Below are positions 1-64,000 of a stretch of DNA of 64,000 bases, one piece after another. Positions within the stretch are counted from its first letter, which is position 1. Each line of letters opens with the position of its first letter. A program made the translations under genes and the position numbers. The notes under the pieces were generated by a model. That model made no database searches. It was not told where the DNA came from and saw nothing but the letters and a program-made list of their open reading frames with translations. Source of the stretch: Candidatus Uhrbacteria bacterium RIFCSPLOWO2_01_FULL_47_17 (GTDB taxonomy: Bacteria; Patescibacteriota; Patescibacteriia; UBA9934; GWF2-40-263); contig MGEI01000003.1 of NCBI GenBank assembly GCA_001791305.1, forward strand, positions 112,872 to 176,871, in the 5' to 3' direction.

Positions 1-162
1 TTTCAAAATATACTTCAGACCAGCTTGAATTTCAGGACAATATTGGAAAGCGATGTGAAAATGTGGAACATGAGACCTTGGCGCTTCATCACCGTGTAGT
101 ACTAGTCGAGAAACATATTGGAATCTAAACAAAACACCCTCTGCCTAAAACGGCGAGGGTGT

Positions 163-759
163 TTATAATTTTCGTCTGCCTCGGAGCGCATCGCCGAGCG
201 TCACTTCATCTGCAAACTCGAGGGTTGCGCCCATTGGGAGTCCACGTGCGAGGCGTGTCACCTGAACGTGTGGTGACAAAAGTTTTGTGAGATAAAGAAT
301 GGTCGTTTCGCCCTGTGTGGTTGGTGAGAGAGCAAGAATGACTTCCGAGACGCCACCCGCTTGAATGCGTCCGACTAATTCGCGAATACGCAGTGCGTCC
401 GGTGTGATTCCTTCGATTGGACTCAACGTTCCGCCGAGCACATGATAAAACCCACGGTAGAATCCTGTTGCTTCGATTGTCGAAATGTCTCGCGGTTCCT
501 CGACGACACACAGCACAGCTTTATCTCGTCGAGAATCTGCACATTGCTCGCATAACGGTTTTTCTGTATAGGTGAAACATGTTGGACAGGTTTGAATTTT
601 TTCGCCAAGTTCCAAAAGTGCGCGCGCCATCACATGCAAATCTGCTTTTGGCTGCTTCAGCATATAATAAACATAGCGCAGGGCCGTTTTGGGCCCCACG
701 CCAGGTAAACGCGAGAACGCGGCAACAAGATTCGTGATGGGTTCCGGAAATTTTCGCAC
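163..759 (-). CDS. recR: Recombination protein RecR
   Basis: 198 aa. N-terminal HhH motif (LPGVGPKTALR), C4 zinc finger (CPTCFTYTEKPLCEQC) and Toprim-like C-terminus. Conserved recR-ybaB arrangement. Confidence 0.9.
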   Translation of the reverse strand: MRKFPEPITNLVAAFSRLPGVGPKTALRYVYYMLKQPKADLHVMARALLELGEKIQTCPTCFTYTEKPLCEQCADSRRDKAVLCVVEEPRDISTIEATGFYRGFYHVLGGTLSPIEGITPDALRIRELVGRIQAGGVSEVILALSPTTQGETTILYLTKLLSPHVQVTRLARGLPMGATLEFADEVTLGDALRGRRKL

Positions 760-760
760 A

Positions 761-1060
761 TTAGCCGCCGAGATTTTTTAACATGTCGAGTCCTCCCATT
801 TCTTGTACTTTCTTTGCGAGCTTGAATTGCATTTTTTTAATCGCGTCTTTGTGTGCTTCACAAAGCGCGTCTTGAAGTTTTGAAAGATCCGACGTCATGG
901 ATGGATCAATGGCACATCCAATCATGTCGCGATTTCCATTTACCGTGACTTTGACTTTACCCCAAGCTGCTTCGCCTTCTGAAACAACCGTCGCAAGTTC
1001 GGCTTCCATGTGTTTCGCCTGGTCCTTCATGTCTTTGAATTGTTTGAGTTTGGAGAACAT
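761..1060 (-). CDS. ybaB: Nucleoid-associated protein YbaB/EbfC
   Basis: 99 aa, typical YbaB/EbfC family sequence (MFSKLKQFKDMKDQAKHME...), immediately upstream of recR. Confidence 0.85.
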   Translation of the reverse strand: MFSKLKQFKDMKDQAKHMEAELATVVSEGEAAWGKVKVTVNGNRDMIGCAIDPSMTSDLSKLQDALCEAHKDAIKKMQFKLAKKVQEMGGLDMLKNLGG

Positions 1061-1104
1061 AATTTTATTATGGGTGGGGTCCCCAGACCCCGCGATATTA
1101 GAGA

Positions 1105-1132
1105 GGGAACCAAGGCTAAAGCCTCAGGTTAC
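1105..1132 (+). repeat. Conserved intergenic hairpin motif, copy 1 (GGGAACCAAGGCTAAAGCCTCAGGTTAC)
   Basis: The 28 nt motif sits 8 nt after the dnaB stop (other strand), between dnaB and ybaB. A GGGGTC-ccca-GACCCC hairpin lies adjacent at about 1076-1091. Confidence 0.8.
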
Positions 1133-1139
1133 GGGAATT

Positions 1140-2660
1140 CTACCGCGCTCCTGGATTTGCATCAATTGGTGGGGGAGCCATTACGGCTGTTCCGCCGCCA
1201 GGTTGTCCGAGTGGGGCGTGAGCGGGTTTGTTTTGTGCGGTTGCGTACGGAGCGAATCCGTTGTTGTTTGAAGAGCCTGATCCGCCTCCGCCTGTATAGC
1301 TTCCTGCATGTCCATCTAAATTGCGAAAAGACGCGCGCTCTTTTTCGAAGAACAATCGAATCATGCCTGTTGGGCCATTACGATGTTTTGCAATGTGGAT
1401 TTCTGCGATGTTTTTGTCTTCCGGCGCCAAGTCTTCTTCGCGGAAGTTTTTATCCGCGGCTTTTCGGTAAATAAACAAAACGACGTCGGCGTCCTGCTCG
1501 ATAGAACCTGAATCACGAAGGTGAGATAGTTTTGGAATCGCAGGCTTCGTCAACTCGACAGCACGCGACAACTGAGCGAGGGCAAGAACAGGAACATCCA
1601 ACTCTTTGGCGATCTGTTTTAAACCGCGAGAAATTTCCGCAACTTCTTGTACGCGGTTTTCTTGGGATTTTTTTGATCTTCCTTCCATGAGCTGTAAGTA
1701 GTCGACAACAATCATGCCAAGGCCATGTTCTGTTTTAAGTCGACGTGCTTTTGTACGAAGCTGCATGATGTTCAGGTTTGCGCTGTCGTCAATGAAGATT
1801 GGTGCTTCTGAGAGTTTACCAAGCGCGTCTGCGATTTTTGGAAAATCGTCGGCTTTGTCCGAGAGTCGTCCGGTTCGAAGTTTCCACAAATCAACATTCG
1901 CCTGCGCACAAATCATACGGTCAACGAGTTGCTCTTTACTCATTTCGAGGGAAAAGAATGCGGTCGGTACTTTCATGTTCACGCCAATGTGACGCGCCAT
2001 GTCGAGTGCAAGCGCGGTTTTTCCGCACGATGGACGTGCAGCAAGAATGATGAGATCGGACTTTTGAAATCCGGCAAGGATTTGATCGAGCGCTGTATAT
2101 CCGGTTGCAACGCCGCGTAACTTGCCGCGATCGCGATGCAATTCATCGATACGCTCAAAGGCACCGTCGAGAACGCTGCGAATAGAGACGAATGTATTTT
2201 TGTTATATTTTTCCGAAACGTGAAAAAGTGCGCGTTCTGCTTCGTCTAATGTCGAATCAATTTCTTCTTCCTCTTCAAATCCCATTTGTGAAATGTTTGT
2301 GGCGGCCGTAATCAGTCGTCGAAGCGTTGCTTTTTTTTGCACAATCTCCGCGTAGTGCGTGACGTTTGCGGCGGTCGGAACCATGTTTGAGAGTTCGACG
2401 AGGTAGGCGCGTCCGCCCACTTGTGTGAGCTGACCTTTTTCTTCGAGGCGGTTTCCAAGCGAAAGAATATCGATCGGATCGTGTCTCTCGAATAGGTCCG
2501 TAATGGTTTCATACACCCATTGGTGTGCGGGACGATAAAAGTCATCGCCTTGCAAACGATCTGCAACTTTGACAATTGCATCTTTGTCAATCAAAAGAGA
2601 CCCGAGCAAGGATTGCTCTGCCTCCAGGTTTTGTGGGGGAATGCGCTCATGGGTTGCCAT
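1140..2660 (-). CDS. dnaB: Replicative DNA helicase DnaB, with a Gly/Pro-rich C-terminal extension of about 50 aa
   Basis: 506 aa. DnaB N-terminal domain (IPPQNLEAEQSLLGSLL), Walker A (GARPSCGKTALAL), Walker B (IVVDYLQLM) and RecA-like C-terminus, followed by a ...GGGGSGSSNNNGF... tail. Confidence 0.9.
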   Translation of the reverse strand: MATHERIPPQNLEAEQSLLGSLLIDKDAIVKVADRLQGDDFYRPAHQWVYETITDLFERHDPIDILSLGNRLEEKGQLTQVGGRAYLVELSNMVPTAANVTHYAEIVQKKATLRRLITAATNISQMGFEEEEEIDSTLDEAERALFHVSEKYNKNTFVSIRSVLDGAFERIDELHRDRGKLRGVATGYTALDQILAGFQKSDLIILAARPSCGKTALALDMARHIGVNMKVPTAFFSLEMSKEQLVDRMICAQANVDLWKLRTGRLSDKADDFPKIADALGKLSEAPIFIDDSANLNIMQLRTKARRLKTEHGLGMIVVDYLQLMEGRSKKSQENRVQEVAEISRGLKQIAKELDVPVLALAQLSRAVELTKPAIPKLSHLRDSGSIEQDADVVLFIYRKAADKNFREEDLAPEDKNIAEIHIAKHRNGPTGMIRLFFEKERASFRNLDGHAGSYTGGGGSGSSNNNGFAPYATAQNKPAHAPLGQPGGGTAVMAPPPIDANPGAR

Positions 2661-2737
2661 AGATTTGGGTATCTTAGCACGCTTCTCATACGAGACAAGA
2701 GGACAACCTGTGTTATAATTGTGGAGAAAAATACTCT

Positions 2738-3886
2738 ATGATTCACCCAGATTTTAAATTTTTGCGTGCTGTTTTCATGATGGTTGGCGGAATTGTTGGA
2801 GTTGGTGTGTTTGGGCTTCCATTTGCCTTTGCACAAAGCGGTTTTGTGATTGGACTTGTCGAATTATTGGTGATCGGACTTATTCTGCTCATGGTGCAAT
2901 TCATGTATGCTGAGCTCGCGCTTCAAACGGAAGGCTCACACCGACTTGTTGGATATGTTGAAATTTATCTTGGAAAAAAATGGTCTTGGCTCTGTATGGC
3001 TGCTCTGTCTGCAAGTATTTGGGGAGCCATGCTTGCCTACATGATTATTGGAGGAAAGTTTTTGTTTCTCATTTTGTCGCCTGTTTTTGGGGGGACAACA
3101 ACGGGGTATGCATATGTTGTTGGTCTCATTGCCGCCTGTTTGATTTATCGTGGATTGCAGTTTGCCTCTAAACTCGAGGTGTTTGTGATGCTTGCACTCC
3201 TCTTTTTGTTTATTTTCATCATTGCTCTATCCATTCCATACATTCAACCAAGCAACCTCACCGCTTTTGATTCGACAAAGTGGTTTTTACCCTACGGTAT
3301 TATTCTCTTTGCTCTCTCATCCACAGGAATCGTTCCCGAAATGCGGGATGTTCTTGGTTTGCGCGCAAAGAAACAACTAGGCAAAGCCGTTCTTCTTGGA
3401 ATGACCACCGTTATCTTGCTGTACTCACTCTTTGCTTTTGCGATTGTGGGTGTGACAGGAACCGCAACAACCGGCGCAGCGTTTGATGGTCTTGTCCCAA
3501 TTTTTGGGTCATCCTTTCGAGTGATTGCATCTCTGCTTGGTCTCACAACGATCCTGTCCATCTTCATGCTTCTTGGCATTGTGCTTCAAAATACCTTGAA
3601 GTTTGATTTGCGCTTAGCTCGCCCTGTCGCGTTTTTGCTTACGGTCACGGTGCCGTTTCTCTTTTTTGCGATCGGTGTCCGTGAGTTCGTGGAGCTTATT
3701 GGATTTATTGGATCTGTGTTCGGAGGCATGCTAGGGATTTTTATTGTGCTTTGTTATCTCAAACTGAAACGTGAACCTTTGTGCAAGGAGCATCATTGTC
3801 TCAATCTGCCCGATCTTTTTTCTTGGCTCGCCGTCCTCTTTTTTCTGGGTGGATTGATTTTCACTTTGTATCAATTTTTGGTATAA
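2738..3886 (+). CDS. Amino acid permease, HAAAP/aromatic amino acid transporter-like polytopic membrane protein
   Basis: 382 aa and highly hydrophobic with about 11 predicted TM segments. N-terminal VGGIVGVGVFGLPFAFAQSGF is typical of Mtr/TyrP/SdaC-type permeases. SD-like GGAGAAA lies upstream. Confidence 0.55.
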   Translation: MIHPDFKFLRAVFMMVGGIVGVGVFGLPFAFAQSGFVIGLVELLVIGLILLMVQFMYAELALQTEGSHRLVGYVEIYLGKKWSWLCMAALSASIWGAMLAYMIIGGKFLFLILSPVFGGTTTGYAYVVGLIAACLIYRGLQFASKLEVFVMLALLFLFIFIIALSIPYIQPSNLTAFDSTKWFLPYGIILFALSSTGIVPEMRDVLGLRAKKQLGKAVLLGMTTVILLYSLFAFAIVGVTGTATTGAAFDGLVPIFGSSFRVIASLLGLTTILSIFMLLGIVLQNTLKFDLRLARPVAFLLTVTVPFLFFAIGVREFVELIGFIGSVFGGMLGIFIVLCYLKLKREPLCKEHHCLNLPDLFSWLAVLFFLGGLIFTLYQFLV

Positions 3887-3895
3887 TCTTTTTAT

Positions 3896-4300
3896 ATGGA
3901 TTTATTGAAACGTTATTTTACAAAAAGATACTTTCTGTTTTTTCTTTTGTTATTTCTTGTTTGGTATCCTGGCTCGTTTCTTTTCTATGTTGCATACGGA
4001 GTCACTCAAAGTGGAGTTCTCTATGTTGCCTTAAACGCCTATTTTCCTCTCCTCATTTTTTTGTGCTCCTTTTTGTATTTCCGCAAAAGCATCAACGACT
4101 GGAATGATCGATTTGCCGTTGCGTTCGGTTGGATTATTCTCACATTTCTCATCTCGGCTTTGCTTGTAAAACCCATGTACGGATTTGATTGGACATCCAT
4201 CATCAACATCTCGCAAATTCAAGCGAACTGGAGTCCGTTTCTGGCAGTGCTTCTTTCGGGAATGTTGGTAAGTGCTTTGAATGCACGAAGAAAAAAATAG
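3896..4300 (+). CDS. Hypothetical small integral membrane protein
   Basis: 134 aa with about 4 hydrophobic helices and no recognisable family. Confidence 0.4.
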   Translation: MDLLKRYFTKRYFLFFLLLFLVWYPGSFLFYVAYGVTQSGVLYVALNAYFPLLIFLCSFLYFRKSINDWNDRFAVAFGWIILTFLISALLVKPMYGFDWTSIINISQIQANWSPFLAVLLSGMLVSALNARRKK

Positions 4301-4304
4301 ATTT

Positions 4305-4334
4305 AAAAAAGAACTCCTCAAGGAGTTCTTTTTT
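4305..4334. terminator. Bidirectional rho-independent terminator (A6-GAACTC-loop-GAGTTC-T6) shared by the small membrane gene (+) and folD (-)
   Basis: Perfect stem flanked by A and T runs. Overlaps the folD stop codon. Confidence 0.7.
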
Positions 4335-5196
4335 GTTTTCCGTATGCGTTTAGGACATTCAGGAGGAGCACAGCAACCGTCATCGGGCCAACACCACCAG
4401 GAACAGGGGAGAGGGCGCCCGCGAGATCCTCGACAGACGCGCGATTAATATCCCCAACGAGTTTACCGTCAACTTTGGTTGTGCCGACATCAATGAGGAT
4501 CGCGCCCGGCTTGATCATGGAGCCTTCGATCAGGTTTGGTTTTCCGAGTGCCACAATCAGAATATCCGCCTCAGATATTTTTTCTTTGAACGAAGCATCA
4601 TAAGGACGAACAACCTCTGACGAAATTTGTTGTTCATGCAAAAGAATCGTGAGTGGATCGGCGAAGAAGTTGCTTGCAACGATCACCGCACGCAATCCCC
4701 CCTCCTTTTTGAAGGAGGGTATTAGGGGGTGGTCGTTTCGATCGAGGGCTTTATTGATAAGCTTCAGAATTCCGAGTGCAACGGCAGGCGCAAGTGCTGG
4801 TTTGCCTTTGCGAAGCGCTTCGAGGCTTTTTGGGTGAAACCCATCAACGTCTTTGATTGGATCAATGGCTGCGATTACGCGATCTGCATCTTGATTCGGG
4901 AGTGGAATCTGAACAAGGATGCCATTGATGTCATCTCGTTGGTTGAGCTCTTCGATCTTCGAGATGAGTTCGCTCTCCGAAACATCATTTGAATACAAAA
5001 ATTTTTCAAAGTAAATTCCAACTTCTTCACACGCTTTTTGTTTCAGGTTCACGTAAATGTGTGATGCGGGATCTTCCCCAACTAAAAGAATCGCGAGACC
5101 AGGTTTGTTCTCGAGAGCACTTACACGATTTTTGATTTTGGTTCGAATGGCTGCAGCGTATGCTTTGCCGTCAAGGATCATTGCCATAATGCGCAT
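4318..5196 (-). CDS. folD: Bifunctional methylenetetrahydrofolate dehydrogenase/cyclohydrolase FolD
   Basis: Start set at the in-frame ATG (MRIMAMILDGK), giving 293 aa. Conserved FolD motifs (LVGEDPASHIYVNLK, QIPLP, GALSPVPGGVGPMTVAVLLLN). The longer ORF-track extension has no homology. Confidence 0.85.
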   Translation of the reverse strand: MRIMAMILDGKAYAAAIRTKIKNRVSALENKPGLAILLVGEDPASHIYVNLKQKACEEVGIYFEKFLYSNDVSESELISKIEELNQRDDINGILVQIPLPNQDADRVIAAIDPIKDVDGFHPKSLEALRKGKPALAPAVALGILKLINKALDRNDHPLIPSFKKEGGLRAVIVASNFFADPLTILLHEQQISSEVVRPYDASFKEKISEADILIVALGKPNLIEGSMIKPGAILIDVGTTKVDGKLVGDINRASVEDLAGALSPVPGGVGPMTVAVLLLNVLNAYGKQKRTP

Positions 5197-5211
5197 AGGA
5201 TAGCGGAAAAG

Positions 5212-5236
5212 AAAAAAACCGTCGAGATGACGGTTT
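5212..5236 (-). terminator. Terminator for the IMPase gene (AAACCGTC-gagat-GACGGTTT plus T-run on the minus strand)
   Basis: 8 bp stem followed by a U-run in the minus-strand transcript. Overlaps the stop codon. Confidence 0.65.
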
Positions 5237-6161
5237 AGGATTCGATGCGGAGGCCCTCGCTTGCACACCAGGCGGCGAGTTCGGGAAGGTGGTTCTCGTG
5301 AATGACGAGCATGTCCGTACCAGTGCGATACGTGTGTTGCACCGTCTTCATGGTTTGAAAAATGAGCGCGGGAGTCGAGTCCGACAGAGAAACGGGGGTA
5401 ATCGCGAGGAAGCGAAAGCCCAAACGGTTTGCGAGCCCAATCACAGGGCAAGTGTCCCACGGCGTCTGTTTGCCCGGGCGAAGAATCGCCGCACCAACTT
5501 CTCCCTTCCAGAGGCGCGCCATTGAAAGACCAATCGATCCTTCCGCGGTGTGGTGCTTCTTGAAAAGGGGGTGTGGCCTGAGCTGAAGCAATCGTCTCGT
5601 CACCTCATCGTGTTCCTCGACCGGATCTCGAATCAGCACGTACTGATCGATCAGTGGCAGATTCCGGGGAATCTTGTTCAACAAGCGAGGCTTGTTGTTC
5701 GGCGACAGATGATGCGTTTTCTTCGACCCAGGACGGAAGTAATACACTTCCTTCGTCATGACGTCTTCAATGCACACGGCAATCACATGGTCACCGTCCA
5801 TGAGGGCAAGCATCACGCTGATGCCGCCTGAATGGTAGTGAACAAATGCGCGCGTTCCATCGATCGGATCACCTGTAAAGCGGAGTGTCTCCGTCGGCTT
5901 CTTTGCCGGAATGGACAATCCTCCTTCTTCGGCGATGATGCCGAAAGTGGGGAAGCGTTCGAGCAGGAGACGTTTCATTACGCCTTGAACTTGGACATCG
6001 ATGTCCGTCACCCAATCAATTTTGCCATCATCCTTGATGCCTTTGTGCTTGGCTTTGAACGAGAATCGTTTGCGCTGCACATGGTCAGCAAGGCGTGATA
6101 CAACATCACGCATGAGGACACCGATCGCTGCTTCTGTTAGGCTGCCATAGGTTCTTTGCAT
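5235..6161 (-). CDS. Inositol monophosphatase family protein (SuhB/CysQ-like)
   Basis: Start at MQRTYGS, giving 309 aa. IMPase signature motifs WVTDIDVQ and FTGDPIDGTRAF...HYH. Confidence 0.75.
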   Translation of the reverse strand: MQRTYGSLTEAAIGVLMRDVVSRLADHVQRKRFSFKAKHKGIKDDGKIDWVTDIDVQVQGVMKRLLLERFPTFGIIAEEGGLSIPAKKPTETLRFTGDPIDGTRAFVHYHSGGISVMLALMDGDHVIAVCIEDVMTKEVYYFRPGSKKTHHLSPNNKPRLLNKIPRNLPLIDQYVLIRDPVEEHDEVTRRLLQLRPHPLFKKHHTAEGSIGLSMARLWKGEVGAAILRPGKQTPWDTCPVIGLANRLGFRFLAITPVSLSDSTPALIFQTMKTVQHTYRTGTDMLVIHENHLPELAAWCASEGLRIES

Positions 6162-6257
6162 GGAGAGAACTCCTTGTCGCGGTTTGATATGCGACACAGA
6201 AGAATACTCTCTATAACCAAAATTGTCAATAAAAAACCACATGAGTCGTTCATGTGG

Positions 6258-6878
6258 CTAGGGTCGTTTCGTGGGGCGCAATCGGTAGCGCTCCGTTCCG
6301 CTTGTCATCTTTGCGTTCACAACAAGCATCACGGTCGGTTCGGTTGGTTTCTCATCAAACACGATGGCACCACCTGTACAGAGGCGAACAATGTGTTCGA
6401 GGGCGTGTGCCTCTTTTTTGAATTCCTTCCCGCCAATTTCGCAAAGAAGCCAAAAACGAATGCTCTCCCAAAGCTGATTCCACAAGTTGATGGGAAGATC
6501 ATTGCGAAAACGGTTTCCAAAACTGAGCCGAAGATCAAACGTGAGGTTGATGTTTTTCATCGGGTCTACAGAGTTTCGCAATCTCTGGTAGAGTCGCACG
6601 CGTGTTCGCGAAATGAAATTGGAATTGTGTTGGGATGTCACAAGATGTTTTGGAATGCCTGATTCGGCAACACCCTCAACACCAACACACGGACGATTTG
6701 TCAGAAATGCAATATGGGTCTGAATTCCTTGCGGAAGTTCTGGATTGAACCCGTACAAAAATTGATCTCGCTCACACATGCAAAACAACGGCTCGAGAAT
6801 TTTCATGATTTCTTGCGTGCGCTGTTCGGTTGTGTAGCGGCTCATCGCCTCGCGCAGCGTTGATCTCCGTACTTCCAT
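6258..6878 (-). CDS. Hypothetical protein
   Basis: 207 aa starting at MEVRRS, which has a perfect SD (AGGAGG) 7 nt upstream. Putative sigma70-like promoter (TTGACA-17-TACAAC) upstream. No family recognised. Confidence 0.45.
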   Translation of the reverse strand: MEVRRSTLREAMSRYTTEQRTQEIMKILEPLFCMCERDQFLYGFNPELPQGIQTHIAFLTNRPCVGVEGVAESGIPKHLVTSQHNSNFISRTRVRLYQRLRNSVDPMKNINLTFDLRLSFGNRFRNDLPINLWNQLWESIRFWLLCEIGGKEFKKEAHALEHIVRLCTGGAIVFDEKPTEPTVMLVVNAKMTSGTERYRLRPTKRP

Positions 6879-6944
6879 GGAAGGTCCTCCTCTCGTCTGA
6901 GGTGGATTGGTTGTACGGGAAAAAGCTGATATTGTCAATTCTAA

Positions 6945-6981
6945 AACCACCCTTCGCGTAAAGCTATGGGTGGTTCTTTTC
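6945..6981 (-). terminator. Terminator for glyA (AACCACCC ... GGGTGGTT plus T-run on the minus strand)
   Basis: 8 bp stem with a 15 nt loop, and a U4 run in the minus-strand transcript. Confidence 0.55.
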
Positions 6982-8225
6982 TATTCGTATGCAAGTTCCG
7001 GATAAAGAGGGAATCGCTTTGTCATCTCTTTGACCTCTGTTCGGAGTTTCTCGAGATGTGCTTCGTTCGCACGATGCTCAATCGCCTCGTCGATCCATGT
7101 TGCGATCTGCTTCATCTCGACTTCTTTCATCCCACGTGAGGTGATCGCAGGAGTTCCAAGTCGGATTCCTGATGGATCGAATGGGGAACGCGGATCATCC
7201 GGAATCATATTTTTGTTGACGGTGATGAGGACGGCGTCGAGGGCCTTCTCTGCTTCTCCTCCTGTGACGCCTTTCGAGGAAACATCGATGAGGAGCAAAT
7301 GGTTGTCTGTTCCGCCGAACATCAAGCGATATCCTCTTGAGCTCAATTCTTGTTCAAGGACTTTTGCGTTCAAGCGAATTTGTTTTGAGTAGGTTTTAAA
7401 TTCAGGTTGAAGGGCTTCGAGAAATGCAACCGCCTTTGCGGCAATCACATTCTCATGCGGACCACCTTGCAAACCGGGGAACACAGCTTTGTCGATCGCC
7501 TTCGCGTGCATCGCTTTGCACATGATCATTCCGCCACGAGGTCCTCGCAACGTTTTATGTGTTGTGGTTGTGACAATGTCGAACAAGGGAACGGGATTGT
7601 TCATCTCGCCACCCGCGATGAGACCTGCGATGTGGGCGATGTCTGCCATTGTGAGCGCGCCGACTTCGTCTGCGATCGCTTTGATGCGCGCGTAATCGAT
7701 TTCGCGAGAGTACGCCGAGTAGCCGACGAGGATGAGCTTTGGCTTGTGCTCGCGCGCCATGCGTTCGATCTCTTCGTAATCGATTAGTCCCTCAGCTGTT
7801 GTTTTGTAGCGAATGAAGTTGTAGATCTTAGCCGAGAATGTGACGGGGTGTCCGTGTGTAAGATGTCCGCCGTGTGACAGATCCATGCCGAGGACTGTGT
7901 CACCAGGCGAGAGTACGGCCGAGTATGCAGCGAGGTTTGCAGGCGCTCCGGAGAGTGGTTGAACGTTTACATGTTCCGCACCAAAAAGTTGCTTTGCGCG
8001 ATCGATCGCGAGCTGTTCGATGACATCAATTTCCTGACAGCCGCCATAGTAGCGTTTGCCGGGCTGTCCCTCTGCATATTTGTTTGTGGCGACGGATCCG
8101 AGAGCCTCAAGAACCGCCCGAGAAACGAAGTTTTCGGACGGAATCATCTCTAAACCTTCTTCCTCACGAAGAAGTTCTCTTTGTAGGGCATGCGCGACCT
8201 CTGGGTCTTGTTTTGCTATAAACAT
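6981..8225 (-). CDS. glyA: Serine hydroxymethyltransferase
   Basis: Start at [10 protein letters not shown], giving 414 aa. PLP-binding region [14 protein letters not shown] and classic SHMT sequence throughout. The ORF-track N-terminal extension is non-homologous read-through. Confidence 0.9.
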
Positions 8226-8268
8226 AGGAAAGATAATTGTACGCGCATTGTACGCGAGCCGAAACTGG

Positions 8269-8297
8269 TTGACAATCTGACAAAAAATCGCTAGGTT
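8269..8297 (+). promoter_or_regulatory. Putative sigma70-type promoter (TTGACA-17-TAGGTT) for the 418-aa hypothetical gene
   Basis: Consensus -35 with 17 nt spacing to a weak -10, about 35 nt upstream of an SD+ATG. Confidence 0.45.
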
Positions 8298-8332
8298 GAG
8301 GTAACCTCTTTTATGGAGGTGACAGAGGTTCC

Positions 8333-9589
8333 ATGAGCGCACAACGAACGTTGCAGCCCCCAAGTTCGATCGAACGTCCGTTCCTTCGTGGGGCCATTCA
8401 CCAAGTGCATGCACTTGTGGGGTCACGCGATTCCACCAAACTTTCTGAACTGATTGCAACAGATCGTCTGGCAGTAAGTCAGGATGGATTTTACGTTGCG
8501 TCTGTTGAGCAAGTAGACGAGTTGCTTGAACGCGTTGCGCACAACTTTGAGCGCATGTCGTCTCCGCGATTTTATTCCCATGAAAATGGGGAACGCGTAG
8601 AGACACGCATCTTACATGTTGCTGCAGATTATGTACTTGTATGGGGTTTGCCCGTTGGGTCACGTGTCCGTGGTGTCTATGAGTTGAGGGTTTCGCGCCC
8701 GCGCTTGAAACTCGTGCGCCCGTTTGCGCTTTTGCATCGCGTGCATCGCTCTTCGCATGGCATGTTCTTGTTTGGAATCGGAACAGAAGATTCCGGAACA
8801 AATCATGTTTGGACCGAGCATGGCGTCCTGCCAATTGAGGACATTAGAACGGCAACAGCTGTGTCTGATGGAAGTTTCTTGTTTCTGGAACAGATCGATG
8901 GAACATCGTATCGCTACCGTTTTGGAGCGCGAGGGTTCGTTGATTGGTTCCCGGTTCTCCAGGCACAAGGAGAACGTCCTGTGGCACTTGCATACGTACA
9001 AAATCAGTACGTCCTTGCTACACGCACACAAATCGGGTCGCGGTTATGTGTCATTGGCGGAGCGAATACGCTCTCGTTTCCCCTTGAGGAAACATGGTCA
9101 GGAGACATTGAACATCTTTGGGTTTCGCCGGGCGAGCGCTCGCTTGCATGGCTTGTGAGACCCGATCGTTCAAACTCCTCTCACCGCGCGCTTTACGTAA
9201 ACGGCGCGCTCGTTCATGAGGGTGAATTTCACATGGACGACAAGGATCTTGTCTGGGCGCAAACAGGTTCGATGCTTGGCGCTCGAATCCGTACCGAGGA
9301 TGCAAACGGACAAGAAAAACATACGATCGTGACTCCTGAGGTGGAACAAGATTTTCCCTCCGGGACATTTGTCCGTGAGTTCTTGGTTGATTCAGAAGGG
9401 AAGGTTGCGGCAACAGTGACGGATGATGGCGAAAGTTGCTATCCCAAAATTTACAATCGTGATTTTCAAGCGGTTCCCCTTGCCTGGAATTTGACCTGGA
9501 CCCCAGAAAACGGCATCGGATTCAATTCCGTTCTTCCCGAATCCGTGGTTTGCCGCACAACCGACACAACCGAACTTCTCCGACATTAG
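8333..9589 (+). CDS. Hypothetical cytoplasmic protein
   Basis: 418 aa, no signal peptide. Own promoter (TTGACA-17-TAGGTT), SD GGAGGTGA and a rho-independent terminator. Slightly more GC-rich than its neighbours. No family recognised. Confidence 0.5.
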
Positions 9590-9594
9590 CCTCT

Positions 9595-9619
9595 GCACTA
9601 GAAAATCTAGTGCTTTTTT
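9595..9619 (+). terminator. Rho-independent terminator (GCACTAG-aaaat-CTAGTGC-TTTTTT) after the 418-aa hypothetical gene
   Basis: Perfect 7 bp stem plus T6. Confidence 0.75.
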
Positions 9620-9656
9620 GTTACTCTATGCTCACTACGAGTGAATGTATCTCCCT

Positions 9657-9749
9657 GTGTCATTCCGACCGAGGAGTCATCGACGAGTGGAGGAATCTCG
9701 CATTTACAAGAGATCCCTCGGCTACGCTTCGCTTCGCTCGGGATGACAC
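9657..9749 (+). promoter_or_regulatory. Structured 5' leader of murC: long-range helix GTGTCATTCCGA / TCGGGATGACAC enclosing nested stems (CCGAGG/CCTCGG)
   Basis: 12 bp closing helix with one G-U pair, ending 7 nt before the murC ATG. No SD is visible. GCTTCGCTTCGCTC direct repeat in the 3' arm. Confidence 0.45.
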
Positions 9750-9755
9750 AAAAAT

Positions 9756-11141
9756 ATGCTTCTTGAAAAAAACCATTTTCATTTTGTTGGAATCGGAGGA
9801 ATCGGCATGTCCGCGCTTGCCAAGTTTTTGTTGTCCAAAGAAAAGCATGTGACCGGATCAGACGTCCATGATTCTGAGATGGTTCAAGATTTGAATAAAA
9901 AAGGTATTCAAGTAAATATCGGCCATGACAAGTCGCACGTCCTCGACGGTGTGGAGGTCGTCATCTATTCCTCCGCTGTCCCCTCGACCAACCCAGAACG
10001 AACTACTGCTCGAGAGCGGGGAATCCCAGAAGTCTCTTACGCCCAGTTCCTCGGTGAAGTCTCGAAAACCTTCTCGACGATTGTGGTCACAGGAACACAC
10101 GGTAAGAGCACAACAACCGCGCTCATCGGCCTCATGCTCGAAGCAGCCGGCTACGATCCAACGGTTCTCGTAGGATCGTTTGTGCCAACATTCCCAGATA
10201 AAAATCTCCGCCTCGGCAAAGGCAGATTCTTTGTGGTCGAAGGCTGCGAGTATCAGGCGAACATGTTGAATCTTCATCCGGAGATGATCGTGCTCACAAA
10301 CATCGAAGAAGACCACCTCGATTACTACCGCGACATCAACCATATCCGCGACACATTCCAGATCTTCGCCGATAAGTTGATTGGAAAAGGAATGATGATC
10401 CTGAACGCGGACGATGCCGAATCCATGAAATTGAAAGTAGAACGGCCGATAACGTACTGGATGCAAAGGACGGAAAAGGCGGAGAGGGCGGAAAGGAATT
10501 CATATGTCGCGTTGAATCGTGCAACCACGAAGGGTGTGCAGACTTTTGGTGTGAATCGAGACGAACTCCTCGGTCGACTCAAGCTCATCATCCCGGGCGA
10601 ACACAACGTCATGAACGCACTCGCCGCAACCGCGGCCGCCATGGAACTCGGCGTCCCATTCGAGACATGCGCGCGCGTCCTCGAAACGTTCCCAGGAATC
10701 TGGCGCCGCTTCGAGCGCGTCGGAACTTGGCGCGAGGCGGATGTCATCTCGGACTATGGTCACCATCCAACTGCGGTTGAGAAAACTGTGAGTGCCGCTC
10801 GCGAGTTTTTTCCAGGCCGAAGAATCGTCCTGTGTTTTCAACCGCATCAACACTCCCGAACAAAGTCTCTCTTCGATGGATTTGTCCACGCGCTCCAACT
10901 CGCGGACGAGACGGTGGTCGCCGAGATTTACGACGTCGCTGGCAGAAACGAAGAACACAATATGTCGTCAAGGTTGATTGTGGAGAAGATCAAGAAGGAA
11001 ACCCCAAACGCCCACGTCATGTATTCGGAAAACTTCGATGCGGTGAAGTCCGCCCTCGAACAGATCGTCCGATCGAACGATGTCCTGATTATAATGGGAG
11101 CGGGGGATATCGATTCAATCGCAAGAGACCTTACTTGTTGA
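9756..11141 (+). CDS. murC: UDP-N-acetylmuramate--L-alanine ligase MurC
   Basis: 461 aa. N-terminal HFVGIGGIGMSALA, P-loop TGTHGKSTTTAL, and Mur ligase middle and C-terminal domains. Confidence 0.9.
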   Translation: MLLEKNHFHFVGIGGIGMSALAKFLLSKEKHVTGSDVHDSEMVQDLNKKGIQVNIGHDKSHVLDGVEVVIYSSAVPSTNPERTTARERGIPEVSYAQFLGEVSKTFSTIVVTGTHGKSTTTALIGLMLEAAGYDPTVLVGSFVPTFPDKNLRLGKGRFFVVEGCEYQANMLNLHPEMIVLTNIEEDHLDYYRDINHIRDTFQIFADKLIGKGMMILNADDAESMKLKVERPITYWMQRTEKAERAERNSYVALNRATTKGVQTFGVNRDELLGRLKLIIPGEHNVMNALAATAAAMELGVPFETCARVLETFPGIWRRFERVGTWREADVISDYGHHPTAVEKTVSAAREFFPGRRIVLCFQPHQHSRTKSLFDGFVHALQLADETVVAEIYDVAGRNEEHNMSSRLIVEKIKKETPNAHVMYSENFDAVKSALEQIVRSNDVLIIMGAGDIDSIARDLTC

Positions 11142-11209
11142 CGAGCAAGGTTCTTTTTGTTATTATTGTTTCTTCTTCGATGTTGTTTCGAGGATGAGAG
11201 GAAAAGCAA

Positions 11210-11593
11210 ATGGCAGATCATTCGTTTTTTCTGAAGTTGTACCGCCACTTCATGCGTCACGATGGGACTGTGCTTGGAATCTTTTACATGACTCCAGACG
11301 GTCAAACACCGATTGAAGGCTTGTTCGTTCTTTCAAATCCGACTACGAGGCGTCGAGAAATTCTTTTTGATCCTTCGAAGTGGGAAGTCAAGACGGGTTT
11401 GGAACCGATGAAATTTTCTCCTTTCGAGGATGTTTTTTCCATCTGGCTTGGCCCTTCGTCCTCTGGAAACGGAGAAGATCTCCCACTTGCTTGTCGAGAT
11501 AACCTAAAGCCAAAGGATGGATCCGGACTTGCGTGGCCTGAGACGATTCTTCCTAAATTTGATCTTTGGATACGCGCAGATTGCCCTGACTAA
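11210..11593 (+). CDS. Hypothetical protein
   Basis: 127 aa with SD GAGGA upstream and its own terminator. No recognisable domain. First gene of the insertion between murC and murB. Confidence 0.4.
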   Translation: MADHSFFLKLYRHFMRHDGTVLGIFYMTPDGQTPIEGLFVLSNPTTRRREILFDPSKWEVKTGLEPMKFSPFEDVFSIWLGPSSSGNGEDLPLACRDNLKPKDGSGLAWPETILPKFDLWIRADCPD

Positions 11594-11594
11594 T

Positions 11595-11623
11595 CGACCG
11601 AAAACGGTCGATTTTTTCTTTTT
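11595..11623 (+). terminator. Rho-independent terminator (CGACCG-aaaa-CGGTCG-ATTTTTTCTTTTT) after the 127-aa gene
   Basis: 6 bp GC-rich stem plus a T-rich run. Confidence 0.7.
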
Positions 11624-11630
11624 GGAAACA

Positions 11631-11739
11631 TGTGTAGATACGGATTACAGATTAATACAGATAGGGATGACGTTTCCGAAAGACGTCTTTCAGAGCCGAA
11701 GATCTTCATCTGTATTAATCTGTAATCCGTATCTACACA
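11631..11739. repeat. Perfect 32 bp inverted repeat (TGTGTAGATACGGATTACAGATTAATACAGAT ... ATCTGTATTAATCTGTAATCCGTATCTACACA) with a 45 nt spacer; a MITE-like element or large cruciform
   Basis: The arms are exact reverse complements. The spacer has its own small GACG/CGTC hairpin. Located between the terminator of the 127-aa gene and the promoter of the first CTDC lipoprotein gene. No obvious target-site duplication. Confidence 0.85.
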
Positions 11740-11746
11740 CGCCCTG

Positions 11747-11775
11747 TTGACGTATCTAGGTTTTCCTGCTAAAAA
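11747..11775 (+). promoter_or_regulatory. Putative promoter (TTGACG-17-TAAAAA) for the first CTDC lipoprotein gene
   Basis: Lies directly after the 32 bp inverted repeat element, about 70 nt upstream of the SD+ATG. Confidence 0.4.
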
Positions 11776-11842
11776 GATGGGCACACATTTTTGTGCGTTT
11801 GGCTTTGAAACATGGGGTTTTGAAGCGAAGTGAGGAGGTTAA

Positions 11843-13576
11843 ATGAACGTTCGTTTCACATCGATTTTGTTCAGACTCGCATGCGTTTTTCTTTGCGCGT
11901 GTTCGGACGACACCATTTCAGAAGTTCCGAGCCTTGATTTGTCCGGAGACGGAAGGGCGATCGACACCTCACCTGCTCCCGAGACCCAATCGGACACAGA
12001 TACGATCGAGGACGTGCAGCCAGATGTTGTCGACGCAAGCGTGGATGCGACGCCGGACGTGTTTGTTTGCAAAGACAATGCGTCTTGCGACACGAAAAAT
12101 CCTTGCACACAAGATTGGTGCAACGTGGGAACGGGCGAATGTCAGCATACGCCGCAGCCGGACAATATCTGTACAGACGGTGACGCCTGCACGGTGAATG
12201 ACATCTGCACCGCGTCCGGTCAGTGCTTTGGCGCAAAGCAGGTTGTGTGCAATGACAACAGTCCTTGTACGAAAGATTCCTGCGACAAGCTCTCTGGCTG
12301 CACGTTCGAACCGATCGATGCGTCTTGTACGGACAATGATGTTTGCACGAAGAACGATGCGTGCGTAGTCGGCGTCTGTGTCGGAACGAAGATCGCATGC
12401 AACGACGGCCTCGACTGCACCGAAGACTCTTGCGACAAGAATACAGGTTGCTCGACCGTGAAGCTGAACAATCTTCCGTGCGACGATGGCTCAGCGTGTA
12501 CAGTGAATGACTTGTGCGACAAGGGCGCGTGCAAAGGATCGAACATCAATTGTTCAGATACAAATCCTTGCACCCAAGATGCGTGCGACAAAGTGTCCGG
12601 ATGTTTTTCGACTCCCGCATCCGCTGGATCGAAGTGCACAGACGGAAACGCCTGTACGATCAACGATAACTGCCAGGATGCAAAATGCGTCTCCGGTTCA
12701 CAAAAAAACTGTGACGACAACAGTGTCTGCACGTCTGATTCTTGTGACGCTGCAAACGGTGCGTGTCTGAATCTACCGGTTGTTGGAGTGTTCTACTGCA
12801 ACGACAACAACGCCTGTACGACAAACGATTCGTGTACGCTCGGCGTGTGCACTGGAAAGATTTTGCAGTGCAACGATGGACTCGCTTGTACGCAAGATAC
12901 GTGCGGGGCGAATATCGGTTGCATGTACCTTGTTCAAGACAAATCGCCGTGCAATGACGGAGACGCGTGCACGATTGGCGACACCTGTTTCACAAACAAG
13001 TGTGAAGGTAAGGTGAAGACGTGCGAGGACAACAACGACTGCACAATCGATACGTGTGATTCCGCGGTTGGAAGCTGCAACTTCACGGCGAACGACGGCT
13101 ACTACTGCTCAGACGCAAATGCCTGCACAACGGGCGATGTCTGCAAAGGCACCAAGTGTAGCGGCGTTACCATCATCTGCAACGATGGCAACCTGTGTAC
13201 TTCCGACAGTTGCAACCAAAAACTCGGTTGCGTCTTTACCGGAACGCCAAACGCGCCTTGCGAAGACGGTGACCTCTGCACCACGGACGACATTTGCCAG
13301 CAAACCGTTTGCAAAGCAAAGCCGATTGTGTGCAATGACCAGAATACGTGCACAAAGGACAGTTGCAGCAAAGCAACCGGAAAATGTGTTTTTCAAACCT
13401 TGAACGACACAAACAAGTGCGACGACGATGACCTCTGCACGATCGCGGACATCTGTCTTGCGGGTCAGTGCAAAGGCTCTGTGAACGCTTGTGACGACAG
13501 TGATCCCTGCACCGTGGACGCATGCAATCCAAAAGATGGAAAATGCGATCACACAAAGAAACCCAACTGCCCATAG
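11843..13576 (+). CDS. Cysteine-rich lipoprotein with about 20 tandem Dictyostelium-type CTDC repeats (C-x-D-x-N-x-C-T-x-D-x-C-D-x-x-x-G-C)
   Basis: 577 aa. Lipoprotein signal peptide (FRLACVFLCAC) and SD GAGGAGG. The roughly 24 aa Cys-rich repeat recurs through the whole protein. Own promoter (TTGACG-17-TAAAAA) and terminator. Confidence 0.7.
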   Translation: MNVRFTSILFRLACVFLCACSDDTISEVPSLDLSGDGRAIDTSPAPETQSDTDTIEDVQPDVVDASVDATPDVFVCKDNASCDTKNPCTQDWCNVGTGECQHTPQPDNICTDGDACTVNDICTASGQCFGAKQVVCNDNSPCTKDSCDKLSGCTFEPIDASCTDNDVCTKNDACVVGVCVGTKIACNDGLDCTEDSCDKNTGCSTVKLNNLPCDDGSACTVNDLCDKGACKGSNINCSDTNPCTQDACDKVSGCFSTPASAGSKCTDGNACTINDNCQDAKCVSGSQKNCDDNSVCTSDSCDAANGACLNLPVVGVFYCNDNNACTTNDSCTLGVCTGKILQCNDGLACTQDTCGANIGCMYLVQDKSPCNDGDACTIGDTCFTNKCEGKVKTCEDNNDCTIDTCDSAVGSCNFTANDGYYCSDANACTTGDVCKGTKCSGVTIICNDGNLCTSDSCNQKLGCVFTGTPNAPCEDGDLCTTDDICQQTVCKAKPIVCNDQNTCTKDSCSKATGKCVFQTLNDTNKCDDDDLCTIADICLAGQCKGSVNACDDSDPCTVDACNPKDGKCDHTKKPNCP

Positions 13577-13581
13577 TTCTT

Positions 13582-13613
13582 GATCCTCATCTTGAGGATC
13601 TTTTTTGTTTTTT
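13582..13613 (+). terminator. Rho-independent terminator (GATCCTCA-tct-TGAGGATC-TTTTTTGTTTTTT) after the first CTDC lipoprotein gene
   Basis: 8 bp stem plus a long T-run. Confidence 0.75.
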
Positions 13614-13626
13614 GGTAGATATTTGG

Positions 13627-13655
13627 TTGACAGGCTCGGAAATTCTTGATACAAA
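13627..13655 (+). promoter_or_regulatory. Putative promoter (TTGACA-17-TACAAA) for the second CTDC lipoprotein gene
   Basis: Consensus -35 with 17 nt spacing to the -10, after the terminator of the first gene. Confidence 0.45.
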
Positions 13656-13698
13656 CAGGGGCACGATTTCTTGTGCATTTTACCTATGGAGGATCGTC

Positions 13699-15303
13699 AT
13701 GAGGCTCGTTTTTGCTCTTTTTTTCATCACAGCTTGTTCGGGTGAGTCGGACGTTTCCGTGCAAGGAGGAGCAGATGGACATTCGATCGATGTTTCGACG
13801 GATGCTCATGATGCGCTGATTGCAACCCAAGCGGACACAACGAACGAAACCGATCTGTTCGACGGTTCGGCGCGCGCACCGGATCCTGGTGAGTTTGGAT
13901 ATCCGTGCATCAAAAATGCGGAATGCAATGCTGGCTACTGCATCGAAACGCCAAATGGAAGTGTTTGTTCGAAGACATGTTCGAGTGATTGTCCGAACGG
14001 ATTCAAATGTTCCGGCGTCAGCAATTCAAGCACCGACATTGTGTTCATTTGTCTTTCCATGTTCAATCGTCTGTGTGATCCATGCAAAGAGCATAAGGAC
14101 TGTAACGAGATGAACAAGATCGGCAATCTTTGTCTGCGTGTCGGAAATAGCGGGAGCTTTTGTGGAGCTCAGTGTTTCATCTCAAACGGTGACGCGGATT
14201 GTCCGAACGGCTATACGTGTCAGTTTCTCACAGATGCAAAGACGAAGGTTTCGGGAGAACAGTGTGTGCCGAAAAGTGGAGCAACGTGTTCCTGTTCGAA
14301 ACGAGCGACACAACTCGCCCTTTCGACGGACTGCACGAACAAGAATGTGTTTGGGGTATGCTCGGGATCGCGCGTTTGCAAACCGGAAGGCCTCACAAAC
14401 TGCATCGGACAAATCCCGGAATCTGAGAGCTGTAACAAGCTTGATGATAATTGCGACGGTGAAACAGACAACATCGACGCAAGCGCGATTGGCGCAGGGT
14501 GCAAGCAAAGTAACGAGTTCGGAACGTGTCTTGGTATGTTTACCGGATGCGAAAAAGGCCAACCGCTTTGCAGTGCCGTGAAACCCGAGCCAGAAGTGTG
14601 CAACGGCAAAGACGACAACTGTAATGGGAAAACCGATGACGGCCTTTGCGACGACGGGAACGTCTGCACAACAGATCAGTGCAACACGGACGGTTCGTGT
14701 AAGCACACAAAATTGACCGGACCGCTTTGCGATGACGGCAATGTCTGTACAGCCGTTTCGGAATGTGCCGCCGGAGTTTGCAAAGGCGGAACCACGCTCG
14801 ATTGCGATGACAAGGACGCATGCTCAACCGATTGGTGTGATCCATTCACGGGTTGCAATCACAAGCCCGCTTCCGATGGCGCCTGTCTCGATGATGGGAA
14901 CGCTTGTACGCAAGATGTGTGCGCAAACGGCAAGTGTACGCATCCGAAGGTAAAGGACGGCAACGCCTGTCTCGACGAAGGAAACGTGTGTACAAAAGAT
15001 GTGTGCGATAATGGCGACTGTTCGCATATCGCGAATGCATCGCCATGCAATGACGACAATCAATGCACGCTCAATGACACCTGCAAAGACAAAACCTGCT
15101 CCGTCTCACTTCCAAAAGTCTGCAACGACGGCAACGCGTGTACGATTGATGGATGTGAGCCGGCAAAAGGATGCGTCTTCAAACCAAATCCATTTTCCAA
15201 TGATGGAACCGGTGTTCCGTGTCCTGAAGATGGCAATGCCTGCACAAATGACATCTGCAAAGGCGCCGTGTGCGCGCATGTGCCGATTCCAGGCTGCAAC
15301 TAG
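13699..15303 (+). CDS. Cysteine-rich lipoprotein: EGF/MopE-like Cys-rich N-terminal half plus CTDC-type repeats in the C-terminal half
   Basis: Start at MRLVFALFFITACS (lipobox ITAC) with SD GGAGGA, giving 534 aa. N-terminal half carries CxxxDDNCDGxTD-type putative metal-binding motifs. C-terminal half repeats CxDGNxCTxDxC. Own promoter (TTGACA-17-TACAAA) and terminator. Confidence 0.7.
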   Translation: MRLVFALFFITACSGESDVSVQGGADGHSIDVSTDAHDALIATQADTTNETDLFDGSARAPDPGEFGYPCIKNAECNAGYCIETPNGSVCSKTCSSDCPNGFKCSGVSNSSTDIVFICLSMFNRLCDPCKEHKDCNEMNKIGNLCLRVGNSGSFCGAQCFISNGDADCPNGYTCQFLTDAKTKVSGEQCVPKSGATCSCSKRATQLALSTDCTNKNVFGVCSGSRVCKPEGLTNCIGQIPESESCNKLDDNCDGETDNIDASAIGAGCKQSNEFGTCLGMFTGCEKGQPLCSAVKPEPEVCNGKDDNCNGKTDDGLCDDGNVCTTDQCNTDGSCKHTKLTGPLCDDGNVCTAVSECAAGVCKGGTTLDCDDKDACSTDWCDPFTGCNHKPASDGACLDDGNACTQDVCANGKCTHPKVKDGNACLDEGNVCTKDVCDNGDCSHIANASPCNDDNQCTLNDTCKDKTCSVSLPKVCNDGNACTIDGCEPAKGCVFKPNPFSNDGTGVPCPEDGNACTNDICKGAVCAHVPIPGCN

Positions 15304-15310
15304 TTCTTCT

Positions 15311-15341
15311 GCCACCTCTCATATTCCGGGGTGGTTTTTTT
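15311..15341 (+). terminator. Rho-independent terminator (GCCACC ... GGTGG-TTTTTTT) after the second CTDC lipoprotein gene
   Basis: Stem with a 13 nt loop plus T7. Confidence 0.6.
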
Positions 15342-15368
15342 GTGGTCGAATGATAGAATGTTTTTGTT

Positions 15369-16334
15369 ATGAATACCGCGTCCGAACAATTAAGACTTGC
15401 TGTAAACGATCGTCTGAAAGAGCAAGAACCCATGAGTCGTCATACAAATTTTCGGATTGGAGGACCGGCCAAGTATTTTGTGGAGGTGAGATCGATCGAA
15501 GAGCTGAAGAAGGTTTTGGATATCGCAAAGACAAGCTCAATGCCGACCGTGGTGATCGGCGGCGGATCGAATATGCTTGTCGCGGACCACGGCTTCAACG
15601 GAATCATGATCAAACTCCTCATGCGCGAAATCTTCATGGATAAAAATCGTGTTCAAGCGGGGGCGGGTGTTCCCATGATTCTCCTTTCTCGAAAAATTGC
15701 CGAGGCGAGTCTCGCTGGACTCGAATGGGCGATTACATTGCCAGGTACGGTCGGTGGAGCGATTCGAGGAAATGCGGGATGCTTCGGAGGGGAAACGCGC
15801 GACCACCTCGTCGAAGCGTTTGTGCTTTCGAATGGGGAAGTTGTGTCTCGAACAAACGCTGAACTCGCGTTTGGGTATCGCGAATCCGCTATCAAACATT
15901 CTTTGGACATTGTCCTTTCAGCAACCTTCGAACTTAAGTCTGGCGATCAGAGCATCATTAAACAAATCATGGAATCAAATTTGGCAAAGCGTAAAGCATC
16001 GCAACCTCTCGACGCAGGATCTGCGGGATGCATGTTCAAAAATTACGAAATAACTTCGGACGAGGAACTGCAACGAATTCAGTCTAAACTCGATTTAACT
16101 TCAGAGGCGATCACATCCCGTCGTATCTCGGCGGGATGGATCGTCGACCAGGTTGATTTGAAGGGGTTCGAGATAGGCGGGGCAAAGGTGAGTCCTGTGC
16201 ATGGAAATTTTTTGGTGAATACGGGGAGTGCGACCGCAGATGAAGTGATACAGCTTATTGCGTTTATCAAAACGCGTGTGAGAGACGCCTATGGTATAAT
16301 TTTACAAGAAGAAGTCCAGTACGTTGGATTCTAA
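15369..16334 (+). CDS. murB: UDP-N-acetylenolpyruvoylglucosamine reductase MurB
   Basis: 321 aa. FAD-binding PCMH domain (FRIGGPAKYFVEV...IGGGSNML) and MurB C-terminal domain. Confidence 0.85.
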   Translation: MNTASEQLRLAVNDRLKEQEPMSRHTNFRIGGPAKYFVEVRSIEELKKVLDIAKTSSMPTVVIGGGSNMLVADHGFNGIMIKLLMREIFMDKNRVQAGAGVPMILLSRKIAEASLAGLEWAITLPGTVGGAIRGNAGCFGGETRDHLVEAFVLSNGEVVSRTNAELAFGYRESAIKHSLDIVLSATFELKSGDQSIIKQIMESNLAKRKASQPLDAGSAGCMFKNYEITSDEELQRIQSKLDLTSEAITSRRISAGWIVDQVDLKGFEIGGAKVSPVHGNFLVNTGSATADEVIQLIAFIKTRVRDAYGIILQEEVQYVGF

Positions 16335-16339
16335 TACAG

Positions 16340-16362
16340 CCAAGGCGAAAGCCTTGGGTTAC
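16340..16362 (+). repeat. Conserved intergenic hairpin motif, copy 2 (CCAAGGCGAAAGCCTTGGGTTAC; perfect 7 bp stem with GAAA tetraloop)
   Basis: Between the murB stop and the hpf start. The motif ends directly at the hpf ATG region (GGGTTACATGAATG). Confidence 0.8.
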
Positions 16363-16374
16363 ATGAATGATTCT

Positions 16375-16719
16375 ATGACCATCTCCTCAATTCTTGGAAC
16401 GAACATGGAACTTACGGATGCCATCAAGCGTTATGTTGAAGAGCGTGCAGAAGTGCTTGAGAAATTGACATCCGGTTTTGAATCCACAGCAGAGTTGCGC
16501 GTAGAGCTCGGAAAGACCTCGCAACATCACACAAGCGGCCCATTCTTTTTTGCCGAGTTTCACATGGATGTTCCCGGAACCATTCTGACCGCAAAAGCAG
16601 AGGGCGCAGATTTATATGCCGCCATAGATGAAGTTCGTGATGATTTAAAGCGTCAGCTTGTAGATCGAAAAGAAAAAGTTGTCGATCAAAATAGACACCC
16701 AAGACCGGGAAAGGAATAA
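16375..16719 (+). CDS. hpf: Ribosome hibernation promoting factor / RaiA family protein
   Basis: Start at MTISSILGTNMELTDAIKRYVEE, giving 114 aa (the alternative ATG at 16363 adds 4 aa). Typical HPF beta-alpha-beta-beta-beta-alpha core. Confidence 0.75.
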   Translation: MTISSILGTNMELTDAIKRYVEERAEVLEKLTSGFESTAELRVELGKTSQHHTSGPFFFAEFHMDVPGTILTAKAEGADLYAAIDEVRDDLKRQLVDRKEKVVDQNRHPRPGKE

Positions 16720-16728
16720 CCAATTGGG

Positions 16729-16756
16729 GTAGGGGAGGCTCGCGAGCCTCCCCTAC
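16729..16756 (+). terminator. Perfect 28 nt palindrome GTAGGGGAGGCTCG|CGAGCCTCCCCTAC after hpf (terminator-like)
   Basis: 12 bp GC-rich stem with a CGCG centre, followed by a T-rich stretch (TTGATTTAT). Confidence 0.6.
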
Positions 16757-16794
16757 TTGATTTATCACGTGAAAACCAGCACACTACTGCGCGT

Positions 16795-19557
16795 ATGAGT
16801 AAATTTTTGAATATTCTCTTTGGGGATCCAAACAAGAAAGTGATTGCGGATCTTCGAGCAGAAGTGGAACACATCAACAAACTCGAGCCTGAAATCAGCA
16901 TGCTGTCTGATGAGGCTTTGAAACACAAAACCATTGAGTTTCGTGAGATGATTGCACAAGGGAGAAGCGTTGACAGTCTTTTGTATGAAGCGTTTGCGGT
17001 GGTTCGAGAAGCCTCGAAAAGAACGCTTGGCCAACGACACTTTGATGTCCAGCTCATGGGTGGAATTGTTTTGTATCGCGGTATGATTGCCGAAATGCGT
17101 ACAGGTGAAGGAAAGACACTGACCTCCACGCTCGCGCTTTATGTAAACGCCCTCGAAGGCAAAGGGTGTCACCTTGTTACGGTCAACGATTATCTTGCTC
17201 GTCGTGACGCTGTCTGGATGGGGCAGATTTTTCATTTTCTTGGAATGAGTGTTGGGGTCATTCAACATGAGGGAGGATTGGTTTATGATCCAACCTTTAA
17301 ACATCCAGAACCAGAGCCTCTAAATCCTGATGCAATTTTAATTGAGTCTTTTAAAGTCCGTGAGGATTATTTGCGTCCAACGGATCGACGCTCCGCATAT
17401 GCAGCCGACATCACCTACGGAACCAACAACCAGTACGGATTCGATTATTTGCGAGACAACATGGCACCAACGCTGAACGAAATGGTCATGCGCGGACTCC
17501 ATTTTGCGATTGTGGATGAAATCGATTCGATTTTGATTGATGAAGCGCGCACCCCACTCATTATTTCTGCGCCGGCAGAAAAATCGAATGAACTGTATGT
17601 GCGATTTGCAACAATTGTCGCAGGTCTTACGGAAAAAGAAGATTATAACGTTGATGAGAAGCTCAGAACCGCTGCATATACAGATGCAGGTGTAGAAAAA
17701 ATTGAAAAAGCATTAGGAATCGAAAATTTATACGCAGGCGGATCTGGTGTGATGTTCCAGCGCTTTGCGGATTCTGCCCTTCGAGCTCGCGCTAACTATC
17801 AAAAAGATGTTCACTATGTTGTGCAGAGGAATGAAGTGTTGATTGTGGATGAGTTTACTGGTCGATTGATGGAAGGTCGCCGCTTCTCAGAAGGAATTCA
17901 CCAAGCGATTGAAGCAAAAGAAGGCGTCACCATTCAAAATGAAAGTCAGACGCTTGCTACCATCACTTTTCAAAATTATTTCCGCATGTATTCAAAGTTG
18001 TCCGGAATGACCGGAACGGCTGCAACCGAGGCGGAAGAATTTTCCAAAATCTATAAGCTCGAGGTCACAGAGATTCCAACCAATTTATCCGTCGCGCGAA
18101 AAGATTTACCGGATCGCGTGTTTAAGTCTGAGCTCGGGAAGTTTGAGGCGGTTATTCGTGAAATAAAAGAGAAGCAATGGCTCGGGCAACCTGTGCTTGT
18201 AGGAACCGCATCGGTCGAGAAGAATGAGCTCCTCTCAGAATTGCTCACACGTTCTGGAGTGAAGCATGAAATTTTAAACGCAAAGAACCACGCACGAGAA
18301 GGAGAAATTATTGCGCAGGCCGGTCGAATTGGATCGGTTACCGTAGCAACAAACATGGCGGGTCGTGGTGTGGACATTAAACTTGGAGGAAATCCCGGAA
18401 CAAAAGAAGACGAAGCTCGTGTTCGTGAACTTGGTGGATTACACGTGCTTGGTACAGAACGCCACGAGTCTCGACGAATTGACAACCAGTTGCGTGGACG
18501 TTCCGGTCGACAAGGTGATCCTGGTTCTACACAATTTTATATTTCCATGGAAGATGACTTGATGCGCATTTTTGGTTCAGATCGCGCAAAAGGCATGATG
18601 GACAAACTTGGCATTCCAGATGACATGCCAATTGAAAATGGACTGATTACCAGTTCGATCGAGAAAGCCCAGGTTCGCGTTGAGGGTCACAACTTTGATC
18701 TTCGTAAGCACTTGCTTGAGTACGATGATGTCTTGAACAAGCATCGCGAGGTTATTTATAGTCGACGACTTGAGGTTCTTGATGCATTTACAAAAGAACC
18801 AGAAACGTTGAAAGAGCGTATTCTTGATATTGTTGAGGGAGAAATCGAACAGGTTGTGTTATTTCATACAGGGGAGAAAGTTGTGTCGCCAATCCATCAA
18901 GCAGAAGGGGCGGAAAATGTTGGAGCGGGGGATTGGAACATGAAAGAAATTATTGAGACAGTGAACTCAATCGTGACTCTTGATCAGGAATCAACATCGA
19001 AACTTGAGTCAATCACCATTGAAAATTCTCGCGATAAACAGAACGTTGCTGAAACACGTACACGCATGATTGAAACAATCATGGCCGTTGTGCGTGATGA
19101 ATACCGAAAGATTCATGATCTCTTTGAAGTCAAAATGGATGTTTATCACATTGAACGCGCAACACTTATTCGCGCCATCGACATGCTTTGGATTGAGCAT
19201 TTGTCCGCTATGACGTCTCTTCGTACAGGAATCGGCCTGCGAGGCTACGGCCAGCGCGATCCGCTCATCGAGTATAAGCGCGAAGGATACGACATGTTCC
19301 AACAACTCCTCGCCGCCATCAACCAAGACGTTACATTCTCATTCTTCAGATTCGCACACCACGCCGTGGACATGAAAGTCCAAGCGCAGTTAAACGATTC
19401 GCTTTTGAGTCGCGCAGGCGTTCAACTTGCGGGTGCCTCGACGACGAGCACGGAACACACTTCGATCGCAAGTAAATCGACGGGCGAGAAAGTCGGAAGA
19501 AATGATCCGTGCCCGTGCGGAAGCGGAAAGAAGTATAAGAAGTGCCACGGAGGATAG
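16795..19557 (+). CDS. secA: Preprotein translocase ATPase SecA
   Basis: 920 aa. Walker A (MRTGEGKT), DEAD-like motor domains, and C-terminal zinc-binding CPCGSGKKYKKCHG. Confidence 0.95.
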   Translation: MSKFLNILFGDPNKKVIADLRAEVEHINKLEPEISMLSDEALKHKTIEFREMIAQGRSVDSLLYEAFAVVREASKRTLGQRHFDVQLMGGIVLYRGMIAEMRTGEGKTLTSTLALYVNALEGKGCHLVTVNDYLARRDAVWMGQIFHFLGMSVGVIQHEGGLVYDPTFKHPEPEPLNPDAILIESFKVREDYLRPTDRRSAYAADITYGTNNQYGFDYLRDNMAPTLNEMVMRGLHFAIVDEIDSILIDEARTPLIISAPAEKSNELYVRFATIVAGLTEKEDYNVDEKLRTAAYTDAGVEKIEKALGIENLYAGGSGVMFQRFADSALRARANYQKDVHYVVQRNEVLIVDEFTGRLMEGRRFSEGIHQAIEAKEGVTIQNESQTLATITFQNYFRMYSKLSGMTGTAATEAEEFSKIYKLEVTEIPTNLSVARKDLPDRVFKSELGKFEAVIREIKEKQWLGQPVLVGTASVEKNELLSELLTRSGVKHEILNAKNHAREGEIIAQAGRIGSVTVATNMAGRGVDIKLGGNPGTKEDEARVRELGGLHVLGTERHESRRIDNQLRGRSGRQGDPGSTQFYISMEDDLMRIFGSDRAKGMMDKLGIPDDMPIENGLITSSIEKAQVRVEGHNFDLRKHLLEYDDVLNKHREVIYSRRLEVLDAFTKEPETLKERILDIVEGEIEQVVLFHTGEKVVSPIHQAEGAENVGAGDWNMKEIIETVNSIVTLDQESTSKLESITIENSRDKQNVAETRTRMIETIMAVVRDEYRKIHDLFEVKMDVYHIERATLIRAIDMLWIEHLSAMTSLRTGIGLRGYGQRDPLIEYKREGYDMFQQLLAAINQDVTFSFFRFAHHAVDMKVQAQLNDSLLSRAGVQLAGASTTSTEHTSIASKSTGEKVGRNDPCPCGSGKKYKKCHGG

Positions 19558-19591
19558 AAATAAACAACACTCATTCAATAATCTTTTTTCT

Positions 19592-19756
19592 ATGACCTGT
19601 CCAAAATCTGGCTGTGGGTACGAAATGTCCGTTCAGAGTAGAGATTCTTCAACGGATTCAAACGGAAAGCCAATCGAGCGTGTGAAATACACGTGTTCTT
19701 ATGACAAGACACGCGTTGTTGCCGAAATTCCAAAAGACGAAGAAGCGTCATCGTAA
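19592..19756 (+). CDS. Putative small zinc-ribbon-like protein
   Basis: 54 aa (MTCPKSGCGY...YTCSYDKT). No SD, so the call rests only on the ORF and its Cys pattern. Confidence 0.25.
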   Translation: MTCPKSGCGYEMSVQSRDSSTDSNGKPIERVKYTCSYDKTRVVAEIPKDEEASS

Positions 19757-19759
19757 AGT

Positions 19760-20029
19760 ATGACCGAATCAGAATGGATCGTTGAATTGCAAAACAATGG
19801 GTATAACAACCTGTTGTTTTGGGATGCGATTCCATTCGAACGCGATGATGAACATGCCCATGACAGAGATCACAAGATGATTATTTTTTCTGGTGATGTT
19901 GAAGTCACGATTGGATACGAAACGGTTCACCTTGGCGCGCATGACTACTTTGAGATTCCACGAGGCACGAATCATATGGCCGTTGTTGGCGCGGAAGGAT
20001 GCAGATATCTCATTGCCGAACGGCTATAA
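19760..20029 (+). CDS. Cupin domain protein
   Basis: 89 aa. Small cupin barrel with metal-ligand His residues (HAHDRDH...H). Confidence 0.6.
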   Translation: MTESEWIVELQNNGYNNLLFWDAIPFERDDEHAHDRDHKMIIFSGDVEVTIGYETVHLGAHDYFEIPRGTNHMAVVGAEGCRYLIAERL

Positions 20030-20086
20030 TCCCACTTCGCTCGGTGCGAGCTACGAGGGATGATTTCGTCGAACGAAATCAAAAAA

Positions 20087-20112
20087 AACCGTTCACAGAG
20101 TGTGAAACGGTT
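20087..20112. terminator. Bidirectional terminator hairpin (A8-AACCGTTCACA-gag-TGTGAAACGGTT) between the cupin gene (+) and the HAD gene (-)
   Basis: Imperfect 11 bp stem. The A-run gives a U-run for the minus-strand transcript. Overlaps the HAD stop. Confidence 0.6.
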
Positions 20113-20749
20113 AGACGAATGCTTGGAGTTCCTCGAGTGAGGTGATGTGCTTGTGCACGTGTTCCGGAAAGAACGGTCTGTGAGATTGATCTTCTTCTGG
20201 GAACCATACCGTCGCCCAACCGAGTTGGTGGGGGACGACGAGGTTTTCTTCCCAGTCTTCAACCATGACAACACGATGTCCCTCTGCAATGCGCTGATAA
20301 CTCAGCGCATTTGGTTTTGCATGGAACACATCCGTACGCAATCCAAGGATCGCGTCAAAGAAGTGATGAATACCAAGCTTCTTTAAAAGGGCATGCGCAA
20401 ACGATTCCGGAGAGTTCGTCAGCACAATCTTTTTCCCCGGAAGATGCTGAATGCTCTGCGCTCCCGCTCGTAGCTCCACAACAAGGTTTCCGAGAATGGG
20501 CAAGTGTGTTTCTTCGATCACTTCTTCAAAGTCAAGCCGGAACTCATGAATGTAAGCGATCGTTGTCTGACGAGTCTGCCATTTTACTCGAAGCAGATCT
20601 TGTTCTGTTCGGTCGAAACGAACGGGGTGGCCGAGTCCATGAAGGTATCTCACCATTTCCTTTTCAATTTCGCCCCAAACATGATCAACGCCCGAATAGA
20701 GCGTGCCGTCCATATCGAAGACCCAAAGCATGTCCTGTTTGTCTTTCAT
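20111..20749 (-). CDS. HAD-superfamily hydrolase (pyrimidine 5'-nucleotidase-like)
   Basis: Start at MKDKQDMLWVFDMDGTLY (HAD motif I DxDGT) with SD GGAGG, giving 212 aa. The ORF-track start is a TTG further upstream. Confidence 0.7.
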   Translation of the reverse strand: MKDKQDMLWVFDMDGTLYSGVDHVWGEIEKEMVRYLHGLGHPVRFDRTEQDLLRVKWQTRQTTIAYIHEFRLDFEEVIEETHLPILGNLVVELRAGAQSIQHLPGKKIVLTNSPESFAHALLKKLGIHHFFDAILGLRTDVFHAKPNALSYQRIAEGHRVVMVEDWEENLVVPHQLGWATVWFPEEDQSHRPFFPEHVHKHITSLEELQAFV

Positions 20750-20906
20750 GATTTTGCCTCCTTCATGCAGACTGTTGAAAATACCTGAAAACTTCAGAAA
20801 AGTCAATATCTTTGCTTTTGACCTTGAAACTTGTCCACTTGCGTTTGATTCCAAAATCCCTTATTATCCTTGCGATTATTAAGCGGCAGGATGTCGCACA
20901 TAACGT

Positions 20907-22979
20907 ATGCAAACTTGGAAAACAAAACGGAAGTCACAGAATGCACAGAAAATTCATAAGCCATGGAAAGCACGTGTTGCTGCCATCATTTTTCTCCTTG
21001 CGACGGTTGTCGTAGGATTTTATGATTTTCCACAGGCTTGGAATCAAACAGCTGGATTTTTAAAAGATAAAGTTCATGTTTCTTTGCCAACACTGAATGA
21101 ACACGCGTATCGTCTTGGACTTGATTTGCAAGGCGGAACACACCTTGTGTATGAAGCCGACATGAAAGAGATTCCAGAAGCTGATCGTGCGGATGCCCTT
21201 GCGGGTGTGCGTGATGTCATTGAACGTCGCGTGAACGCATTCGGAGTTTCGGAACCGCTTGTGCAAACCACCTCAACAGGTGGGGCGTATCGTGTGGTTG
21301 TGGAACTCGCGGGTGTTTTAGATGTCTCAGAAGCGATTCAACAAATTGGTGAAACGCCTGTCCTTGAGTTTAAGGAACAGGGTTCTGAACTTGATACCAA
21401 ACCAACACCAGCGGATGACAAAAAACTCGTAGAGTTACAAAAAGCAGATCGTGCGGCTGCACAAGCCGTGTTGCTTCGTGCACAAAAAGGAGAAAACTTC
21501 GACGAGCTTGTTGAAGAGTTCAGCATTGAATCAACAAAAGCAGAAACAAAAGGAATGATTTTAAAAATGACCGCAGAATCTACGCAGTATCCAGCCATTG
21601 CAAAAGCTGTCACGCAATACAACCCAAAACCTGGAACCGTTTTTTGGAAAACGGTTGAGCAAGGCAGTTCCATGGAGATTTTTAAAGTGACAGAGAAGAC
21701 AACCGCAAATAACATGCGTCTTTCACACATCCTGATTTGTTTTGAAGGAAAACAAGGATGTTCAAAAGAAACAACCGCGATGGAAGCAAATATTCAGATC
21801 TCAAAATTGAAAAAAGAAGCAACCCCACAAAACTTCAGTGATCTTGCAAAAGCAAATTCAACAGATCCAAGCGCGGCAACAAATGGGGGAGATCTTGGCT
21901 TCGCAACCTCAAATAAATACGTTCCAGCATTCGCTCTTGCCGCGGAAACTCTTGAGGTTGGAAAAATTTCCGACGTTGTTGAAACAGATTTTGGATATCA
22001 CTTGATTTATAAGCAAGATCAAACTGCTATTCCAGCTTACAATGTTCAGCACATCACCATGAAGCTTTCCAGCATGACAGATGTTTTGCCTCCTGCTTCT
22101 CCTTGGAAAAACACAGGTCTTTCTGGAAAGCAGTTAAAAAATGCGGTCGTTGAATTTGATCAAAATTCAGGAAACCCACATGTTTCTATTGCCTTTGATA
22201 ATGAAGGGGGAGAATTGTTTGGGAAATTAACAGCAGCAAACATCGGGAAGCCTATTGCCATTTTCTTGGATGGAACAGCCATCTCAACGCCTGTTGTGCA
22301 AGCGGCAATTTATGGTGGAACAGCCGTCATTACAGGTAACTTCGATTTGGATGAAGCAAAAATTCTTGCACAACGTTTGAATGCAGGTGCGCTTCCTGTT
22401 CCTGTCACATTGCTTTCTCAACAGACGATTGGTCCGACCCTTGGAGCATTGTCTTTGCAAAAAAGCATCATTGCGGCTCTCATTGGATTCGCCCTTGTTG
22501 CTGGGTACATGATTGCCTATTACCGCCTTGCAGGATTGTTTTCCGTCATCGCCCTTATTTTGTACGCGTTTTTGAACTTGGTGGTTTATCGCGTTTTTGA
22601 CGTGACCATTACGCTTTCCGGAATCGCTGGATTCATCTTGTCTCTTGGAATGGCTGTGGACGCAAACGTGCTCATTATTGAGCGTATGAAAGAAGAGATC
22701 GCGTCCGGCAGAGATTTACTTTCATCGATTCATGAAGGATTTGCTCGCGCATGGCCGGCCATTCGGGACGGAAACGTTTCCACACTTGTGGTTGCGCTTG
22801 TCCTTTATGTGTTCAGCGCAAGCTTCATCAAAGGATTTGCCCTCATGCTTGGAATCGGTGTGGTCATCAGTTTGTTTACTGCAATTACCGCAACACGTAT
22901 TTACATGATCACCGCATTTCCAAAACAGGCAGTAAAAATGTCTTGGTTGTCCGGTCTCCCTAAATCAAAAAAAGTATGA
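20907..22979 (+). CDS. secD: Protein translocase subunit SecD with an embedded parvulin (PpiC-type) peptidyl-prolyl isomerase domain in the periplasmic P1 region
   Basis: 690 aa. N-terminal TM helix. Parvulin signature LSHILICFEG...GGDLGF...DFGYHLIYK at about residues 270-370. Then canonical SecD P1 base (IAIFLDGTAISTPVVQAAIYGGTAVITGNF) and a C-terminal 6-TM bundle. Confidence 0.8.
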   Translation: MQTWKTKRKSQNAQKIHKPWKARVAAIIFLLATVVVGFYDFPQAWNQTAGFLKDKVHVSLPTLNEHAYRLGLDLQGGTHLVYEADMKEIPEADRADALAGVRDVIERRVNAFGVSEPLVQTTSTGGAYRVVVELAGVLDVSEAIQQIGETPVLEFKEQGSELDTKPTPADDKKLVELQKADRAAAQAVLLRAQKGENFDELVEEFSIESTKAETKGMILKMTAESTQYPAIAKAVTQYNPKPGTVFWKTVEQGSSMEIFKVTEKTTANNMRLSHILICFEGKQGCSKETTAMEANIQISKLKKEATPQNFSDLAKANSTDPSAATNGGDLGFATSNKYVPAFALAAETLEVGKISDVVETDFGYHLIYKQDQTAIPAYNVQHITMKLSSMTDVLPPASPWKNTGLSGKQLKNAVVEFDQNSGNPHVSIAFDNEGGELFGKLTAANIGKPIAIFLDGTAISTPVVQAAIYGGTAVITGNFDLDEAKILAQRLNAGALPVPVTLLSQQTIGPTLGALSLQKSIIAALIGFALVAGYMIAYYRLAGLFSVIALILYAFLNLVVYRVFDVTITLSGIAGFILSLGMAVDANVLIIERMKEEIASGRDLLSSIHEGFARAWPAIRDGNVSTLVVALVLYVFSASFIKGFALMLGIGVVISLFTAITATRIYMITAFPKQAVKMSWLSGLPKSKKV

Positions 22980-23863
22980 AATTAAACATTGTTAAACATC
23001 GCAAAGGCTGGTACATCGTTTCGGCAGTTTTGATGGCTGTGAGTCTTCTTGCCCTCATTGGGTTCGGACTCAAACCTGGAATTGATTTTACGGGCGGAGC
23101 GTTGCTTGAGGTCGCCATTGAATCAAAACCCTCTCACGGACAACTTCAAGAAACTCTTGCAGCATCTGGTCACAAGGAAGCGATTGTCCAAGTTTCAAAC
23201 GACAGCGTTCTTGTTCGAACGGTTCCGCTCACAGAGGAACAACACCAAAATATTCTTGCGTCTTTTGAAAAAGCATTTGGAAAGACCACGGAACTTAAAT
23301 TTGATTCGATTGGCCCCGTGATTGGAAATGAACTGCGTCGCACGGCGTTCCTGGCGATTTTCGCAAGTTTGGTTCTGATCGGTGCGTACATTTCCTGGGC
23401 GTTTCGCGGGGCAGGAGATTTTATTTCCTCAAAAAAAATCGCCTTGCTTACCGTCATTAAAACCGTGCACGATGTTTTTATCTCCGTCGGTGCATACGCC
23501 ATTTTAGGATATTTCTTCGGCTACGAAATGGACACCGCGTTTGTTGCAGCCACACTGACCATTCTCGGATATTCCATCAATGATGGTGTCGTGGTTCTTG
23601 ATCGCACACGCGAAAATCTTAAGAAGAGAATTTCATCTCACTTAAGCGAGGTTGTGGATGTTTCCATTGAACAAACGCTCGCGCGTTCCATCAACACATC
23701 TGTGACGGTGTTTCTCGCCCTCCTTGCCGTCTTCCTTTTTGGAGGAGAAACCACACGACCGTTTGCTATGTTACTTTTGATCGGTGTCGCCGTCGGAACA
23801 TACTCATCCGTGTTCATCGCCTCGCCCGCGCTTGTCACCCTTGAGAAGTGGGGAAAGAAATAA
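22976..23863 (+). CDS. secF: Protein translocase subunit SecF
   Basis: 295 aa. SecF fold (IDFTGGALLEV..., 6 TM helices). Start overlaps the secD stop. Confidence 0.85.
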   Translation: MKLNIVKHRKGWYIVSAVLMAVSLLALIGFGLKPGIDFTGGALLEVAIESKPSHGQLQETLAASGHKEAIVQVSNDSVLVRTVPLTEEQHQNILASFEKAFGKTTELKFDSIGPVIGNELRRTAFLAIFASLVLIGAYISWAFRGAGDFISSKKIALLTVIKTVHDVFISVGAYAILGYFFGYEMDTAFVAATLTILGYSINDGVVVLDRTRENLKKRISSHLSEVVDVSIEQTLARSINTSVTVFLALLAVFLFGGETTRPFAMLLLIGVAVGTYSSVFIASPALVTLEKWGKK

Positions 23864-23867
23864 GATG

Positions 23868-23899
23868 AAAGAGAATCTGAAAAGATTCTCTTTTGTTTT
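23868..23899 (+). terminator. Rho-independent terminator (AGAGAATC-tgaaaa-GATTCTCT-TTTGTTTT) after secF
   Basis: 8 bp stem plus a T-run. Confidence 0.7.
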
Positions 23900-23934
23900 G
23901 ATACGGAATATTTTCTGCTATACTGTATGCATCT

Positions 23935-25566
23935 ATGTTACCCTTGCTTGCGATTCAGATCATCCAAGAATCCGCGCAATCATCTGCTTCGTTGATTCCA
24001 CTCGATTTCTTCAATCAACCGATTGATGTGATTTTTTTTAATCTGTTGTTGTGGTTTGGATGGATCCCTGTTCTCACAACACTTTTGTGGGGATTTTCAG
24101 AGCTGTGGCTCATGGAACGTCAAGCAGAGTTTGCCGCAAAGCAAAAATATATTTGTCTTGCGGTGGATGTTCCGTCCATGACAGAACAAACACCAAAGGC
24201 GCTCGAAAACTTATTTTCCGTTTTATACGCGGCAAAATCAACCCCAACGTTTAAAGAAAAGTGGTTCGATGGCAAATTCATGCCAACGTTTTCTTTTGAG
24301 ATTGTTTCAGAAGAAGGCTACATGCAATTTATTATCCGCACACAGGCAAAGTTTCGAGATGTGATTGAAGCTGGAATTTACGCGCAGTATCCAGATGCAG
24401 AGTTGAATGAGGTTGATGACTATGTCACAAAAATCCCAAAAATCTTTCCTGATGAGAAATATGACATGTGGGGCGCAGAGTTCACGCTCGACAAGCCCTC
24501 GCATTTTCCCATTCGTACTTACGTTGACTTTGAAGACCAAATGACGGGAGAAATTAAAGATCCGCTCGGTTACACCTTGGAACAGATGTCCAAAATGAAA
24601 CCCGGTGAGCATTTTTGGTTTCAACTTGTCATTCAGCCTACGGGAAATGAGTGGAAAAAAGCAGGAATTACACACGTGAACAAAACATTCGGTGTGGAAG
24701 AAAAAGCGGCAGCGAAAAGCGATATTGCGGCGGCAGCAGGAACCATGTTTAAACTTCCGTTTGAATTGATTGAACACGCAACTGCTGTAGATCTTGCGCC
24801 TATTTTTGGCATGGCCTCTGCAGAAAAAAAAGTAGAAGATCCATGGAAAGCCTTCAAGCTTGGCCCTGCTCAGCAAGATGAAGCAAAAGCGATCATGCGA
24901 AAAACCATTAAGGTTGGACATGCGGTAAAAATTCGTATTGTGTATTGTGCACAGAAACCTGTGTACAAGAAAGGGGATCGCGTGACCATGATTAAAGGTA
25001 TTTTGAATCAGTACTCTCATTTGAATTTGAATTCGTTCAAGATGCATGCCGCATCTGTTCCAAAAGACGATTATTTTTGGCAGAAATGGGATTATGAGAA
25101 AAAACAAGGCACTCTCATGAAGGCGTATCAAGGGCGTAGCTGGGGAATCGGGGCGAACCCCGTTTACTTGAACGCAGAAGAACTTGCAACGCTTTGGCAC
25201 TTTCCAACCATTAGCATTAAAGCGCCGCTCATCAAAAAAGCAGAAGCTCGTCGCGCAGAACCTCCTGTTGGACTTCCTATTACATTTCTCGAAAACACAT
25301 TGCCTGGTGTTGGCGATAATGAATTTCCGCTTCCGGGTGGAATGCCCATGGAACATCATGAGTCCGCGGAGTCGCGTGAGGCAGGAACGTTTGCAAACGT
25401 GAAAGAACCACTCCCAGAAACATTGCCACACCTGAAAGCACCAACAGACCAAGAGCATGAAGATACAGGTGAGGCACTCCTTCCAAAGAGTCGATTTATG
25501 AATGACACATCTCCCGCAGATGCGTCCGACGAAGATTTATTTACTCCACCCGATTTGCCAGTTTGA
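23935..25566 (+). CDS. Hypothetical membrane-anchored protein (two N-terminal TM helices plus a large soluble domain), paired with the downstream coupling-protein-like ATPase
   Basis: 543 aa. TM segments near residues 30-60. No recognisable catalytic motif. Acidic C-terminal tail. Putative promoter and short leader upstream. Confidence 0.5.
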   Translation: MLPLLAIQIIQESAQSSASLIPLDFFNQPIDVIFFNLLLWFGWIPVLTTLLWGFSELWLMERQAEFAAKQKYICLAVDVPSMTEQTPKALENLFSVLYAAKSTPTFKEKWFDGKFMPTFSFEIVSEEGYMQFIIRTQAKFRDVIEAGIYAQYPDAELNEVDDYVTKIPKIFPDEKYDMWGAEFTLDKPSHFPIRTYVDFEDQMTGEIKDPLGYTLEQMSKMKPGEHFWFQLVIQPTGNEWKKAGITHVNKTFGVEEKAAAKSDIAAAAGTMFKLPFELIEHATAVDLAPIFGMASAEKKVEDPWKAFKLGPAQQDEAKAIMRKTIKVGHAVKIRIVYCAQKPVYKKGDRVTMIKGILNQYSHLNLNSFKMHAASVPKDDYFWQKWDYEKKQGTLMKAYQGRSWGIGANPVYLNAEELATLWHFPTISIKAPLIKKAEARRAEPPVGLPITFLENTLPGVGDNEFPLPGGMPMEHHESAESREAGTFANVKEPLPETLPHLKAPTDQEHEDTGEALLPKSRFMNDTSPADASDEDLFTPPDLPV

Positions 25567-25581
25567 TCCTTACTTTCCGCT

Positions 25582-27990
25582 ATGGGCTATAATCACGATC
25601 ATGAAAATGAGGTCAACTATTTTGCGAAAACCAACTTTCGCAATCAGATGACAAAATTTGGTATCAAAACCGACGATCGCCGTCGACATGTGTATGTGAT
25701 TGGAAAAACAGGTATGGGAAAGACGGTTCTTCTTGAGAATCTCACGCTTTCCGATATTTACGCAGGACATGGGTGCTGTTATGTAGATCCACACGGAGAT
25801 ACAGCGGAGAAGTTGATTAACTATATTCCAAGCTGGCGTATTAATGATGTTGTGTATTTTAATCCGGCAGATGCAGAATATCCGGTTGGATTTAATATTC
25901 TTGAAGCCGTTTCCGAGAGACATAAGCACTTGGTGGCAAGTGGAATGATGGGAGTTTTTAAAAAGATTTGGGAAGACCAATGGTCGTCCCGCATGGAATA
26001 CATTTTGAACAACACAATCCTCGCGCTGCTCGACAATCAAGGATCAACATTGCTTGGAATCAACCGCATGTTGTCTGATGCAGAGTATCGTAAGCGCATT
26101 GTTGGAAATGTGACGGATCCGGTTGTGAAAACGTTTTGGTTGAAAGAGTTTGCCTCCTATAATGAAAAATACGCACAAGAAGCCGTGGCTCCGATTCAAA
26201 ACAAAATCGGACAGTTTTTGTCTGCATCCGTGATTCGTAACATTGTTGCGCAGGTAAAATCAAGTATCAACATTCGTGAAATCATGGACTCGGGAAAGAT
26301 TTTTATTGTGAACTTGTCAAAAGGACGTATCGGAGAAGACAGCTCACGTCTGCTTGGTGGACTTCTCATCACGAAATTGCAACTGTCCGCCATGGAACGT
26401 GTGGATCAGGATGAAAAGGAACGTTTGGATTTTTATTTGTATGTGGATGAGTTTCAAAACTTTGCGGTGGATTCGTTTGCGGGCATTTTGTCTGAGGCGC
26501 GTAAATACCGGTTGTGTTTAACCATCGCTCACCAGTATATCGCTCAGTTGACGGACGAGGTTCGCGAAGCGGTGTTTGGAAACGTTGGAACGATTATTTC
26601 GTTCCGTGTTGGTTCTCCGGACGCAAAATACATGGAAACAGAATTTGCTCCCCGTTTTTTGCCGGAGGATATTATTAATCTTCCGAAGTATAACGTGTAT
26701 CTCAAGTTATTGATTAACGGAGTGACAAGTCAACCGTTTTCCGCCATTACCCTTGCGCCTATTTCTCAAAAAACAGATTCGGAAGATCGTATCATTAAAG
26801 TTTCGCGTGAACGTTACGCAAAGGAACGCCACACGATCGAGGAACAGATTATGACCTGGAGCGGCATGGGGAATATGGACGTTGATACGCTTCTTGCAGA
26901 GGCGGAAGAAAAAAAGAAGTCCGATAAAGTTGCGGCAAAGGACGCAAAGAAACCAAAGTTTGAATACAATTGTTCGAGGTGCAACAAAGACATGGTGCTC
27001 CCTGTCGAGCTTGATCGATCACGTCCAATCTATTGTGAGGATTGTATTGAGATTGTGCGTGAGGAGAAAGCGAATAAAGGAGGAAAGGGCGGAAGCAAGC
27101 CAGCAGATACGCGTAATCTTCCGCCAAAGGTTCAACCAAAAGAAGCGCCACCTCGCACAACGAGCATGTCTGTAGGGGTGCCCCTCGTGGGTACTCATGC
27201 AGTTGATGATCACAAGTTACCCGACGAGCCAACCATTTCGCTTTCAACGTTGATGCCGAAGACGGATGTGGTTGTAGGGGTGCCCCTTGTGGGTACCCAT
27301 GCATCGGTTTCAGAAACGGAAAAACCAAAGCCAGTCGCACCTGCGCCTGTTGTTTCAAAACCGCAACCCGTTGTTGCACCCATTCCGCCTGCGCCTCGAC
27401 CGACACCACAAGTGCCGGTTCCCGTTCAGGTTGAGTCAAAACCTATTGTTGTACAAACACCTGTTGCGAACGTTTCGGAATCTCGCATCTCATTTGATGA
27501 ACCCGTACGCGCAGACTCGAATATCAGCCAGTCGAGGCCAGCGCCTGCCGTTCAAACATCGTCGGAACCAAAGCCCCAACCACCAGTTGTCACTCCTCGA
27601 CCATCAACACCACAACCTCCGCGACCGATGGGGAATTTGTCGCGTACTCCTTCGCAGTCATCAAATGAGGGACAGGGCGGAGAAGGCGGAAATGGCGGAG
27701 AGGGGGAGAAGCGTAAACGTAAACGTAAGCGCAAAAAATCCGGTGGGGCTGGATCTGTTACTGTTGAAAATACAGGAAATGTAAATCGAGAACGTGTTGT
27801 CTCACAACTCTCCCAACCTGGACAAACAATCACATTGAAATCATTACAAGAACAAAAACGTCCAGAGTCAAAACCTGTTGTGCCTCAAGCGCGTCCGATC
27901 GAGAATCCTGTCGAAAAGCCGGCAGAGAAACCGGTTTTGAAACCCGTCGCCGGAAAACTACACATTGGCCAAAGCATCAAATTCGAATAA
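25582..27990 (+). CDS. TraD/TraG/VirD4-like coupling-protein-family P-loop ATPase (HerA-FtsK superfamily, cytoplasmic), with a C-terminal zinc ribbon and a Pro/Lys-rich disordered tail
   Basis: 802 aa. Walker A VIGKTGMGKT, Walker B FYLYVDEFQNF, a region resembling the T4CP arginine finger (RKYRLCLTIAHQYIAQL) and a TraG-D_C-like segment (AVFGNVGTIISFRVGS). Then a CxxC...CxxC ribbon (YNCSRCNK...YCEDC), an internal 10-aa duplication (VGVPLVGTHA x2) and a PKP/KRKRKRK low-complexity tail. Confidence 0.65.
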   Translation: MGYNHDHENEVNYFAKTNFRNQMTKFGIKTDDRRRHVYVIGKTGMGKTVLLENLTLSDIYAGHGCCYVDPHGDTAEKLINYIPSWRINDVVYFNPADAEYPVGFNILEAVSERHKHLVASGMMGVFKKIWEDQWSSRMEYILNNTILALLDNQGSTLLGINRMLSDAEYRKRIVGNVTDPVVKTFWLKEFASYNEKYAQEAVAPIQNKIGQFLSASVIRNIVAQVKSSINIREIMDSGKIFIVNLSKGRIGEDSSRLLGGLLITKLQLSAMERVDQDEKERLDFYLYVDEFQNFAVDSFAGILSEARKYRLCLTIAHQYIAQLTDEVREAVFGNVGTIISFRVGSPDAKYMETEFAPRFLPEDIINLPKYNVYLKLLINGVTSQPFSAITLAPISQKTDSEDRIIKVSRERYAKERHTIEEQIMTWSGMGNMDVDTLLAEAEEKKKSDKVAAKDAKKPKFEYNCSRCNKDMVLPVELDRSRPIYCEDCIEIVREEKANKGGKGGSKPADTRNLPPKVQPKEAPPRTTSMSVGVPLVGTHAVDDHKLPDEPTISLSTLMPKTDVVVGVPLVGTHASVSETEKPKPVAPAPVVSKPQPVVAPIPPAPRPTPQVPVPVQVESKPIVVQTPVANVSESRISFDEPVRADSNISQSRPAPAVQTSSEPKPQPPVVTPRPSTPQPPRPMGNLSRTPSQSSNEGQGGEGGNGGEGEKRKRKRKRKKSGGAGSVTVENTGNVNRERVVSQLSQPGQTITLKSLQEQKRPESKPVVPQARPIENPVEKPAEKPVLKPVAGKLHIGQSIKFE

Positions 27991-28016
27991 TTCACGTCCG
28001 TGATTCATTCTCTTTT

Positions 28017-28673
28017 ATGAATACTGAACGCGTAATTTTGAAAACAGTAGATAACATCGAAATTGTTGGAATCTACCGAACGCCACCTGATGCAACGCAT
28101 GCAGCCATTTTGCTTCACATGATGCCTGCCACAAAAGAAAGCTGGGACGCATTTTCAACGGCACTCGAGGAGGTTGGATATGCATCTCTTGCGATCGACC
28201 TGCGTGGGCATGGCGAAAGTGTGATGCTCGGCGCACTTGATTACAAAAAATTTGATGATCCACAACATCAAGCAACATGGAATGACGTTGAAGTAGCGTT
28301 CAGTTATTTGAAAGAGCATGGTTTCAAAGAATCAGATATTGTGATGCTCGGCGCATCGATCGGCGCGAATCTTGCGATTCAAGCTCTTATGAATCATCCG
28401 GCAACCCCACTCGCAATCGCTCTTTCGCCAGGTGTTGATTATCATGGAGTAAAGACAGATATGGCGATTGCGAACATGCATGAACAACAACGTGTCGTTT
28501 TGATGGCAAGTGATGATGATCAGGAGTCGTATATCGATGTAAAGAAATTGCACGAGTTAAATAAGGAACAAACAACCGTGATTGAGAAGCACGGCGCTGG
28601 ACATGGAACGCGCATGTTCGAGAATGATTCGGCACTTATAAAGGAAATCATTTCGCTGCTCCCAGAGAAATAG
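28017..28673 (+). CDS. Alpha/beta hydrolase (dienelactone hydrolase-like)
   Basis: 218 aa. GxSxG nucleophile elbow (LGASIGA), and HGxxE and His motifs typical of small alpha/beta hydrolases. Confidence 0.65.
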   Translation: MNTERVILKTVDNIEIVGIYRTPPDATHAAILLHMMPATKESWDAFSTALEEVGYASLAIDLRGHGESVMLGALDYKKFDDPQHQATWNDVEVAFSYLKEHGFKESDIVMLGASIGANLAIQALMNHPATPLAIALSPGVDYHGVKTDMAIANMHEQQRVVLMASDDDQESYIDVKKLHELNKEQTTVIEKHGAGHGTRMFENDSALIKEIISLLPEK

Positions 28674-28685
28674 ATGAGGAGAATC

Positions 28686-28711
28686 AAAAAATCCGCTTGC
28701 ACGGATTTTTT
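28686..28711. terminator. Bidirectional terminator (AAAAA-ATCCG-cttgca-CGGAT-TTTTT) between the alpha/beta hydrolase gene (+) and a membrane protein gene (-)
   Basis: Short stem flanked by A5 and T5. Confidence 0.5.
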
Positions 28712-28724
28712 GATTACGCTTACG

Positions 28725-29132
28725 TTAGCGATGTTCTGTGCGAATCAAATCCCAGAAGTCATAAATGACAATGCCTCCGTACAAAAGAATGGAAAATCCA
28801 AAGAAGAGTCCAAAGAAAGATGGGTAGATGAGTTTGATGATGAGAATGATTGTTTCAAGCAAGAGGGCGATGAGAAACATGAAAATCGCTGTGGAACCGG
28901 TTGCGAGCCATTTGCCAAGTCGGTGATTGAGCTGGCTTTTTTCATACGTAAACTCAAAGTTTGCAAAGCACACCGTAACAAGAAACATACTGATCACAAG
29001 CAAAAAATTTCCCGTTTGGTCTAAGCTGATCTCATCAAGTGAGCTTTTTAAGAACGGATAAAAGAAAAGGGCGAACACAACAATAAGAATGTTCTTGATA
29101 ATATTTTCACGCAGATGTTGTTTGAGATTCAT
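28725..29132 (-). CDS. Hypothetical integral membrane protein
   Basis: 135 aa with about 4 TM helices and no family recognised. Confidence 0.4.
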   Translation of the reverse strand: MNLKQHLRENIIKNILIVVFALFFYPFLKSSLDEISLDQTGNFLLVISMFLVTVCFANFEFTYEKSQLNHRLGKWLATGSTAIFMFLIALLLETIILIIKLIYPSFFGLFFGFSILLYGGIVIYDFWDLIRTEHR

Positions 29133-29210
29133 ACAGATTCATTCTATCATACGTCTTCAGAATGGGTGAGGCTTGATCAAGAGGGAAAAATCTGTTAGTC
29201 TGTTGATTCT

Positions 29211-30323
29211 ATGAATAACAAACCAAAGGTACTCCTCGGAATGTCCGGTGGCGTGGACTCAAGTGTGTCTGCGGTTTTGTTGTTGGAACAAGGGTATGAG
29301 GTGATTGGCGCGTTTATGAAAAACTGGTCGGGGGATGTGAATGGGCCGGAAGTGAAGGGAACGGATCGCATTGGGACTAGCTTTGAGGAATGTGGATGGA
29401 AGACGGAACGAAGAGATGCTATGCGCGTTGCAGCCCAACTCGGCATTCCATTTCTCACATTTGACTTCGAAGCCGAATATCGCCGCGATGTTGTTGAATA
29501 CATGTTCCGCGAGTTTGAAGCTGGCCGCACACCGAATCCGGATGTCATGTGCAATCGCTACATGAAGTTCGACTTATTTTTGAAAGAAGCCTATAAGCTT
29601 GGCTGCGAGTTTATCGCGACAGGGCACTACGCTCGCGTCGAGGAAGGCCGCATCCTAAAAGGCATCGACCCAAATAAAGACCAAACCTATTTTTTGTGGG
29701 CAATCAATAAAGCTGTGTTGCCTCGCGTATTTTTTCCGATCGGGCATCTCGAGAAGCCAACGGTTCGAGAAATTGCCGCAAAGCACAACCTAGAAGTCGC
29801 AACTAAAAAAGATTCCACAGGAATCTGTTTTGTGGGTGAAGTGGACATGCGTGAGTTTTTAAAAGCGCGCATGAAAGAAGAACCTGGAAATGTTGTGACA
29901 ACGGAAGGAAAGATCATCGGCAAACACGTTGGCGTGAATTTTTACACCATCGGTCAACGTCATGGACTCGACATTGGTGGCGGAGATCCTTACTACGTCG
30001 TCGAAAAACGACGCGAGACAAACGAGATTGTTGTCGGAAGCAACTTCCATCCCGCGTTGTTTCGTCGAGAGCTCACAGCTTCGCAGCTGAACTGGTTCAC
30101 GGCCCCCTCCCCCTTCGAGGGAGAGGGCGGGGGGAGAGGGGTCGCACTCGAATGTGAAGCACGCCTCAGACACCGCCAGCCGGTACAGAAGTGCGTCGTT
30201 TCTCGAGCAGGTGACGATCAAGTCCTCGTCGCATTCCCAGAACCACAGCGCGCAGTGACCCCAGGTCAGTCGATCGTCTTTTATGTCGGCGATGAAATGA
30301 TCGGCGGCGGAATCATCGATTAA
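29211..30323 (+). CDS. mnmA: tRNA-specific 2-thiouridylase MnmA
   Basis: 370 aa. PP-loop SGGVDSS, catalytic Cys residues and a conserved C-terminal RYRQ motif. Contains a Gly-rich in-frame insertion (PSPFEGEGGGRGV). Confidence 0.9.
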   Translation: MNNKPKVLLGMSGGVDSSVSAVLLLEQGYEVIGAFMKNWSGDVNGPEVKGTDRIGTSFEECGWKTERRDAMRVAAQLGIPFLTFDFEAEYRRDVVEYMFREFEAGRTPNPDVMCNRYMKFDLFLKEAYKLGCEFIATGHYARVEEGRILKGIDPNKDQTYFLWAINKAVLPRVFFPIGHLEKPTVREIAAKHNLEVATKKDSTGICFVGEVDMREFLKARMKEEPGNVVTTEGKIIGKHVGVNFYTIGQRHGLDIGGGDPYYVVEKRRETNEIVVGSNFHPALFRRELTASQLNWFTAPSPFEGEGGGRGVALECEARLRHRQPVQKCVVSRAGDDQVLVAFPEPQRAVTPGQSIVFYVGDEMIGGGIID

Positions 30324-30354
30324 AAACCATCAACGTTGCGTTGATGGTTTTTTA
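30323..30354. terminator. Bidirectional terminator (AAAACCATCAACG-ttgc-GTTGATGGTTTT) between mnmA (+) and the convergent secreted-protein gene (-)
   Basis: Perfect 13 bp stem flanked by A and T runs. Overlaps both stop codons. Confidence 0.75.
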
Positions 30355-30954
30355 TTTTCCCTCCGCCCACAAGTAAAACTCTTTTCGCGGATCTGTTTTT
30401 TCGTTGAACTTTGTTTCTACTACAACGGGAGGGTTTACATCTGTAATTGTGATTGGGCCTGTCACTTCGAATGTTTGGTTGAGAAGGGGAATGGTTGTTT
30501 GGATGCTACCTGTGCTTTCGAGAAATAAGGGAATAACACTCGTTTGATGTTTGAAGTCGTAGCCGATGAATGACGCACGTCCGGTAACGCGATGCTCTGC
30601 TGTTGGTGTGTCGACTTCGAGGTTTCCTCCGTTGTTCACGTTGACGAGAATACGTCCGTGTCCAAATCCGATGCGGACGTTTTGTTTTGAAAGTGACTCG
30701 AGTTTGAGGTTTGTGAGTTCGTCAAGATTCACTCGCACAGATTCACCAATGAGCAGCTCAACAAATTCCCCTTTGCCTGTCCGAACCGTTTCCCCACGGC
30801 GGAAAACATGGTTTTCCGCATACGTCTTATAGGTCAAATAGGTCCTACTTCGAGAAACCCGCGCTTCAACTTGCGGCCCAACATCAACTCGGTTCATGAC
30901 AAGAAGTCCGAACACACAGAGGATAAACGCGATTGCGAGGATGTTTTTGCGCAT
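30352..30954 (-). CDS. Hypothetical secreted or membrane-anchored protein
   Basis: 200 aa with an N-terminal signal/anchor (ILAIAFILCVFGLLV) and no family recognised. Confidence 0.4.
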   Translation of the reverse strand: MRKNILAIAFILCVFGLLVMNRVDVGPQVEARVSRSRTYLTYKTYAENHVFRRGETVRTGKGEFVELLIGESVRVNLDELTNLKLESLSKQNVRIGFGHGRILVNVNNGGNLEVDTPTAEHRVTGRASFIGYDFKHQTSVIPLFLESTGSIQTTIPLLNQTFEVTGPITITDVNPPVVVETKFNEKTDPRKEFYLWAEGK

Positions 30955-30970
30955 GATAGAATCAGTTTAT

Positions 30971-31222
30971 ATGAAATATTTCTTTTACGGAACCGAATGT
31001 CCGCATTGTCATGTTATGTTGCCGCTTGTTGAGAAACTCAACAAAGAAGGGGCGAAGATTGAGATCCTTGAAACATGGCATAATGCCGAGAACGCAAAAA
31101 AACTCGAGACTTTCGACACTGGACTCTGTGGCGGTGTTCCATTTTTTTATAATGCGAAGTCTAAAAAATTTCTCTGTGGTGAGGCGACAGAAAAAGAAGT
31201 CCGCGATTGGGCGGACTCCTGA
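30971..31222 (+). CDS. Thioredoxin-fold protein (glutaredoxin/NrdH-like, CPHC active site)
   Basis: Start at MKYFFYGTECPHCH, giving 83 aa. CxxC redox motif in a small thioredoxin fold. Confidence 0.55.
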   Translation: MKYFFYGTECPHCHVMLPLVEKLNKEGAKIEILETWHNAENAKKLETFDTGLCGGVPFFYNAKSKKFLCGEATEKEVRDWADS

Positions 31223-31226
31223 TTCG

Positions 31227-32123
31227 TTAAATTTCGAAACGCAACATCCAATGCGGATTGGTTTCTACCTGTAAATCCAGGTAGATTTTTTTGCCCATGA
31301 CGGCTTCAAGTTCTTTGCGCGTGGATTGTCCAATCTCGCGGATCCCACGTCCGCCTTGGCCTATGATCATACGCTTGTAGCGATCTTCGGTTGTGAAGAC
31401 GGTTGCTGCAATGTACATCACATTATTTTCGCGTTCTTCCATCGCCGTAACCTCGACATGCACCGTGTACGGAACTTCTTGGCGCAATCGCAGATACAGT
31501 TTTTCACGAATCAACTCGGCAACCCAGACGTTGTTCGCCATGTTTGTGATTTGATATGCAGGGTAGAATTGTTCTCCTTCTGGCAAAAGTTCGAAGAGTT
31601 TGTCGATAAGCGGCTTGATGTGTACGCTTTCTTTCGCCGACACTTCAAACGTGTAATCAAACTTGTCAGAAAGGTCGCGGTAAAAGTCGAGGTATGGTTT
31701 GTTCATGTCATCCATTTTATTGATGACCATGATTTTTGGTTTGTCGATTTGTTCCACCATACGCAACATCGACTTTTCTTCGTCGCCAATCACACGTGTT
31801 GGATCTGCGACATACATGAGAATGTCGACATCCGCGAGGGCATTCTTGAGCGACTCCGTGAGCGCCTTCGAGAGCGCGTCTTTCGCGCCTTTTAACATTC
31901 CCGGAGTATCAACGAACACGATTTGCCCTTCGTCGCGTGTAAGAATTCCATGAATCGGCAAACGTGTTGTTTGAGGTTTTGGCGAAGTAATCGCAACTTT
32001 TGAACCGACAAGCGCGTTCATAAGTGTAGACTTTCCAACGTTTGATCGTCCGACGATCACAACGAACCCTGCTTTTGTTTTAGGTTTTTCGATTTCTGCT
32101 TCTGAGGTAGGAGAGATTGTCAT
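31227..32123 (-). CDS. era: GTPase Era
   Basis: 298 aa. G1 GRSNVGKST, G3 DTPG, G4 NKMD and a C-terminal KH domain. Confidence 0.9.
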   Translation of the reverse strand: MTISPTSEAEIEKPKTKAGFVVIVGRSNVGKSTLMNALVGSKVAITSPKPQTTRLPIHGILTRDEGQIVFVDTPGMLKGAKDALSKALTESLKNALADVDILMYVADPTRVIGDEEKSMLRMVEQIDKPKIMVINKMDDMNKPYLDFYRDLSDKFDYTFEVSAKESVHIKPLIDKLFELLPEGEQFYPAYQITNMANNVWVAELIREKLYLRLRQEVPYTVHVEVTAMEERENNVMYIAATVFTTEDRYKRMIIGQGGRGIREIGQSTRKELEAVMGKKIYLDLQVETNPHWMLRFEI

Positions 32124-32141
32124 AGAATATTTATTCTAAAA

Positions 32142-33272
32142 TTATTTAAGTTCGAGTTTCGTTACGAGTTCCACATGCGGCGTATGCGGGAACATGTCGA
32201 TGGCCTTCATGGCTGTTACGTTGTAGATCTCTTGCAATTGTACCATCTCACGCGCAAAGTTTTTTGGATTGCAGGAGACGTAAATAATGGTTATTGGTTT
32301 GTGTTTGATGACGTCCGCGAGGGCGCGATCATGCATGCCGGAACGCGGAGGATCAAGAATGACGATGTCTGCATTGTGTTTTGACCAGTCGTAATCTTCC
32401 GTTGGTGCGGCGAAAAATTCTGGCGAAACATTGTTGAGGATCGCGTTTGTTTTCGCGTCTTCAATTGCCTCAGCATTCAGTTCGACGCCGATCATCTCGC
32501 GAGCGGAACTTGCAAGCGCGATTGAGAAGAACCCGGTTCCGCAGTACAAGTCGAGCACACGCTTGTCAGACACATCCCCACAAAATTCTTTGACGGTGTC
32601 GAGAAGCAAGTGTGATGCGTAGGAATTTGTTTGAAAAAAAGCGTTTGGGCTGATGCGATATTTGACACTCGAGATTTCTTCCTCGATGTAACCAGCACCC
32701 GAGATTGTTGTAAGTTCTGTTCCAAATGATGTATCCGAGTCTGTCGCATTGATGGACCAGATGAGAGTCGAAGGGGCTGCAAGGGCGGATAAGGCGGAAA
32801 GGGCTGAGAGGATTTGGGAACGTTCGTCTTCATTCGATGGCGCGCTTGTCACAAGCACGATCATCGTCTGTCCTGTTCGAGTTGCGCGAATTGTCGCATA
32901 TCGTAAAAGTCCAGTATGCGCTCGTCGATCATAGAACGAGAGACCACAAGTCTTTGCCCACTCTCTAACAAGAACAAAAAGGGCATCAATCTGCTCATCT
33001 GCGAGAAAGCATGTATGATTGTCGAGAACTTTCCACCACTTATCTTTTTGACGCATTCCGACTCGACCCTCAAAGTCGATGACGAAGTCCATGCGGTTGC
33101 GGTAATGCTCCAGTTTTGGTGATGGGAGAACCTCTTCACACTTCAAAGAAAGCCCTTTCAGCTTGAAAGAACCATTAATATCCGATACTTTCTGTATCAG
33201 CTGTTTCTCATAAGGGATGTGCGACCACGCGCACGAACCGCAAAGTTCTTTGTTTGGACAGAGGTGTGACAT
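32142..33272 (-). CDS. 23S rRNA (uracil-5)-methyltransferase, RlmD/RumA/TrmA family with an Fe-S cluster
   Basis: 376 aa. N-terminal Cys cluster (CPNKELCGSC), SAM-binding LDLYCGTGFFS, DPPRSG and a catalytic Cys near the C-terminus. Confidence 0.8.
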   Translation of the reverse strand: MSHLCPNKELCGSCAWSHIPYEKQLIQKVSDINGSFKLKGLSLKCEEVLPSPKLEHYRNRMDFVIDFEGRVGMRQKDKWWKVLDNHTCFLADEQIDALFVLVREWAKTCGLSFYDRRAHTGLLRYATIRATRTGQTMIVLVTSAPSNEDERSQILSALSALSALAAPSTLIWSINATDSDTSFGTELTTISGAGYIEEEISSVKYRISPNAFFQTNSYASHLLLDTVKEFCGDVSDKRVLDLYCGTGFFSIALASSAREMIGVELNAEAIEDAKTNAILNNVSPEFFAAPTEDYDWSKHNADIVILDPPRSGMHDRALADVIKHKPITIIYVSCNPKNFAREMVQLQEIYNVTAMKAIDMFPHTPHVELVTKLELK

Positions 33273-33313
33273 AGGATTTCGAGATGCTACCTTAATTCGA
33301 GCGTTTTATCAAT

Positions 33314-33341
33314 GGGAACCAAGGCTTAAGCCTCGGATTAC
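33314..33341 (+). repeat. Conserved intergenic hairpin motif, copy 3 (GGGAACCAAGGCTTAAGCCTCGGATTAC)
   Basis: In the divergent region between the RlmD-like gene (-) and the SpoU methyltransferase (+), 7 nt upstream of the SpoU ATG. Confidence 0.8.
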
Positions 33342-33347
33342 AAGAGT

Positions 33348-33800
33348 ATGATTCTGATTTCTCACAACATTCGATCACTCCACAATGTGGGCGCGTTCTT
33401 TCGAACTGCCGATGCATTTGGAGTCGAAAAGATCTATTTAACCGGCTACACAGGCTGCCCGCCCCGAAAAGAGATCGCGAAGACCGCTCTTGGATCTGAA
33501 CATCGCATTCTTTGGGAGCATCGTGAAGATCTCGACTCGTTGCTTCTCGAACTTAAGTCCGCTGGTAAGAAGCTTGTCGCGCTTGAGATTTCAGATCGTG
33601 CGATTCCTGTAAGTGCCCTCGAGATTTCGCTCGAGAATATTGTGCTGATTGTTGGTAGTGAAGTCGAAGGCATCTCGCCAGATCTTCTCGAACAATGTGA
33701 CGAGATCATCGAGATTCCCATGATCGGGACAAAAAAATCGCTCAACGTTTCTGTTGCAACGGGAATTGCTCTGTTTGCGATTGCAACGAAAATCAGATAA
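33348..33800 (+). CDS. SpoU/TrmH-family RNA 2'-O-methyltransferase
   Basis: 150 aa. SPOUT knot motifs (NVGAFFRTADAFG, ...LIVGSEVEGIS..., IPMIGTKKSLNVSVATGIAL). Confidence 0.75.
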   Translation: MILISHNIRSLHNVGAFFRTADAFGVEKIYLTGYTGCPPRKEIAKTALGSEHRILWEHREDLDSLLLELKSAGKKLVALEISDRAIPVSALEISLENIVLIVGSEVEGISPDLLEQCDEIIEIPMIGTKKSLNVSVATGIALFAIATKIR

Positions 33801-33802
33801 AC

Positions 33803-34546
33803 TTGTCGTATATGCTTTCGATTGTTATTCCAACAAAGAATGAAGAAGAGTATTTGCCGAAACTTCTTGAATCTATTCGTCGTCAAACCGTTCAACCTAC
33901 AGAAATTATTGTTGCAGACGCGCATTCAACAGATCGAACACCAGAAATTGCTCGCTCATATGGCGCAAAAGTTGTAGAAGGCGGAATGCCTTCTGTCGGA
34001 CGTAATTTTGGAGCAAAGCACGCAACAGGTGATTTGATTTTGTTTCTCGACGCGGATGTAGAATTGCGTGATTCAACGTTTCTTGAAAAATCCATCAAAG
34101 AATTTAACGATCGCTGTCTCGGACTCGCAACATGCGATGTTTTTCCGTTGTCAGACGCCTACATCGATCATTTTCTCCACAAGGCCTACAATAAATACGT
34201 TCGCGCTTGGGGATCATTATTTCCGCACGCGCCTGGATTTTGCATGCTCGTAAAGCGTGAAGGGCACAACAAGATTATGGGATTCGATGAATCTGTCGTC
34301 TTTTGTGAGGACCATGACTACGCGCGTCGTTTTAAACGTGTCGGTAGATTCGGCCTTTTGAAATCAACAAAGATTCCGGTTTCCATTCGTCGACTTGACC
34401 GTGATGGTCGATTACAAATCGCCATAAAATATTTGCTTGCGGAATTACACCTTGCCTTTGTTGGTCCAATTCGTTCAAACAAATTCAACTATACGTTCGG
34501 ACACAGTAAGAAAATAAAGTCAAAAAGTGAAAGAGTCAAACAGTAA
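33803..34546 (+). CDS. Family 2 glycosyltransferase
   Basis: 247 aa. GT-A motifs (SIVIPTKNEE, VADAHSTD, FLDADVEL). Confidence 0.75.
   Translation: MSYMLSIVIPTKNEEEYLPKLLESIRRQTVQPTEIIVADAHSTDRTPEIARSYGAKVVEGGMPSVGRNFGAKHATGDLILFLDADVELRDSTFLEKSIKEFNDRCLGLATCDVFPLSDAYIDHFLHKAYNKYVRAWGSLFPHAPGFCMLVKREGHNKIMGFDESVVFCEDHDYARRFKRVGRFGLLKSTKIPVSIRRLDRDGRLQIAIKYLLAELHLAFVGPIRSNKFNYTFGHSKKIKSKSERVKQ
34522..34540 (+). repeat. 19 nt repeat AAAAAGTGAAAGAGTCAAA, copy A (overlaps the 3' end of the GT2 gene)
   Basis: Identical 19-mer to 58293-58311. Embedded in AAAGT(C/G)AAA iterated units. Confidence 0.7.
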
Positions 34547-34556
34547 TTCTCCCCAC

Positions 34557-35120
34557 ATGTTCATTCCTCTCGTCATTCAACATCGCCACGTTCATTTGTC
34601 GAAGAAAGACCTTCGGCAATTATTTGGGGATGAAAAATCATTGGAAATTGAATCGGAACTTGAACATAAAGGTCAATACTTATATCGAGAAACGGTGAAT
34701 GTGGAAGGGAAGACAGGGGTTATTGAATCCGTGCGCATACTCGGGCCATCTCGAAGCAGCACACAAGTTGAACTATCGATTACGGACGCGTTTGCGATTG
34801 GTCTCAATGCACCAACGCGACAATCAGGAGATTTATCTCGAGCGGCAACGTGTAAACTCATTGGACCAGCAGGATCTGTTCGTGCGACATCATCTGTCAT
34901 TGTGCCTGCGCGTCATTTGCATTGTTCCGATCGCGTCGCCAAAAAACTTCGCCTGAAAAATCACCATGTGGTAACATTACGACATGCAGAAAAGTCGGAT
35001 GTCGTCTTATCACACGTCTTTGTACGCGTTCATCCAACCTTCGCTCTCGAACTCCACCTAACATCCGATGAAGCCGCTCATCACTGGCTTCATTCCGGTG
35101 ATCTTTTTGAACTATGTTAA
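34557..35120 (+). CDS. PduL-like phosphate acyltransferase (propanoyl/acetyl-phosphate transferase family)
   Basis: Start at MFIPLVIQHRHVHLS, giving 187 aa. Two PduL repeats with the characteristic RHVHL / RHLHCS histidine motifs. Confidence 0.6.
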   Translation: MFIPLVIQHRHVHLSKKDLRQLFGDEKSLEIESELEHKGQYLYRETVNVEGKTGVIESVRILGPSRSSTQVELSITDAFAIGLNAPTRQSGDLSRAATCKLIGPAGSVRATSSVIVPARHLHCSDRVAKKLRLKNHHVVTLRHAEKSDVVLSHVFVRVHPTFALELHLTSDEAAHHWLHSGDLFELC

Positions 35121-36391
35121 AACGTTTTGGGTTTTTCGCCCTTTCCGCCTTTTTCGCCCTTTCCGCCCCTGCCCTCGCTCATGCTGCGACGGCTGATTTG
35201 CGCGTTGTCCCTGCGGATATTCGTTTTTCAAAGTCAACACTGATTGTGGGGGACTCGATTCGTATTTATACAAAAGTACAAAACGTTGGAACCATTGACG
35301 TCACAGGATACGTGACCTTTTATCAAGGAAGTTCGGTAATTGAAGAACCGCAAGTCATTTCCGTTGTCGCGGGAAGTGATCCAGAAGAGGTTTTTGTGGA
35401 TTTTATCGTTCCAGAAGGCCAGTTTAATATACGAACAGTCATAAGTGGAACAAAACCAGCGGATGCAAATTTGGACAACAATGTAGCAATTACAGGAATG
35501 TTTACACCTATTCCAGATAAAGATCGTGACGGAAAGCAGGATGCTTCTGACAATTGTCCAACGGTGGCAAACGCAGATCAAGCAAATTTGGATGGTGATA
35601 CGTTTGGTGATGCATGTGATGATGACATTGATGGAGATGGACTCACAAATGCGGTTGAGGCCGAACTTGGAACGAACACGAAGGCAAAGGATACGGATGG
35701 TGATGCGGTGAATGATCCACAAGATGCCTATCCGCTTGATCCAAAACGAACCGTGATCGAAAAACCTGTACCCGTGAAAGTAGTTCCAAAACCTGCGCCA
35801 GAACAAAAAACAACAACGCAACAAACAGCTCAGGCAGAATCTCTTGCGACCACAAACAATACGGCAGCGCCTGATGCTCCGTTATCTTCTACAACAAATA
35901 CTTCCAGTTCAGTGTCTGTCTTAACCGTCGCCGTCGACGATCTCTCTGAACAGAGTGAATCTTCAAACAAGAATGTTTCTCCAAACGCCATTTTTACGTA
36001 TGAAAAAATATCTTGGAATACGTTTGTTTTTCGATTGATTGCCCCTGTTCAAGAGCGTTTCGTTTATGATTGGAATTTTGGGGATGGTGTTCGTTCAAGT
36101 AAAACAGAAGTGACTCACACATACGCAAAGCCTGGTTCTTATACGGTCACGCTCAAGACAACAGATGAAAGGGGAGTCATTTCAGAGGAATCTGCACAAG
36201 TCCACATTGCATTTTTTACCTTTTCAAACCCACTCGTTTGGCTTATTGTTTCATTGCTTGGCATGGCGCTCGTTGCCGCCTTTGTGGTTTGGTTAAAGAC
36301 GAAAACAAAAAAGAACATTAAAAAGAAAGTTAAAATAACAGAATCAGCAGAAGATACAGAATTAAAAAAAATTCATGTTAAAGAAGAGTAG
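35114..36391 (+). CDS. Cell-surface protein: signal peptide, CARDB-like domain, thrombospondin type-3 Ca-binding repeats, PKD domain and a C-terminal TM anchor
   Basis: 425 aa. Signal peptide ending ALAHA. DxDxDGxxD repeats (DKDRDGKQDASDNC, DLDGDTFGDACDDDIDGDG). PKD motif (WNFGDG...HTY). Hydrophobic C-terminal anchor plus KKNIKKK. Confidence 0.6.
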   Translation: MLKRFGFFALSAFFALSAPALAHAATADLRVVPADIRFSKSTLIVGDSIRIYTKVQNVGTIDVTGYVTFYQGSSVIEEPQVISVVAGSDPEEVFVDFIVPEGQFNIRTVISGTKPADANLDNNVAITGMFTPIPDKDRDGKQDASDNCPTVANADQANLDGDTFGDACDDDIDGDGLTNAVEAELGTNTKAKDTDGDAVNDPQDAYPLDPKRTVIEKPVPVKVVPKPAPEQKTTTQQTAQAESLATTNNTAAPDAPLSSTTNTSSSVSVLTVAVDDLSEQSESSNKNVSPNAIFTYEKISWNTFVFRLIAPVQERFVYDWNFGDGVRSSKTEVTHTYAKPGSYTVTLKTTDERGVISEESAQVHIAFFTFSNPLVWLIVSLLGMALVAAFVVWLKTKTKKNIKKKVKITESAEDTELKKIHVKEE

Positions 36392-36401
36392 TCTGTTTCA
36401 G

Positions 36402-38012
36402 ATGTTTAAGGCGGAATCAACAACCGTCATTGGCGCGGCTGTCTTGGTCGGTCTCTTTTCCTTTCTGAGTCGGTTGGTCGGACTCATTCGTGATCGAGTC
36501 CTTGCGGGAATGTTTGGAGCCGGAAATATGCTTGATATTTACTACGCAGCATTTAAAGTGCCAGATTTTTTGTTTAACCTGATTGTGATTGGTGCGCTCT
36601 CCGCAAGTTTTATTCCAATGTTCACGCGCCATTATCAACAATCAGCTCACCATGAACGTGCATGGAAATTCACAAATAACATGCTGAATTTGATTGGAGT
36701 AGGAATGGTCGTGCTTGCCGTCATCTTGTTTATTTTCGCAAATCACATCGCCGTGTTTGTTGCTCCTGGTTTTGATCATTTGAAGCAAGCGCAAGTGGCA
36801 TCGTTTACGCGCGTCATGCTGTTATCGCAGATTTTTCTTGCAATTTCGATGGTCTATGGAGGAGTTCTGCAGAGCATGAAACGGTTTTTCTTGTATTCTC
36901 TCGCTCCCATTTTTTATAATGTTGGAATCATTTTTGGAGCTCTTTTTTTTGTCCGCTGGTTTGGAACGATTGGTCTTGCATACGGGGTTGTATTTGGTGC
37001 CATGTTGCACATGGGAATTCAGTGCATTGGTCTTAGAGGAACAGGGTACCGCTATCAACCCATGTTTCAGGTGCGCGACAGAGACACACAAACCGTTTTG
37101 CGAACTATGTTGCCACGCATGATTGGCATCGGAACGAATCAAATTTTGTTTTTGATTTTGACGATTATCGCATCAACCCTTGCGGTTGGAAGTGTGACGG
37201 TTTTCCAATTCGCTTACAATGTTGAGTTTTTTCCTATTGGTATTTTTGGCGTGTCCTACGCGATCGCCGTGTTTCCAACGTTTGCGGAACATGTTGCGGC
37301 GAATAAAATGGAAAAATTTCAAACCGTTTTTGCGTCGAGCATCCGACAGCTTTTGTTTTTTATGATTCCGGCCACGATTGCATTTCTTTTGCTTCGTGCA
37401 CAAATCGTGAGGCTTGTGGTTGGGGCAGGGGCATTTGATTGGAATGCAACGATTTTAGCGGCGGATACTCTTGCATTTTTTGCTCTCACGTTTATTCCAC
37501 AATCTTGCGTGTATATTTTGTCTAGAGCTTTTTTTGCGTTACAAGACACCGTCACGCCTCTTACAGCCGCAATCGTTTCCGCCATGCTTGGAATCACCTC
37601 AGCGTTTTTGTTCACAAAAACATACGGCGTGATTGGGCTTGCAATGGCATTTGGTGTTGCCGAGACGGTAAATGCAGGATTGCTCTGGATTTTGCTTCGG
37701 CAAAAAACAGGTTCGCTCCATGAAATGAATATCCTGGAAGGATTATTTAAACTCATTCCCGCTGCATTGCTTTCCGGAATCGCCATGTATGCCGTTCGTG
37801 CCTTTGTAAGTTCGTTTATTGCGCTTGATACGTTTTTAAACGTTTTGACGCAAACGCTTATTACGGGCATTGCGGGCGCAGCTGTGTATCTCAGCATCCT
37901 CACTCTTTTGCGCTCCGAAGAACTTCACACACTTTTTGCTTCCCTCACACGTCGACAGCTTCAACAAGCTGCACCTATTGAAGTCACAAACTCCACAGAC
38001 GGAACCGCTTGA
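36402..38012 (+). CDS. murJ: Lipid II flippase MurJ (MviN)
   Basis: Start at MFKAESTT to avoid overlap with the upstream gene, giving 536 aa. 14-TM MOP-family protein with the conserved N-terminus (LSRLVGLIRDRVLAGMFGAG). Confidence 0.8.
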   Translation: MFKAESTTVIGAAVLVGLFSFLSRLVGLIRDRVLAGMFGAGNMLDIYYAAFKVPDFLFNLIVIGALSASFIPMFTRHYQQSAHHERAWKFTNNMLNLIGVGMVVLAVILFIFANHIAVFVAPGFDHLKQAQVASFTRVMLLSQIFLAISMVYGGVLQSMKRFFLYSLAPIFYNVGIIFGALFFVRWFGTIGLAYGVVFGAMLHMGIQCIGLRGTGYRYQPMFQVRDRDTQTVLRTMLPRMIGIGTNQILFLILTIIASTLAVGSVTVFQFAYNVEFFPIGIFGVSYAIAVFPTFAEHVAANKMEKFQTVFASSIRQLLFFMIPATIAFLLLRAQIVRLVVGAGAFDWNATILAADTLAFFALTFIPQSCVYILSRAFFALQDTVTPLTAAIVSAMLGITSAFLFTKTYGVIGLAMAFGVAETVNAGLLWILLRQKTGSLHEMNILEGLFKLIPAALLSGIAMYAVRAFVSSFIALDTFLNVLTQTLITGIAGAAVYLSILTLLRSEELHTLFASLTRRQLQQAAPIEVTNSTDGTA

Positions 38013-38052
38013 TCTAGACGTTCTTGTCACCCTTTTGTACAATCCATCCATT

Positions 38053-39936
38053 ATGAAGATTTCTGACATTCGAAAGCACTATCTCACGTTTTTTGCGGAT
38101 CACGGACACGCCATTTTGCCGTCCGCCTCTTTGATTCCCGAAAATGACCCAACAACCTTATTTACTGGGTCCGGAATGCAACCCATGGTTTCCTATTTGC
38201 TCGGCGAACCACACCCACGCGGTGTGCGTATTGCAGATTCGCAAAAGTGTTTTCGTTCCCAAGATATTGATGAGGTGGGGGATAATCGTCACACAACGTT
38301 TTTTGAAATGCTCGGAAACTGGTCACTTGGAGATTATTTTAAGACAGAACAGATTACGTGGATGTTTGAGTTTCTCACAACAAACCTTGGACTCGATCCA
38401 AAGAATTTGTACGTAACCGTGTTTCGAGGAAATTCAGATCTGAATATTCCTCGTGATGAAGAATCTGCCGCGCTCTGGCAGAAGTTGTTTGCTTCGAAAG
38501 GAATCGAGGCGCAGATCGGTGAGAATGCGGAGCAAGACGGAATGAAATCTGGTGAGCGCATCTTTTATTACCCAGAAAAGAAAAACTGGTGGAGCAGAAC
38601 GGGAGTTCCATCTAACATGCCGGTTGGTGAACCAGGAGGTCCAGACACAGAAATGTTTTACGATTTCGGTTCTGAGAGAAATTTGCACGAAACATCGATT
38701 TGGATGAACGAGCCATGTCACGTCAACTGTGACTGTGGTCGCTTTGTTGAAATCGGTAACAATGTTTTCATGCAGTATGTGAAAACTGAAACGGGGTTTG
38801 AAGAGCTTAAACAAAGAAATGTGGATTTTGGTGGCGGACTAGAACGTATGGCTGCGGCCGTGAATGGGAATCCAGATGTTTTTCTGATCGACGCATTTGC
38901 ACCGGCTATTGCTGAACTTATACAGTTAAGCGGAAAGCAGTATGAGACCCATACGCATGCGTATCGCGTGATTCTTGATCACTTGCGAGCTGCAACGTTT
39001 TTAATTGGCGATGGTGTTTACCCATCAAACAAAGATCAGGGATATTTTGTGCGACGACTCATTCGACGTGCGGTGCGATTTGCACACCAACTTGGAATTG
39101 CAGAAAATGTGTGTTTAAAGATTGGTGCAACGTTTATTGCCATGTATGCGGATACATACCCATACATGTTGTCTTCGCAAGATGTCATTCTTGCTGAGCT
39201 TGAAAAAGAAGAAAAGAAATTTCAACAGACGTTGAAACAAGGAATGAAAAAGTTTGTGGAATTGCTTGTTCCAGACGGCAACAAAATTATTTCAGGAATC
39301 GATGCGTTCGATCTTGTCCAATCCTACGGATTTCCTGTCGAGCTTACCGAAGAGCTTGCAACGGAAAATGGGTTTACGGTTGACATGGAAACGTTTAAGA
39401 TAGAGAAAGAAAAACATCAAGCCCTTTCACGCGCAGGATCCGAGCAAAAATTTAAAGGTGGACTCGCGGATCACTCAGACATGAGCGTGAAGTACCACAC
39501 AGCAACACATTTGTTGCATCAAGCGCTCAGACAAGTTCTTGGCGATATGGTTGTCCAAAAGGGAAGCAACATAACGCCAGAACGTTTGCGATTTGATTTT
39601 CCGTATCCGACACGTCCAACAGATGATCAAATGAAACACGTCGAGGAGCTCGTAAACGATACCATCTCCAAAAAGTTACCGGTTCACTTTGAAATGCTTA
39701 CCTTGGATGAAGCCAAAACTCGCGGAGCCATTGGATTATTCGCCGATAAATACGCCGAAGTTGGTGACAAGGTAAAAGTTTACTTTGTGGGCGATGAAGC
39801 CATGGGGAACTCCTTCTCAAAGGAGGTTTGCGGCGGCCCACATGTCTCAAATACCTCTGAGCTCGGAAAATTCCAGATTCAGAAGGAAGAATCGATTGGT
39901 TCTGGACTGCGTCGAATTAAGGCCATTCTCACATAA
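38053..39936 (+). CDS. alaS: Alanine--tRNA ligase, short form lacking the C-terminal C-Ala domain
   Basis: Start at MKISDIRKHYL, giving 627 aa. Class II catalytic core (FTGSGMQP, WGGG) and editing domain with HxxxH...CGGxH. The protein ends right after the editing domain. Confidence 0.85.
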   Translation: MKISDIRKHYLTFFADHGHAILPSASLIPENDPTTLFTGSGMQPMVSYLLGEPHPRGVRIADSQKCFRSQDIDEVGDNRHTTFFEMLGNWSLGDYFKTEQITWMFEFLTTNLGLDPKNLYVTVFRGNSDLNIPRDEESAALWQKLFASKGIEAQIGENAEQDGMKSGERIFYYPEKKNWWSRTGVPSNMPVGEPGGPDTEMFYDFGSERNLHETSIWMNEPCHVNCDCGRFVEIGNNVFMQYVKTETGFEELKQRNVDFGGGLERMAAAVNGNPDVFLIDAFAPAIAELIQLSGKQYETHTHAYRVILDHLRAATFLIGDGVYPSNKDQGYFVRRLIRRAVRFAHQLGIAENVCLKIGATFIAMYADTYPYMLSSQDVILAELEKEEKKFQQTLKQGMKKFVELLVPDGNKIISGIDAFDLVQSYGFPVELTEELATENGFTVDMETFKIEKEKHQALSRAGSEQKFKGGLADHSDMSVKYHTATHLLHQALRQVLGDMVVQKGSNITPERLRFDFPYPTRPTDDQMKHVEELVNDTISKKLPVHFEMLTLDEAKTRGAIGLFADKYAEVGDKVKVYFVGDEAMGNSFSKEVCGGPHVSNTSELGKFQIQKEESIGSGLRRIKAILT

Positions 39937-40000
39937 TCACACCTTAATTTAGCCTAAAAAAGTTATCCTAGGTTATCCCCGGTTGATTTCTTGACACAAT

Positions 40001-40029
40001 TTAGCAAATAACATAAAATACCGGCGCCT
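40001..40029 (+). promoter_or_regulatory. Putative promoter (TTGACA-17-TAAAAT) upstream of the infA-rpmJ-rpsM... cluster
   Basis: Near-consensus -35 and -10 in the 159 nt alaS-infA intergenic region. Coordinates approximate. Confidence 0.45.
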
Positions 40030-40095
40030 CAGAAATCTATTTTTGCTTGCGATTAAGCGCAAAATCTGATAGCATTTCTTGAACCTAAAGTACCT

Positions 40096-40317
40096 ATGAG
40101 TCAGGACACAAAAGATTTTATTGAAATGCGAGGCACGGTAGAAGAACTTCTACCATCTGCAAATTTCAAAATCAAACTGGAAAATGGACAAACCATTACA
40201 GGTTACCTTTCTGGAAAAATGCGTAAATTTCGTATTCGCATTTTGCCGGGTGATGACGTAAAGGTTGAAATTAGTCCGTATGACCTTACAAAAGGTCGTG
40301 TCGTTTATCGTTTCTAA
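40096..40317 (+). CDS. infA: Translation initiation factor IF-1
   Basis: 73 aa, S1-like OB fold, highly conserved sequence ([32 protein letters not shown]...). Confidence 0.9.
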
Positions 40318-40364
40318 TAAGATTCCAAAACTTCATCGAGCAACATCGATGGAGTTTATCGATT

Positions 40365-40478
40365 ATGAAAGTTCGAGCATCCGCAAAAAAAATTTGTAAA
40401 GACTGTAGCGTCACACGCCGAAAAGGTCGTGTGGTTGTCATTTGTAAAAATCCTAAACATAAGCAACGTCAGGGATAA
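40365..40478 (+). CDS. rpmJ: 50S ribosomal protein L36
   Basis: 37 aa, [37 protein letters not shown] with the C-C-C-H zinc ribbon. SD GGAG upstream. Not in the ORF track because it is under 60 aa. Confidence 0.75.
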
Positions 40479-40490
40479 GGTCGGATCGAT

Positions 40491-40529
40491 CTTCTCTCCT
40501 TCTTACTTCTCTCTTCTTACTTTTCCCTT
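40491..40529 (+). promoter_or_regulatory. Pyrimidine (CU)-rich leader immediately upstream of rpsM (CTTCTCTCCTTCTTACTTCTCTCTTCTTACTTTTCCCTT)
   Basis: 39 nt tract of nearly pure C/T with a CTTCTTACTT direct repeat. Similar CACTC-repeat tracts precede gltX and alr. Confidence 0.4.
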
Positions 40530-40916
40530 ATGGCACGTATCGCTGGAGTCAACATTCCACTCAACAAACATATTCGCATCTCACTTACCTATATTTATGG
40601 TGTGGGTCCCAGAACAGCCGCAAGCATTTTGAAGCAAGCGGGTGTGAAGGGCGATATCAAAACAAAGGATTTGACGGAAGATCAAGTCAAAGCCGTTCGT
40701 GACCTTGTAGAAAAAGGACGCCGATTGGAAGGTGACTTGCGTCGTGATGTTCTTTCAAACGTTAAGCGTTTGAAAGAAATCGGAGCGTATCGTGGCTCAC
40801 GTCACGCAAAACACTTGCCTGTACGTGGACAGAGAACTAAAACAAACTCACGAACTATTCGTGGTAACGTGCGAAAGACCACAGGAAGTGGTCGCCGTGC
40901 ATTGACCAAGACTTAA
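40530..40916 (+). CDS. rpsM: 30S ribosomal protein S13
   Basis: 128 aa, [10 protein letters not shown]... canonical S13. Confidence 0.95.
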
Positions 40917-40917
40917 T

Positions 40918-41313
40918 ATGGCTGCTGTCATCCAAACCAAATCAAAGAAAAAGAAAGTTGTGAAATCCGTTGCACAAGGCAACGCGTATGTTCAGGCTAC
41001 GTATAATAACACCATCGTGACTCTCACAGACTTGAATGGAAACACCCTTGCGTGGTCCAGTGCAGGAAACTGTGGATTCAAAGGACCAAAGAAAGCAACG
41101 CCTTATGCAGCAGGAATGATTGTGAAAGCCGCAGCTGACCGCGTCAAAGAAATTGGACTGAAGGAAATCAACGTATTTGTAAGAGGTGTCGGTGCTGGTC
41201 GCGATTCTGCGGTTCGTGCATTGAACGCAAACGGATTTCAAGTTCTCTCTATCAAAGATTTAACACCGCTTCCTCATAATGGTTGCCGTCCTCGTAAACC
41301 ACGTCGCGTCTAG
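40918..41313 (+). CDS. rpsK: 30S ribosomal protein S11
   Basis: 131 aa, canonical S11 (AYVQATYNNTIVTLTDLNGN...). Confidence 0.95.
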   Translation: MAAVIQTKSKKKKVVKSVAQGNAYVQATYNNTIVTLTDLNGNTLAWSSAGNCGFKGPKKATPYAAGMIVKAAADRVKEIGLKEINVFVRGVGAGRDSAVRALNANGFQVLSIKDLTPLPHNGCRPRKPRRV

Positions 41314-41316
41314 TTT

Positions 41317-41928
41317 ATGGCAAAAAATAACACTCCCATCGTAAAACTCTCCCGTCGTCTTGGGATTGTGCTCGGCAAGGAAAAGTACGTCCGCCGACGC
41401 CAATATCCACCGGGTGTTCATGGTCCTAAACAAGGGAACCATCGCCGTATTTCTGGATACGGAGAGCAATTACTTGAAAAACAGAAAGCAAAAGCCGTTT
41501 ACGGACTTTTGGAAAAGCAATTCCGCAAATGTTTTGAAAAAGCTTCTCAACACAAAGGAAATACTTCTGAGTTCATGATTCAATTGCTCGAACAACGTCT
41601 TGATAACGTTATCTACCGTCTCGGTTTTGCAAAAACACGCAAACAGGCGCGTCAGATCGTTGGACATGGATTTGTTCTCGTGAACGGTCAATTGGTTGAT
41701 ATCCCTTCTTACCAAGTAAAGATTGGTGATGAAATTACCGTAAAGGAAAATAAAAAGGCAAAGGGTATCGTCAAAGCGATCGCAGAAATCAAAAAAGAAA
41801 ATCAAGTACCAAAATGGTTGAATGCAGATGCGGCTGCTCTGAAAGGAAAAGTCACAGGCGAGCCAACCATGGATGATGTGGAGAAAATGTTTGATCCACG
41901 GCTGATCGTCGAATTCTATTCTCGATAA
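41317..41928 (+). CDS. rpsD: 30S ribosomal protein S4
   Basis: 203 aa, canonical S4 with an S4 RNA-binding domain. Confidence 0.95.
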   Translation: MAKNNTPIVKLSRRLGIVLGKEKYVRRRQYPPGVHGPKQGNHRRISGYGEQLLEKQKAKAVYGLLEKQFRKCFEKASQHKGNTSEFMIQLLEQRLDNVIYRLGFAKTRKQARQIVGHGFVLVNGQLVDIPSYQVKIGDEITVKENKKAKGIVKAIAEIKKENQVPKWLNADAAALKGKVTGEPTMDDVEKMFDPRLIVEFYSR

Positions 41929-41949
41929 ATCACTAAGGAGGTACGTCGT

Positions 41950-42669
41950 ATGGAGAACATTCTTCTTCCATCAAAAATTTCGTTCGAAAAGGGCGAACGA
42001 CCAAACGAAGGTGTTTTGGTTGTAGAACCATGCTTTTACGGCTATGGAACAACACTCGGAAACGCATTGCGTCGTGTGTTGCTTTCATCCTTGCCAGGAG
42101 CAGCGGTGACCGCCGTTAAGATGAAAGGTGTCACGCACGAATTTCAAGCGATTGAAAACGTGAAAGAGGACGCGCTTGAGATCATTTTGAACCTCAAGAC
42201 CCTTCGTCTCAAAGTATTTTCTGATGAACCTGTGACACTCAAACTGAGTGCGAGTGGGTTAAAAACCATTACCGCCGGAGACATTGCCCCAAATGCAGAT
42301 GTAGAAATCATGAACCCGGAACTGGTGATCGCACATCTCACAGACGCAAAGTCAACCTTTGAAATGGAACTCACGGCTCGTAAAGGTCGTGGATATTCCA
42401 CAACAGAAGAACGCGCGGGTGAGGCACATGATCTTGGAACCATCGCCATTGACGCTCTCTTTTCACCGGTTCGAAACGTTGGGTACCAAGTGGTCAATAC
42501 ACGTGTGGGCGATATCACCAACTATGATAAGCTCATCATGAACATTGAAACAGATGGAACCATCACTCCCGAAGCTGCGGTCGAACAATCCGCAAAGACC
42601 CTTATCGATTATTTTTCAATCCTTCTCAACACACAAACGGAAACAGCATCTGATTCAGATGCTTCCTAA
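41950..42669 (+). CDS. rpoA: DNA-directed RNA polymerase subunit alpha, N-terminal domain only (no alpha-CTD)
   Basis: 239 aa with SD AAGGAGG. Alpha-NTD dimerisation and beta/beta-prime-binding regions present. The protein ends about 4 residues after the NTD and rplQ follows 14 nt later. Confidence 0.85.
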   Translation: MENILLPSKISFEKGERPNEGVLVVEPCFYGYGTTLGNALRRVLLSSLPGAAVTAVKMKGVTHEFQAIENVKEDALEIILNLKTLRLKVFSDEPVTLKLSASGLKTITAGDIAPNADVEIMNPELVIAHLTDAKSTFEMELTARKGRGYSTTEERAGEAHDLGTIAIDALFSPVRNVGYQVVNTRVGDITNYDKLIMNIETDGTITPEAAVEQSAKTLIDYFSILLNTQTETASDSDAS

Positions 42670-42683
42670 TCCGGTTTACGTAT

Positions 42684-43034
42684 ATGCGCCATCGCAACGC
42701 CGTCAAAACTCTCGGAAGACGAACTTCCACTCGAAACGCTATGCTCACAAGCCTCGCGTCGAGTATTATTTTGCATGAAAAAGTCAAAACAACCGAGACA
42801 AAGGCGAAGGTTGTGCGCTCACTTGTGGAACGTTCCATCACAGATGGAAAGAAATCCACCCTTGCAACGCGCAGAAATTTGATGAAGCGATTTGCTTCAG
42901 AAAACCCCGTCAATAAAATTTTAGATGTTCTCGCGCCACGCTACATGGATCGTAACGGCGGATACACGCGTATCATCAAAATGGGAACACGCAGAGGGGA
43001 CGGCGCTCCTGTCGTACAAATTGAACTTGTCTAA
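42684..43034 (+). CDS. rplQ: 50S ribosomal protein L17
   Basis: 116 aa, canonical L17 (MRHRNAVKTLGRRTS...). Confidence 0.9.
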   Translation: MRHRNAVKTLGRRTSTRNAMLTSLASSIILHEKVKTTETKAKVVRSLVERSITDGKKSTLATRRNLMKRFASENPVNKILDVLAPRYMDRNGGYTRIIKMGTRRGDGAPVVQIELV

Positions 43035-43035
43035 T

Positions 43036-43398
43036 ATGAAGAAAGAACTTGACCGCAATATTCACACCATCGATGCGGATGGAAAAAGCCCTGGACGTCT
43101 TGCAACACAAGTCGTAGGCTTTTTGATGGGAAAAGGAAAAGCAACGTTTGTCCCAAACGTTGATGGTGGTGACCACGTTCAAGTGATCAACGCTTCAAAG
43201 ATGAACATCATCGGAAAGCGCCTGGAACAAAAGGAATACTATCGTCACACAGCGTACGCAAGCGGATTGCGCACAACAAGCATGAAAAAAGTGTGGGCGG
43301 ATAATCCAGGTGACGTCTTGGTTCGCGCGGTCTCACGCATGTTGCCAAAGAATTCACATCGCCAGAGCCGCTTGAAGCGCCTCGTCGTCAAGAACTAA
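43036..43398 (+). CDS. rplM: 50S ribosomal protein L13
   Basis: Start at MKKELDRNIHTIDA, giving 120 aa. The L13 core is conserved. Confidence 0.85.
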   Translation: MKKELDRNIHTIDADGKSPGRLATQVVGFLMGKGKATFVPNVDGGDHVQVINASKMNIIGKRLEQKEYYRHTAYASGLRTTSMKKVWADNPGDVLVRAVSRMLPKNSHRQSRLKRLVVKN

Positions 43399-43399
43399 T

Positions 43400-43804
43400 A
43401 TGACAGAACAAGCAACAAAATTTATTGGAGCCGTTGGACGACGCAAATGCGCTGTTGCGCAAGTTCGCCTTCATCATGGTGGATCTGGAAAGATCACTAT
43501 TAATGATCGTGAGCTCGAAAAATACCTTCCAACAACCATCCAACATCAAACCGTGAAATCTCCTCTCGTTTTGACGGGAACAGAAAACATGTTTGATGTG
43601 CAGATCGTTGTGAAAGGTGGAGGACAAGCCGGCCAAGCGGACAGTATCCGACTTGGAATTGCGCGCGCCCTTGTTGACTTCAACCCAGAATACAAAACCG
43701 TTTTGAAAAAACAAGGTATGATGACACGTGATGCTCGCATCCGTGAACGTAAAAAATTCGGAAAAAAGTCCGCGCGTCGATCCCCACAATGGTCAAAGCG
43801 TTAG
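43400..43804 (+). CDS. rpsI: 30S ribosomal protein S9
   Basis: 134 aa, canonical S9 ending ...RRSPQWSKR. Confidence 0.9.
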   Translation: MTEQATKFIGAVGRRKCAVAQVRLHHGGSGKITINDRELEKYLPTTIQHQTVKSPLVLTGTENMFDVQIVVKGGGQAGQADSIRLGIARALVDFNPEYKTVLKKQGMMTRDARIRERKKFGKKSARRSPQWSKR

Positions 43805-43877
43805 AAAGAAAAATCCTGCTTTCGGGCGGGATTTTTTGTTTTACAGTTCGATCTTTTTTTGTTATCCTTGTCCATAC

Positions 43878-45326
43878 ATGTCACAGAATCTTGCAAAAAA
43901 TACGGCGTTTATGACCATGGCTTCGGTTGGACAAAAGCTTGTTGCGTTTGTCTATTTTTTGTTTCTGGCGCGGGTCATGATGCCAGAAAAGACGGGAATT
44001 TTTTTTCTGGCAACTTCCATCATTACCATGTTTTCTGTCTTTACCGATTTGGGACTGACATCCATTGCGATTCGAGAAATCTCGAAGTGTCCTGAGGTAC
44101 GCGAGCATGTTGTTCGTCGAGCAATTGCCCTGAAGCTTATCCTGACATTTTTAACTGTCGTTGTCGTCTTTTTTGCGACGCCATTTTTTCAATACAGTTC
44201 GGAAATCACGTACCTTATTTTACTCACAAGCATTGTCATGATCGCCGATTCGCTGGCACTTCTTTGTTATGGGATTTTACGCGCCTCTCAAAATCTTCGT
44301 TATGAGGCATTGGGAATGTTTGTCAGTCAGTTGATTACGGTGCTTGTGGGTGGAATTTCGCTCATCATTCAGCCTGATGTTCGTTTTTTGATTCTCGCGC
44401 TTATTTTCGGAAGTGTCTCAACGCTTGTTATTTCTGCGTGGCAAGTTGTTTCTTTATACGGATGGCGATTACTGCTTCCATCTTGGGATAAAGAAGCTCA
44501 GTGGAGCATGATAAAAATCATGATTCCGTTTGCTCTTGCTGGTATTTTCACCAAAATTTATAGCACCCTTGATGTTGTGTTGATTTCAAAACTCATGAGC
44601 ACAACAGCAGTTGGAATTTATTCTGTTGCATACAAGTTCACCTACGCGTTTCAATTTTTGCCGCTCGCATTCGCCGCAGCTCTTTATCCAAGCCTGAGTT
44701 CTACCATTGAACATAATAAACAAGCGACGGCGCAAACATTTTCTCGTGCGGTTTGGTATATTCTTCTTATGGCAACACCAATCGTTTTTGGTGTTTGGCT
44801 GCTTGCTCCAGAAATGATCCAATTAACAGGAGACGGATACACCGAATCTGCGGTTGTTCTGCGTTCACTTATTTTCGTTCTTTTTCCATCTTTTCTTGAA
44901 ATTCCATTTGGTGCAATTCTCAATGCTTCAGACAGACAATCTTCGCGCATGAAAATTATGGGGGTTGCCATGGTTGTAAATGTCTTTCTGGATCTGTTAT
45001 TGATTCCACCATTCGGTCTTCTTGGTGTGGTGATTGGTTCGCTCATCAGTTATTTCCTGATGATTATTCTTGAATATATTGTTGTTTCAAAGTTTCTTCC
45101 TCATGTTTTTGATCGTCCTTTTTTTCTTCGTTCATCAGGCACGCTCGCGAGCGGTCTTGTCATGCTTACAAGTGGACTTATTATGAAAATCTGGTTTCAT
45201 TGGTTGCTTGTGATTCCATGTGCTGCCTTGGTGTATATCACAGTTCTTCTTCTTACACGTTCTGTCACGAAACAAGATGTTTCTCTCATCCGATCTCTTT
45301 TTAAAAAATCCGCACCGCTTGTATGA
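43878..45326 (+). CDS. Polysaccharide/oligosaccharide flippase (Wzx-like, MOP/MATE superfamily)
   Basis: Start at MSQNLAKNTAF, giving 482 aa. About 12 TM helices with typical Wzx N-terminal conservation (KNTAFMTMASVGQKLVAFVYFLFLAR). Confidence 0.7.
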   Translation: MSQNLAKNTAFMTMASVGQKLVAFVYFLFLARVMMPEKTGIFFLATSIITMFSVFTDLGLTSIAIREISKCPEVREHVVRRAIALKLILTFLTVVVVFFATPFFQYSSEITYLILLTSIVMIADSLALLCYGILRASQNLRYEALGMFVSQLITVLVGGISLIIQPDVRFLILALIFGSVSTLVISAWQVVSLYGWRLLLPSWDKEAQWSMIKIMIPFALAGIFTKIYSTLDVVLISKLMSTTAVGIYSVAYKFTYAFQFLPLAFAAALYPSLSSTIEHNKQATAQTFSRAVWYILLMATPIVFGVWLLAPEMIQLTGDGYTESAVVLRSLIFVLFPSFLEIPFGAILNASDRQSSRMKIMGVAMVVNVFLDLLLIPPFGLLGVVIGSLISYFLMIILEYIVVSKFLPHVFDRPFFLRSSGTLASGLVMLTSGLIMKIWFHWLLVIPCAALVYITVLLLTRSVTKQDVSLIRSLFKKSAPLV

Positions 45327-46411
45327 GTGATCGTGATCTTCTCCTCATTACCCCAGATTTTCTTCCAAGCCGCGGTGGTGTCGCGCGCTATTTAGGGTTG
45401 TTCGCGGAATACTTCTCAAAACGTATTCGTGTTGTTGCGTCCCCACTCGAGAGTATGCCCGATATCGTTGTGCCTTATCTGCTCGAGCGCAAACCACTGC
45501 TTTCGAAACGCGTCTGGCCGCGATGGATGACTTCTGTAATGCTTCTTGTTCGAGAATCCAAAACGTATCGAGTTGTCATCATAAGTCATGTTATTCCGTT
45601 TGGAACGGCTGCAATGGTTGCGAAATGGTTTACAAAGAAACCCTATATTGTCATCACGCACGGGATGGATGTGCGGCTTGCGGTACGTTCAAAAAAGTCA
45701 CTGACAACGCGCGTGCTTTCAAACGCTTATCTTGTGATTGCAAATTCAAATGCCCTTGCGCAAGAATTACAACAAACGTTTGGACTGAAAAATATCCTCA
45801 CACTCTATCCGTCTGTTGATCCAGCATTCGTCTCGAATGCAACGAAAACAGCATCTGAGGTATTTACCTTGTTGAGTGTGAGTCGACTTGTTGATCGCAA
45901 AGGGCACGAACGCGTTTTGCAAGCGCTTGCGCTCTTGAAATTAAACGGATCCCTTTTGCAATTTCGTTATGTGATTGTTGGCGATGGTCCTATGCGTAGT
46001 GCCCTCGAGACACTCGCAATCGAACTTGAACTTGGTTCGAACGTTGAATTCAAGGGTGATGTTTCAGATACAGAACTTCAAACTACATACAGTACTGCGG
46101 ATGTGTTTGTGTTACCCGTAAAGAATGATCCGATCGATAAAGAAGGATTTGGGATGGTGTATCTCGAAGCGGCGGCGTATGGAGTTCCGTCTATTGCGAC
46201 GCGCATGAGTGGAGTTGATGAAGCGGTGCTTGATAAACAAACGGGCCTTCTTGTTGAAGATGGAAATATTGAAGCGCTCGCCGGTTCGATCCTATCACTT
46301 GCCAATGATCAAGTGCTTCGAGAACAGTTTGGATCCGCTGCTCGAGCACGTGTGGTAACAGAATTCACACCTGCCGCTCAATTTTCAAAGCTTGAGCCGT
46401 ATCTCGTATGA
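45323..46411 (+). CDS. Family 4 glycosyltransferase (GT-B)
   Basis: 362 aa. EGFGMVYLEAAAYGVPSIAT E-x7-E motif region. Confidence 0.75.
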   Translation: MSDRDLLLITPDFLPSRGGVARYLGLFAEYFSKRIRVVASPLESMPDIVVPYLLERKPLLSKRVWPRWMTSVMLLVRESKTYRVVIISHVIPFGTAAMVAKWFTKKPYIVITHGMDVRLAVRSKKSLTTRVLSNAYLVIANSNALAQELQQTFGLKNILTLYPSVDPAFVSNATKTASEVFTLLSVSRLVDRKGHERVLQALALLKLNGSLLQFRYVIVGDGPMRSALETLAIELELGSNVEFKGDVSDTELQTTYSTADVFVLPVKNDPIDKEGFGMVYLEAAAYGVPSIATRMSGVDEAVLDKQTGLLVEDGNIEALAGSILSLANDQVLREQFGSAARARVVTEFTPAAQFSKLEPYLV

Positions 46412-47118
46412 ACCAAACGATTTCACTCATCATTCCAACGTACCAACACGCATCAACTCTTGTTCGATGTCTGGATTCGATTTTTGCACAGACTCGGAAG
46501 CCTGATGAAGTCATTGTGGTCGATGACGGATCGACGGATAACACACAGGAAGTTTTAAAATCGTACCGTGATCGTGTTCAGGTTGTTGTTCAGGCGAATC
46601 AAGGGGCACCAAGAGCCCGCAATCATGGATTTGAGAAATCAATAGGTTCTCTTGTCATGTTCTGTGATGCGGATGTAGAGATGAGACCTGAGATGCTCGC
46701 CGAGCTTGAACGCGCGCTAGAAACGCATTCTGATGCGTCCTATGCGTACTCTGGATTCGAGTGGGGGTGGAAAGCGTTCACATCGTTTCCGTTTGACGCA
46801 GTTCGACTGAAACAGATGAACTTCATTCACACCTCGACCCTGATCCGGCGCGAAAAGTTTCCGATGTTTGATACGTCGTTAAAACGTTTTCAGGACTGGG
46901 ATCTCTGGCTCACAATGCTCGAACATGGATCAAAGGGAACATTCGTCGATAAAAATCTTTTTCTCGTGATTCAAGAAGATCGCCCGGAGCGTATGTCTAA
47001 TTGGTTGCCATCGCTCATCATTCGGTTTCCATGGAAGCATATCGGCTGGATGCCAAAGCGTGTACGGAAGTATCAGGAGGCAAAAAAGATTATTCTCGAG
47101 AAACACCACATTGTATGA
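46408..47118 (+). CDS. Family 2 glycosyltransferase
   Basis: 236 aa. SLIIPTYQ...VVDDGSTD...DADVE GT-A motifs. Confidence 0.75.
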   Translation: MNQTISLIIPTYQHASTLVRCLDSIFAQTRKPDEVIVVDDGSTDNTQEVLKSYRDRVQVVVQANQGAPRARNHGFEKSIGSLVMFCDADVEMRPEMLAELERALETHSDASYAYSGFEWGWKAFTSFPFDAVRLKQMNFIHTSTLIRREKFPMFDTSLKRFQDWDLWLTMLEHGSKGTFVDKNLFLVIQEDRPERMSNWLPSLIIRFPWKHIGWMPKRVRKYQEAKKIILEKHHIV

Positions 47119-47960
47119 TCAGTACGATCACGGTCAATTATAAAACCGCCGATTATCTCGAGACACTCCTCGACTCGTTGTTTGCGTTTCATCCAGTCGG
47201 AAGTGTTGAAGTGATTGTGGTTGAGAATGGATCTGGGGATGATCTGTCGAGATTGCAAGCGAAGTTTCCGCAAGTTAAATTCATTTACAGCGAAAAAAAT
47301 TTAGGATTTGCGGGTGGCTGCAACCTCGGTGCACAGACGGCAACAGGGGATTTCTTGTTGCTGTTGAATCCGGATGTTATTTTTGTCGATGATGCGCTGA
47401 CTCAGATCAAAAAAGCCATGCGAGAGAATCCAGACGTTGGCGTCGGTGGAATTTCACTTAAAAACCTAGATGGCACACAACAAGCATGTGTGTGGCGATT
47501 TCCAACCCCACTCGATCAACTGTTGCTCCTCGCAAAAGTTCCGCATCTCATTCCATCGATCAAGCCCGTGGCGAAATGGCGCATGGCCGACTTCGATTAC
47601 ATGAAGTCGCAAGATGTCGACCAAGTGATGGGCGCGTTCTTTTGTATTCGTCGTGATGTATTTGAGAAGTTGGCGGGTCTTGATGACGGATTTTTTCTTT
47701 GGTATGAAGAAGTGGATTTTGCAAAACGCACAAAGGATGCGGGATATCGTGTGCGTTACTTCTCGAACATTCAGGCGAAACACAAGAAGGGAAGCAGCTT
47801 TGAGCGCATCACAACCTATCGAAAACAAGAAATGGTTCGCCGCAGCCTTCGTCGCTATATGCGCAAACATTATGGATTCGGTGTCTGGTTGTTGTTTACG
47901 ATCCTCAATCCTGTCTTTGTAGTCCTCGGCTACGCAGCTGCAATCATCAAACCCTTATGA
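47115..47960 (+). CDS. Family 2 glycosyltransferase
   Basis: Start at MISTITVNYKT, overlapping the upstream stop (ATGA), giving 281 aa. VVENGSGD...NPDV GT-A motifs. Confidence 0.7.
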   Translation: MISTITVNYKTADYLETLLDSLFAFHPVGSVEVIVVENGSGDDLSRLQAKFPQVKFIYSEKNLGFAGGCNLGAQTATGDFLLLLNPDVIFVDDALTQIKKAMRENPDVGVGGISLKNLDGTQQACVWRFPTPLDQLLLLAKVPHLIPSIKPVAKWRMADFDYMKSQDVDQVMGAFFCIRRDVFEKLAGLDDGFFLWYEEVDFAKRTKDAGYRVRYFSNIQAKHKKGSSFERITTYRKQEMVRRSLRRYMRKHYGFGVWLLFTILNPVFVVLGYAAAIIKPL

Positions 47961-49519
47961 TTCAAGAATTCCTCGGAAAACCATTTCGATATGCTCTCCT
48001 CGGATTCGTGGGAATTTTTGTGCTGTCCATGGTCGGATATTTCTCGCATACGAGTCTGTTTATTCTCGGCCTCCTCGGTCTCGCAACAGCATTCGTGACA
48101 TTTCGACGACTCGAGTACGGACTCGCTATTGCGTTTCTTGAGCTCCTCTCAAACGCGCATGGGTTCATTTTGTACGACTCGATCGGAGGAATGCGAATCT
48201 CTGCGCGCATGGTGATATTCATCGGTGTGTTTTTCGGATGGGGAATTGCCCTGCTGCTTCGACGCGCATCGCTTCGGTTACGAGATACTCGTTACGCACC
48301 GTTCGTTCTCCTCGCTCTTGCGATCTTGATAGGGGGAATCATAGGACTTACGCGTCGATCGCTCACAGAAGTCTTCCAAGATGGAAATGCCTATTTGTAT
48401 TTGTTATACCTCATTCCGATTCTGAATGTCTCATGGGACAGCTTAAAACAACGTGTCGCCCTTCAAATGCTCGCAGCGGCAACTATTTTTACGACCGCCA
48501 TTTCACTTTTCATTCTCTACGCATTCACGCATCTTTCCCAATCCTTTCTGCGAGTTATCTATGTCTATCTGCGTGATATCCGTTTTGCTGAAATGACACA
48601 TATTGGCATGGGGATGTATCGGATCTTTGAACAAACGCAGGTGTTTGCAATCGTATTTGGATTGATTCTGCTTGAGCGACAGTTTCGAATACAAAACAAA
48701 CAGGACCGCTGGCTCAGTATTGGACTTTTATCTTGTGTGTTCATTTCGATTTTCATCGGCATGTCACGCAGTTTTCTTTTTGGATTATTGCCAGCTCTCT
48801 TGATTCTTGTCGCGTGGCTTTTCATTGGACTCAAGGTATCTCTTCGAAATTGGCTTCACGGTATTGGATTGATGATCGCCTCTATGGCGATAGCTGCCGG
48901 ACTTATTTACGCAACTGTTATTTTTCCATTTCCACATACGCGTGCAGCCGGAGAATATCTGACAGGTGTGTTTGGCGAACGCGCGAGTGGAACAGATGTT
49001 GCTGTTTCGAGTCGTTGGAACTTACTCTACCCAATGCTCGATCTCATTAAGTCTGATCCAATTCTCGGCAATGGATTCGGCCAAACGGTGACGTTCATCA
49101 CGGACGATCCTCGTATCCGCGCAATTCTTCCGGACGGCTCATGGACAACAACTTCCATGGAATGGGGTTGGCTTGAGCTTTGGCTTAAGATGGGGATTCT
49201 CGCACCGCTTGGATTCCTTGCAATTTTTGCATATGTTACATACGCCTCTTCGAGAATGTTTCGATCAGACAAGGCATGGATTGGGGTGTGGATTCTTTCG
49301 TTCATGACATTTTTGTATTTCACGCATTTCTTTTCACCTTATTTGAATCACCCAATCGGAATCGGCCTAGTTTTGCTTGCTGTCATTTTTCTGCCGAACG
49401 TGACATTGTCCGGGTTACGCATTCGCTTATTTGCCAAACAAAAAATGCCGAGAGTGGGGCTCGCGACACCTTTGGTGACTTCGAAGAAAGAGCGAATGAG
49501 TGATGGGGTGGTAGAGTGA
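47957..49519 (+). CDS. O-antigen ligase/polymerase-like (Wzy_C family) polytopic membrane protein
   Basis: 520 aa with about 12 TM helices and a periplasmic loop. Family assignment rests on topology and operon context only. Confidence 0.55.
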   Translation: MIQEFLGKPFRYALLGFVGIFVLSMVGYFSHTSLFILGLLGLATAFVTFRRLEYGLAIAFLELLSNAHGFILYDSIGGMRISARMVIFIGVFFGWGIALLLRRASLRLRDTRYAPFVLLALAILIGGIIGLTRRSLTEVFQDGNAYLYLLYLIPILNVSWDSLKQRVALQMLAAATIFTTAISLFILYAFTHLSQSFLRVIYVYLRDIRFAEMTHIGMGMYRIFEQTQVFAIVFGLILLERQFRIQNKQDRWLSIGLLSCVFISIFIGMSRSFLFGLLPALLILVAWLFIGLKVSLRNWLHGIGLMIASMAIAAGLIYATVIFPFPHTRAAGEYLTGVFGERASGTDVAVSSRWNLLYPMLDLIKSDPILGNGFGQTVTFITDDPRIRAILPDGSWTTTSMEWGWLELWLKMGILAPLGFLAIFAYVTYASSRMFRSDKAWIGVWILSFMTFLYFTHFFSPYLNHPIGIGLVLLAVIFLPNVTLSGLRIRLFAKQKMPRVGLATPLVTSKKERMSDGVVE

Positions 49520-49532
49520 AGGAAGAAAAAAA

Positions 49533-50492
49533 TTATTCATTTCGTAAAAAATTTGTTTCCAGGAAAGTTTTATGTCCTCGCACATATTCGTTCGGGGACA
49601 TTTTTTGTTTACCTTCAGGTTGAATGGTTATGAGTTCAAGAAGGGAATGATCAACGCAGACAACGGAGATGTGTCCGTTTTCCTCGAGAACACTACCGGG
49701 TGCACGATCGGACATTCCGTCGAGATGCTGTACTTCGTGCACAACGATGCGAACATTGTTTCCATCCTCGCCCCAAACAAAATACGTTCCGGGCCAAGGC
49801 TTCATGGCGCGCACGTGTCTGTCAATTTCGACAGCAGACTTCGACCAGTCGATCTTGCCATCTTCTTTTGCGAGCATCTTCGAATAGGTTGCGAGCGCGT
49901 TATCTTGCGGAATAGCGACGCGTTCTTCGGTTGTCCACTTACGCAGTGCCTCGAGAAACAGAGGAACGCCGATGGCAATGATTTTCGGCTGAATCGTTTC
50001 GCCGGTCTCTCGTTCATCGATCGGAAACTCTCGCACTGCAAGAACGGGGCCCGTGTCCATTCCTTCGTCGAGAAGCATAATTGAGACGCCCGTTACTTTT
50101 TCGCCCATACGAATCGCTTCTTGAAATGGCGATGGTCCGCGGTACTTTGGCAATAACGATGGATGAACATTGATACAGCCAAACTTTGGAAGATCAAGAA
50201 CGGCTTTCGGAATAATTTTTCCGTATACGACAACAACGAATACATCCGCGTTCAGTTTTGAGAGTTCTGCCGCAACTTCCTCGGTCCGTAATGATTTGTA
50301 TGTGAGTGCGGGGATATTGTGTTTAAGAGCGAACTCGTGCACAGCCGACTTTGTCATGATTGCTTTTCGACCTACAGGTTTTTCGGGTTGTGTGACAACC
50401 GCCACAACATCAAAATCCGTGCTCTGTACGAGCGCGGATAAAAAGGGAACGGAGAGTTCCGGGCTGCCAAAATAGACAACGCGAGTCTTCAT
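49533..50492 (-). CDS. fmt: Methionyl-tRNA formyltransferase
   Basis: 319 aa. Formyl-transferase N-terminal domain (INVHPSLLPKYRGPSP) and C-terminal domain. def-fmt arrangement. Confidence 0.9.
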   Translation of the reverse strand: MKTRVVYFGSPELSVPFLSALVQSTDFDVVAVVTQPEKPVGRKAIMTKSAVHEFALKHNIPALTYKSLRTEEVAAELSKLNADVFVVVVYGKIIPKAVLDLPKFGCINVHPSLLPKYRGPSPFQEAIRMGEKVTGVSIMLLDEGMDTGPVLAVREFPIDERETGETIQPKIIAIGVPLFLEALRKWTTEERVAIPQDNALATYSKMLAKEDGKIDWSKSAVEIDRHVRAMKPWPGTYFVWGEDGNNVRIVVHEVQHLDGMSDRAPGSVLEENGHISVVCVDHSLLELITIQPEGKQKMSPNEYVRGHKTFLETNFLRNE

Positions 50493-50965
50493 AGCTTTGG
50501 ATGCGTGGTGTATCGAAGCACCTTATCGATAAACAAAATACCGTCCAAGTGATCAATTTCATGTTGAAAGACAATCGCCATCAGACCTTCTGCGCGGAAT
50601 GTTTCGTTCAAACCTTTTATGTTTTGTGCTGTAACGGTTACGGATCGGTGGCGCTTTACGATCCCGAAGACACCAGGAACGGAAAGGCATCCTTCTTCGC
50701 TTTCGATTTTTGTAAAAGATTTGGATGTAATTTTTGGATTGAAAAAGGCTTGCGGTTTGTTATTTCCCACATCCACAATGATCATGCGTTTGTGTACACC
50801 AATTTGGGGCGCGGCAATGCCGATCCCGTTTTCCACGCGCATGGTTTCAATAAGGTCGCGTGTGAGAGCTGCTGTTTCTTTCGTTCCGAACTCTTCTTTT
50901 GGAAAATCAGAAGAGATCACACGAAGATCAGCGTTTGGAGAAGTAAGAACCGTTTTAGATGTCAT
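50489..50965 (-). CDS. def: Peptide deformylase
   Basis: 158 aa. Motifs GIGIAAPQIG, EGCLS, HEIDHLDG. Confidence 0.9.
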   Translation of the reverse strand: MTSKTVLTSPNADLRVISSDFPKEEFGTKETAALTRDLIETMRVENGIGIAAPQIGVHKRMIIVDVGNNKPQAFFNPKITSKSFTKIESEEGCLSVPGVFGIVKRHRSVTVTAQNIKGLNETFRAEGLMAIVFQHEIDHLDGILFIDKVLRYTTHPKL

Positions 50966-50977
50966 AGGAAAAGAATT

Positions 50978-52822
50978 TTAGCCCGTATTTGCTTGCGTGT
51001 CAATGATAACACGATCCGGAATGGTTCGGAATAATGCGAGGAGTTTTGGGCGATCTTCTGGCGGATAACGGAGTTCGAGTGTGTATTCTGAGTCAGCGGA
51101 CGACCTGCCTTTTTTGATACGTACTATGCTCGACACAGCACGAATTTGTTGAACAAGTTGGTTCTGCAGGATGTCTGCCTTGCGTGGTTCTGTCTCTTCG
51201 AACGTGAGTGTTGAGATTTCACAGAATGGTGGCTGAATGTACGACCGGCGTGCCTCGCGTTCCATGGCGAGGGATGCAATTGGATTTTCGAAGTACTCGG
51301 CGAAGAATGGAACGGAGCGAGTTTGTAAGAAGAATTGCGCGCGATTTGCAAATGCAAGCGCACGCCAGCCTTCGCATTCGTACAGTGCCGCCTCGCTTGC
51401 GCGGTATGTTGGGCGAAAGAGCGGCGCGTCTGCGTCGAGAAGAACAACAAGGGCGAATCGATCCGGAGTGAATGCGTTTGCCATTTGTTCAAGGTAGTAG
51501 GACGTGGCGATCACGAGCGATGCGTTCCGGTTCATGATCGGATGTTCTTTGTCAATGAGGCATGTCGAGACGGTCGGAAATTCTTTCTGGAGCAGAGCAT
51601 CAATCTTTTGATTACCGAATCCAGATTCTTTGAGTGTTGCTTCATGACACTTCGGACACGATCGAATAATCGGAATGGATGATTTGCATCGGACGCAACG
51701 CATCAACAGGTCATCAAGAATCATTCCGTTGCTACACGTTTCACAGACGACATCCGAAGCGCACGATGTGCAACTGAGTCGTCGAGCATGATGTTTTTTG
51801 TTGAGAACGACAAGAACACGCTCACCGCGTTCAAGACATTCCTGTGTTGCCTGATAGGTTTCATGCGAAATCCAATGCCCGATCGCGGATGCACGACTTT
51901 GGTGCTCCATATCGATGATGCACGGCTCGAGATTCGGCGGCGTGCCGATGATATTTGTCTTCGAGAATACAAGTGTGTCTTCGATGCGCGGCATGACATC
52001 GAGAAAGAACAGATTCGTGTGATGATGCTCGGCAAGCATGTGCGCAACTGTTCGTCCATCAAATCGAGGATTTTGTTCGTGATGTCCATGGTTCTCGTGA
52101 CTCGAACGCACCACAAAAATCGTTGTTGTCTTCGAGTCTGTTGCAAACAAAACATTTTTTGTGCCAATCATGACACATGCGTCTGCATTTCTATGCGCAT
52201 TCCAAACAGCAAACTGTGTTCCTGTGTTTTCTTCGCCCGTGAGAAGAAAGCGGGTCTCGAGCGGTAAGTGCGCGTAAAGTCTTTGTGCATCGAGGATCGT
52301 CGGGCAAAGCACAACGCACTTCTGTTCCGGTTTCAATCGGAGATATCCTGCGATTACGCACGCCATGCGTCGAATGTCCGAAACATGCGCAAACGCACGA
52401 CTGCGTTCGGTTAATTGTTGCGCGGTCGATTGCAGGCCGTCGAGTTCTGACGGCGTGATCGTGAGGGGTTCGTTTGGTGCGATGGGTGCTGTTTTTGTTG
52501 CGATGCGTTTCGGAAATTCGGGTAAGCAACTATTCAAGATAGACGGAACAGATTGAGCGAGCTCACTCGCGAGATGCTCGAAGAACGATAGTTCCGTATC
52601 TGAAAACGTGATACGAGAATCAAGCTTCGTAATAGCTTTCAATCGGAACGCGCGATCTTGTACGTTCTTTATGCGCGAGATGACACCAAAAACGGATGTA
52701 GCGCGAAAGGGAATCACAACAACATCACCTCGCTTAAGGTGATGAAGTTCTTCGGGCACCGCATAGTCAAAGACGGTGACATGTCGAGGCATGCGCATGA
52801 TTGGATACACTTCCGCAATCAT
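50978..52822 (-). CDS. priA: Primosomal protein N' (PriA) homolog with apparently degenerate helicase Walker A and DExH motifs
   Basis: 614 aa. N-terminal 3'-DNA-binding/WH region and CxxC zinc-binding insert (CTSCASDVVCETC...CVRCKS...CPKCH) are conserved. Motif Ia-like VVLCPTILDAQ is present. The expected GxxGSGKT position reads VSDIRRMA and the expected DEEH position reads RSSHEN. Confidence 0.8.
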   Translation of the reverse strand: MIAEVYPIMRMPRHVTVFDYAVPEELHHLKRGDVVVIPFRATSVFGVISRIKNVQDRAFRLKAITKLDSRITFSDTELSFFEHLASELAQSVPSILNSCLPEFPKRIATKTAPIAPNEPLTITPSELDGLQSTAQQLTERSRAFAHVSDIRRMACVIAGYLRLKPEQKCVVLCPTILDAQRLYAHLPLETRFLLTGEENTGTQFAVWNAHRNADACVMIGTKNVLFATDSKTTTIFVVRSSHENHGHHEQNPRFDGRTVAHMLAEHHHTNLFFLDVMPRIEDTLVFSKTNIIGTPPNLEPCIIDMEHQSRASAIGHWISHETYQATQECLERGERVLVVLNKKHHARRLSCTSCASDVVCETCSNGMILDDLLMRCVRCKSSIPIIRSCPKCHEATLKESGFGNQKIDALLQKEFPTVSTCLIDKEHPIMNRNASLVIATSYYLEQMANAFTPDRFALVVLLDADAPLFRPTYRASEAALYECEGWRALAFANRAQFFLQTRSVPFFAEYFENPIASLAMEREARRSYIQPPFCEISTLTFEETEPRKADILQNQLVQQIRAVSSIVRIKKGRSSADSEYTLELRYPPEDRPKLLALFRTIPDRVIIDTQANTG

Positions 52823-52823
52823 A

Positions 52824-53618
52824 TTAATTCAAATGGAATTGTGCCACGAGTTGTCCGACGCCAAATGGGTGTTCATACGAGAGAATTTCAGGACGCACGG
52901 GCATTTTTTCAAGCATGCCAAACAGAATCAAGAGAGGTCGGTGTGCGCACTCTTGTGAATTCTCGAGCGCGTCATCGTCCATGGAAAGAAGTTGCGAGAG
53001 AGACATGTTCTCAATGGACTTCACCATCGCGATATCGACTTCCTCGCCAGATGGGTGAAAACCAGCGGGAGCATTTGAGGTGAGTGTGTGCGAGAGATCC
53101 CCAGAGGCGATGATAGCAATACGTTTTGAACTTTTCACACAAATATCTTTTAAGATCCGTCCAAACTCAACGTGGGCTTTTGAGGATAAAAAACTGTAGG
53201 CAATTGGAACAATCGTGTGTGTGATTGGTAACGCTTTTGTAAGTAACGTGAGTGGAATTCCAACACCGTAATCAAGGCTCGCGTCTGAGTCGAGGGTGAA
53301 TGGCAGCGTTTCAGAACGCATGCGTCGTTGAATGTTCGTCATGAGTTCAATGTCCGGAAGGAATTCATCATGCGTTCCGTGATCGCCGAATTCTGAAACA
53401 TCGATAAAGTACTCATCATGCATGTTGAGAGAAAAGGCATCCTTGTGCGCACCGCGATGTGTTGAGATCGTTAAAATAACATCAGGGCGTGATGCATAGA
53501 GTTCTTCTGAAAGTCTTTGCATCGCATCAAGTGTTGCTTGCAAGGCTTTCGTATTCTCTTTGCCGATGGATTCAAGCAACAAAGGAGAATGTGGAGTAAA
53601 CGCAGCGAAAGTGATCAT
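52824..53618 (-). CDS. Class III extradiol dioxygenase-like protein (LigB/MEMO1/AmmeMemoRadiSam-B family)
   Basis: 264 aa with metal-ligand His pattern (HSP, HRG, H...). The family call comes from overall motif arrangement only. Confidence 0.55.
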   Translation of the reverse strand: MITFAAFTPHSPLLLESIGKENTKALQATLDAMQRLSEELYASRPDVILTISTHRGAHKDAFSLNMHDEYFIDVSEFGDHGTHDEFLPDIELMTNIQRRMRSETLPFTLDSDASLDYGVGIPLTLLTKALPITHTIVPIAYSFLSSKAHVEFGRILKDICVKSSKRIAIIASGDLSHTLTSNAPAGFHPSGEEVDIAMVKSIENMSLSQLLSMDDDALENSQECAHRPLLILFGMLEKMPVRPEILSYEHPFGVGQLVAQFHLN

Positions 53619-54637
53619 AACGACGAATAGGTGGATGGAAAGATAAGTGGGCCTTCTGTGTAGCGAGTGAGATCTTTTTGTTTTACTTGAATGACATCAT
53701 GAATGCTGAAACCAGCATCACGGAGGGCGTTCATGGAAATGAATCCACGTCGAACGTTATCGACGATTAAATAAATGGATCCGGTCGGAGAACGGAGAAG
53801 GGAATAATTTGGAAAATCGATTGGTGCTCCGTCTGGATATTGTTCTATGATCGAAATACTCGTCGGAAGAATTGTGTTTGCATTGAATCGTGATTTCAGA
53901 ACAGCCTCCGAGATGATTGGCCGTTTTTTTCCACCCTGTACAAGCCAGACCCCACCAGTTTTTCGACTTTGAATAAGTGTTCCGTCCGGAAACATTTTTG
54001 TGAACCATCGATTCCAAATGTTCATGAAGTTCACATTTCCTTGTTTGTGCGGCGTGTACGTATAAAGCGCGGCGGTTGCGTTGTTTTGCGGGACAAGTGC
54101 GGCGCCATCGATCATGGATTCAATGCCGGGACCGTATCCGGATGAGGTCTTTCCCTGTATGAGCAGCTTTGACAAGTAGGCTTCACGAATGTGTTTTGTG
54201 GCAAAATAAATTTGTTTTCCAAATCCGCGATATTTTTGCAGTCGAGGATCAGACTTTGAACAGTCGTCACAAATCGCATACCCCATCGCCCAATCAAGTT
54301 GTTTTTGTGTTGCCTTTGGGCTTTCAACAAGACTTTGTTCTTTTTGAAGAATAACCAGGATGACCCGTGGGTTTAAGGTGAACTCTTTCGCTGCATTCGC
54401 GATAATATCTGCAGCGGAACGTGTCACCCCTTTTATGTCTTTCGTTTTATATTTTGCAAGCGATCCTTTTGATAAAAACATTTGGATTTCATTGCGCGAC
54501 ATGGCGTCAACATCTGTCATGTCCGCGTCTGACAACAGGTGCTCAGGGCTTGGAGCTTGTGGCGCAGCCAAAACAACCGTCGGGATCGACGTGGTCAAAA
54601 TAGCGATAAAAATAAGCAATCCCATTGCCTTGTTCAT
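53615..54637 (-). CDS. Hypothetical secreted protein
   Basis: Start at MNKAMGLLIFIAILT (signal peptide), giving 340 aa. The ORF-track start is an upstream TTG. No family recognised. Confidence 0.45.
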   Translation of the reverse strand: MNKAMGLLIFIAILTTSIPTVVLAAPQAPSPEHLLSDADMTDVDAMSRNEIQMFLSKGSLAKYKTKDIKGVTRSAADIIANAAKEFTLNPRVILVILQKEQSLVESPKATQKQLDWAMGYAICDDCSKSDPRLQKYRGFGKQIYFATKHIREAYLSKLLIQGKTSSGYGPGIESMIDGAALVPQNNATAALYTYTPHKQGNVNFMNIWNRWFTKMFPDGTLIQSRKTGGVWLVQGGKKRPIISEAVLKSRFNANTILPTSISIIEQYPDGAPIDFPNYSLLRSPTGSIYLIVDNVRRGFISMNALRDAGFSIHDVIQVKQKDLTRYTEGPLIFPSTYSSL

Positions 54638-54675
54638 GGAGAAAGTATATCGCAAAGAGAGTGATTCGACAAACG

Positions 54676-54702
54676 AAATACAAGCCTTTTTGGCTTGTAT
54701 TT
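54676..54702 (-). terminator. Terminator-like hairpin after clpB (AAATACAAGCC-ttttt-GGCTTGTATTT)
   Basis: Perfect 11 bp stem downstream (minus strand) of the clpB stop and of copy 4 of the conserved motif. Confidence 0.6.
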
Positions 54703-54707
54703 CGAAA

Positions 54708-54735
54708 GGGAACCAAGGCTAAAGCCTCAGATTAC
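54708..54735 (+). repeat. Conserved intergenic hairpin motif, copy 4 (GGGAACCAAGGCTAAAGCCTCAGATTAC)
   Basis: Overlaps the clpB stop codon (TAA lies within GATTAC on the other strand). Followed by a perfect AAATACAAGCC-ttttt-GGCTTGTATTT hairpin at about 54676-54702. Confidence 0.8.
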
Positions 54736-57380
54736 CGTGATTTCGTTGTGATGATAATCTCGTCTCCCTTCACTCCAACCAGCACTTGTTTACCCTCCTT
54801 AATTTCCCCAGAAACAATTTTGAGGGCGAGCGGATCGAGAATTTGTGTTTGAATGACACGCTTGACCGGACGCGCACCATACGACGGATCGTATCCAAGC
54901 TTTGCGATAAGCGCTCGTGCTGCATTCGAGACAACAAGCTCGATGTGTCGTTGTGTTTTGAGACGAAGTGCCACGCGATCAAGCTGAATTTGCACAATCG
55001 CTTCCATGTCTTCTGGTCGAAGCGCATGAAAGACAATCGTCTCATCGACGCGGTTGAGAAACTCGGGTCGAAAGTGATCTTTCAATAATCCCATGATTGT
55101 TTCGCGAATCTCTTTATCCGATCCGATTTCGACTTCTGATTCCTCGTGGAAGCCCATTGCGCCAAGATTCGCGCCAGCATTGAGAATCAAATCCGATCCA
55201 ATGTTCGAAGTCATGATGATAATCGTATTCTTGAAGTTCACTTTGCGTCCCTTCGCATCGGTCAGATGACCCTCGTCGAGAATTTGGAGGAGCAAGTTGA
55301 ATGTATCCGGATGGGCTTTTTCGATTTCGTCGAAGAGCAAAACGGAATATGGTTTGCGCCGGACAAGCTCGGTGAGTTGTCCGCCTTCCTCGTAACCGAC
55401 ATATCCGGGAGGCGAACCGATAATCTTCGACGTCGCATGTTTTTCCATGTACTCGCTCATGTCGAGGCGAATCATCGCGGACTCATCATTGAACATAAAC
55501 TCAGCGAGTGCTCGCGCAAGTTCCGTCTTTCCAACTCCCGTCGGTCCAAGGAAAATAAACGAACCGATCGGACGATGTTCTTCGCCAATGCCTGCGCGAG
55601 AACGACGAAGTGCGTTCGAGACGGCAGTGATCGCTTCTGCCTGTCCGACGACGCGCTTTGCAAGGTCGTCTTCCATACGCGTAAGTTTTTTCATCTCGGA
55701 TTCGAGCATCTTTGATACGGGAATGTTCGTCCAACGCGATACGACCGTTGCAATATCTTCTTCCGTAATCACTTCTTTCAAGAGCCCGCGTTCTTTCTGA
55801 ATCTTTCGAAGTGCCTCCTCGGCGGATTTCAGTTTCTTCTCCTCAAGCGGCAAGTTCGCATAACGAATCTCCGCCACTTTCTCGAGGTTGCCTTTACGTT
55901 CTTCTTGTTCTGCCTGTAATTTCAGCCGATCGATTGTGGATTTGATTTCGCGAATCAAGGTGATCTTTTCCTTCTCGTTGCGCCACTTTCCCTCGAAGGC
56001 CTCCGTCTGCTCGCGAAGATCCGCGATTTGTTTCTCGATATCCTTAAGTCGCGTCTTCGATTCTTTGTCATCTTCTTTCTGAAGCGCCTTCTCCTCAATT
56101 TCGAGGCGCATAAGATCTCGCTTGAGCACATCGAGTTCTTCAGGCATTGAGTCGATTTGCATACGAAGCGCAGATCCGGCCTCATCCATGAGGTCGACTG
56201 CTTTGTCGGGAAGATTTCGATCTGTAATGTAACGATCGGACAACTCGGCTGCCGAGATGAGGGATGGGTCGGAAATTCGAACACCGTGGTGTGCCTCGTA
56301 CTTTTCTTTGATTCCTCGAAGAATGGCAATTGTGTCTTCGACGGTCGGTTCTTCGACCATCACGGGTTGAAATCGTCGTTCGAGTGCAGGATCTTTTTCG
56401 ATGTAGCGTTGGTATTCCTTAAGCGTCGTTGCACCAATCGCACGCAGCTTGCCTCGCGCAAGTGCAGGCTTCAACATGTTTGATGCGTCCATGGTTCCAC
56501 CTTCGGTTGTTCCAGTTCCAACGAGTGTATGAAGCTCGTCAATAAATAAAATAATCTGCCCGCTAGAACTTTCGATTTCCTTGATGACCGCTTTGAGTCT
56601 TTCCTCGAATTCACCACGAAATTTTGTGCCAGCGACGAGCGCACCGACATCGAGCATGAAAATTGATTTGTTTTTGAGCAGCTCGGGAACGTCACCCGAT
56701 GCAATGCGTTGCGCGAGACCTTCCACAATCGCCGTCTTTCCGACACCTGCTTCTCCGATCAGAACCGGATTGTTCTTGGTGCGTCGAGAAAGAACCTGCA
56801 TAAGGCGACGAATCTCGGTATCGCGACCAATAACAGGATCAAGTTCGGAAAGTCGAGCGGATTCTGTGAGGTCTGTTCCGTATTTTTGCAATGTTTGGTA
56901 GCGCGCTTCCGGCTCGGCCGTGTCGACGCGTTGCGCTCCGCGAATATCTTTCAGTGCGCGCATCACGGATTCTTCTGTGATTTCATATTGTGCAAGCAAT
57001 GACTCGACAGGCTTGTTTGTGAGCAAGGCGAGGAGCAAATGCTCTGTCGAGATGAAGTCATCCTTAAACTCTTTGGCTTTTTTGTGCGCCATAGAAAGTA
57101 CCTCTGCCATTTGTTGGCTGAGATACATTTGTCCAACTCCACCCGCTTGCGGGGCAGGGGACTTTGGAAGCGTTTCGAGAATGTGGTCGAGTTCATGACG
57201 AAGATTTGATTCCTGTGTCGTGATTTTATCGACGATCGTCGGAATGATTCCGTCCTCTTGGGTGAGAAGAGAAACCAAAACGTGAATCGGTTCGAGTGCG
57301 GGCTGACCGTTCTCGATGGCGATATTATGCGCACGCTGAAGAGCTTCTTGGGATTTCAATGTAAAATTATTGGGCATCAT
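54732..57380 (-). CDS. clpB: ATP-dependent chaperone ClpB
   Basis: Start at [15 protein letters not shown], giving 882 aa. Clp-N domain, two AAA+ modules (GEAGVGKT; GPTGVGKT), a long coiled-coil middle domain and a C-terminal D2-small domain. Confidence 0.9.
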
Positions 57381-57411
57381 ATTTGGAATTTTCTTTCGTT
57401 TAGCACTCATA

Positions 57412-57440
57412 ATGATAGAGTGCCAAAAATGTTTTGTCAA
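57412..57440 (-). promoter_or_regulatory. Putative clpB promoter (TTGACA-17-TATCAT) giving a short or absent leader
   Basis: On the minus strand, the -10 ends about 30 nt upstream of the MMPNNF start with no SD. A divergent TTGAAT-16-TAGACT element on the plus strand sits about 9 nt upstream of the wecG-like ATG. Confidence 0.4.
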
Positions 57441-57486
57441 ACAAAAATACTTGAATAAGTGTAGCATTTTGATAGACTGTGTGCAC

Positions 57487-58293
57487 ATGCGTCATTTTAT
57501 TTTCGACGTTCCGATCGACGATTTGTCCGATAACGAATTCGACCAACAACTCACAGAATGGGTGAATGGGAACACCTCAAAATTTCTCGCAACTCCAAAC
57601 CCGGAGTTTCTTTTGCTCGCTTCTAAAGACACTGAGTTTCAAAAATTGTTGCAGTCGAGTGATCTCTCTTTGCCCGACGGCGTCGGTCTTCGCTTTGCGA
57701 TTGCAGCTCTGACCGATGAGCGACTGCATCATCGCCACACTGGCGTCGACCTTGTCGATCGCCTGGCCTATTTGTCCTATAAGACCAATAGGCACTTATT
57801 ACTTGTTGGTGGGGAAGAGGGTGCGGCAAAAAAAACAAAACAGTATTTTGAACAAAAATATCCTGGCGTTCGCATTTCTGTTTTTAATCCGGGCCGCATC
57901 GATTTACATTACAGGGGTACCCACGAGGGGTACCCCTACGACCTAGCCGGATTCAATGCCGATATCATGCTCGTTGCGCTCGGTCAAAAAAAACAGGAAC
58001 AATTTATCAAACAGGCGTTGCCGAATCTTCCATCCGTTCGGATCGCTGTCGGTGTTGGTGGTGCGTTCGAGATGATCTCGAGGATGAAGCCTCGTGCACC
58101 TCAGTTCATGTTGCGCATGGGTCTCGAATGGCTCTGGCGCGTCATGATCGAGCCTTCACGAGCGGGCCGCATTTTAAACGCGACTTTCGTCTTTCCGATC
58201 GTCGTCGTTTGCGCTACACTAAGGCAGCACAGATTCTGGAAAGCTTGCAGAAAGGTCATCCCTGAAATTTATCGTCAATTAAGCGGAAAGTGA
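57487..58293 (+). CDS. WecG/TagA/CpsF-family (GT26) glycosyltransferase
   Basis: Start at MRHFIFDVPID, giving 268 aa. Conserved GT26 core (LLLVGGEEG...GVGGAFE...). Confidence 0.7.
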   Translation: MRHFIFDVPIDDLSDNEFDQQLTEWVNGNTSKFLATPNPEFLLLASKDTEFQKLLQSSDLSLPDGVGLRFAIAALTDERLHHRHTGVDLVDRLAYLSYKTNRHLLLVGGEEGAAKKTKQYFEQKYPGVRISVFNPGRIDLHYRGTHEGYPYDLAGFNADIMLVALGQKKQEQFIKQALPNLPSVRIAVGVGGAFEMISRMKPRAPQFMLRMGLEWLWRVMIEPSRAGRILNATFVFPIVVVCATLRQHRFWKACRKVIPEIYRQLSGK

Positions 58294-58311
58294 AAAAGTG
58301 AAAGAGTCAAA
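58293..58311 (+). repeat. 19 nt repeat AAAAAGTGAAAGAGTCAAA, copy B (just after the wecG-like stop, in the gltX leader)
   Basis: Identical to 34522-34540. Part of a GTGAAA-iterated arm that can pair with ACTCTTTCACTTT about 55 nt downstream. Confidence 0.7.
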
Positions 58312-58390
58312 AAGTGAAGGATGTTTCTTTCTTTTTTGAAAAAATAGCTCCCACACAATCACTCTTCCACTCTTTCACTTTGTTTCTCTT

Positions 58391-59812
58391 ATGAATGTTG
58401 TCACCCGCTTCGCCCCATCACCAACGGGATACCTTCACGTCGGCGGACTCCGCACGGCGCTTTATAGTTATCTTTACGCAAAACAACAAAATGGAACGTT
58501 TATTTTGCGCATTGAAGACACAGACCAAGCGCGTCTTGTTCCTGGTGCAGTTGACGCATTGATCGCGACGCTCAAAACAATGGGGCTTCCACCAGACAAG
58601 GGTCCATACATCCAGTCCGAGCGCCTCGAACTTTATCGCGAGCATGTACAGCGTCTCCTCGACAAAGGCGATGCCTACTATTGTTTTTGTACAAAAGAAC
58701 GACTTACGGCACTTCGTGAAGAACAGCAGGCCATGAAGTCTCCGATGAAATATGATCGCACCTGTCTGCATTTGTCGAAGGATGAAATTGCCTCGAAGAT
58801 TGCTGCAAACGAACCGCATGTCGTTCGATTACTTGTTCCAGAAGGGAAGACCACGTTTACAGACGAGATCCGTGGTGAGATTACGATCGACAACAAAGAG
58901 GTTGACGATCAGGTTCTCTTAAAAACGGATGGATTTCCAACCTATCACCTCGCGGTTGTCGTTGATGATAATGACATGAGCGTCACACACATTATTCGTG
59001 GTGATGAATGGATTTCATCAGTACCAAAACATGTTATTTTGTACAACATGTTTGGATTTACGCTTCCAAAATTTGCGCATCTTCCACTGATTTTGAACCC
59101 AGATAAATCAAAGCTGTCGAAGCGTCAGGGCGATGTCGCGGTCGAAGATTATCTCGCAAAAGGATATTTGCCGGAAACATTAACCAACTTCGTTGCGCTG
59201 CTCGGATTCAATCCAACAGCCGATCGTGAAATTTATTCGTTCGACGAACTCGTTCAGTTATTCGATCTCTCGAAGATCAACAAGAGTGGTGCTGTATTTG
59301 ATCATGCAAAACTCGACTGGATGAACGGAATGTATCTTCGAACAAAATCAACGCCAGAATTGATCGCCCTCGCAAAGCCGTTTTTCGAGAAGTCTCAGGT
59401 TTCAATCGACCCGTCTTTTCTCGAGCGTATTTGTGAAATCGAAAAAGATCGTCTTGTTACGCTTCAGGATCTCGCGGATCGTGCACTCGAGTATTTGCAA
59501 TCGATCGAATTTGATCCTGCAATACTCGTTTGGAAGAAAGCAGATGCAACGGACGCAAAGATGCATCTCGTTGCTCTTCGTCAGGTTCTCGAGAAGACTC
59601 CAGACGATATGTTCACCGATCGCATACTTCTCGAAGCGGCCGTAAAGAAGTATATTGAAGAGGGAAGTTATCAGAATGGAAATGTGTTGTGGCCATTACG
59701 TGCCGCATTATCCGGAAAAGAAAAATCCCCGAATCCATTTGAATTGCTGTGGATTTTTGGAAAACAAGAATCGCTTAAACGCATTGATCACGCCGTTTCG
59801 CTCTTAAAATGA
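58391..59812 (+). CDS. gltX: Glutamate--tRNA ligase
   Basis: 473 aa. HIGH-like PSPTGYLHVGG and KMSKS-like KLSKR motifs. Confidence 0.9.
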   Translation: MNVVTRFAPSPTGYLHVGGLRTALYSYLYAKQQNGTFILRIEDTDQARLVPGAVDALIATLKTMGLPPDKGPYIQSERLELYREHVQRLLDKGDAYYCFCTKERLTALREEQQAMKSPMKYDRTCLHLSKDEIASKIAANEPHVVRLLVPEGKTTFTDEIRGEITIDNKEVDDQVLLKTDGFPTYHLAVVVDDNDMSVTHIIRGDEWISSVPKHVILYNMFGFTLPKFAHLPLILNPDKSKLSKRQGDVAVEDYLAKGYLPETLTNFVALLGFNPTADREIYSFDELVQLFDLSKINKSGAVFDHAKLDWMNGMYLRTKSTPELIALAKPFFEKSQVSIDPSFLERICEIEKDRLVTLQDLADRALEYLQSIEFDPAILVWKKADATDAKMHLVALRQVLEKTPDDMFTDRILLEAAVKKYIEEGSYQNGNVLWPLRAALSGKEKSPNPFELLWIFGKQESLKRIDHAVSLLK

Positions 59813-61020
59813 CTATGTCCCACGTTCGGGCAAAAACCATCGTTTCCATTTTCGGAATCTTGATTCTTATTTTTTGCTTTGACGTATCTTTTTTACGCGC
59901 AGATGAGCTCTCGATAACACCTTCCCCCGAAGCCGCACAAACAATTGAGGAAAAAAAGGCAAACATTAATGATTTAAACCAGCAAATTCAGGTTTATCAA
60001 AAAAAAATTGAAGAAGCACAATCACAAGCGGTAACTCTTGAAACGGAACTTGATCTTTTGCAAAACCGCATTGGAAGAACGGAACTGCAAATTCGTGAAA
60101 CAACGGCGCAAATTGATCTTATTAACTCGGAAATCGTCAAAATTCAGCAGAATATTTTGGACATGCAACAAAAGCTGGGCCGTCAAAAAGAACTGATTGT
60201 AACGGTTGTCCAAAAAATTCAAGCGCAAGATCAGGCGCTTCCCATTCAAATTTTTTACGGCACGGATCGCTTTTCTTCGCTTTTAGACACGGTTCAAAGA
60301 CTTGAGCAAATTCAGGGAGATCTTTCAAAAGCTGTTTCTGAAGCAAAAGCAACAAAGAATTCTTTGGAACAATCACGCGTTGATCAAGAAAAAAAACGCG
60401 GTGAAATTGAACAGGTTGAACATGACTTGGAAAAACATAAAACACAGCTGGACGAGGAACAGGAAGCAAAATCCATTATTCTTGCAACAACGCAACAATC
60501 AGAAAAACGATTTCAACAATTAGTTCAAGATTTAAAGCAAGAACAGATTTTCATTCAGAATCAAATTCAACAATTGCAAGCAAAATTAGAACAACGCATT
60601 CAACCAACAGACGAAATCGGTGGGGGACTCCTCTCTTGGCCGATCAATCCAGGCGCAAGAGGTCTCTCTTCAACATTTCATGACCCAACGTATCCGTTTC
60701 GAAATTTATTTGAACATCCTGGAATCGATTTACCTGCGCCAACGGGTACAGCGGTAAAAGCGGCAGCACCAGGATTTGTTGCATGGACGCGTAGGGGAGC
60801 GCAGTATGGAAACTATGTCATGGTGATTCATTCAGAAGGAATTGCAACTCTGTACGCCCATCTTTCTCGCATCGACGTGATTGCAGATCAATATATTCCT
60901 CGCGGCGGCCAAATTGGCGCTGTGGGATCTACAGGATTATCAACAGGCCCTCATCTTCACTTTGAAGTGCGTAAAGAGGGAATACCAGCTGATCCATTGT
61001 TTTATCTACAATTTCCTTAA
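59809..61020 (+). CDS. M23-family metallopeptidase with a long N-terminal coiled coil (EnvC/MepM-like murein hydrolase or activator)
   Basis: 403 aa. Signal/anchor, a Q/E-rich coiled coil of about 230 aa, and an M23 domain (HPGIDL...HLHFEV). Confidence 0.8.
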   Translation: MTMSHVRAKTIVSIFGILILIFCFDVSFLRADELSITPSPEAAQTIEEKKANINDLNQQIQVYQKKIEEAQSQAVTLETELDLLQNRIGRTELQIRETTAQIDLINSEIVKIQQNILDMQQKLGRQKELIVTVVQKIQAQDQALPIQIFYGTDRFSSLLDTVQRLEQIQGDLSKAVSEAKATKNSLEQSRVDQEKKRGEIEQVEHDLEKHKTQLDEEQEAKSIILATTQQSEKRFQQLVQDLKQEQIFIQNQIQQLQAKLEQRIQPTDEIGGGLLSWPINPGARGLSSTFHDPTYPFRNLFEHPGIDLPAPTGTAVKAAAPGFVAWTRRGAQYGNYVMVIHSEGIATLYAHLSRIDVIADQYIPRGGQIGAVGSTGLSTGPHLHFEVRKEGIPADPLFYLQFP

Positions 61021-61021
61021 T

Positions 61022-61255
61022 ATGAACATACAAATTGTTACGCTCTTAAAAATTGCTGGATGGATTTTAACGCTTGCACCGCTCGCAGGATTTCTCCTTT
61101 TCGCCATCGTGATGGTTCGTGAGATTTCAAAGAATGACGATGAAAGCATTAAGGGGATCATCAGCATTGGCTTTTTGGTTTTTGGGATCGGAGTTGTTCT
61201 GTTGTTGGTCAGCTACTTAGGGGGTTATTTTTCAGGAACAGGCAGTTCAATATAA
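61022..61255 (+). CDS. Hypothetical small membrane protein
   Basis: Start at MNIQIVTLLK, giving 77 aa with two hydrophobic helices. Confidence 0.35.
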   Translation: MNIQIVTLLKIAGWILTLAPLAGFLLFAIVMVREISKNDDESIKGIISIGFLVFGIGVVLLLVSYLGGYFSGTGSSI

Positions 61256-61670
61256 GGAAAAGAGAAGCAAAGAGAGCCCTTCACCCGGGTTCTTCTTGCT
61301 GTTAAAAGTAGTGTCGTACAATATATCTTATACGACACTATACAATCACGCCTCAGAAACAGGGGGTATCAGTATACCTTATAAATTGTCTCAATTTAGC
61401 GTAAATAGGGCGATTTATTTAATATCGAATGCAGTGCCCAAGTCTCATGCTGTGTATCATAATCTGCCGCAGAAGATTTTCTTTTCCATATTGATCGAGC
61501 TTGTCGAAAGCTGTTTTGAACAGCACTTCGACCAGTCAGTGAATAACATGGCCAATAGACTCTGTCCGATGTGCACTCGTAGCTTCACGGATCGTGCTGT
61601 GCCCATTTCTCGTCTCCCCCTCTCCTTACCCCTTACAGCCTATTCATTTTACGACACATCTTTCAATCGT

Positions 61671-62498
61671 TTATTTATAGTACACATGATCTCCAAATCG
61701 TAAGTCGATGTACTGCAGTTTAGATGTGTCTTTAATGGTGTCATCCAGAATTGTTTTTAAGCGGTTAAATTGTGCTTGTAAATCCCCATCCGGATCAAAC
61801 ATGATGAGATACCCCTCGAGTGTTACGATTCCGACCCACTTCCCTGTTTGGAGATCTATCTGCGCCTCACGAAATCCAAATCCGTTTGAGGTTAAGATAT
61901 TTTCAAATGCAAGAATATGTTTCATCTGTTCTTCTGTAAGTACGCTATCACCTATTTTAACCGGCTTATTGTTTCGATCTGTGAGGACAGGAAGATTGCG
62001 CAAATTTGCTTGAGAATCGATTTTTTGCGTAATAACACCCTTCAGATCCGCTAAGTATTGTTCCCCACCGGACTTCCAAATTACATCAGATGTTCGTTCT
62101 TTGACGTTTAAAGAAAGGGTTTGTTTTTTGACACGGATTTCCAGACGATCAAACGCAAATGAGTTCGCAAGAAATGTTTGAAGATCTTTTTCAGAAAAAA
62201 GGAACTTGTTTGTTTTATGAAAAAAAAGGAGGTGAGACTGATTAAGGTACGCGCGTACCTGCGTTTCGATTTGTGTGTTTGATGCTGCTTCAAGACCACG
62301 AATTTCTACCTGTTTAAGTGAAAATGCTGGATATGCATAGAAATAAATCATGACGCCGAGAAGAGCTGCAATTCCCGCAGCAAGTCCGTAGAGATACTTC
62401 TTTGTCTGTATCTTTGGTGCCTGAAAATAAGGGTTGCGATACGCACCACGCGAATAGCGTTTTTGTTGCAAACGATGAAAGTGATTTCTCTTTTGCAT
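61671..62498 (-). CDS. ftsQ: Cell division protein FtsQ/DivIB
   Basis: 275 aa. Single TM helix (LYGLAAGIAALLGVMIYFYA), POTRA domain (LKQVEIRGLEAASNTQIETQV) and FtsQ beta domain. Lies downstream of alr on the minus strand. Confidence 0.7.
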   Translation of the reverse strand: MQKRNHFHRLQQKRYSRGAYRNPYFQAPKIQTKKYLYGLAAGIAALLGVMIYFYAYPAFSLKQVEIRGLEAASNTQIETQVRAYLNQSHLLFFHKTNKFLFSEKDLQTFLANSFAFDRLEIRVKKQTLSLNVKERTSDVIWKSGGEQYLADLKGVITQKIDSQANLRNLPVLTDRNNKPVKIGDSVLTEEQMKHILAFENILTSNGFGFREAQIDLQTGKWVGIVTLEGYLIMFDPDGDLQAQFNRLKTILDDTIKDTSKLQYIDLRFGDHVYYK

Positions 62499-62501
62499 AT
62501 G

Positions 62502-63635
62502 CTAAACCACAACACGTGGAATGGCCGCATTAATGCGCGCCAAAACCTCATACGGGATGGTCGAGAGTTTTTGTGCAACGAAATCTGCTGTGATCATATT
62601 GCGCGCGTCTTTTCCAATAAGAATGACTTCCTGGTTCTTTTGAACGTTTGGAATATTGGAAACATCGACCATCATCATGTTCATGCTCACACGTCCCATA
62701 ACTTTACATCGATACCCTCCAATCAATACCTCTCCGCGTGAGGAAAGTTTGCGATCATAACCATCCCAATATCCAACAGGAAGGACCGCAATACGACTAC
62801 GCTTTTGCACGATCTCAGTGAGACCATATCCAATGGGTGTTCCTCCTGCAATAGATTTTACTTGAGCGATACGTGTTTTCCAAGATAGGACAGGCTGAAG
62901 TTCGCATGGAATGGATTGTTTGTGCATGGTTTCTTGAACGGTTGCAGACGACCAGATCCCGTACATCGCAATGCCTGCGCGGACAAGGGTGCCATATGTT
63001 TGTGGGTATAAAAGAATTGCCGCAGAACAAGCGCAGTGGATGTATTGCGGTGAAAGCTCAAACGTTTGTACAAGCTCAAGCGCTTGTGTAAATCGTTGAT
63101 ATTGAAGCGTGGCGTATTCCGGATTGGCCGTGTCTTCGATGTTGGCAAAATGTGTTGATACGCCCACAAGCTGAAGATGTTTTGATTCTCGAAAAATATT
63201 GAGAAGATCAGGAAGATCATCCATGGAAACGCCTTGACGTGATGTTCCAGTTTCAATTTTAAGATGAACACGCGCAGGAAGAGCAGACTTTGAAGCAACA
63301 GCATCGGCTTCTCGTAAACCTTCGAGGTCATAGAGGGTGAGGTCAATTTGTTCACGAATCGCTTCATGAAATCGTTCCGACATGGTGTAGCCGAGGACGA
63401 TGATCAGAGAGGTTGGAAATAAATCACGTAAAATGAGTGCGTCATCGATGCTATCGACACCAAACGCATCAACGCCATTGCGACGCGCAATACGTGCAAC
63501 TTCTTTCAGGCCATGTCCATACGCATTTGCCTTTACGACTGCACAAAAAACAGCCCCGTTCCCAACAAGGGATCGGAGTGTTTGGATGTTATGAGCAAGT
63601 GCCTGCTCTTTAATTTCAACCCATGTTCGGTGCAT
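62502..63635 (-). CDS. alr: Alanine racemase
   Basis: 377 aa. PLP-binding AVVKANAYGHG and a conserved C-terminal beta-domain. Confidence 0.9.
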   Translation of the reverse strand: MHRTWVEIKEQALAHNIQTLRSLVGNGAVFCAVVKANAYGHGLKEVARIARRNGVDAFGVDSIDDALILRDLFPTSLIIVLGYTMSERFHEAIREQIDLTLYDLEGLREADAVASKSALPARVHLKIETGTSRQGVSMDDLPDLLNIFRESKHLQLVGVSTHFANIEDTANPEYATLQYQRFTQALELVQTFELSPQYIHCACSAAILLYPQTYGTLVRAGIAMYGIWSSATVQETMHKQSIPCELQPVLSWKTRIAQVKSIAGGTPIGYGLTEIVQKRSRIAVLPVGYWDGYDRKLSSRGEVLIGGYRCKVMGRVSMNMMMVDVSNIPNVQKNQEVILIGKDARNMITADFVAQKLSTIPYEVLARINAAIPRVVV

Positions 63636-63686
63636 AAAGCAAAAGTGGTTGAGTGATGGAGTGGTGGAGTGAACGTACTTTTGTCT

Positions 63687-64000
63687 TTATTTTTTTTGAA
63701 ACACGGCAAGTGTCTCTATTGGGATGTTTCGATCGTGTTCCTGCATCCAGCGTTCAAGGTCGTCTCTGAGGGCAAGTTGATCAAAGCCGAGGACGATCAG
63801 GTCGGGCTGTACCTCGTCAAGAATGCGGTAGGAGCCGAGTTCTTCATCGCTCAACATGGCTCGAGAGACATGCGGATCCTTAGCCACGCGTGCGAGGCGA
63901 GTTTGTTCATCGTTGTGAGGTTCTTTGTGCTTAAGCGCTCTCACGTGTGCGTCTCGAGCAACCGCAGCCACAAGCTCACTTCCCTTCTTTGCCGCTTCTT
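63687..64000 (-). CDS. Nucleotidyl/cytidylyltransferase-like protein, partial (N-terminus lies beyond the window edge)
   Basis: C-terminal part resembles RibF/TagD-type nucleotidyltransferases (DLIVLGFDQ). The reading frame is open up to the window end. Confidence 0.35.
   Translation of the reverse strand, partial: EAAKKGSELVAAVARDAHVRALKHKEPHNDEQTRLARVAKDPHVSRAMLSDEELGSYRILDEVQPDLIVLGFDQLALRDDLERWMQEHDRNIPIETLAVFQKK

Follow-up and report, generated by a model that had tools for sequence, protein, structure and literature searches.

REP-associated tyrosine transposases (RAYTs; also TnpA-REP) are HUH/Y1 enzymes related to the transposases of the IS200/IS605 insertion sequences. The repetitive extragenic palindromes (REPs) on which they act are defined as palindromes of 20 to 40 nt capable of folding into a stem-loop whose basal stem has 7 to 20 bp and whose loop has 2 to 5 nt (PMC6006769). 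Group 3 RAYTs have short REPs with perfect stems, such as GTAGGGTGGGCTT(c/t)AGCCCACC in Haemophilus influenzae and GTAGGTCGGCCTTCAGGCCGAC in Thioalkalivibrio, and the H. influenzae REP GTAGGGTGGGCTTcAGCCCACC has the same build as the repeat described here (PMC2817692). In REP-Mb of Marinomonas MWYL1, the loop is TTTA, with the first and last bases essential (PMC8266576). The Escherichia coli TnpA-REP (YafM; 4ER8) is in the same enzyme family as the RAYT described below and is the best solved match to it; E. coli REPs measure 29 to 37 nt, carry a stem mismatch bulge that is required for activity, and occur mostly as BIME pairs in hundreds of copies (PMC3333891, PMC3479197). The REPINs of Pseudomonas fluorescens are non-autonomous, depend on a single-copy RAYT and vary in presence between lineages, as the units described here do, and REPIN theory regards singlets as remnants (PMC3116915). 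IS608 and ISDra2, of the IS200/IS605 family, also rely on recognition of a single-stranded hairpin by a Y1 HUH enzyme and show an orientation bias relative to replication (PMC3971601).

Here, we describe a repeat of this kind in Candidatus Uhrbacteria. Four copies of a motif of ~28 nt occur in the window (the whole 64-kb stretch of DNA that was analyzed), all on the plus strand and all intergenic, and we identify them with high confidence as REPs, small mobile DNA hairpins in which the head tetranucleotide is conserved and which a RAYT binds, cleaves and spreads. A search with a 23-nt consensus, allowing up to 3 mismatches, returned exactly these four copies and none in 100 dinucleotide-preserving shuffles, which bears out a first-pass annotation that had reported four same-strand intergenic copies beyond chance. 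A covariance model run with filters off on both strands of the window found no copy beyond the known four. The canonical form lies on the minus strand of the window, as 5'-GTAA-Y-(7-bp stem)-TTNA-(stem)-TTCCC, and is the reverse complement of the sequence that the annotation had given. The copies are the following.

1105..1132, minus strand (canonical form): REP copy 1, GTAAC-CTGAGGC-TTTA-GCCTTGG-TTCCC; covariance model score, 38.1 bits
16335..16362 (core, 16340-16362), minus strand (canonical form): REP copy 2, GTAAC-CCAAGGC-TTTC-GCCTTGG-CTGTA
33314..33341, minus strand (canonical form): REP copy 3, GTAAT-CCGAGGC-TTAA-GCCTTGG-TTCCC
54708..54735, minus strand (canonical form): REP copy 4, GTAAT-CTGAGGC-TTTA-GCCTTGG-TTCCC

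Copy 2 has the perfect 7-bp stem and GAAA loop (plus-strand reading) that had been described for it, and the stems of copies 1 and 4 are weaker and contain two A.C/C.A mismatches when read on the plus strand. DNA folding of the copies gave values of -2.4 to -8.7 kcal/mol. When the folding of both strands was compared for a strand preference, no clear difference was seen, and a wobble-pair asymmetry between the strands was dropped, as it is confounded by the way in which the copies were found.

With its 7-bp stem and 4-nt loop, the repeat falls within the size and shape limits of REPs, copies 1 and 4 being imperfect, and its four copies are dispersed and extragenic over 64 kb, with one overlapping just a stop codon. 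The window shares with the REPs of group 3 RAYTs a unit of 22 to 28 nt, a 7-bp stem with the head tetranucleotide at a distance of one base, a 4-nt TT(C/T)A loop closed by G-C pairs, and an extragenic, dispersed location; the hairpin with a 5' tetranucleotide and the placement of copies after stops and between genes are also features of E. coli REPs. The canonical REP head, GT[AG]G, lies 0 to 2 nt 5' of the hairpin foot, and the heads in the window are in the right position (1 nt from the foot) but read GTAA in all four copies. In Stenotrophomonas maltophilia, changing the fourth head base abolished cleavage (PMC8266576). Besides this head, the conserved TTCCC tail, the candidate-phyla-radiation (CPR) host and the low copy density set the repeat apart from the group 3 REPs. 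All four copies are singlets, unlike those of group 3 and unlike REPINs; no inverted doublets, which are common but not obligatory in REPs, occur in the window.

The copies are found at diverse gene boundaries. Copy 1 lies between the dnaB stop codon (1140-1142), 7 nt past it, and the ybaB start (1060). Copy 2 occupies the entire 28-nt spacer from the murB stop to the first in-frame ATG of hpf (16363), although translation of hpf probably begins at the ATG at 16375, given that homologues have 114 aa. Copy 3 ends 6 nt ahead of the ATG of a SpoU methylase gene (plus strand), within a 75-nt divergent spacer that separates it from a tRNA U5-methyltransferase-like gene (minus strand). Copy 4 and clpB overlap at the clpB stop codon, the TAA at 54732-54734 being part of the GTAA head. 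Three further features lie beside copies 1 and 4.

1076..1091, no strand assigned: separate hairpin beside copy 1, 6 bp, GGGGTC-CCCA-GACCCC
1137..1165, minus strand: promoter-like site at the 3' end of dnaB, TTGATG-17-TAGAAT, with a putative promoter function
54674..54704, no strand assigned: separate hairpin beside copy 4, 13 bp, perfect; region at -17.1 kcal/mol, z score of -4.4

Both independent hairpins had been pointed out before and are real, but the stop-motif-hairpin layout built on them does not form a unit, and the copy 1 REP lies just past the conserved promoter-like ybaB site. This site is kept in relatives as TTGAT[GC]-17-TA[GA]AAT, and copy 1 starts 4 nt downstream of the -10 hexamer, which probably places it in the ybaB-recR leader. 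The hairpin at 1076-1091 is absent in relatives without the copy 1 REP and may have arrived in the same insertion as copy 1 or be the decayed remains of a partner unit. The hairpin at 54674-54704 is probably the clpB terminator, and its sequence is unrelated to the REP.

For two of the window sites, the orthologous positions in relatives were inspected and proved empty. The dnaB-ybaB spacer of relatives lacks the copy 1 REP, and the murB-hpf spacer of a sister genome, Uhrbacteria RIFOXYB2_FULL_45_11, is 18 nt long and has no REP; the flanking proteins of the compared spacers are 74 to 91% identical. The copies are insertions and not conserved regulatory sites, with the presence or absence from one lineage to the next that is characteristic of REPs. 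A covariance-model search of 58 kb of related Uhrbacteria gave no matches. A pre-existing TTAC at the empty murB-hpf site, which would point to the target of insertion, is possible, but this deduction was set aside, the flank identity of 72% being too low for reliable alignment.

A conserved cis-acting RNA (a terminator, attenuator, processing site or untranslated-region element) co-transcribed with the flanking genes is very unlikely. The motif is hairpin shaped, two copies are located after stop codons and the other two before start codons, and in a simple scan the minus strand of copy 4 scores as terminator-like. However, the motif is missing from orthologous spacers whose flanking proteins are well conserved, its orientation runs against transcription at two of the four sites, and the unit also flanks a transposase gene (see below). 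Rfam (4227 models, gathering thresholds) gave no match in the window, in line with the first-pass annotation, which had not recognized a described RNA family. In ten related loci, Rfam found nothing at the REP units, the sole gathering-threshold match being an L10 leader elsewhere in one locus (L002), and at a permissive threshold a search of one 851-nt acidobacterial segment, which contains two units, produced chance-level matches only. One REP lies upstream of this L10 leader, and a link to rRNA or to the L10 leader was considered and taken as coincidence. A tRNA/tmRNA scan found none. A reading as an undescribed RNA family, riboswitch or processing site falls with the absence of the motif from the orthologous intergenic sites of relatives, and of the options raised by the annotation the REP-like one holds, with a cognate RAYT in the sister genome. 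The GTAA-head REP family of Candidatus Uhrbacteria is a new example of an ordinary class and not a new RNA.

The RAYT candidate of the sister genome (contig L124/L149) is an open reading frame of 165 aa at 3047-3544 of L124. The protein matches Pfam Y1_Tnp and scores 76.6 bits (E value of 1.7e-21) against the NCBIfam model NF047646 ("REP-associated tyrosine transposase"), just under the cut-off of 80, and 20.4 bits against the IS200 model. Among solved structures, its best relative is TnpA-REP of E. coli (4ER8), and the two align at both the HUH motif (PDHVHIL) and the Y motif (DYILKNPVRAGLV). On these sequence features, namely, the HUH motif, the catalytic Tyr and scores that favor the RAYT model over the IS200 model, we identify the protein as a RAYT. 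At the two ends of its gene lie GTAGCCCGGGGCTTCAGCCCTGG (3017-3039) and CCAAGGCTGAAGCCTTGGGTTAC (3535-3557), which make up an inverted pair of REP units; such pairs also flank the RAYT genes of group 3 and constitute the REPtron layout of E. coli. At L131 1444-1509, also in the sister genome, two units in inverted orientation are separated by 20 nt and resemble a REPIN or BIME, such doublets being a feature of the P. fluorescens REPINs as well. Sister-genome heads read GTAA in most copies and GTAG in just one of the two units beside the RAYT. No synteny was found between the sister-genome REP loci and the window, and tblastn with acidobacterial and CPR RAYT queries found no RAYT gene in the window plus 19 kb of adjoining contig (83 kb). 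A cognate enzyme in the window's own genome is unproven from these 83 kb, and the copies could be relics.

The same protein bears on whether the copies derive instead from an IS200/IS605 insertion sequence, as its decayed ends or as miniature versions of it, an origin that we consider highly improbable. Such elements share the enzyme superfamily and the subterminal-hairpin logic, the L124 protein does match the IS200 model weakly, and the target tetranucleotide of IS608 is TTAC, the same as the 3' TTAC of the unit. Against this, the protein fits the RAYT model far better (76.6 versus 20.4 bits), its closest solved relative is TnpA-REP, and GTAG-headed hairpins flank the gene in inverted orientation, as in a REPtron. 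The gene also has a single genomic context in every record recovered; an exact-sequence look-up matched the sister genome and metagenome contigs only. Unlike IS608 and ISDra2, the REP unit contains no transposase and is recognized in part through its head tetranucleotide.

The REPtron arrangement recurs in three homologous RAYTs (P0002 to P0004; 40 to 52% identity). Their flanking units have the stem CGCACCC, CGCAGAC, CGCGACC or CGCAGGC and GTAG heads, with the TNAA loop (plus-strand reading) and the G[CT]TAC end unchanged. Over 20 units, both-sided changes occur in five of the seven stem pairs and 93.6% of cells are paired, a level that 0 of 500 shuffles reached, so that the compensatory changes in homologues proposed as a check by the first-pass annotation are indeed seen. 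The first three head bases are invariant in 19 of the 20 units.

This variation counts against two further readings of the motif. An operator for a dimeric DNA-binding or nucleoid-associated protein recognizing the palindrome CCAAGGC-N4-GCCTTGG would suit the perfect inverted repeat of copy 2 and the intergenic copies near promoters, but it is extremely unlikely, as the stem varies freely with compensation in the family while the asymmetric head and loop are fixed, the motif is not kept at orthologous sites and a strong single-strand orientation rule applies. In the other reading, a plus-strand promoter of the ECF sigma type (GGGAAC, 16 to 17 nt, GTTA) would yield transcripts of hpf and of the SpoU methylase gene that have a short leader or none. 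Copies 1, 3 and 4 read GGGAACC-N16-GTTAC or ATTAC, a pattern resembling actinobacterial consensus sequences of the SigE/SigH type; two copies abut start codons, and an open reading frame with a FecR domain lies within the window. Yet it is in the supposed spacer that conservation is highest and hairpin covariation is seen, the GGAAC box is missing from copy 2 and from the RAYT-flanking members of the family, copies 1 and 4 would give just antisense dnaB and clpB transcripts, and the site is missing upstream of hpf in the sister genome. With no -35 box in copy 2 and a covarying spacer, we rejected this promoter, which is almost certainly not what the motif represents.

The REP reading also extends beyond the Uhrbacteria. 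A scan of a genome collection with an 18-base core returned very many copies from Acidobacteriaceae among the matches listed, and an acidobacterial RAYT of 150 aa (97.4 bits; cut-off, 80) adjoins the same core in seven loci. A metagenome scan with a CPR-specific pattern returned nine stretches.

The location of all four window copies on one strand is weak evidence alone (p = 0.125). In the near-identical Acidobacteriaceae family, 107 of 114 copies are on the G-rich strand, a skew independent of gene direction, and the Uhrbacteria REP singlets (6/6) have their hairpin-then-TTAC reading on the G-rich strand. The earlier proposal that orientation is set by the chromosome and not by the flanking gene holds, given the Acidobacteriaceae family with the same core. 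By analogy with the published RAYTs of E. coli, Stenotrophomonas and Marinomonas and with IS608, the RAYT would bind strand-specifically to the hairpin folded in single-stranded DNA and would cut and rejoin nearby, so copying or moving the unit. The strand rule fits such RAYT chemistry on single-stranded DNA at replication forks. In published work, RAYT binds the GTAG-bearing strand; here, the strand with the GTAG-type head is the C-rich strand and not the lagging-strand template, so a simple IS608-style account of the bias misfits without an added assumption, e.g., preferential loss of units from the exposed strand. The orientation bias is thus shared with IS608 and ISDra2, but the biased strand is not obviously the one that the IS608 model predicts. 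We regard as doubtful the stronger proposition that the REP singlets of the family are under a near-absolute replication-strand rule, with the RAYT-bound strand unexposed on the lagging-strand template. Secondary effects on neighboring genes are possible, through mRNA 3'-end protection, translation near stop and start codons or leader structure.

CPR genomes are small and repeat-poor, and the host is a groundwater bacterium with a tiny genome. A literature search found no paper connecting REP/RAYT systems with CPR bacteria. Our analysis removes a candidate new RNA motif, the correct label for which is a GTAA-head REP family of Candidatus Uhrbacteria. In practice, REP units can fragment assemblies and lead to wrong start-codon and terminator calls, and they are usable as markers of strains. 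The Acidobacteriaceae strand rule bears on the unsettled question of how REPs are spread by RAYTs. If real and general, the strand rule would be a genomic read-out of RAYT action in vivo, for example, the loss of units by excision from the strand that is exposed or their insertion by way of nascent lagging-strand DNA; it could also mean that a streamlined CPR genome retains oriented REPs for a host function.

The four ~28-nt hairpin motifs in the window (copies 1 to 4) are a family of repetitive extragenic palindromes (REPs) in a CPR bacterium; we found no report of a REP family in CPR bacteria in the literature searched. The first-pass annotation had described them as a small structured repeat or protein-binding site, not recognized as a described RNA family, with a REP-like element among the options. 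Re-inspection of the window confirmed the positions and the plus-strand placement of all four. The 23-nt consensus had exactly four window matches with ≤3 mismatches and none in 100 dinucleotide-preserving shuffles, and a covariance model run with filters off found no further copies on either window strand. An Rfam scan gave no match at gathering thresholds.

The REP-like option was borne out by transposase genes that lie beside the motif. At an acidobacterial locus, two motif copies sandwich an ORF for a 150-aa Y1/HUH protein that scores 97.4 bits on the NCBIfam model for REP-associated tyrosine transposases (RAYTs) (NF047646; cutoff, 80), and homologues of this protein adjoin the motif in seven acidobacterial loci. 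The homologue search also matched L124, a contig from a CPR metagenome whose sequence is identical to one in the sister genome, Uhrbacteria RIFOXYB2_FULL_45_11. Its 165-aa ORF scores 76.6 bits on NF047646 (E = 1.7e-21; cutoff, 80) and 20.4 bits on the IS200 model, and it matches Pfam Y1_Tnp; the best solved relative is Escherichia coli TnpA-REP (4ER8), with which the HUH and Tyr motifs align. The Uhrbacteria and Acidobacteriaceae RAYTs share only ~25% identity. The L124 ORF is flanked by GTAGCCCGGGGCTTCAGCCCTGG on the left and CCAAGGCTGAAGCCTTGGGTTAC on the right. This arrangement is that of the classic REPtron, in which a RAYT gene lies between two inverted REPs whose GTAG heads face outward (PMC2817692, PMC6006769). 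Because of this layout, the motif as first read is the complement of a REP. Read canonically on the window minus strand, it takes the form GTAA-Y-stem-TTNA-stem-TTCCC, with a GTAA head in place of GT[AG]G. The sister genome also carries a REPIN/BIME-like inverted doublet (L131). No RAYT gene was found in the 83 kb covered of the window's own genome, where the copies may be active or may be relics.

The genes flanking the copies were assigned from the ORF listing and Pfam matches.

Gene surroundings of the four REP copies in the window (gene strands in parentheses)
Copy 1: between dnaB (−) and ybaB (−)-recR (−)
Copy 2: between murB (+) and hpf (+)-secA (+)
Copy 3: between a tRNA U5-methyltransferase-like gene (−) and a SpoU methylase gene (+)
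Copy 4: between clpB (−) and an unknown 346-aa ORF (−)

The ORF listing corroborated the overlap of copy 4 with the clpB stop codon, and the additional hairpins described next to copies 1 and 4 are real. Copy 2 occupies the entire 28 nt from the murB stop to the first in-frame hpf ATG (16363). As hpf homologues are 114 aa long, translation probably begins at a later ATG, at 16375. At the dnaB end, a promoter-like TTGAT[GC]-17-TA[GA]AAT that is kept in all relatives ends 4 nt before copy 1. The stop-motif-hairpin layout proposed there is not a unit; copy 1 probably lies in the ybaB leader and not in a dnaB terminator.

Elsewhere in the window, a 200-aa ORF with an anti-sigma-like FecR domain (30352-30954, minus strand) has as its only relevance a superficial ECF-promoter resemblance of the motif. 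Neighboring plus-strand ORFs at 23935-27990, found by matching-contig look-up, carry DUF8128 and TrwB/T4SS coupling-protein domains and may be what is left of a module for conjugation or DNA uptake. The window matches MGEQ01000002.1 (GCA_001791455.1, a groundwater CPR genome) except for an ~30-nt indel at 43520-43523, and it therefore stems from a record or strain that differs slightly. Close homologues of its proteins carry the name Candidatus Uhrbacteria.

The dnaB-ybaB-recR order is preserved in relatives (YbaB identity, 74 to 91%), and their dnaB/ybaB spacers (27 to 117 nt) contain no REP. The 18-nt murB/hpf spacer of the sister genome, which has a RAYT, also lacks a REP, with flanking codons that align clearly. 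Both tested sites are thus insertions specific to the window's lineage, a finding that speaks against an operator or regulatory RNA under conservation. The REP model had no match in 58 kb of related Uhrbacteria or in a further 10 kb of the sister genome. In a related Uhrbacteria (L146, 6134-6250; L147, 9884-10000), a long inverted repeat of another kind, GTGATGGAGTGATAAAGTGAAGGAG ... CTCCACCACTCCATAACTCC, occupies the dnaB/ybaB spacer, which has also been used by this other small insertion.

Three more homologues of the CPR RAYT (~50% identity) are each flanked by units of the same build with different stems (CGCACCC, CGCAGAC, CGCGACC, and CGCAGGC). Across 20 units, five of the seven stem pairs have changed on both sides, the compensatory pattern that had been proposed as a check. 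Paired cells reach 93.6%, a value attained by no shuffle but inflated by the use of a hairpin filter to find some of the units; that filter has no bearing on the location of these units right next to RAYT genes. What stays constant is the canonical TT-N-A loop, the G-C pair that closes it, and the first three bases of the head (GTA), these three in 19 of the 20 units. The same architecture is found in the Haemophilus influenzae REP, GTAGGGTGGGCTTcAGCCCACC (PMC2817692), and in the Marinomonas REP, where the first and last bases of the TTTA loop are essential (PMC8266576). With so much of the unit constrained, only ~4 stem positions are free to vary, and the near-identical cores of Uhrbacteria and Acidobacteriaceae are therefore less surprising than at first.

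When an 18-base core was scanned against one genome per species, the matches listed included >100 copies in Acidobacteriaceae; a second Uhrbacteria genome and a few members of the Bacteroidota and Zixibacteria had single copies. The 23-nt core occurs as single matches in Hymenobacter, a Zixibacteria MAG, a Bacteroidetes MAG, and Foetidibacter (L019, L104, L105, and L112), none with a RAYT within the 8-kb locus; in L105 and L112, a GGCTAAAGC-type hairpin lies ~25 nt upstream of the core. The acidobacterial REP is part of a composite (L013, 240-320 and 790-870, and many other loci) in the order GGGGCTAAAGCCCC plus a T-run, ~20 nt, and GAGGC-CCAAGGCTRAAGCCTTGG-[GC]TTAC-CTAGAAGC, often followed by GCAAC/GGCAA-type simple repeats or tandem units. 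In the sister genome (L002, 4485-4693, the same as L125 and L129), one REP has a hairpin resembling an intrinsic terminator on one side and a ribosomal protein L10 leader (RF00557, 46.2 bits) on the other.

The proposal that orientation follows the chromosome gained support. The presence of all four window copies on one strand is weak evidence alone. Of the 114 copies in the acidobacterial family, 107 have the hairpin-then-TTAC reading on the G-rich strand, and orientation relative to flanking genes is a much weaker rule. The six Uhrbacteria singlets, namely the four window copies and those of L123 and L125, all share this G-rich placement. Acidobacterial GC skew is extreme (median absolute value of 0.23 over 8 kb in L001 to L117) and is present in ORFs of both directions, and it is therefore a property of the strand, not of transcription. 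In these loci, ~64% of GC3-called coding bases are on the C-rich strand. The natural cause of the orientation is the way in which Y1 HUH enzymes act on single-stranded DNA at replication forks, which has been demonstrated for IS608 and IS200 (PMC3333891, PMC3971601). In published work, it is the GTAG-headed strand to which RAYTs bind (PMC8266576). In this family, the strand with the GTAG-type head is the C-rich one, not the lagging-strand template, and an IS608-style account therefore does not fit simply; the mismatch might be explained if copies were lost preferentially from the exposed strand. Of the leads from this REP family, only the strand rule merits further pursuit.

What the first reader, a model, noticed from the sequence alone, without database searches (positions are those of the whole stretch)
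11631..11739. Perfect 32 bp inverted repeat with a 45 nt spacer between a terminator and the promoter of a giant Cys-rich lipoprotein gene
TGTGTAGATACGGATTACAGATTAATACAGAT and its exact reverse complement flank a 45 nt spacer containing a small GACG/CGTC hairpin, giving a 109 nt element. A 32/32 match is far longer than a typical operator or terminator and implies recent origin or strong selection. Candidates are a MITE or solo terminal-inverted-repeat pair from an IS element, a cruciform-forming regulatory site for the downstream lipoprotein operon, or a recombination site. I do not recognise the ends as a known IS family, and no clear target-site duplication flanks it. It lies inside a roughly 4.2 kb segment that interrupts the normally contiguous murC-murB pair.
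Basis: seen in the sequence. Interest (0 to 1): 0.7.

Follow-up and report, generated by a model that had tools for sequence, protein, structure and literature searches.

The report
Miniature palindromic mobile element in Uhrbacteria
The perfect 32-bp inverted repeat is one copy of a dispersed hairpin repeat family of candidate-phylum Uhrbacteria, and its arms are the same ones that elsewhere bracket a small nuclease gene (GxxExxY) which is present or absent at one site among close relatives, so it is most likely a gene-less relic of a small selfish element and not a regulator of the neighbouring lipoprotein gene.

Summary
Window 11631-11662 and 11708-11739 are 32/32 complementary around a 45-nt spacer, and the locus is identical in several independent assemblies.

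It is not a locus-specific operator. The same arm recurs in another Uhrbacteria genome (RIFOXYB2_FULL_45_11) and related metagenome contigs, in at least 23 distinct ~109-nt copies. Their spacer is also conserved, and a 101-nt sister family exists. Copies sit in tight junctions: stop codon to next ATG, or terminator T-run to promoter, as in the window.

In one locus the same arms flank a 127-aa PD-(D/E)XK "GxxExxY" gene, giving a 478-nt long form. Four other distant GxxExxY genes carry their own 27-38-nt bracketing inverted repeats.

The long form is present or absent at one exact site (TTTTTT|ATG of recQ) among close relatives. The adjacent ~50 nt of recQ groups occupied alleles together across clades (Fisher p=2e-4), as a co-conversion tract would.

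No target-site duplication was found, and the window holds only one copy.

Best reading: an ORF-less, MITE-like miniature of an inverted-repeat-bounded nuclease cassette, built like 23S rRNA intervening sequences. How it moves is inferred, not shown.

The parts
11592..11623 (+). Intrinsic terminator of the upstream 127-aa orphan ORF (stem-loop 11592-11613 plus T-run). It is context, not part of the element: family copies often lie directly after such a T-run.
   Evidence: Terminator scan. Recurrent T-run next to element ends in L010, L020, L026, L031 and at the recQ empty site.
11623..11630 (.). Weakly conserved outer flank (TGGAAACA; family consensus (A)TTGGGAAC(A/G)) outside the perfect arm.
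   Evidence: Position counts over 63 arm ends. The nhmmer family match starts at 11623.
11631..11662 (+). Left arm TGTGTAGATACGGATTACAGATTAATACAGAT. The family-invariant core starts at GTAG (11634). It contains the tandem decamers GATTACAGAT|TAATACAGAT.
   Evidence: Arm is 100% identical to the left arm of the GxxExxY long form L004 4882-4913. 19 of 32 stem pairs are invariant in 20 copies.
11663..11707 (+). 45-nt spacer, homologous to the family spacer AGGGATGACG..GAAAAACGTTTTTC..CCGAATATCTCC. The central palindrome 11678-11691 (GAAAGACGTCTTTC) differs from the consensus by a compensatory A>G / T>C pair.
   Evidence: Alignments. Pair 66/71 (AU:16, GC:1, the GC being the window).
11708..11739 (+). 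Right arm, the exact reverse complement of the left arm.
11740..11744 (.). Outer flank on the right (CGCCC; family consensus YGTTTMC), poorly matching here.
11747..11775 (+). Promoter-like TTGACG-17 nt-TAAAAA of the Cys-rich lipoprotein gene, 7 nt outside the arm. Context; a TTGACA box 7-10 nt outside the arm also occurs at L019, L020, L024, L026 and L027.
   Evidence: Read from the sequence and flanks. Not called by the promoter scan.

Best explanation
The 109-nt element is a gene-less, MITE-like miniature member of a palindromic mobile-element family of Candidatus Uhrbacteria (CPR/Patescibacteria). The ORF-bearing form of this family is a ~480-nt cassette in which the same two arms bracket a 127-aa PD-(D/E)XK 'GxxExxY' nuclease gene.

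Shown:
- The family exists and is dispersed.
- The short and long forms share arms, plus 7-9 nt of inner sequence on each side.
- The long form is present or absent at one exact site among close relatives, and recombinant flanks accompany it.
- Copies occupy junctions between functional units, such as stop|ATG and terminator|promoter.

Inferred:
- The cassette spreads as a selfish gene, with the nuclease acting like a free-standing homing endonuclease or a structure-specific nuclease on the arms.
- The long stem makes insertions harmless because it folds out of the transcript, and may be cut by RNase III as in 23S rRNA intervening sequences.
- Short forms are mobilised in trans.

In the window the copy sits between a terminator and a promoter. 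It is most likely a passenger with no dedicated role for the lipoprotein gene.
For: The exact 32-mer occurs in 4 contigs of Uhrbacteria RIFOXYB2_FULL_45_11, the only species hit among the one-per-species genomes scanned. A 20-mer core finds 27 metagenome loci.

From these I extracted 23 distinct short copies of 89-115 nt (mode 108-110). Their spacer is conserved and occurs in both orientations. A 101-nt sister family has six distinct copies.

L004 4882-5359 carries the same arms around a 127-aa ORF. That ORF matches PF13366 (2.6e-27) and TIGR04256 GxxExxY (7e-29). D71, E81 and K83 are invariant. The structure model has pLDDT 94.5 and a PD-(D/E)XK fold, with hits to Cas4, lambda exonuclease, Hjc and I-Bth0305I.

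Bracketing inverted repeats are highly significant for L004, L049, L050, L051 and L052 (z = 10-20 against shuffles). L063 also has one: 27 nt, 93% complementary. The sister short family has the arms of the L050 cassette.

The site is empty, GCGTATTTTTT|ATG, in L062 (RecQ 98% identical to the occupied allele), L060/L061 and L058/L059 (the window's own organism). The P0046 contig is also empty by its gene table. The site is occupied in L004/L039-48 and in L049.

Within the first 45-60 nt of recQ, informative sites group the two occupied alleles 9-10 to 2-3. Elsewhere the ratio is about 46 to 143 the other way (Fisher p = 2e-4).

At least 10 of 24 copies fill a stop-to-ATG gap with 3-13 nt on each side.

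Compensatory changes occur in the arms: position 23 shows GC, AU and UA pairs, and L019b has two double changes. The window's central palindrome also carries one.
Against: - No target-site duplication is seen.
- The window holds a single copy, and about 30 kb more of the same organism holds none. Mobility within this genome is therefore not shown.
- No empty site was found for any short copy.
- Only one long form with these arms was seen, and it is syntenic in every genome that has it.
- GxxExxY has no demonstrated activity, and a lone PD-(D/E)XK nuclease cannot by itself carry out transposition.
- Three GxxExxY genes on plasmids of cultured bacteria lack bracketing repeats.
- Overall covariation is not above the shuffled control.
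- The co-conversion signal rests on one locus and five sequences.
Confidence: 0.7

Rival explanations
1. A host-beneficial intercistronic RNA element of the REP/BIME/ERIC type. Transcribed within operons, the long stem would act as an mRNA stabiliser, an insulator or an RNase III processing site. It would be kept by selection and not by mobility, and the GxxExxY gene would merely have lodged in one copy's loop.
For: Many copies lie between co-directional genes 3-13 nt from the stop and start codons. The stem core is almost invariant and shows some compensatory changes. The arms of the long form stay complementary in species where they have diverged in sequence (L049, L050).
Against: Copy number differs sharply between related genomes: at least 29 copies versus 1 in about 95 kb sampled. 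The window copy lies between a terminator and a promoter, where it may be little transcribed. No gene class is shared among the neighbours. GxxExxY genes with quite different arm sequences have the same bracket architecture, which ties the repeat to the gene.
Confidence: 0.15
2. A REPIN-like doublet mobilised by a RAYT (IS200/IS605-type Y1 transposase), or a PATE of an IS200/IS605 element, which would explain the missing target-site duplication.
For: There is no target-site duplication. The invariant part of each arm begins with GTAG, the REP 'head'. The total size is about 110 nt and the whole element folds as a hairpin in ssDNA.
Against: A single arm does not fold on itself (-0.2 kcal/mol, z = 0.45), whereas REP units are individually palindromic. 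The only ORF found inside these arms is a PD-(D/E)XK protein, not a Y1 transposase.
Confidence: 0.08
3. A locus-specific regulatory or recombination site: an operator or cruciform controlling the Cys-rich lipoprotein operon, or a site for a site-specific recombinase.
For: It sits 7 nt upstream of a -35-like TTGACG box of the lipoprotein gene. The perfect arms suggest constraint.
Against: The same element lies next to unrelated genes in at least 23 other places. The 45-nt spacer disfavours cruciform extrusion (established knowledge). No recombinase gene is adjacent.
Confidence: 0.04

Closest known systems
23S rRNA intervening sequences (IVS) of Coxiella, Leptospira and Salmonella
   Same: The architecture matches: terminal complementary sequences form a ~28-bp stem around either nothing (83-112-nt ORF-less IVS) or a ~120-130-aa ORF of unknown function (428-760 nt). 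They have long been suspected to be relics of mobile elements. The Coxiella IVS carries tandem GACAGAT heptamers next to the stem (PMC4990558; PMC2672173). The arms here carry tandem (T/A)ACAGAT units.
   Different: The element here is not in an rRNA gene; it lies between protein-coding genes. The ORF is a PD-(D/E)XK GxxExxY protein, not the four-helix-bundle S23p. RNase III excision has not been tested. The heptamer likeness is taken from the paper's text and was not aligned.
Bacterial MITEs, especially Correia (CREE/NEMIS) elements of Neisseria and RUP of Streptococcus pneumoniae
   Same: About 100-150 nt with long terminal inverted repeats, non-coding, tens of copies, intergenic, often co-transcribed with neighbours, and hairpin-forming. 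This comparison rests on my own knowledge of these families.
   Different: There is no target-site duplication (Correia elements duplicate TA). The ORF-bearing relative encodes a small PD-(D/E)XK nuclease, not a DDE transposase. There is no sequence similarity.
Free-standing homing endonuclease genes (e.g. T4 seg/mob genes) and PD-(D/E)XK homing endonucleases (I-Ssp6803I, I-Bth0305I)
   Same: The long form is a small nuclease gene wedged between conserved genes. It is present or absent at one exact site among close relatives, with a short tract of foreign flanking sequence. I-Bth0305I is among the fold matches.
   Different: Homing endonuclease genes are not bracketed by long inverted repeats and do not spawn dispersed ORF-less copies. 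Cleavage of the empty site is untested.
REP/REPIN elements with RAYT transposases
   Same: GTAG at the outer end of each arm, a hairpin-forming doublet of about 110 nt, no target-site duplication, extragenic location.
   Different: The arms are not individually palindromic. No RAYT is known for this family.

Membership tests
MITE (miniature inverted-repeat transposable element) | Terminal inverted repeats | tested here: met
   32/32 complementary arms. The family stem is 92.7% paired across 20 copies.
MITE (miniature inverted-repeat transposable element) | Small and non-coding | tested here: met
   109 nt. Only spurious overlapping ORFs are present. No Rfam family reaches threshold.
MITE (miniature inverted-repeat transposable element) | Many dispersed copies within a genome | tested here: inconclusive
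   Met in the related genome RIFOXYB2_FULL_45_11 and its metagenome: 23 + 6 distinct copies. In the window's own organism there is 1 copy in 64 kb and none in about 30 kb more.
MITE (miniature inverted-repeat transposable element) | Target-site duplication flanking each copy | tested here: not met
   No direct repeat appears at the flanks of 23 copies, nor at the long form's junction compared with four empty sites.
MITE (miniature inverted-repeat transposable element) | Autonomous partner with the same ends encoding a transposase | tested here: inconclusive
   A long form with the same arms exists, but it encodes a 127-aa PD-(D/E)XK GxxExxY protein of unknown activity.
MITE (miniature inverted-repeat transposable element) | Insertion polymorphism (occupied versus empty sites) | tested here: inconclusive
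   Shown for the long form at the recQ site. No empty site was found for any short copy.
23S rRNA intervening sequence | Located in helix 25 or 45 of a 23S rRNA gene | tested here: not met
   The window has no rRNA match. The element lies between protein-coding genes.
23S rRNA intervening sequence | Terminal complementary sequences forming a long stem around an optional ~120-130-aa ORF | tested here: met
23S rRNA intervening sequence | Excision by RNase III | not testable with these tools
   Needs RNA data or an in vitro assay.
REP/REPIN-RAYT | Each repeat unit is itself an imperfect palindrome with a GTAG head | tested here: not met
   The GTAG head is present, but a single arm does not fold (-0.2 kcal/mol, z = 0.45).
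REP/REPIN-RAYT | A RAYT gene flanked by the repeats in the same genome | not testable with these tools
Free-standing homing endonuclease gene (applies to the long form only) | Nuclease ORF present or absent at one conserved site, with co-converted flanks | tested here: met
   Empty and occupied alleles. In the first 45-60 nt, informative sites group the occupied alleles 9-10 to 2-3, against about 46 to 143 elsewhere (p = 2e-4).
Free-standing homing endonuclease gene (applies to the long form only) | The enzyme cleaves the empty allele | not testable with these tools
   Biochemistry is required.

The most novel reading that the evidence does not exclude
Inverted-repeat-bounded GxxExxY cassettes may be an unrecognised class of small selfish elements. 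In this reading a free-standing PD-(D/E)XK endonuclease gene is wrapped in a long stem that lets the host transcript fold the insert out, or lets RNase III excise it. That would be the same design as 23S rRNA intervening sequences. The elements would invade exact stop|ATG or T-run|ATG junctions by homing-like recombination and shed ORF-less hairpin copies that multiply like MITEs. It would give a function to the large, unexplained PF13366/TIGR04256 family and an origin for rRNA IVSs.
Probability: 0.3. Interest if true: 0.8.

Novelty: new variant of a known kind. Interest (0 to 1): 0.6.

Why it matters
Candidate-phyla-radiation bacteria have tiny, densely packed genomes and few described mobile elements. 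Here one genome carries dozens of copies of a hairpin element squeezed into the few nucleotides between genes.

The shared arms link that repeat to GxxExxY (PF13366). This protein family is widespread and often has several copies per genome, yet it is listed as 'function unknown' (PMC3424549). The empty and occupied recQ alleles give a concrete, testable substrate for its activity.

The architecture also offers a possible origin for the long-puzzling 23S rRNA intervening sequences.

For annotating this window, the practical message is that the repeat should be labelled as a repeat or mobile-element remnant. It should not be labelled as a regulator of the lipoprotein operon.

Tried and rejected
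- **Rfam.** Nothing reached gathering thresholds across the window. In the permissive search only sub-threshold plant miRNA-precursor models matched, which are generic long hairpins.
- **Viral contigs.** Two hits (L032, L033) are 19-21-nt chance matches inside coding sequence. L030 is a 25-nt match inside a PAS-domain gene.
- **Split Shine-Dalgarno idea.** I tested whether the hairpin brings an upstream SD next to the downstream ATG. Only 2 of 10 intercistronic copies have an SD upstream, and recQ lacks an SD even at empty sites. Rejected.
- **G:U versus A:C bias of arm mismatches on the transcribed strand.** There were too few mismatches to say anything.
- **Simulated empty junctions for all 31 short or long copies against all fetched loci.** No empty allele was found.
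- **Homologues of the upstream 127-aa ORF, to locate the orthologous site in relatives.** It is an orphan of this species.
- **Back-translated scan for GxxExxY loci in viral contigs.** The alignment was too divergent to use.
- **HGT argument from element versus gene identity.** The window copy is 83% identical on average to the other genome's copies (best 89%). Those copies average 83% among themselves, and recQ DNA is roughly 80% identical. The comparison is not decisive.
- **Literature.** Searches on GxxExxY, PDDEXK_3, MITEs in CPR, Uhrbacteria repeats and IVS plus nuclease found no description of this association.

Full report
**1. The observation**

Window 11631-11662 (TGTGTAGATACGGATTACAGATTAATACAGAT) and 11708-11739 are exact reverse complements separated by 45 nt. 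No dinucleotide-preserving shuffle of the window gives any match to the arm. The region folds at -88 kcal/mol as RNA (z = -11.9) and at -36 kcal/mol as single-stranded DNA (z = -13).

The locus is byte-identical in independent NCBI, ENA and JGI assemblies. In one sister assembly an N-gap falls inside the hairpin. The sequence is therefore real and not an assembly artefact.

The window is MGEQ01000002.1 of Candidatus Uhrbacteria bacterium RIFCSPHIGHO2_02_FULL_47_44.

**2. Local context**

The gene order is:
- SHMT (minus strand)
- an unannotated ORF
- murC, 9756-11141
- a 127-aa orphan ORF, 11210-11593
- an intrinsic terminator, 11592-11613, with a T-run
- the element
- a promoter-like TTGACG-17-TAAAAA, 11747-11775
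- two Cys-rich Dicty_CTDC-repeat proteins, 11843-13576 and 13522-15303
- murB, then secA

The element therefore fills most of the roughly 120-nt gap between a terminator and a promoter. It is the only copy in the 64-kb window, both by exact or near-exact search and by family profile. It matches no Rfam family.

**3. It belongs to a dispersed family**

The exact 32-mer occurs in four contigs of a different species, Candidatus Uhrbacteria bacterium RIFOXYB2_FULL_45_11. No other representative genome was hit. A 20-nt core finds 27 metagenome loci, mostly the IMG copy of that MAG and one groundwater metagenome.

From these I extracted 23 distinct short copies of 89-115 nt, with a mode of 108-110 nt. 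Both the arms and the spacer are homologous across copies. The consensus spacer is AGGGATGACGTGTCTGAAAAACGTTTTTCGGAACCGAATATCTCC, and it occurs in both orientations relative to the flanking genes.

Because the spacer is conserved, the short form multiplied as a unit. The copies are not independent deletion scars.

The invariant core of the arm is GTAGATACGGATTACAGAT-N-AATACAGAT. It contains tandem ~10-nt units ending in ACAGAT. The three outermost bases, which are perfect in the window, pair in fewer than half of the copies. A weak outer flank, (A)TTGGGAAC(A/G) / YGTTYCC, extends the family match to 11623-11744.

A second family of 101 nt, with arms GAGGTACAGATTACAGAT..ATACAGATATACAAAT and a conserved 6x6 internal loop, is interspersed in the same contigs.

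The window copy is as similar to the other genome's copies (mean 83%, best 89%) as those copies are to each other (mean 83%).

**4. Where copies sit**

At least 10 of 24 copies exactly fill the gap between a stop codon (3-13 nt away) and the ATG of the next co-directional gene (6-13 nt away). Others follow a terminator T-run or precede a TTGACA box, as in the window.

I tested whether the hairpin reunites a displaced Shine-Dalgarno sequence with the start codon. Only 2 of 10 cases fit. recQ in these organisms has no SD even without the element; a U-run abuts the ATG.

**5. The arms also bracket a gene**

In L004 (identical to L018 and L039-48) the same left arm (32/32) and right arm (31/32) enclose 414 nt. 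That interval holds a 127-aa ORF which matches PF13366 PDDEXK_3 (2.6e-27) and TIGR04256 GxxExxY (7e-29).

Similarity between the long and short forms continues inward for 9 nt on the left (AGrGATAAC) and 7 nt on the right (ATCTAC).

The protein family has invariant D71, E81 and K83. Its structure model is confident (pLDDT 94.5). It is a minimal PD-(D/E)XK nuclease fold resembling Cas4, lambda exonuclease, archaeal Hjc resolvases and the homing endonuclease I-Bth0305I. The only hint from sequence search against solved structures is T7 endonuclease I, at E = 0.096. A survey of the superfamily lists its function as unknown (PMC3424549).

**6. The bracket is a property of a branch of the gene family, not of one locus**

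| Locus | Identity to P0001 | Neighbouring genes | Bracketing repeat |
|---|---|---|---|
| L049 | 81% (orthologue) | rhodanese / recQ | arms kept, 29-31 of 32 positions conserved |
| L050 | 60% | rhodanese / (contig end) | 32 nt, 91% complementary |
| L051 | 47% | Fer4 gene / CCG gene | 36 nt |
| L052 | 43% | T2SSE / T2SSF | 38 nt |
| L063 | 40% | secD / metK | 27 nt, 93% complementary |

These repeats differ in sequence but all lie tightly around the ORF and are built of short tandem motifs (TACAGAT, ACGAAT). For L004, L049, L050, L051 and L052 the bracket scores z = 10-20 against shuffled flanks. L063 was found separately.

L053 (38% identity) has a 111-nt ORF-less hairpin directly upstream of the gene and a third arm after it. 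The arms of the 101-nt sister family are those of the L050 cassette.

Three GxxExxY genes on plasmids of cultured bacteria have no bracket. The feature is therefore not universal in the family.

**7. Evidence that the long form moves**

The long form always lies between a rhodanese gene and recQ (13 contigs). Using RecQ homologues, I recovered the same site in relatives.

The site is empty in:
- L062, whose RecQ is 98% identical to the occupied allele over the N-terminal half
- L060/L061, 96.5% identical
- L058/L059, the window's own organism, 94% identical
- the P0046 contig, judged by its gene table; its RecQ is 98.5% identical to that of the occupied L049

The empty junction reads GCGTATTTTTT|ATG. 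The occupied junction reads GCGTATTTTTT|TG[arm...arm]CCCAACATCAT|ATG. No duplication is present.

Occupied and empty alleles thus occur in both RecQ clades. In the first 45-60 nt of recQ next to the cassette, informative sites group the two occupied alleles together, 9-10 against 2-3. In the remaining ~960 nt the ratio is about 46 against 143 in favour of clade membership (Fisher p = 2e-4). About 25 nt on the upstream side is also locally divergent.

This is the signature of a cassette transferred between lineages by homologous recombination with a short co-conversion tract, as in intron-less homing. Independent precise losses would not produce it.

**8. What is not shown**

- No empty site was found for any short copy.
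- The window's organism shows one copy in about 95 kb sampled.
- No target-site duplication exists.
- Covariation in the stem is real at a few positions but does not exceed the shuffled control overall. The positions are: arm position 23 with GC, AU and UA pairs; two double changes in L019b; and one in the window's central palindrome.
- The nuclease's activity is unknown.

**9. Mechanism: what I commit to and how firmly**

- *Firm (about 0.9).* The element is a copy of a dispersed palindromic repeat family. It is not a locus-specific operator.
- *Firm (about 0.85).* It shares its ends with a GxxExxY cassette.
- *Moderate (about 0.5).* The cassette behaves as a selfish, homing-like gene.
- *Weak (about 0.3).* The nuclease also mobilises the short copies, and the stem neutralises insertions at the RNA level through RNase III, as in rRNA intervening sequences.

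With a 45-nt loop, hairpins are expected in RNA or in transiently single-stranded DNA, not as cruciforms in duplex DNA. This last point rests on established knowledge.

**10. Comparison with known elements**

The closest architectural match is the 23S rRNA intervening sequence. It has a 28-bp terminal stem, ORF-less (83-112 nt) and ORF-bearing (428-760 nt) versions, an ORF of about 120-130 aa of unknown function, and tandem GACAGAT heptamers in Coxiella. It has long been suspected of mobility (PMC4990558, PMC2672173). However, the location and the ORF family both differ here.

The element works like a MITE but fails the target-site-duplication criterion. It has a REP-like GTAG head, but its arms are not self-palindromic. 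I found no paper describing the association between GxxExxY genes and bracketing inverted repeats. That search covers open-access text only.

**11. Verdict**

The finding is real. The window copy on its own is an ordinary repeat remnant. What it led to, a small nuclease cassette with inverted-repeat ends and a homing-like footprint, is the interesting part and deserves a systematic survey.

Noticed in passing
window 9657-9750 (+); L003 324-374: A second, unrelated palindromic element (TGTGTCATTCCGACCGAGGAGTCATCGACGAG...CTCGGGATGACACA) ends 5 nt before the murC ATG. 51 nt of it are 86% identical to a stretch in the other Uhrbacteria genome, where it also abuts a start codon. No Rfam match.
   Followed up: partly
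L060 9940-10003; L062 2700-2755; L058 9950-10003: recQ in these Uhrbacteria has a TTGACA-17-TAAACT promoter. Its leader ends in a terminator-like hairpin plus U-run that directly abuts the ATG, with no Shine-Dalgarno sequence. It could be an attenuator or an SD-independent start, and it is also the exact insertion point of the cassette.
   Followed up: partly
L002 3716-3816; L005 69-169; L013 151-251; L014 4877-4977; L020 7784-7900; L031 8950-9050: The 101-nt sister repeat family has a conserved asymmetric 6x6 internal loop (AAAAGA opposite GGCGRC) in the stem, kept in both orientations. This suggests a specific recognition feature and not a plain terminal inverted repeat.
   Followed up: partly
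L010 500-650 and 1590-1740: Two solo right arms, each with the end of the spacer, lie inside a duplicated ~150-nt upstream region that carries a TTGACA-17-TAGTCT promoter in front of two paralogous genes. A half element appears to have been co-opted or duplicated along with a promoter.
   Followed up: no
L053 1843-1953 and 2433-2452: An ORF-less 111-nt hairpin sits immediately upstream of a GxxExxY gene, and a third arm follows the gene. This short and long arrangement lies side by side within a polysaccharide-synthesis operon of an unrelated organism.
   Followed up: no
L063 557-4408: A secD-secF pair is separated by an inverted-repeat-bounded GxxExxY cassette plus metK. The cassette starts 0-1 nt after the secD stop codon and ends 3 nt before the metK ATG.
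   Followed up: no
L058 versus L059, 14900-22154: Two strains of the window's organism differ downstream of recQ. One carries a ParE toxin, TPR and housekeeping genes. The other carries a block with Phage_CRI, Bro-N, HTH and DNA methylase genes, which looks like an integrated element.
   Followed up: no
window 58295-58381: Another imperfect inverted repeat: 23-nt arms, 87% complementary, 41-nt spacer, rich in AAAGTGA motifs.
   Followed up: no
window 11843-15303: Two adjacent Cys-rich Dicty_CTDC-repeat proteins (577 and 593 aa) whose ORFs overlap by 55 nt (13522-13576). The first has a lipoprotein-like signal. Together with a species-specific orphan ORF they separate murC from murB.
   Followed up: no

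What the first reader, a model, noticed from the sequence alone, without database searches (positions are those of the whole stretch)
23935..27990. Membrane protein plus a cytoplasmic TraD/TraG/VirD4-like ATPase with a zinc ribbon and a Pro/Lys-rich tail, directly downstream of secDF
The 802-aa protein has the Walker A (GKTGMGKT), Walker B (LYVDEFQNF) and arginine-finger-like region (RKYRLCLTIAHQYIAQL) of the HerA-FtsK / type IV coupling-protein clade. It also has a TraG-D_C-like segment, but it has no N-terminal TM helices. The upstream 543-aa protein supplies two N-terminal TM helices and a large domain of unknown function. Together the two genes could be a split coupling-protein-like translocation module. 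The ATPase carries a CxxC-x(n)-CxxC zinc ribbon (YNCSRCNK...YCEDC). It also carries an exact 10-aa duplication (VGVPLVGTHA) encoded by a 30 nt repeat with 2 mismatches, and a roughly 250-aa proline-rich, lysine-rich disordered tail (KRKRKRKRKK). No other conjugation or type IV secretion genes, relaxase or integrase are in the window. The pair therefore looks chromosomal and stand-alone. It could be a DNA or protein translocation or uptake device, or a novel envelope system.
Basis: partly seen in the sequence, partly recalled or inferred. Interest (0 to 1): 0.6.

Follow-up and report, generated by a model that had tools for sequence, protein, structure and literature searches.

The report
Split membrane-tethered coupling-protein-like ATPase
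Two adjacent genes in this Candidatus Uhrbacteria (CPR/Patescibacteria) genome encode the two halves of one machine, a membrane anchor of unknown function (DUF8128) and a conjugation-type motor ATPase; other organisms make them as one fused protein, the motor is more conserved than the neighbouring protein-secretion genes, and its job is still unknown.

Summary
ORFs 23935-25566 (543 aa) and 25582-27990 (802 aa) exist and carry the stated motifs.

- **ATPase.** It belongs to the VirD4/TrwB coupling-protein (T4CP) clade, not the VirB4 clade, and has no TM helix.
- **Upstream protein.** It is a DUF8128 (PF26449) protein with one N-terminal TM helix (not two), a cytoplasmic alpha/beta domain, and an acidic tail.
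- **One unit.** The ATPase follows DUF8128 in 86 of 88 informative loci. The two are fused in one polypeptide in a bacterium (P0395), in haloarchaeal elements, and in Bacillus phage G gp156. One phage family (phrog_5156) covers both proteins.
- **Fold.** The DUF8128 model resembles the VirB4 N-terminal domain. This rests on structure only; no sequence method confirms it.
- **Conservation.** The ATPase core is more conserved than SecD, SecF and MnmA in every comparable locus. All neighbours are housekeeping genes, with no T4SS, relaxase or integrase gene.

A 2025 survey already reported orphan T4CPs in 96% of Patescibacteria genomes. Their obligate DUF8128 partner does not appear in the searchable literature.

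Best reading: a split, membrane-tethered hexameric motor, probably acting on DNA. The function is inferred, not shown. I rate it a new variant of a known kind, of moderate interest.

The parts
23935..25566 (+). DUF8128 (PF26449) membrane-anchor protein, 543 aa
   Evidence: ORF. It is 100% identical to P0001, 'hypothetical protein A3C09_02060 [Candidatus Uhrbacteria bacterium RIFCSPHIGHO2_02_FULL_47_44]', which carries precomputed PF26449; the name DUF8128 comes. The family holds 2,640 clusters at 50% identity.
24022..24105 (+). Single TM helix (about residues 30-57); predicted topology N-out, C-in
   Evidence: It is the only Kyte-Doolittle window above 1.6. The AF2 model has a helix at 30-69. 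67 of 74 family members have an N-terminal hydrophobic segment. The topology is inferred from charge distribution and from the fused soluble homologues.
24148..25224 (+). Cytoplasmic DUF8128 alpha/beta domain (residues 72-430)
   Evidence: AF2 pLDDT is about 80-90 here. Foldseek against PDB: the top 9 hits are all TrwK/VirB4 of R388 (best E 1.2e-4, probability 1.0). Foldseek against BFVD: phage G gp156, E 1.8e-15. hhalign matches to the fused proteins are 96-99%.
25177..25206 (+). Conserved junction motif EELATLWHFP (residues 415-424)
   Evidence: E416, H422, F423 and P424 are invariant in 74 diverse members. In the fused proteins the same motif lies just ahead of the ATPase: ELAALAHLP in the Halorubrum protein and ELATIFHFP in P0395.
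25282..25563 (+). Acidic disordered tail (residues 450-543) ending in the conserved PPDLPV motif (25546-25563)
   Evidence: pLDDT is below 50. The median net charge of orthologous tails is -9, and the terminal PP(N/D)LP(V/I) motif is conserved across loci.
25582..27990 (+). Soluble T4CP (VirD4/TrwB)-clade ATPase, 802 aa
   Evidence: NCBI names its orthologues 'type IV secretion system DNA-binding domain-containing protein'.
25660..26622 (+). T4CP nucleotide-binding core with a helical insert (residues 27-347): Walker A at 25702-25725, Walker B at 26437-26463
   Evidence: Pfam TrwB_AAD_bind matches residues 27-342 and TraG-D_C matches 285-347. Walker residues are invariant in the family. The AF2 model has helices at 112-236 between Walker A and B (low-confidence model).
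26971..27045 (+). CxxC-x17-CxxC zinc ribbon (C464, C467, C485, C488)
   Evidence: Sub-threshold hits to zf_Tbcl_2 and TIGR04272. Three of the four Cys are invariant and C485 is at least 90% conserved. Many orthologues carry PF23477.
27067..27987 (+). Pro/Lys-rich basic disordered tail (residues 496-802). It includes the 30-nt repeat pair (27172-27201 and 27274-27303), the poly-basic tract (27709-27738) and the conserved terminal motif GKLHIGQSIKFE (27952-27987)
   Evidence: The median net charge of orthologous tails is +9. The duplication is not conserved in relatives.
23868..23893 (.). Palindromic hairpin with a T-rich run between secF and the DUF8128 gene, followed by a TATACT -10-like box about 10 nt before the ATG
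   Evidence: This is a consensus match only. It suggests the pair may be its own bicistronic unit. The gap between the two genes is 15 nt.
20907..23863 (+). secD (with an inserted PpiC-type rotamase domain) and secF: frequent but not universal upstream neighbours
   Evidence: secF lies directly upstream in 52 of 79 loci that have room to tell.

Best explanation
The two genes encode the two halves of one ATP-driven machine from a distinct subfamily of coupling-protein-like (VirD4/TrwB-clade) ATPases. In this subfamily the motor carries a DUF8128 N-terminal domain in place of the usual two-helix membrane domain.

**Shown**
- In Patescibacteria the gene is split exactly at the domain junction.
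- The DUF8128 half carries an N-terminal hydrophobic segment, which I read as an N-out/C-in TM helix and hence a membrane anchor. The fused forms lack it.
- The motor half is soluble. It keeps intact Walker A and B motifs and has gained a zinc ribbon and a long basic tail.

**Inferred**
- The DUF8128 domain, whose fold resembles the VirB4 N-terminal domain, docks the motor on the cytoplasmic face of the membrane. The motor is probably a hexamer.
- The acidic tail of the anchor, the basic tail of the motor and two conserved terminal motifs help hold the separated halves together.
- The motor translocates or remodels nucleic acid, most likely DNA, at the membrane as a housekeeping function (uptake, transfer or handling of DNA) rather than in plasmid conjugation.
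- One TM helix per subunit cannot form a DNA pore. Any transport across the membrane would therefore need a separate channel, such as ComEC or VirB6.
For: **Family**
- Pfam T4CP models score above cut-off.
- hhalign to TrwB: 94.6%, E 6.5e-8.
- Foldseek top hits are DotL, TrwB and Cag-beta.

**One unit**
- The ATPase is directly downstream in 86 of 88 informative loci. No third partner gene is conserved.
- The gap between the two genes is 15 nt.

**Fusions**
- P0395: DUF8128 at 143-483 (98.8%) and ATPase at 498-902 (100%, E 2.8e-73).
- Halorubrum WP_012660318: residues 53-340 (96.3%) and 656-1107 (99.4%).
- Phage G gp156: residues 15-322 (97.8%) and 376-788 (99.9%).
- Precomputed Pfam shows PF26449 and PF10412 in single proteins.
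- phrog_5156 covers both window proteins.

**Anchor**
- One TM helix in the window protein, and 67 of 74 split partners have an N-terminal hydrophobic segment. None of 33 ATPases and none of the haloarchaeal or P0395 fusions has one.

**Fold**
- The top 9 PDB hits are VirB4/TrwK, with no P-loop ATPase in the top 50 listed.

**Tails**
- Opposite net charges (-9 and +9, each of the expected sign in 89% of 57 pairs) and conserved terminal motifs.

**Housekeeping role**
- The ATPase core is more conserved than SecD and SecF (48 of 48 loci) and MnmA (31 of 31).
- All neighbours are housekeeping genes.
- T4CP homologues occur in 2,918 of 3,035 Patescibacteria genomes, against 2,417 for VirB4. Only 148 of 5,713 lie near virB4 (PMC12102498).

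**Analogy**
- CedD (TM segment, VirB4-NTD-like domain, HerA-type ATPase) is required for DNA import in Saccharolobus (bioRxiv 10.1101/2024.09.27.615246).
Against: - No experiment bears on this protein pair, and the substrate is unknown.
- The VirB4-NTD resemblance rests on one Foldseek search of one AF2 model (mean pLDDT 69.6; TM-score 0.33, rmsd 9 A) against what is in effect one solved protein.
- Sequence methods do not confirm that resemblance. hhalign probability is below 1% against TrwK, TrsD and TrsE. No Pfam family recurs among 74 members. There is no PDB sequence hit.
- The ATPase model is poor (pLDDT 58.6).
- The fused homologues are soluble, so membrane translocation is not an ancestral property of the subfamily.
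- The one T4CP homologue tested by Tn-seq, in S. epibionticum, was not essential. Whether it is an orthologue of this pair is unknown.
- Physical interaction between the two proteins, and any role for the tails, is inferred only.
Confidence: 0.6

Rival explanations
1. It is the ordinary coupling protein of the Patescibacteria VirB4-type T4SS, encoded away from the rest of the system. It recruits substrates (effectors or DNA) and hands them to the T4SS channel, with the DUF8128 protein replacing the usual TM domain.
For: - It is a member of the T4CP family and has a TraG-D_C segment.
- T4CP genes often lie far from virB4, and 80% of Patescibacteria encode VirB4.
- In phage G the fused homologue gp156 sits next to a VirB4-like ATPase, gp155 (TraG P-loop and AAA_10 domains).
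Against: - T4CP homologues are present in more genomes (96%) than VirB4 (80%).
- In S. epibionticum the T4SS is essential but the T4CP is not.
- No T4SS gene lies within 64 kb here or in the conserved neighbourhood of 94 loci.
- Sequence conservation exceeds that of SecDF, which is unusual for a conjugation-type coupling protein.
- Fused homologues occur in haloarchaeal elements, where no T4SS gene was called next to them in the Halohasta loci and none is listed in the incomplete Halorubrum plasmid table.
Confidence: 0.22
2. It is an FtsK/SpoIIIE-like chromosome-segregation or division-site DNA pump, tethered to the membrane by the DUF8128 protein.
For: - T4CPs are related to FtsK (PMC12857230).
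- The genomic context is housekeeping and cell-envelope genes: murB, murC, murJ and secA-secD-secF here, and uppP downstream in 17 loci.
- Conservation is very high.
- The protein has a long Pro-rich linker-like tail.
Against: - No FtsK_SpoIIIE Pfam hit appeared among the matches.
- The helical insert between Walker A and B is typical of T4CPs.
- At least one Patescibacteria genome (TM7x) has a separately annotated ftsK.
- Fused soluble homologues occur in phages and haloarchaeal elements.
Confidence: 0.1
3. It works with SecDF in protein export or membrane-protein handling, as suggested by the conserved secD-secF-DUF8128-ATPase gene order.
For: - secF lies directly upstream on the same strand in 52 of 79 loci.
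Against: - The linkage is lost in the more distant relatives, where a sigma-like HTH gene sits upstream in 24 loci.
- A hairpin and a -10-like box separate secF from the pair.
- No member of this ATPase family is known to act in Sec export.
- The fused homologues have no Sec context.
Confidence: 0.05
4. It is part of an anti-phage defence system (MADS-like or HerA-like).
For: - The PADLOC model mad8 matches the ATPase at 58.7 bits (E 1.6e-16), with weak HerA hits as well.
Against: - The MADS profiles were built from HHpred alignments to PDB homologues, so mad8 is a generic P-loop profile.
- None of the other seven MADS genes is nearby.
- The pair is near-universal, syntenic and highly conserved among housekeeping genes, which is the opposite of a defence island.
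Confidence: 0.03

Closest known systems
VirD4/TrwB/TraD type IV coupling proteins (T4CP)
   Same: - Same ATPase clade: Walker A and B motifs, a helical insert and a TraG-D_C segment.
- Pfam PF10412, PF02534 and PF12696 score above cut-off.
- hhalign to TrwB is 94.6%.
- The best fold hits are DotL, TrwB and Cag-beta.
   Different: - No N-terminal TM domain in the ATPase.
- The N-terminal domain is DUF8128, encoded by a separate gene.
- No relaxase or mating-pair genes nearby.
- Extra zinc ribbon and a 300-aa basic tail.
- Housekeeping-level conservation and near-universal presence in a whole phylum.
DUF8128-T4CP fusion proteins: phage G gp156 / phrog_5156, Halorubrum WP_012660318, Halohasta P0389, bacterial P0395
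   Same: - Both domains, in the same order, with the same EELAxLxHxP junction motif.
- ATPase hhalign E-values run from 1.9e-21 to 2.8e-73.
   Different: - One polypeptide rather than two.
- No N-terminal TM helix, no zinc ribbon and no charged tails.
- The haloarchaeal ones sit in mobile-element-like contexts with an integrase and Orc1/Cdc6.
- None has a known function.
VirB4 (TrwK of R388)
   Same: - Same two-part layout: a non-ATPase N-terminal alpha/beta domain that mediates membrane docking, followed by an FtsK/HerA-superfamily ATPase.
- The DUF8128 model's best solved-structure matches are VirB4 chains.
   Different: - The ATPase is not of the VirB4 clade (hhalign 3.9%; TIGR00929 E 0.064).
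- No sequence similarity between the N-domains.
- No VirB3 or VirB8 partners nearby.
CedD/CedB of the crenarchaeal Ced DNA-import system
   Same: - Same layout: a TM segment, an N-domain structurally like part of the VirB4 NTD, and an FtsK/HerA-superfamily ATPase.
- Chromosomal, not on a plasmid.
- Shown to be needed for DNA import.
   Different: - The CedD ATPase is of the HerA/VirB4 type.
- The NCBIfam CedD model scores only 23.4 bits against a cut-off of 600, and only around Walker A.
- The DUF8128 protein has no hit to the CedD model.
- CedD is a single polypeptide.
TrsD of pGO1/pSK41 (stand-alone VirB4-NTD-like protein, abundant in Patescibacteria T4SS loci)
   Same: - A separately encoded protein said to be remotely related to the VirB4 N-terminal part, next to an ATPase gene.
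   Different: - hhalign of the DUF8128 family against pSK41 TrsD gives 0.6% probability.
- TrsD is 227 aa and pairs with VirB4, not with a T4CP.

Membership tests
Type IV coupling protein (VirD4/TrwB family) | Nucleotide-binding domain matching the family profiles (PF10412 / PF02534), with Walker A and B motifs | tested here: met
   TrwB_AAD_bind scores 37.8 bits (cut-off 20.5) and T4SS-DNA_transf 25.1 (cut-off 20.1). Motifs are. hhalign to TrwB is 94.6%.
Type IV coupling protein (VirD4/TrwB family) | All-alpha domain inserted between Walker A and Walker B | tested here: inconclusive
   The Pfam match spans profile positions 8-309 of 387. The AF2 model has helices at 112-236, but that model is low-confidence (pLDDT 58.6).
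Type IV coupling protein (VirD4/TrwB family) | N-terminal transmembrane domain in the same polypeptide | tested here: not met
   The ATPase has no hydrophobic window, and none of 33 family members has one. One TM helix is supplied by the separate DUF8128 protein.
Type IV coupling protein (VirD4/TrwB family) | Genetic linkage to a relaxase or to mating-pair-formation genes | tested here: not met
   None among the ORFs scanned in the 64-kb window, and none in the conserved neighbourhood of 94 loci. The literature reports 148 of 5,713 near virB4.
Type IV coupling protein (VirD4/TrwB family) | Hexameric ATPase that binds DNA or substrate and docks on a T4SS | not testable with these tools
   Needs biochemistry or multimer modelling.
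DUF8128 (PF26449) | Match to the Pfam model | tested here: met
   The identical protein P0001 and all 120 listed homologues carry precomputed PF26449.1. The name is given. The local Pfam copy predates the model, so one search shows nothing.
VirB4 (the pair read as a split VirB4) | N-terminal domain with the VirB4-NTD fold | tested here: inconclusive
VirB4 (the pair read as a split VirB4) | C-terminal ATPase of the VirB4 clade | tested here: not met
   hhalign to TrwK is 3.9%, on Walker A only. TIGR00929 gives E 0.064. There is no CagE_TrbE_VirB hit.
CedD (NCBIfam NF053655) | Score above the equivalog cut-off | tested here: not met
   23.4 bits against a cut-off of 600, covering residues 21-96 only.
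FtsK/SpoIIIE | FtsK_SpoIIIE motor domain and gamma domain | tested here: not met
   No such Pfam or NCBIfam hit at E <= 0.1.
MADS defence system (mad8) | Eight-gene operon including a methyltransferase, a specificity subunit and a kinase | tested here: not met
   Only the generic mad8 profile matches. The neighbours are secDF, a hydrolase and mnmA. How the profile was built is described.

The most novel reading that the evidence does not exclude
DUF8128-linked ATPases form a third, unrecognised branch of the VirB4/VirD4 radiation, one that keeps a VirB4-type N-domain on a VirD4-type motor. That would bear on how coupling proteins arose. In Patescibacteria, on this reading, the branch has become a near-universal core housekeeping machine that works independently of the T4SS. 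It is more conserved than SecDF. One possible role is as the membrane motor for DNA import or handling in organisms that cannot make their own nucleotides.
Probability: 0.2. Interest if true: 0.8.

Novelty: new variant of a known kind. Interest (0 to 1): 0.55.

Why it matters
Patescibacteria make up a large share of bacterial diversity, and most of their conserved genes have no known function.

A 2025 survey found VirD4-like ATPases in 96% of their genomes. Almost none lie near a T4SS, and the authors could only say the ATPases 'may be exapted for other functions'.

This analysis gives at least one clade of those orphan ATPases an obligate partner. It shows that the pair is one machine, split at a domain boundary. 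It links the pair to fused relatives in phages and haloarchaea. It also shows that the motor is under stronger constraint than SecDF.

Together this turns a vague annotation into a defined two-protein target. The target can be tested in the few cultivable Patescibacteria, or by expressing the proteins in another host.

Tried and rejected
- **Sequence link from DUF8128 to VirB4-NTD or TrsD.** hhalign against TrwK, pSK41 TrsD and TrsE all gave probability below 1%. A Pfam scan of 74 members at E <= 10 found no recurring family. A PDB sequence-profile search found nothing. The link therefore remains fold-only.
- **Split VirB4.** Rejected, because the ATPase is of the T4CP clade.
- **ATPase structure.** The shallow alignment gave a poor model (pLDDT 58.6). 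I used it only for ranking fold hits.
- **Third conserved partner gene.** Neighbourhood clustering of 94 loci found none.
- **Defence system.** The PADLOC mad8 hit is explained by how that profile was built.
- **The two 'unpaired' loci.** L080 has only about 900 nt of contig left after the gene, too little to show whether the ATPase follows, although the 900-nt cut-off counted it as informative. L090 has no ATPase within 8 kb.
- **Viral contigs.** One weak partial hit only.
- **Literature.** No paper mentions DUF8128 or PF26449.
- **The 10-aa duplication.** Real, but not conserved, so of no functional weight.

Full report
**1. What is in the sequence**

The window comes from Candidatus Uhrbacteria bacterium RIFCSPHIGHO2_02_FULL_47_44 (CPR/Patescibacteria). 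The 543-aa product is 100% identical to its protein A3C09_02060.

ORFs 23935-25566 (543 aa) and 25582-27990 (802 aa) lie on the + strand, 15 nt apart, directly after secD (20907-22979) and secF (22976-23863). That includes the 10-aa duplication, encoded by two 30-nt copies that differ at 2 positions.

Two corrections are needed:
- The upstream protein has one convincing TM helix (about residues 30-57), not two.
- The duplication is absent from close relatives, so it carries no functional weight.

The 30 larger flanking ORFs that I scanned are all housekeeping genes, including DnaB, SHMT, FolD, MurC, MurB, MurJ, AlaRS, PriA, ClpB, GluRS, RpoA, S4 and Alr; SecA, MnmA and Era were recognised by eye. 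There is no VirB4, relaxase or integrase.

**2. The ATPase**

The ATPase exceeds Pfam's curated cut-offs for TrwB_AAD_bind, T4SS-DNA_transf and TraG-D_C. NCBI annotates its orthologues as 'type IV secretion system DNA-binding domain-containing protein'.

| Comparison with the ATPase family profile | hhalign result |
|---|---|
| TrwB (canonical T4CP) | 94.6%, E 6.5e-8, 270 columns |
| TrwK/VirB4 | 3.9%, Walker A only |

The AF2 model is poor (pLDDT 58.6). Even so, its best solved-structure matches are DotL, TrwB and Cag-beta, which rank ahead of the VirB4 C-terminal domain and HerA.

The motor therefore belongs to the T4CP clade. It lacks the clade's usual N-terminal TM domain: neither this protein nor any of 33 relatives has a hydrophobic window. 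After the core come a CxxC-x17-CxxC zinc ribbon (three Cys invariant, C485 at least 90% conserved) and a 307-aa Pro/Lys-rich tail.

**3. The upstream protein**

The local Pfam and NCBIfam copies give no hit. Its homologues, however, carry the newer Pfam model PF26449, named DUF8128. The family is large, with 2,640 clusters at 50% identity at E <= 0.001. All named members are Patescibacteria.

An AF2 model (pLDDT about 80-90 over residues 30-430) shows three parts:
- one long helix (30-69);
- an alpha/beta domain (72-420);
- a disordered acidic tail.

Charge distribution and the fused soluble homologues both indicate an N-out, C-in topology. The large domain would then face the cytoplasm. This is an inference.

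**4. The two genes are one unit**

- The ATPase gene follows the DUF8128 gene directly in 14 of 14 reference-genome loci and in 86 of 88 informative loci overall.
- Of the two exceptions, L080 has only about 900 nt of contig left after the gene, too little to tell, and L090 is a real exception.
- No third gene is conserved beside them.
- secF lies upstream in 52 of 79 loci but is replaced by a sigma-like HTH gene in more distant lineages. The secDF linkage is therefore shared ancestry and not a requirement.

Fused proteins carry both halves in one chain:

| Protein | DUF8128 part | ATPase part |
|---|---|---|
| Bacterial P0395 (906 aa) | 143-483 (98.8%) | 498-902 (100%, E 2.8e-73) |
| Halorubrum pHLAC01 protein (1,276 aa) | 53-340 (96.3%) | 656-1107 (99.4%) |
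| Bacillus phage G gp156 (825 aa) | 15-322 (97.8%) | 376-788 (99.9%) |

Three further lines of evidence agree:
- Precomputed Pfam annotation shows PF26449 and PF10412 together in single proteins.
- The phage family phrog_5156 matches the window's DUF8128 protein on profile positions 24-196 and the window's ATPase on positions 405-806.
- A fold search of the DUF8128 model against viral structures returns gp156 first, at E 1.8e-15.

The motif EELATLWHFP (residues 415-424) lies just ahead of the ATPase in the fusions. The Patescibacteria genes are therefore split at a domain junction.

**5. What the split added**

The haloarchaeal and P0395 fusions have no N-terminal TM helix, no zinc ribbon and no charged tails. 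Of the split DUF8128 proteins, 67 of 74 have an N-terminal hydrophobic segment.

Across 57 pairs the anchor's tail is acidic (median net charge -9) and the motor's tail is basic (median +9). Each has the expected sign in 89% of pairs. Both proteins also end in conserved short motifs: PP(N/D)LP(V/I) on the anchor, and G.(L/V)..G(Q/E).I.F(D/E) on the motor.

I infer that these features help to hold the separated halves together and place the motor at the membrane. This has not been tested.

**6. Fold of DUF8128**

The nine best matches among solved structures are all TrwK/VirB4 chains of R388 (E 1.2e-4 to 1.1e-3, probability 1.0). ESX EccE-like chains follow. No P-loop ATPase appears in the top 50 listed, which suggests that the match is to the VirB4 N-terminal domain.

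If it holds, DUF8128 plus the motor reproduces the two-part layout of VirB4 and of the archaeal DNA-import ATPase CedD (TM segment, VirB4-NTD-like domain, ATPase), but with a VirD4-type motor.

**7. Constraint and distribution**

Median identity to the window proteins in the 48 loci that hold all four genes:

| Protein | Median identity |
|---|---|
| ATPase core | 79% |
| SecD | 55% |
| SecF | 50% |
| DUF8128 | 48.5% |

The ATPase is the most conserved of the four in all 48 loci. It also beats MnmA in 31 of 31 loci (median 60%).

Quinonero-Coronel et al. (PMC12102498) found VirD4-type homologues in 2,918 of 3,035 Patescibacteria genomes, against 2,417 for VirB4. Only 148 of 5,713 lay near virB4. 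The one copy tested by Tn-seq was not essential, although the T4SS was. The authors suggest exaptation.

No paper mentions DUF8128. [quoted passage not shown]

**8. Mechanism**

Best-supported reading (confidence about 0.6 overall): this is a split, membrane-tethered member of a DUF8128-T4CP-like ATPase subfamily.
- **Shown:** the family, the pairing, the fusions, the single hydrophobic N-terminal segment that I read as the TM anchor, the intact catalytic motifs and the strong constraint.
- **Inferred:** hexamer formation, docking through DUF8128, a tethering role for the tails, a nucleic-acid substrate, and a housekeeping DNA-handling role at the membrane.

One TM helix per subunit cannot form a DNA pore, so any transport across the membrane would need a separate channel.

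Rival explanations:

| Rival | Confidence |
|---|---|
| Ordinary coupling protein for a distant T4SS | 0.22 |
| FtsK-like segregation pump | 0.10 |
| Sec-linked export role | 0.05 |
| Defence system | 0.03 |

The defence reading rests on the PADLOC mad8 hit, which comes from a generic profile built from PDB homologues.

**9. Verdict**

The orphan ATPase itself was already known, and DUF8128 is already a catalogued domain. The new elements are:
- the obligate pairing of the two genes, and their fusion in other organisms;
- the VirB4-NTD-like fold of the partner;
- the features added by the split;
- housekeeping-level conservation.

I rate it a new variant of a known kind, with interest 0.55.

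Noticed in passing
window 20907-22979 (+): SecD carries a PpiC/parvulin-type rotamase domain (residues 258-372) between its N-terminal P1 segment (residues 101-158) and the P1 head subdomain (402-498). That is a foldase domain built into the Sec accessory subunit.
   Followed up: no
window 11843-13576 and 13522-15303 (+): Two adjacent large proteins (577 and 593 aa) with Dicty_CTDC Cys-rich repeats, an unusual repeat family for a bacterium. They are probably surface proteins.
   Followed up: no
window 35114-36391 (+): A 425-aa protein with PKD and thrombospondin type 3 repeats, next to murJ. It is a likely cell-surface or adhesion protein.
   Followed up: no
window 25282-25563 and 27067-27987; loci L001-L094: The disordered tails of the two proteins carry opposite charges (median -9 and +9). 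Both proteins also end in conserved short motifs: PP(N/D)LP(V/I) and G.L..GQ.I.F(D/E). The fused homologue P0395 has none of these features.
   Followed up: partly
L014 13414-14907; L037 11607-13019; L040 11595-13010; L044 11524-12942; L045 5646-7067: In one sub-lineage a second, shorter ATPase paralogue (about 470-497 aa, no zinc ribbon, ending EI(I/V)V) follows the first in tandem. In those loci the first ATPase ends in (L/V/I)FPW instead of the usual terminal motif.
   Followed up: partly
L098 3342-4991 and 5007-7484 (Bacillus phage G gp155, gp156): Phage G encodes a VirB4-like ATPase (TraG P-loop, AAA_10 and DUF87 domains) directly upstream of the fused DUF8128-T4CP-like gp156. This resembles a VirB4/VirD4 ATPase pair in a jumbo phage with no annotated T4SS channel. 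Related large proteins occur in Bacillus phages JL and Slash.
   Followed up: partly
L100/L101 (Halohasta) and L097 (Halorubrum pHLAC01): The haloarchaeal fused DUF8128-T4CP proteins are very large (1,276-2,133 aa). The Halohasta copies sit beside an integrase, Orc1/Cdc6 and MazE, and the Halorubrum copy sits among IS elements. These are probably integrated or plasmid elements. No other T4SS gene was called next to them in the Halohasta loci; the Halorubrum plasmid gene table is incomplete.
   Followed up: no
L002, L004, L009, L013 (titled 'uncultured Gammaproteobacteria') and L010 (titled 'Candidatus Kapaibacterium'): These reference-genome records hold the Patescibacteria-type DUF8128-ATPase locus at 63-84% (DUF8128) and up to 96% (ATPase) identity; L002, L004, L009 and L010 also show secDF upstream (L013 starts inside the DUF8128 gene). 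The organism labels on these MAGs are probably wrong.
   Followed up: no
window 23868-23893: A perfect 11-bp-stem palindrome with a T-rich run lies between secF and the DUF8128 gene, followed by a TATACT box about 10 nt before the ATG. It may be a terminator plus a promoter for a short-leader or leaderless transcript.
   Followed up: no
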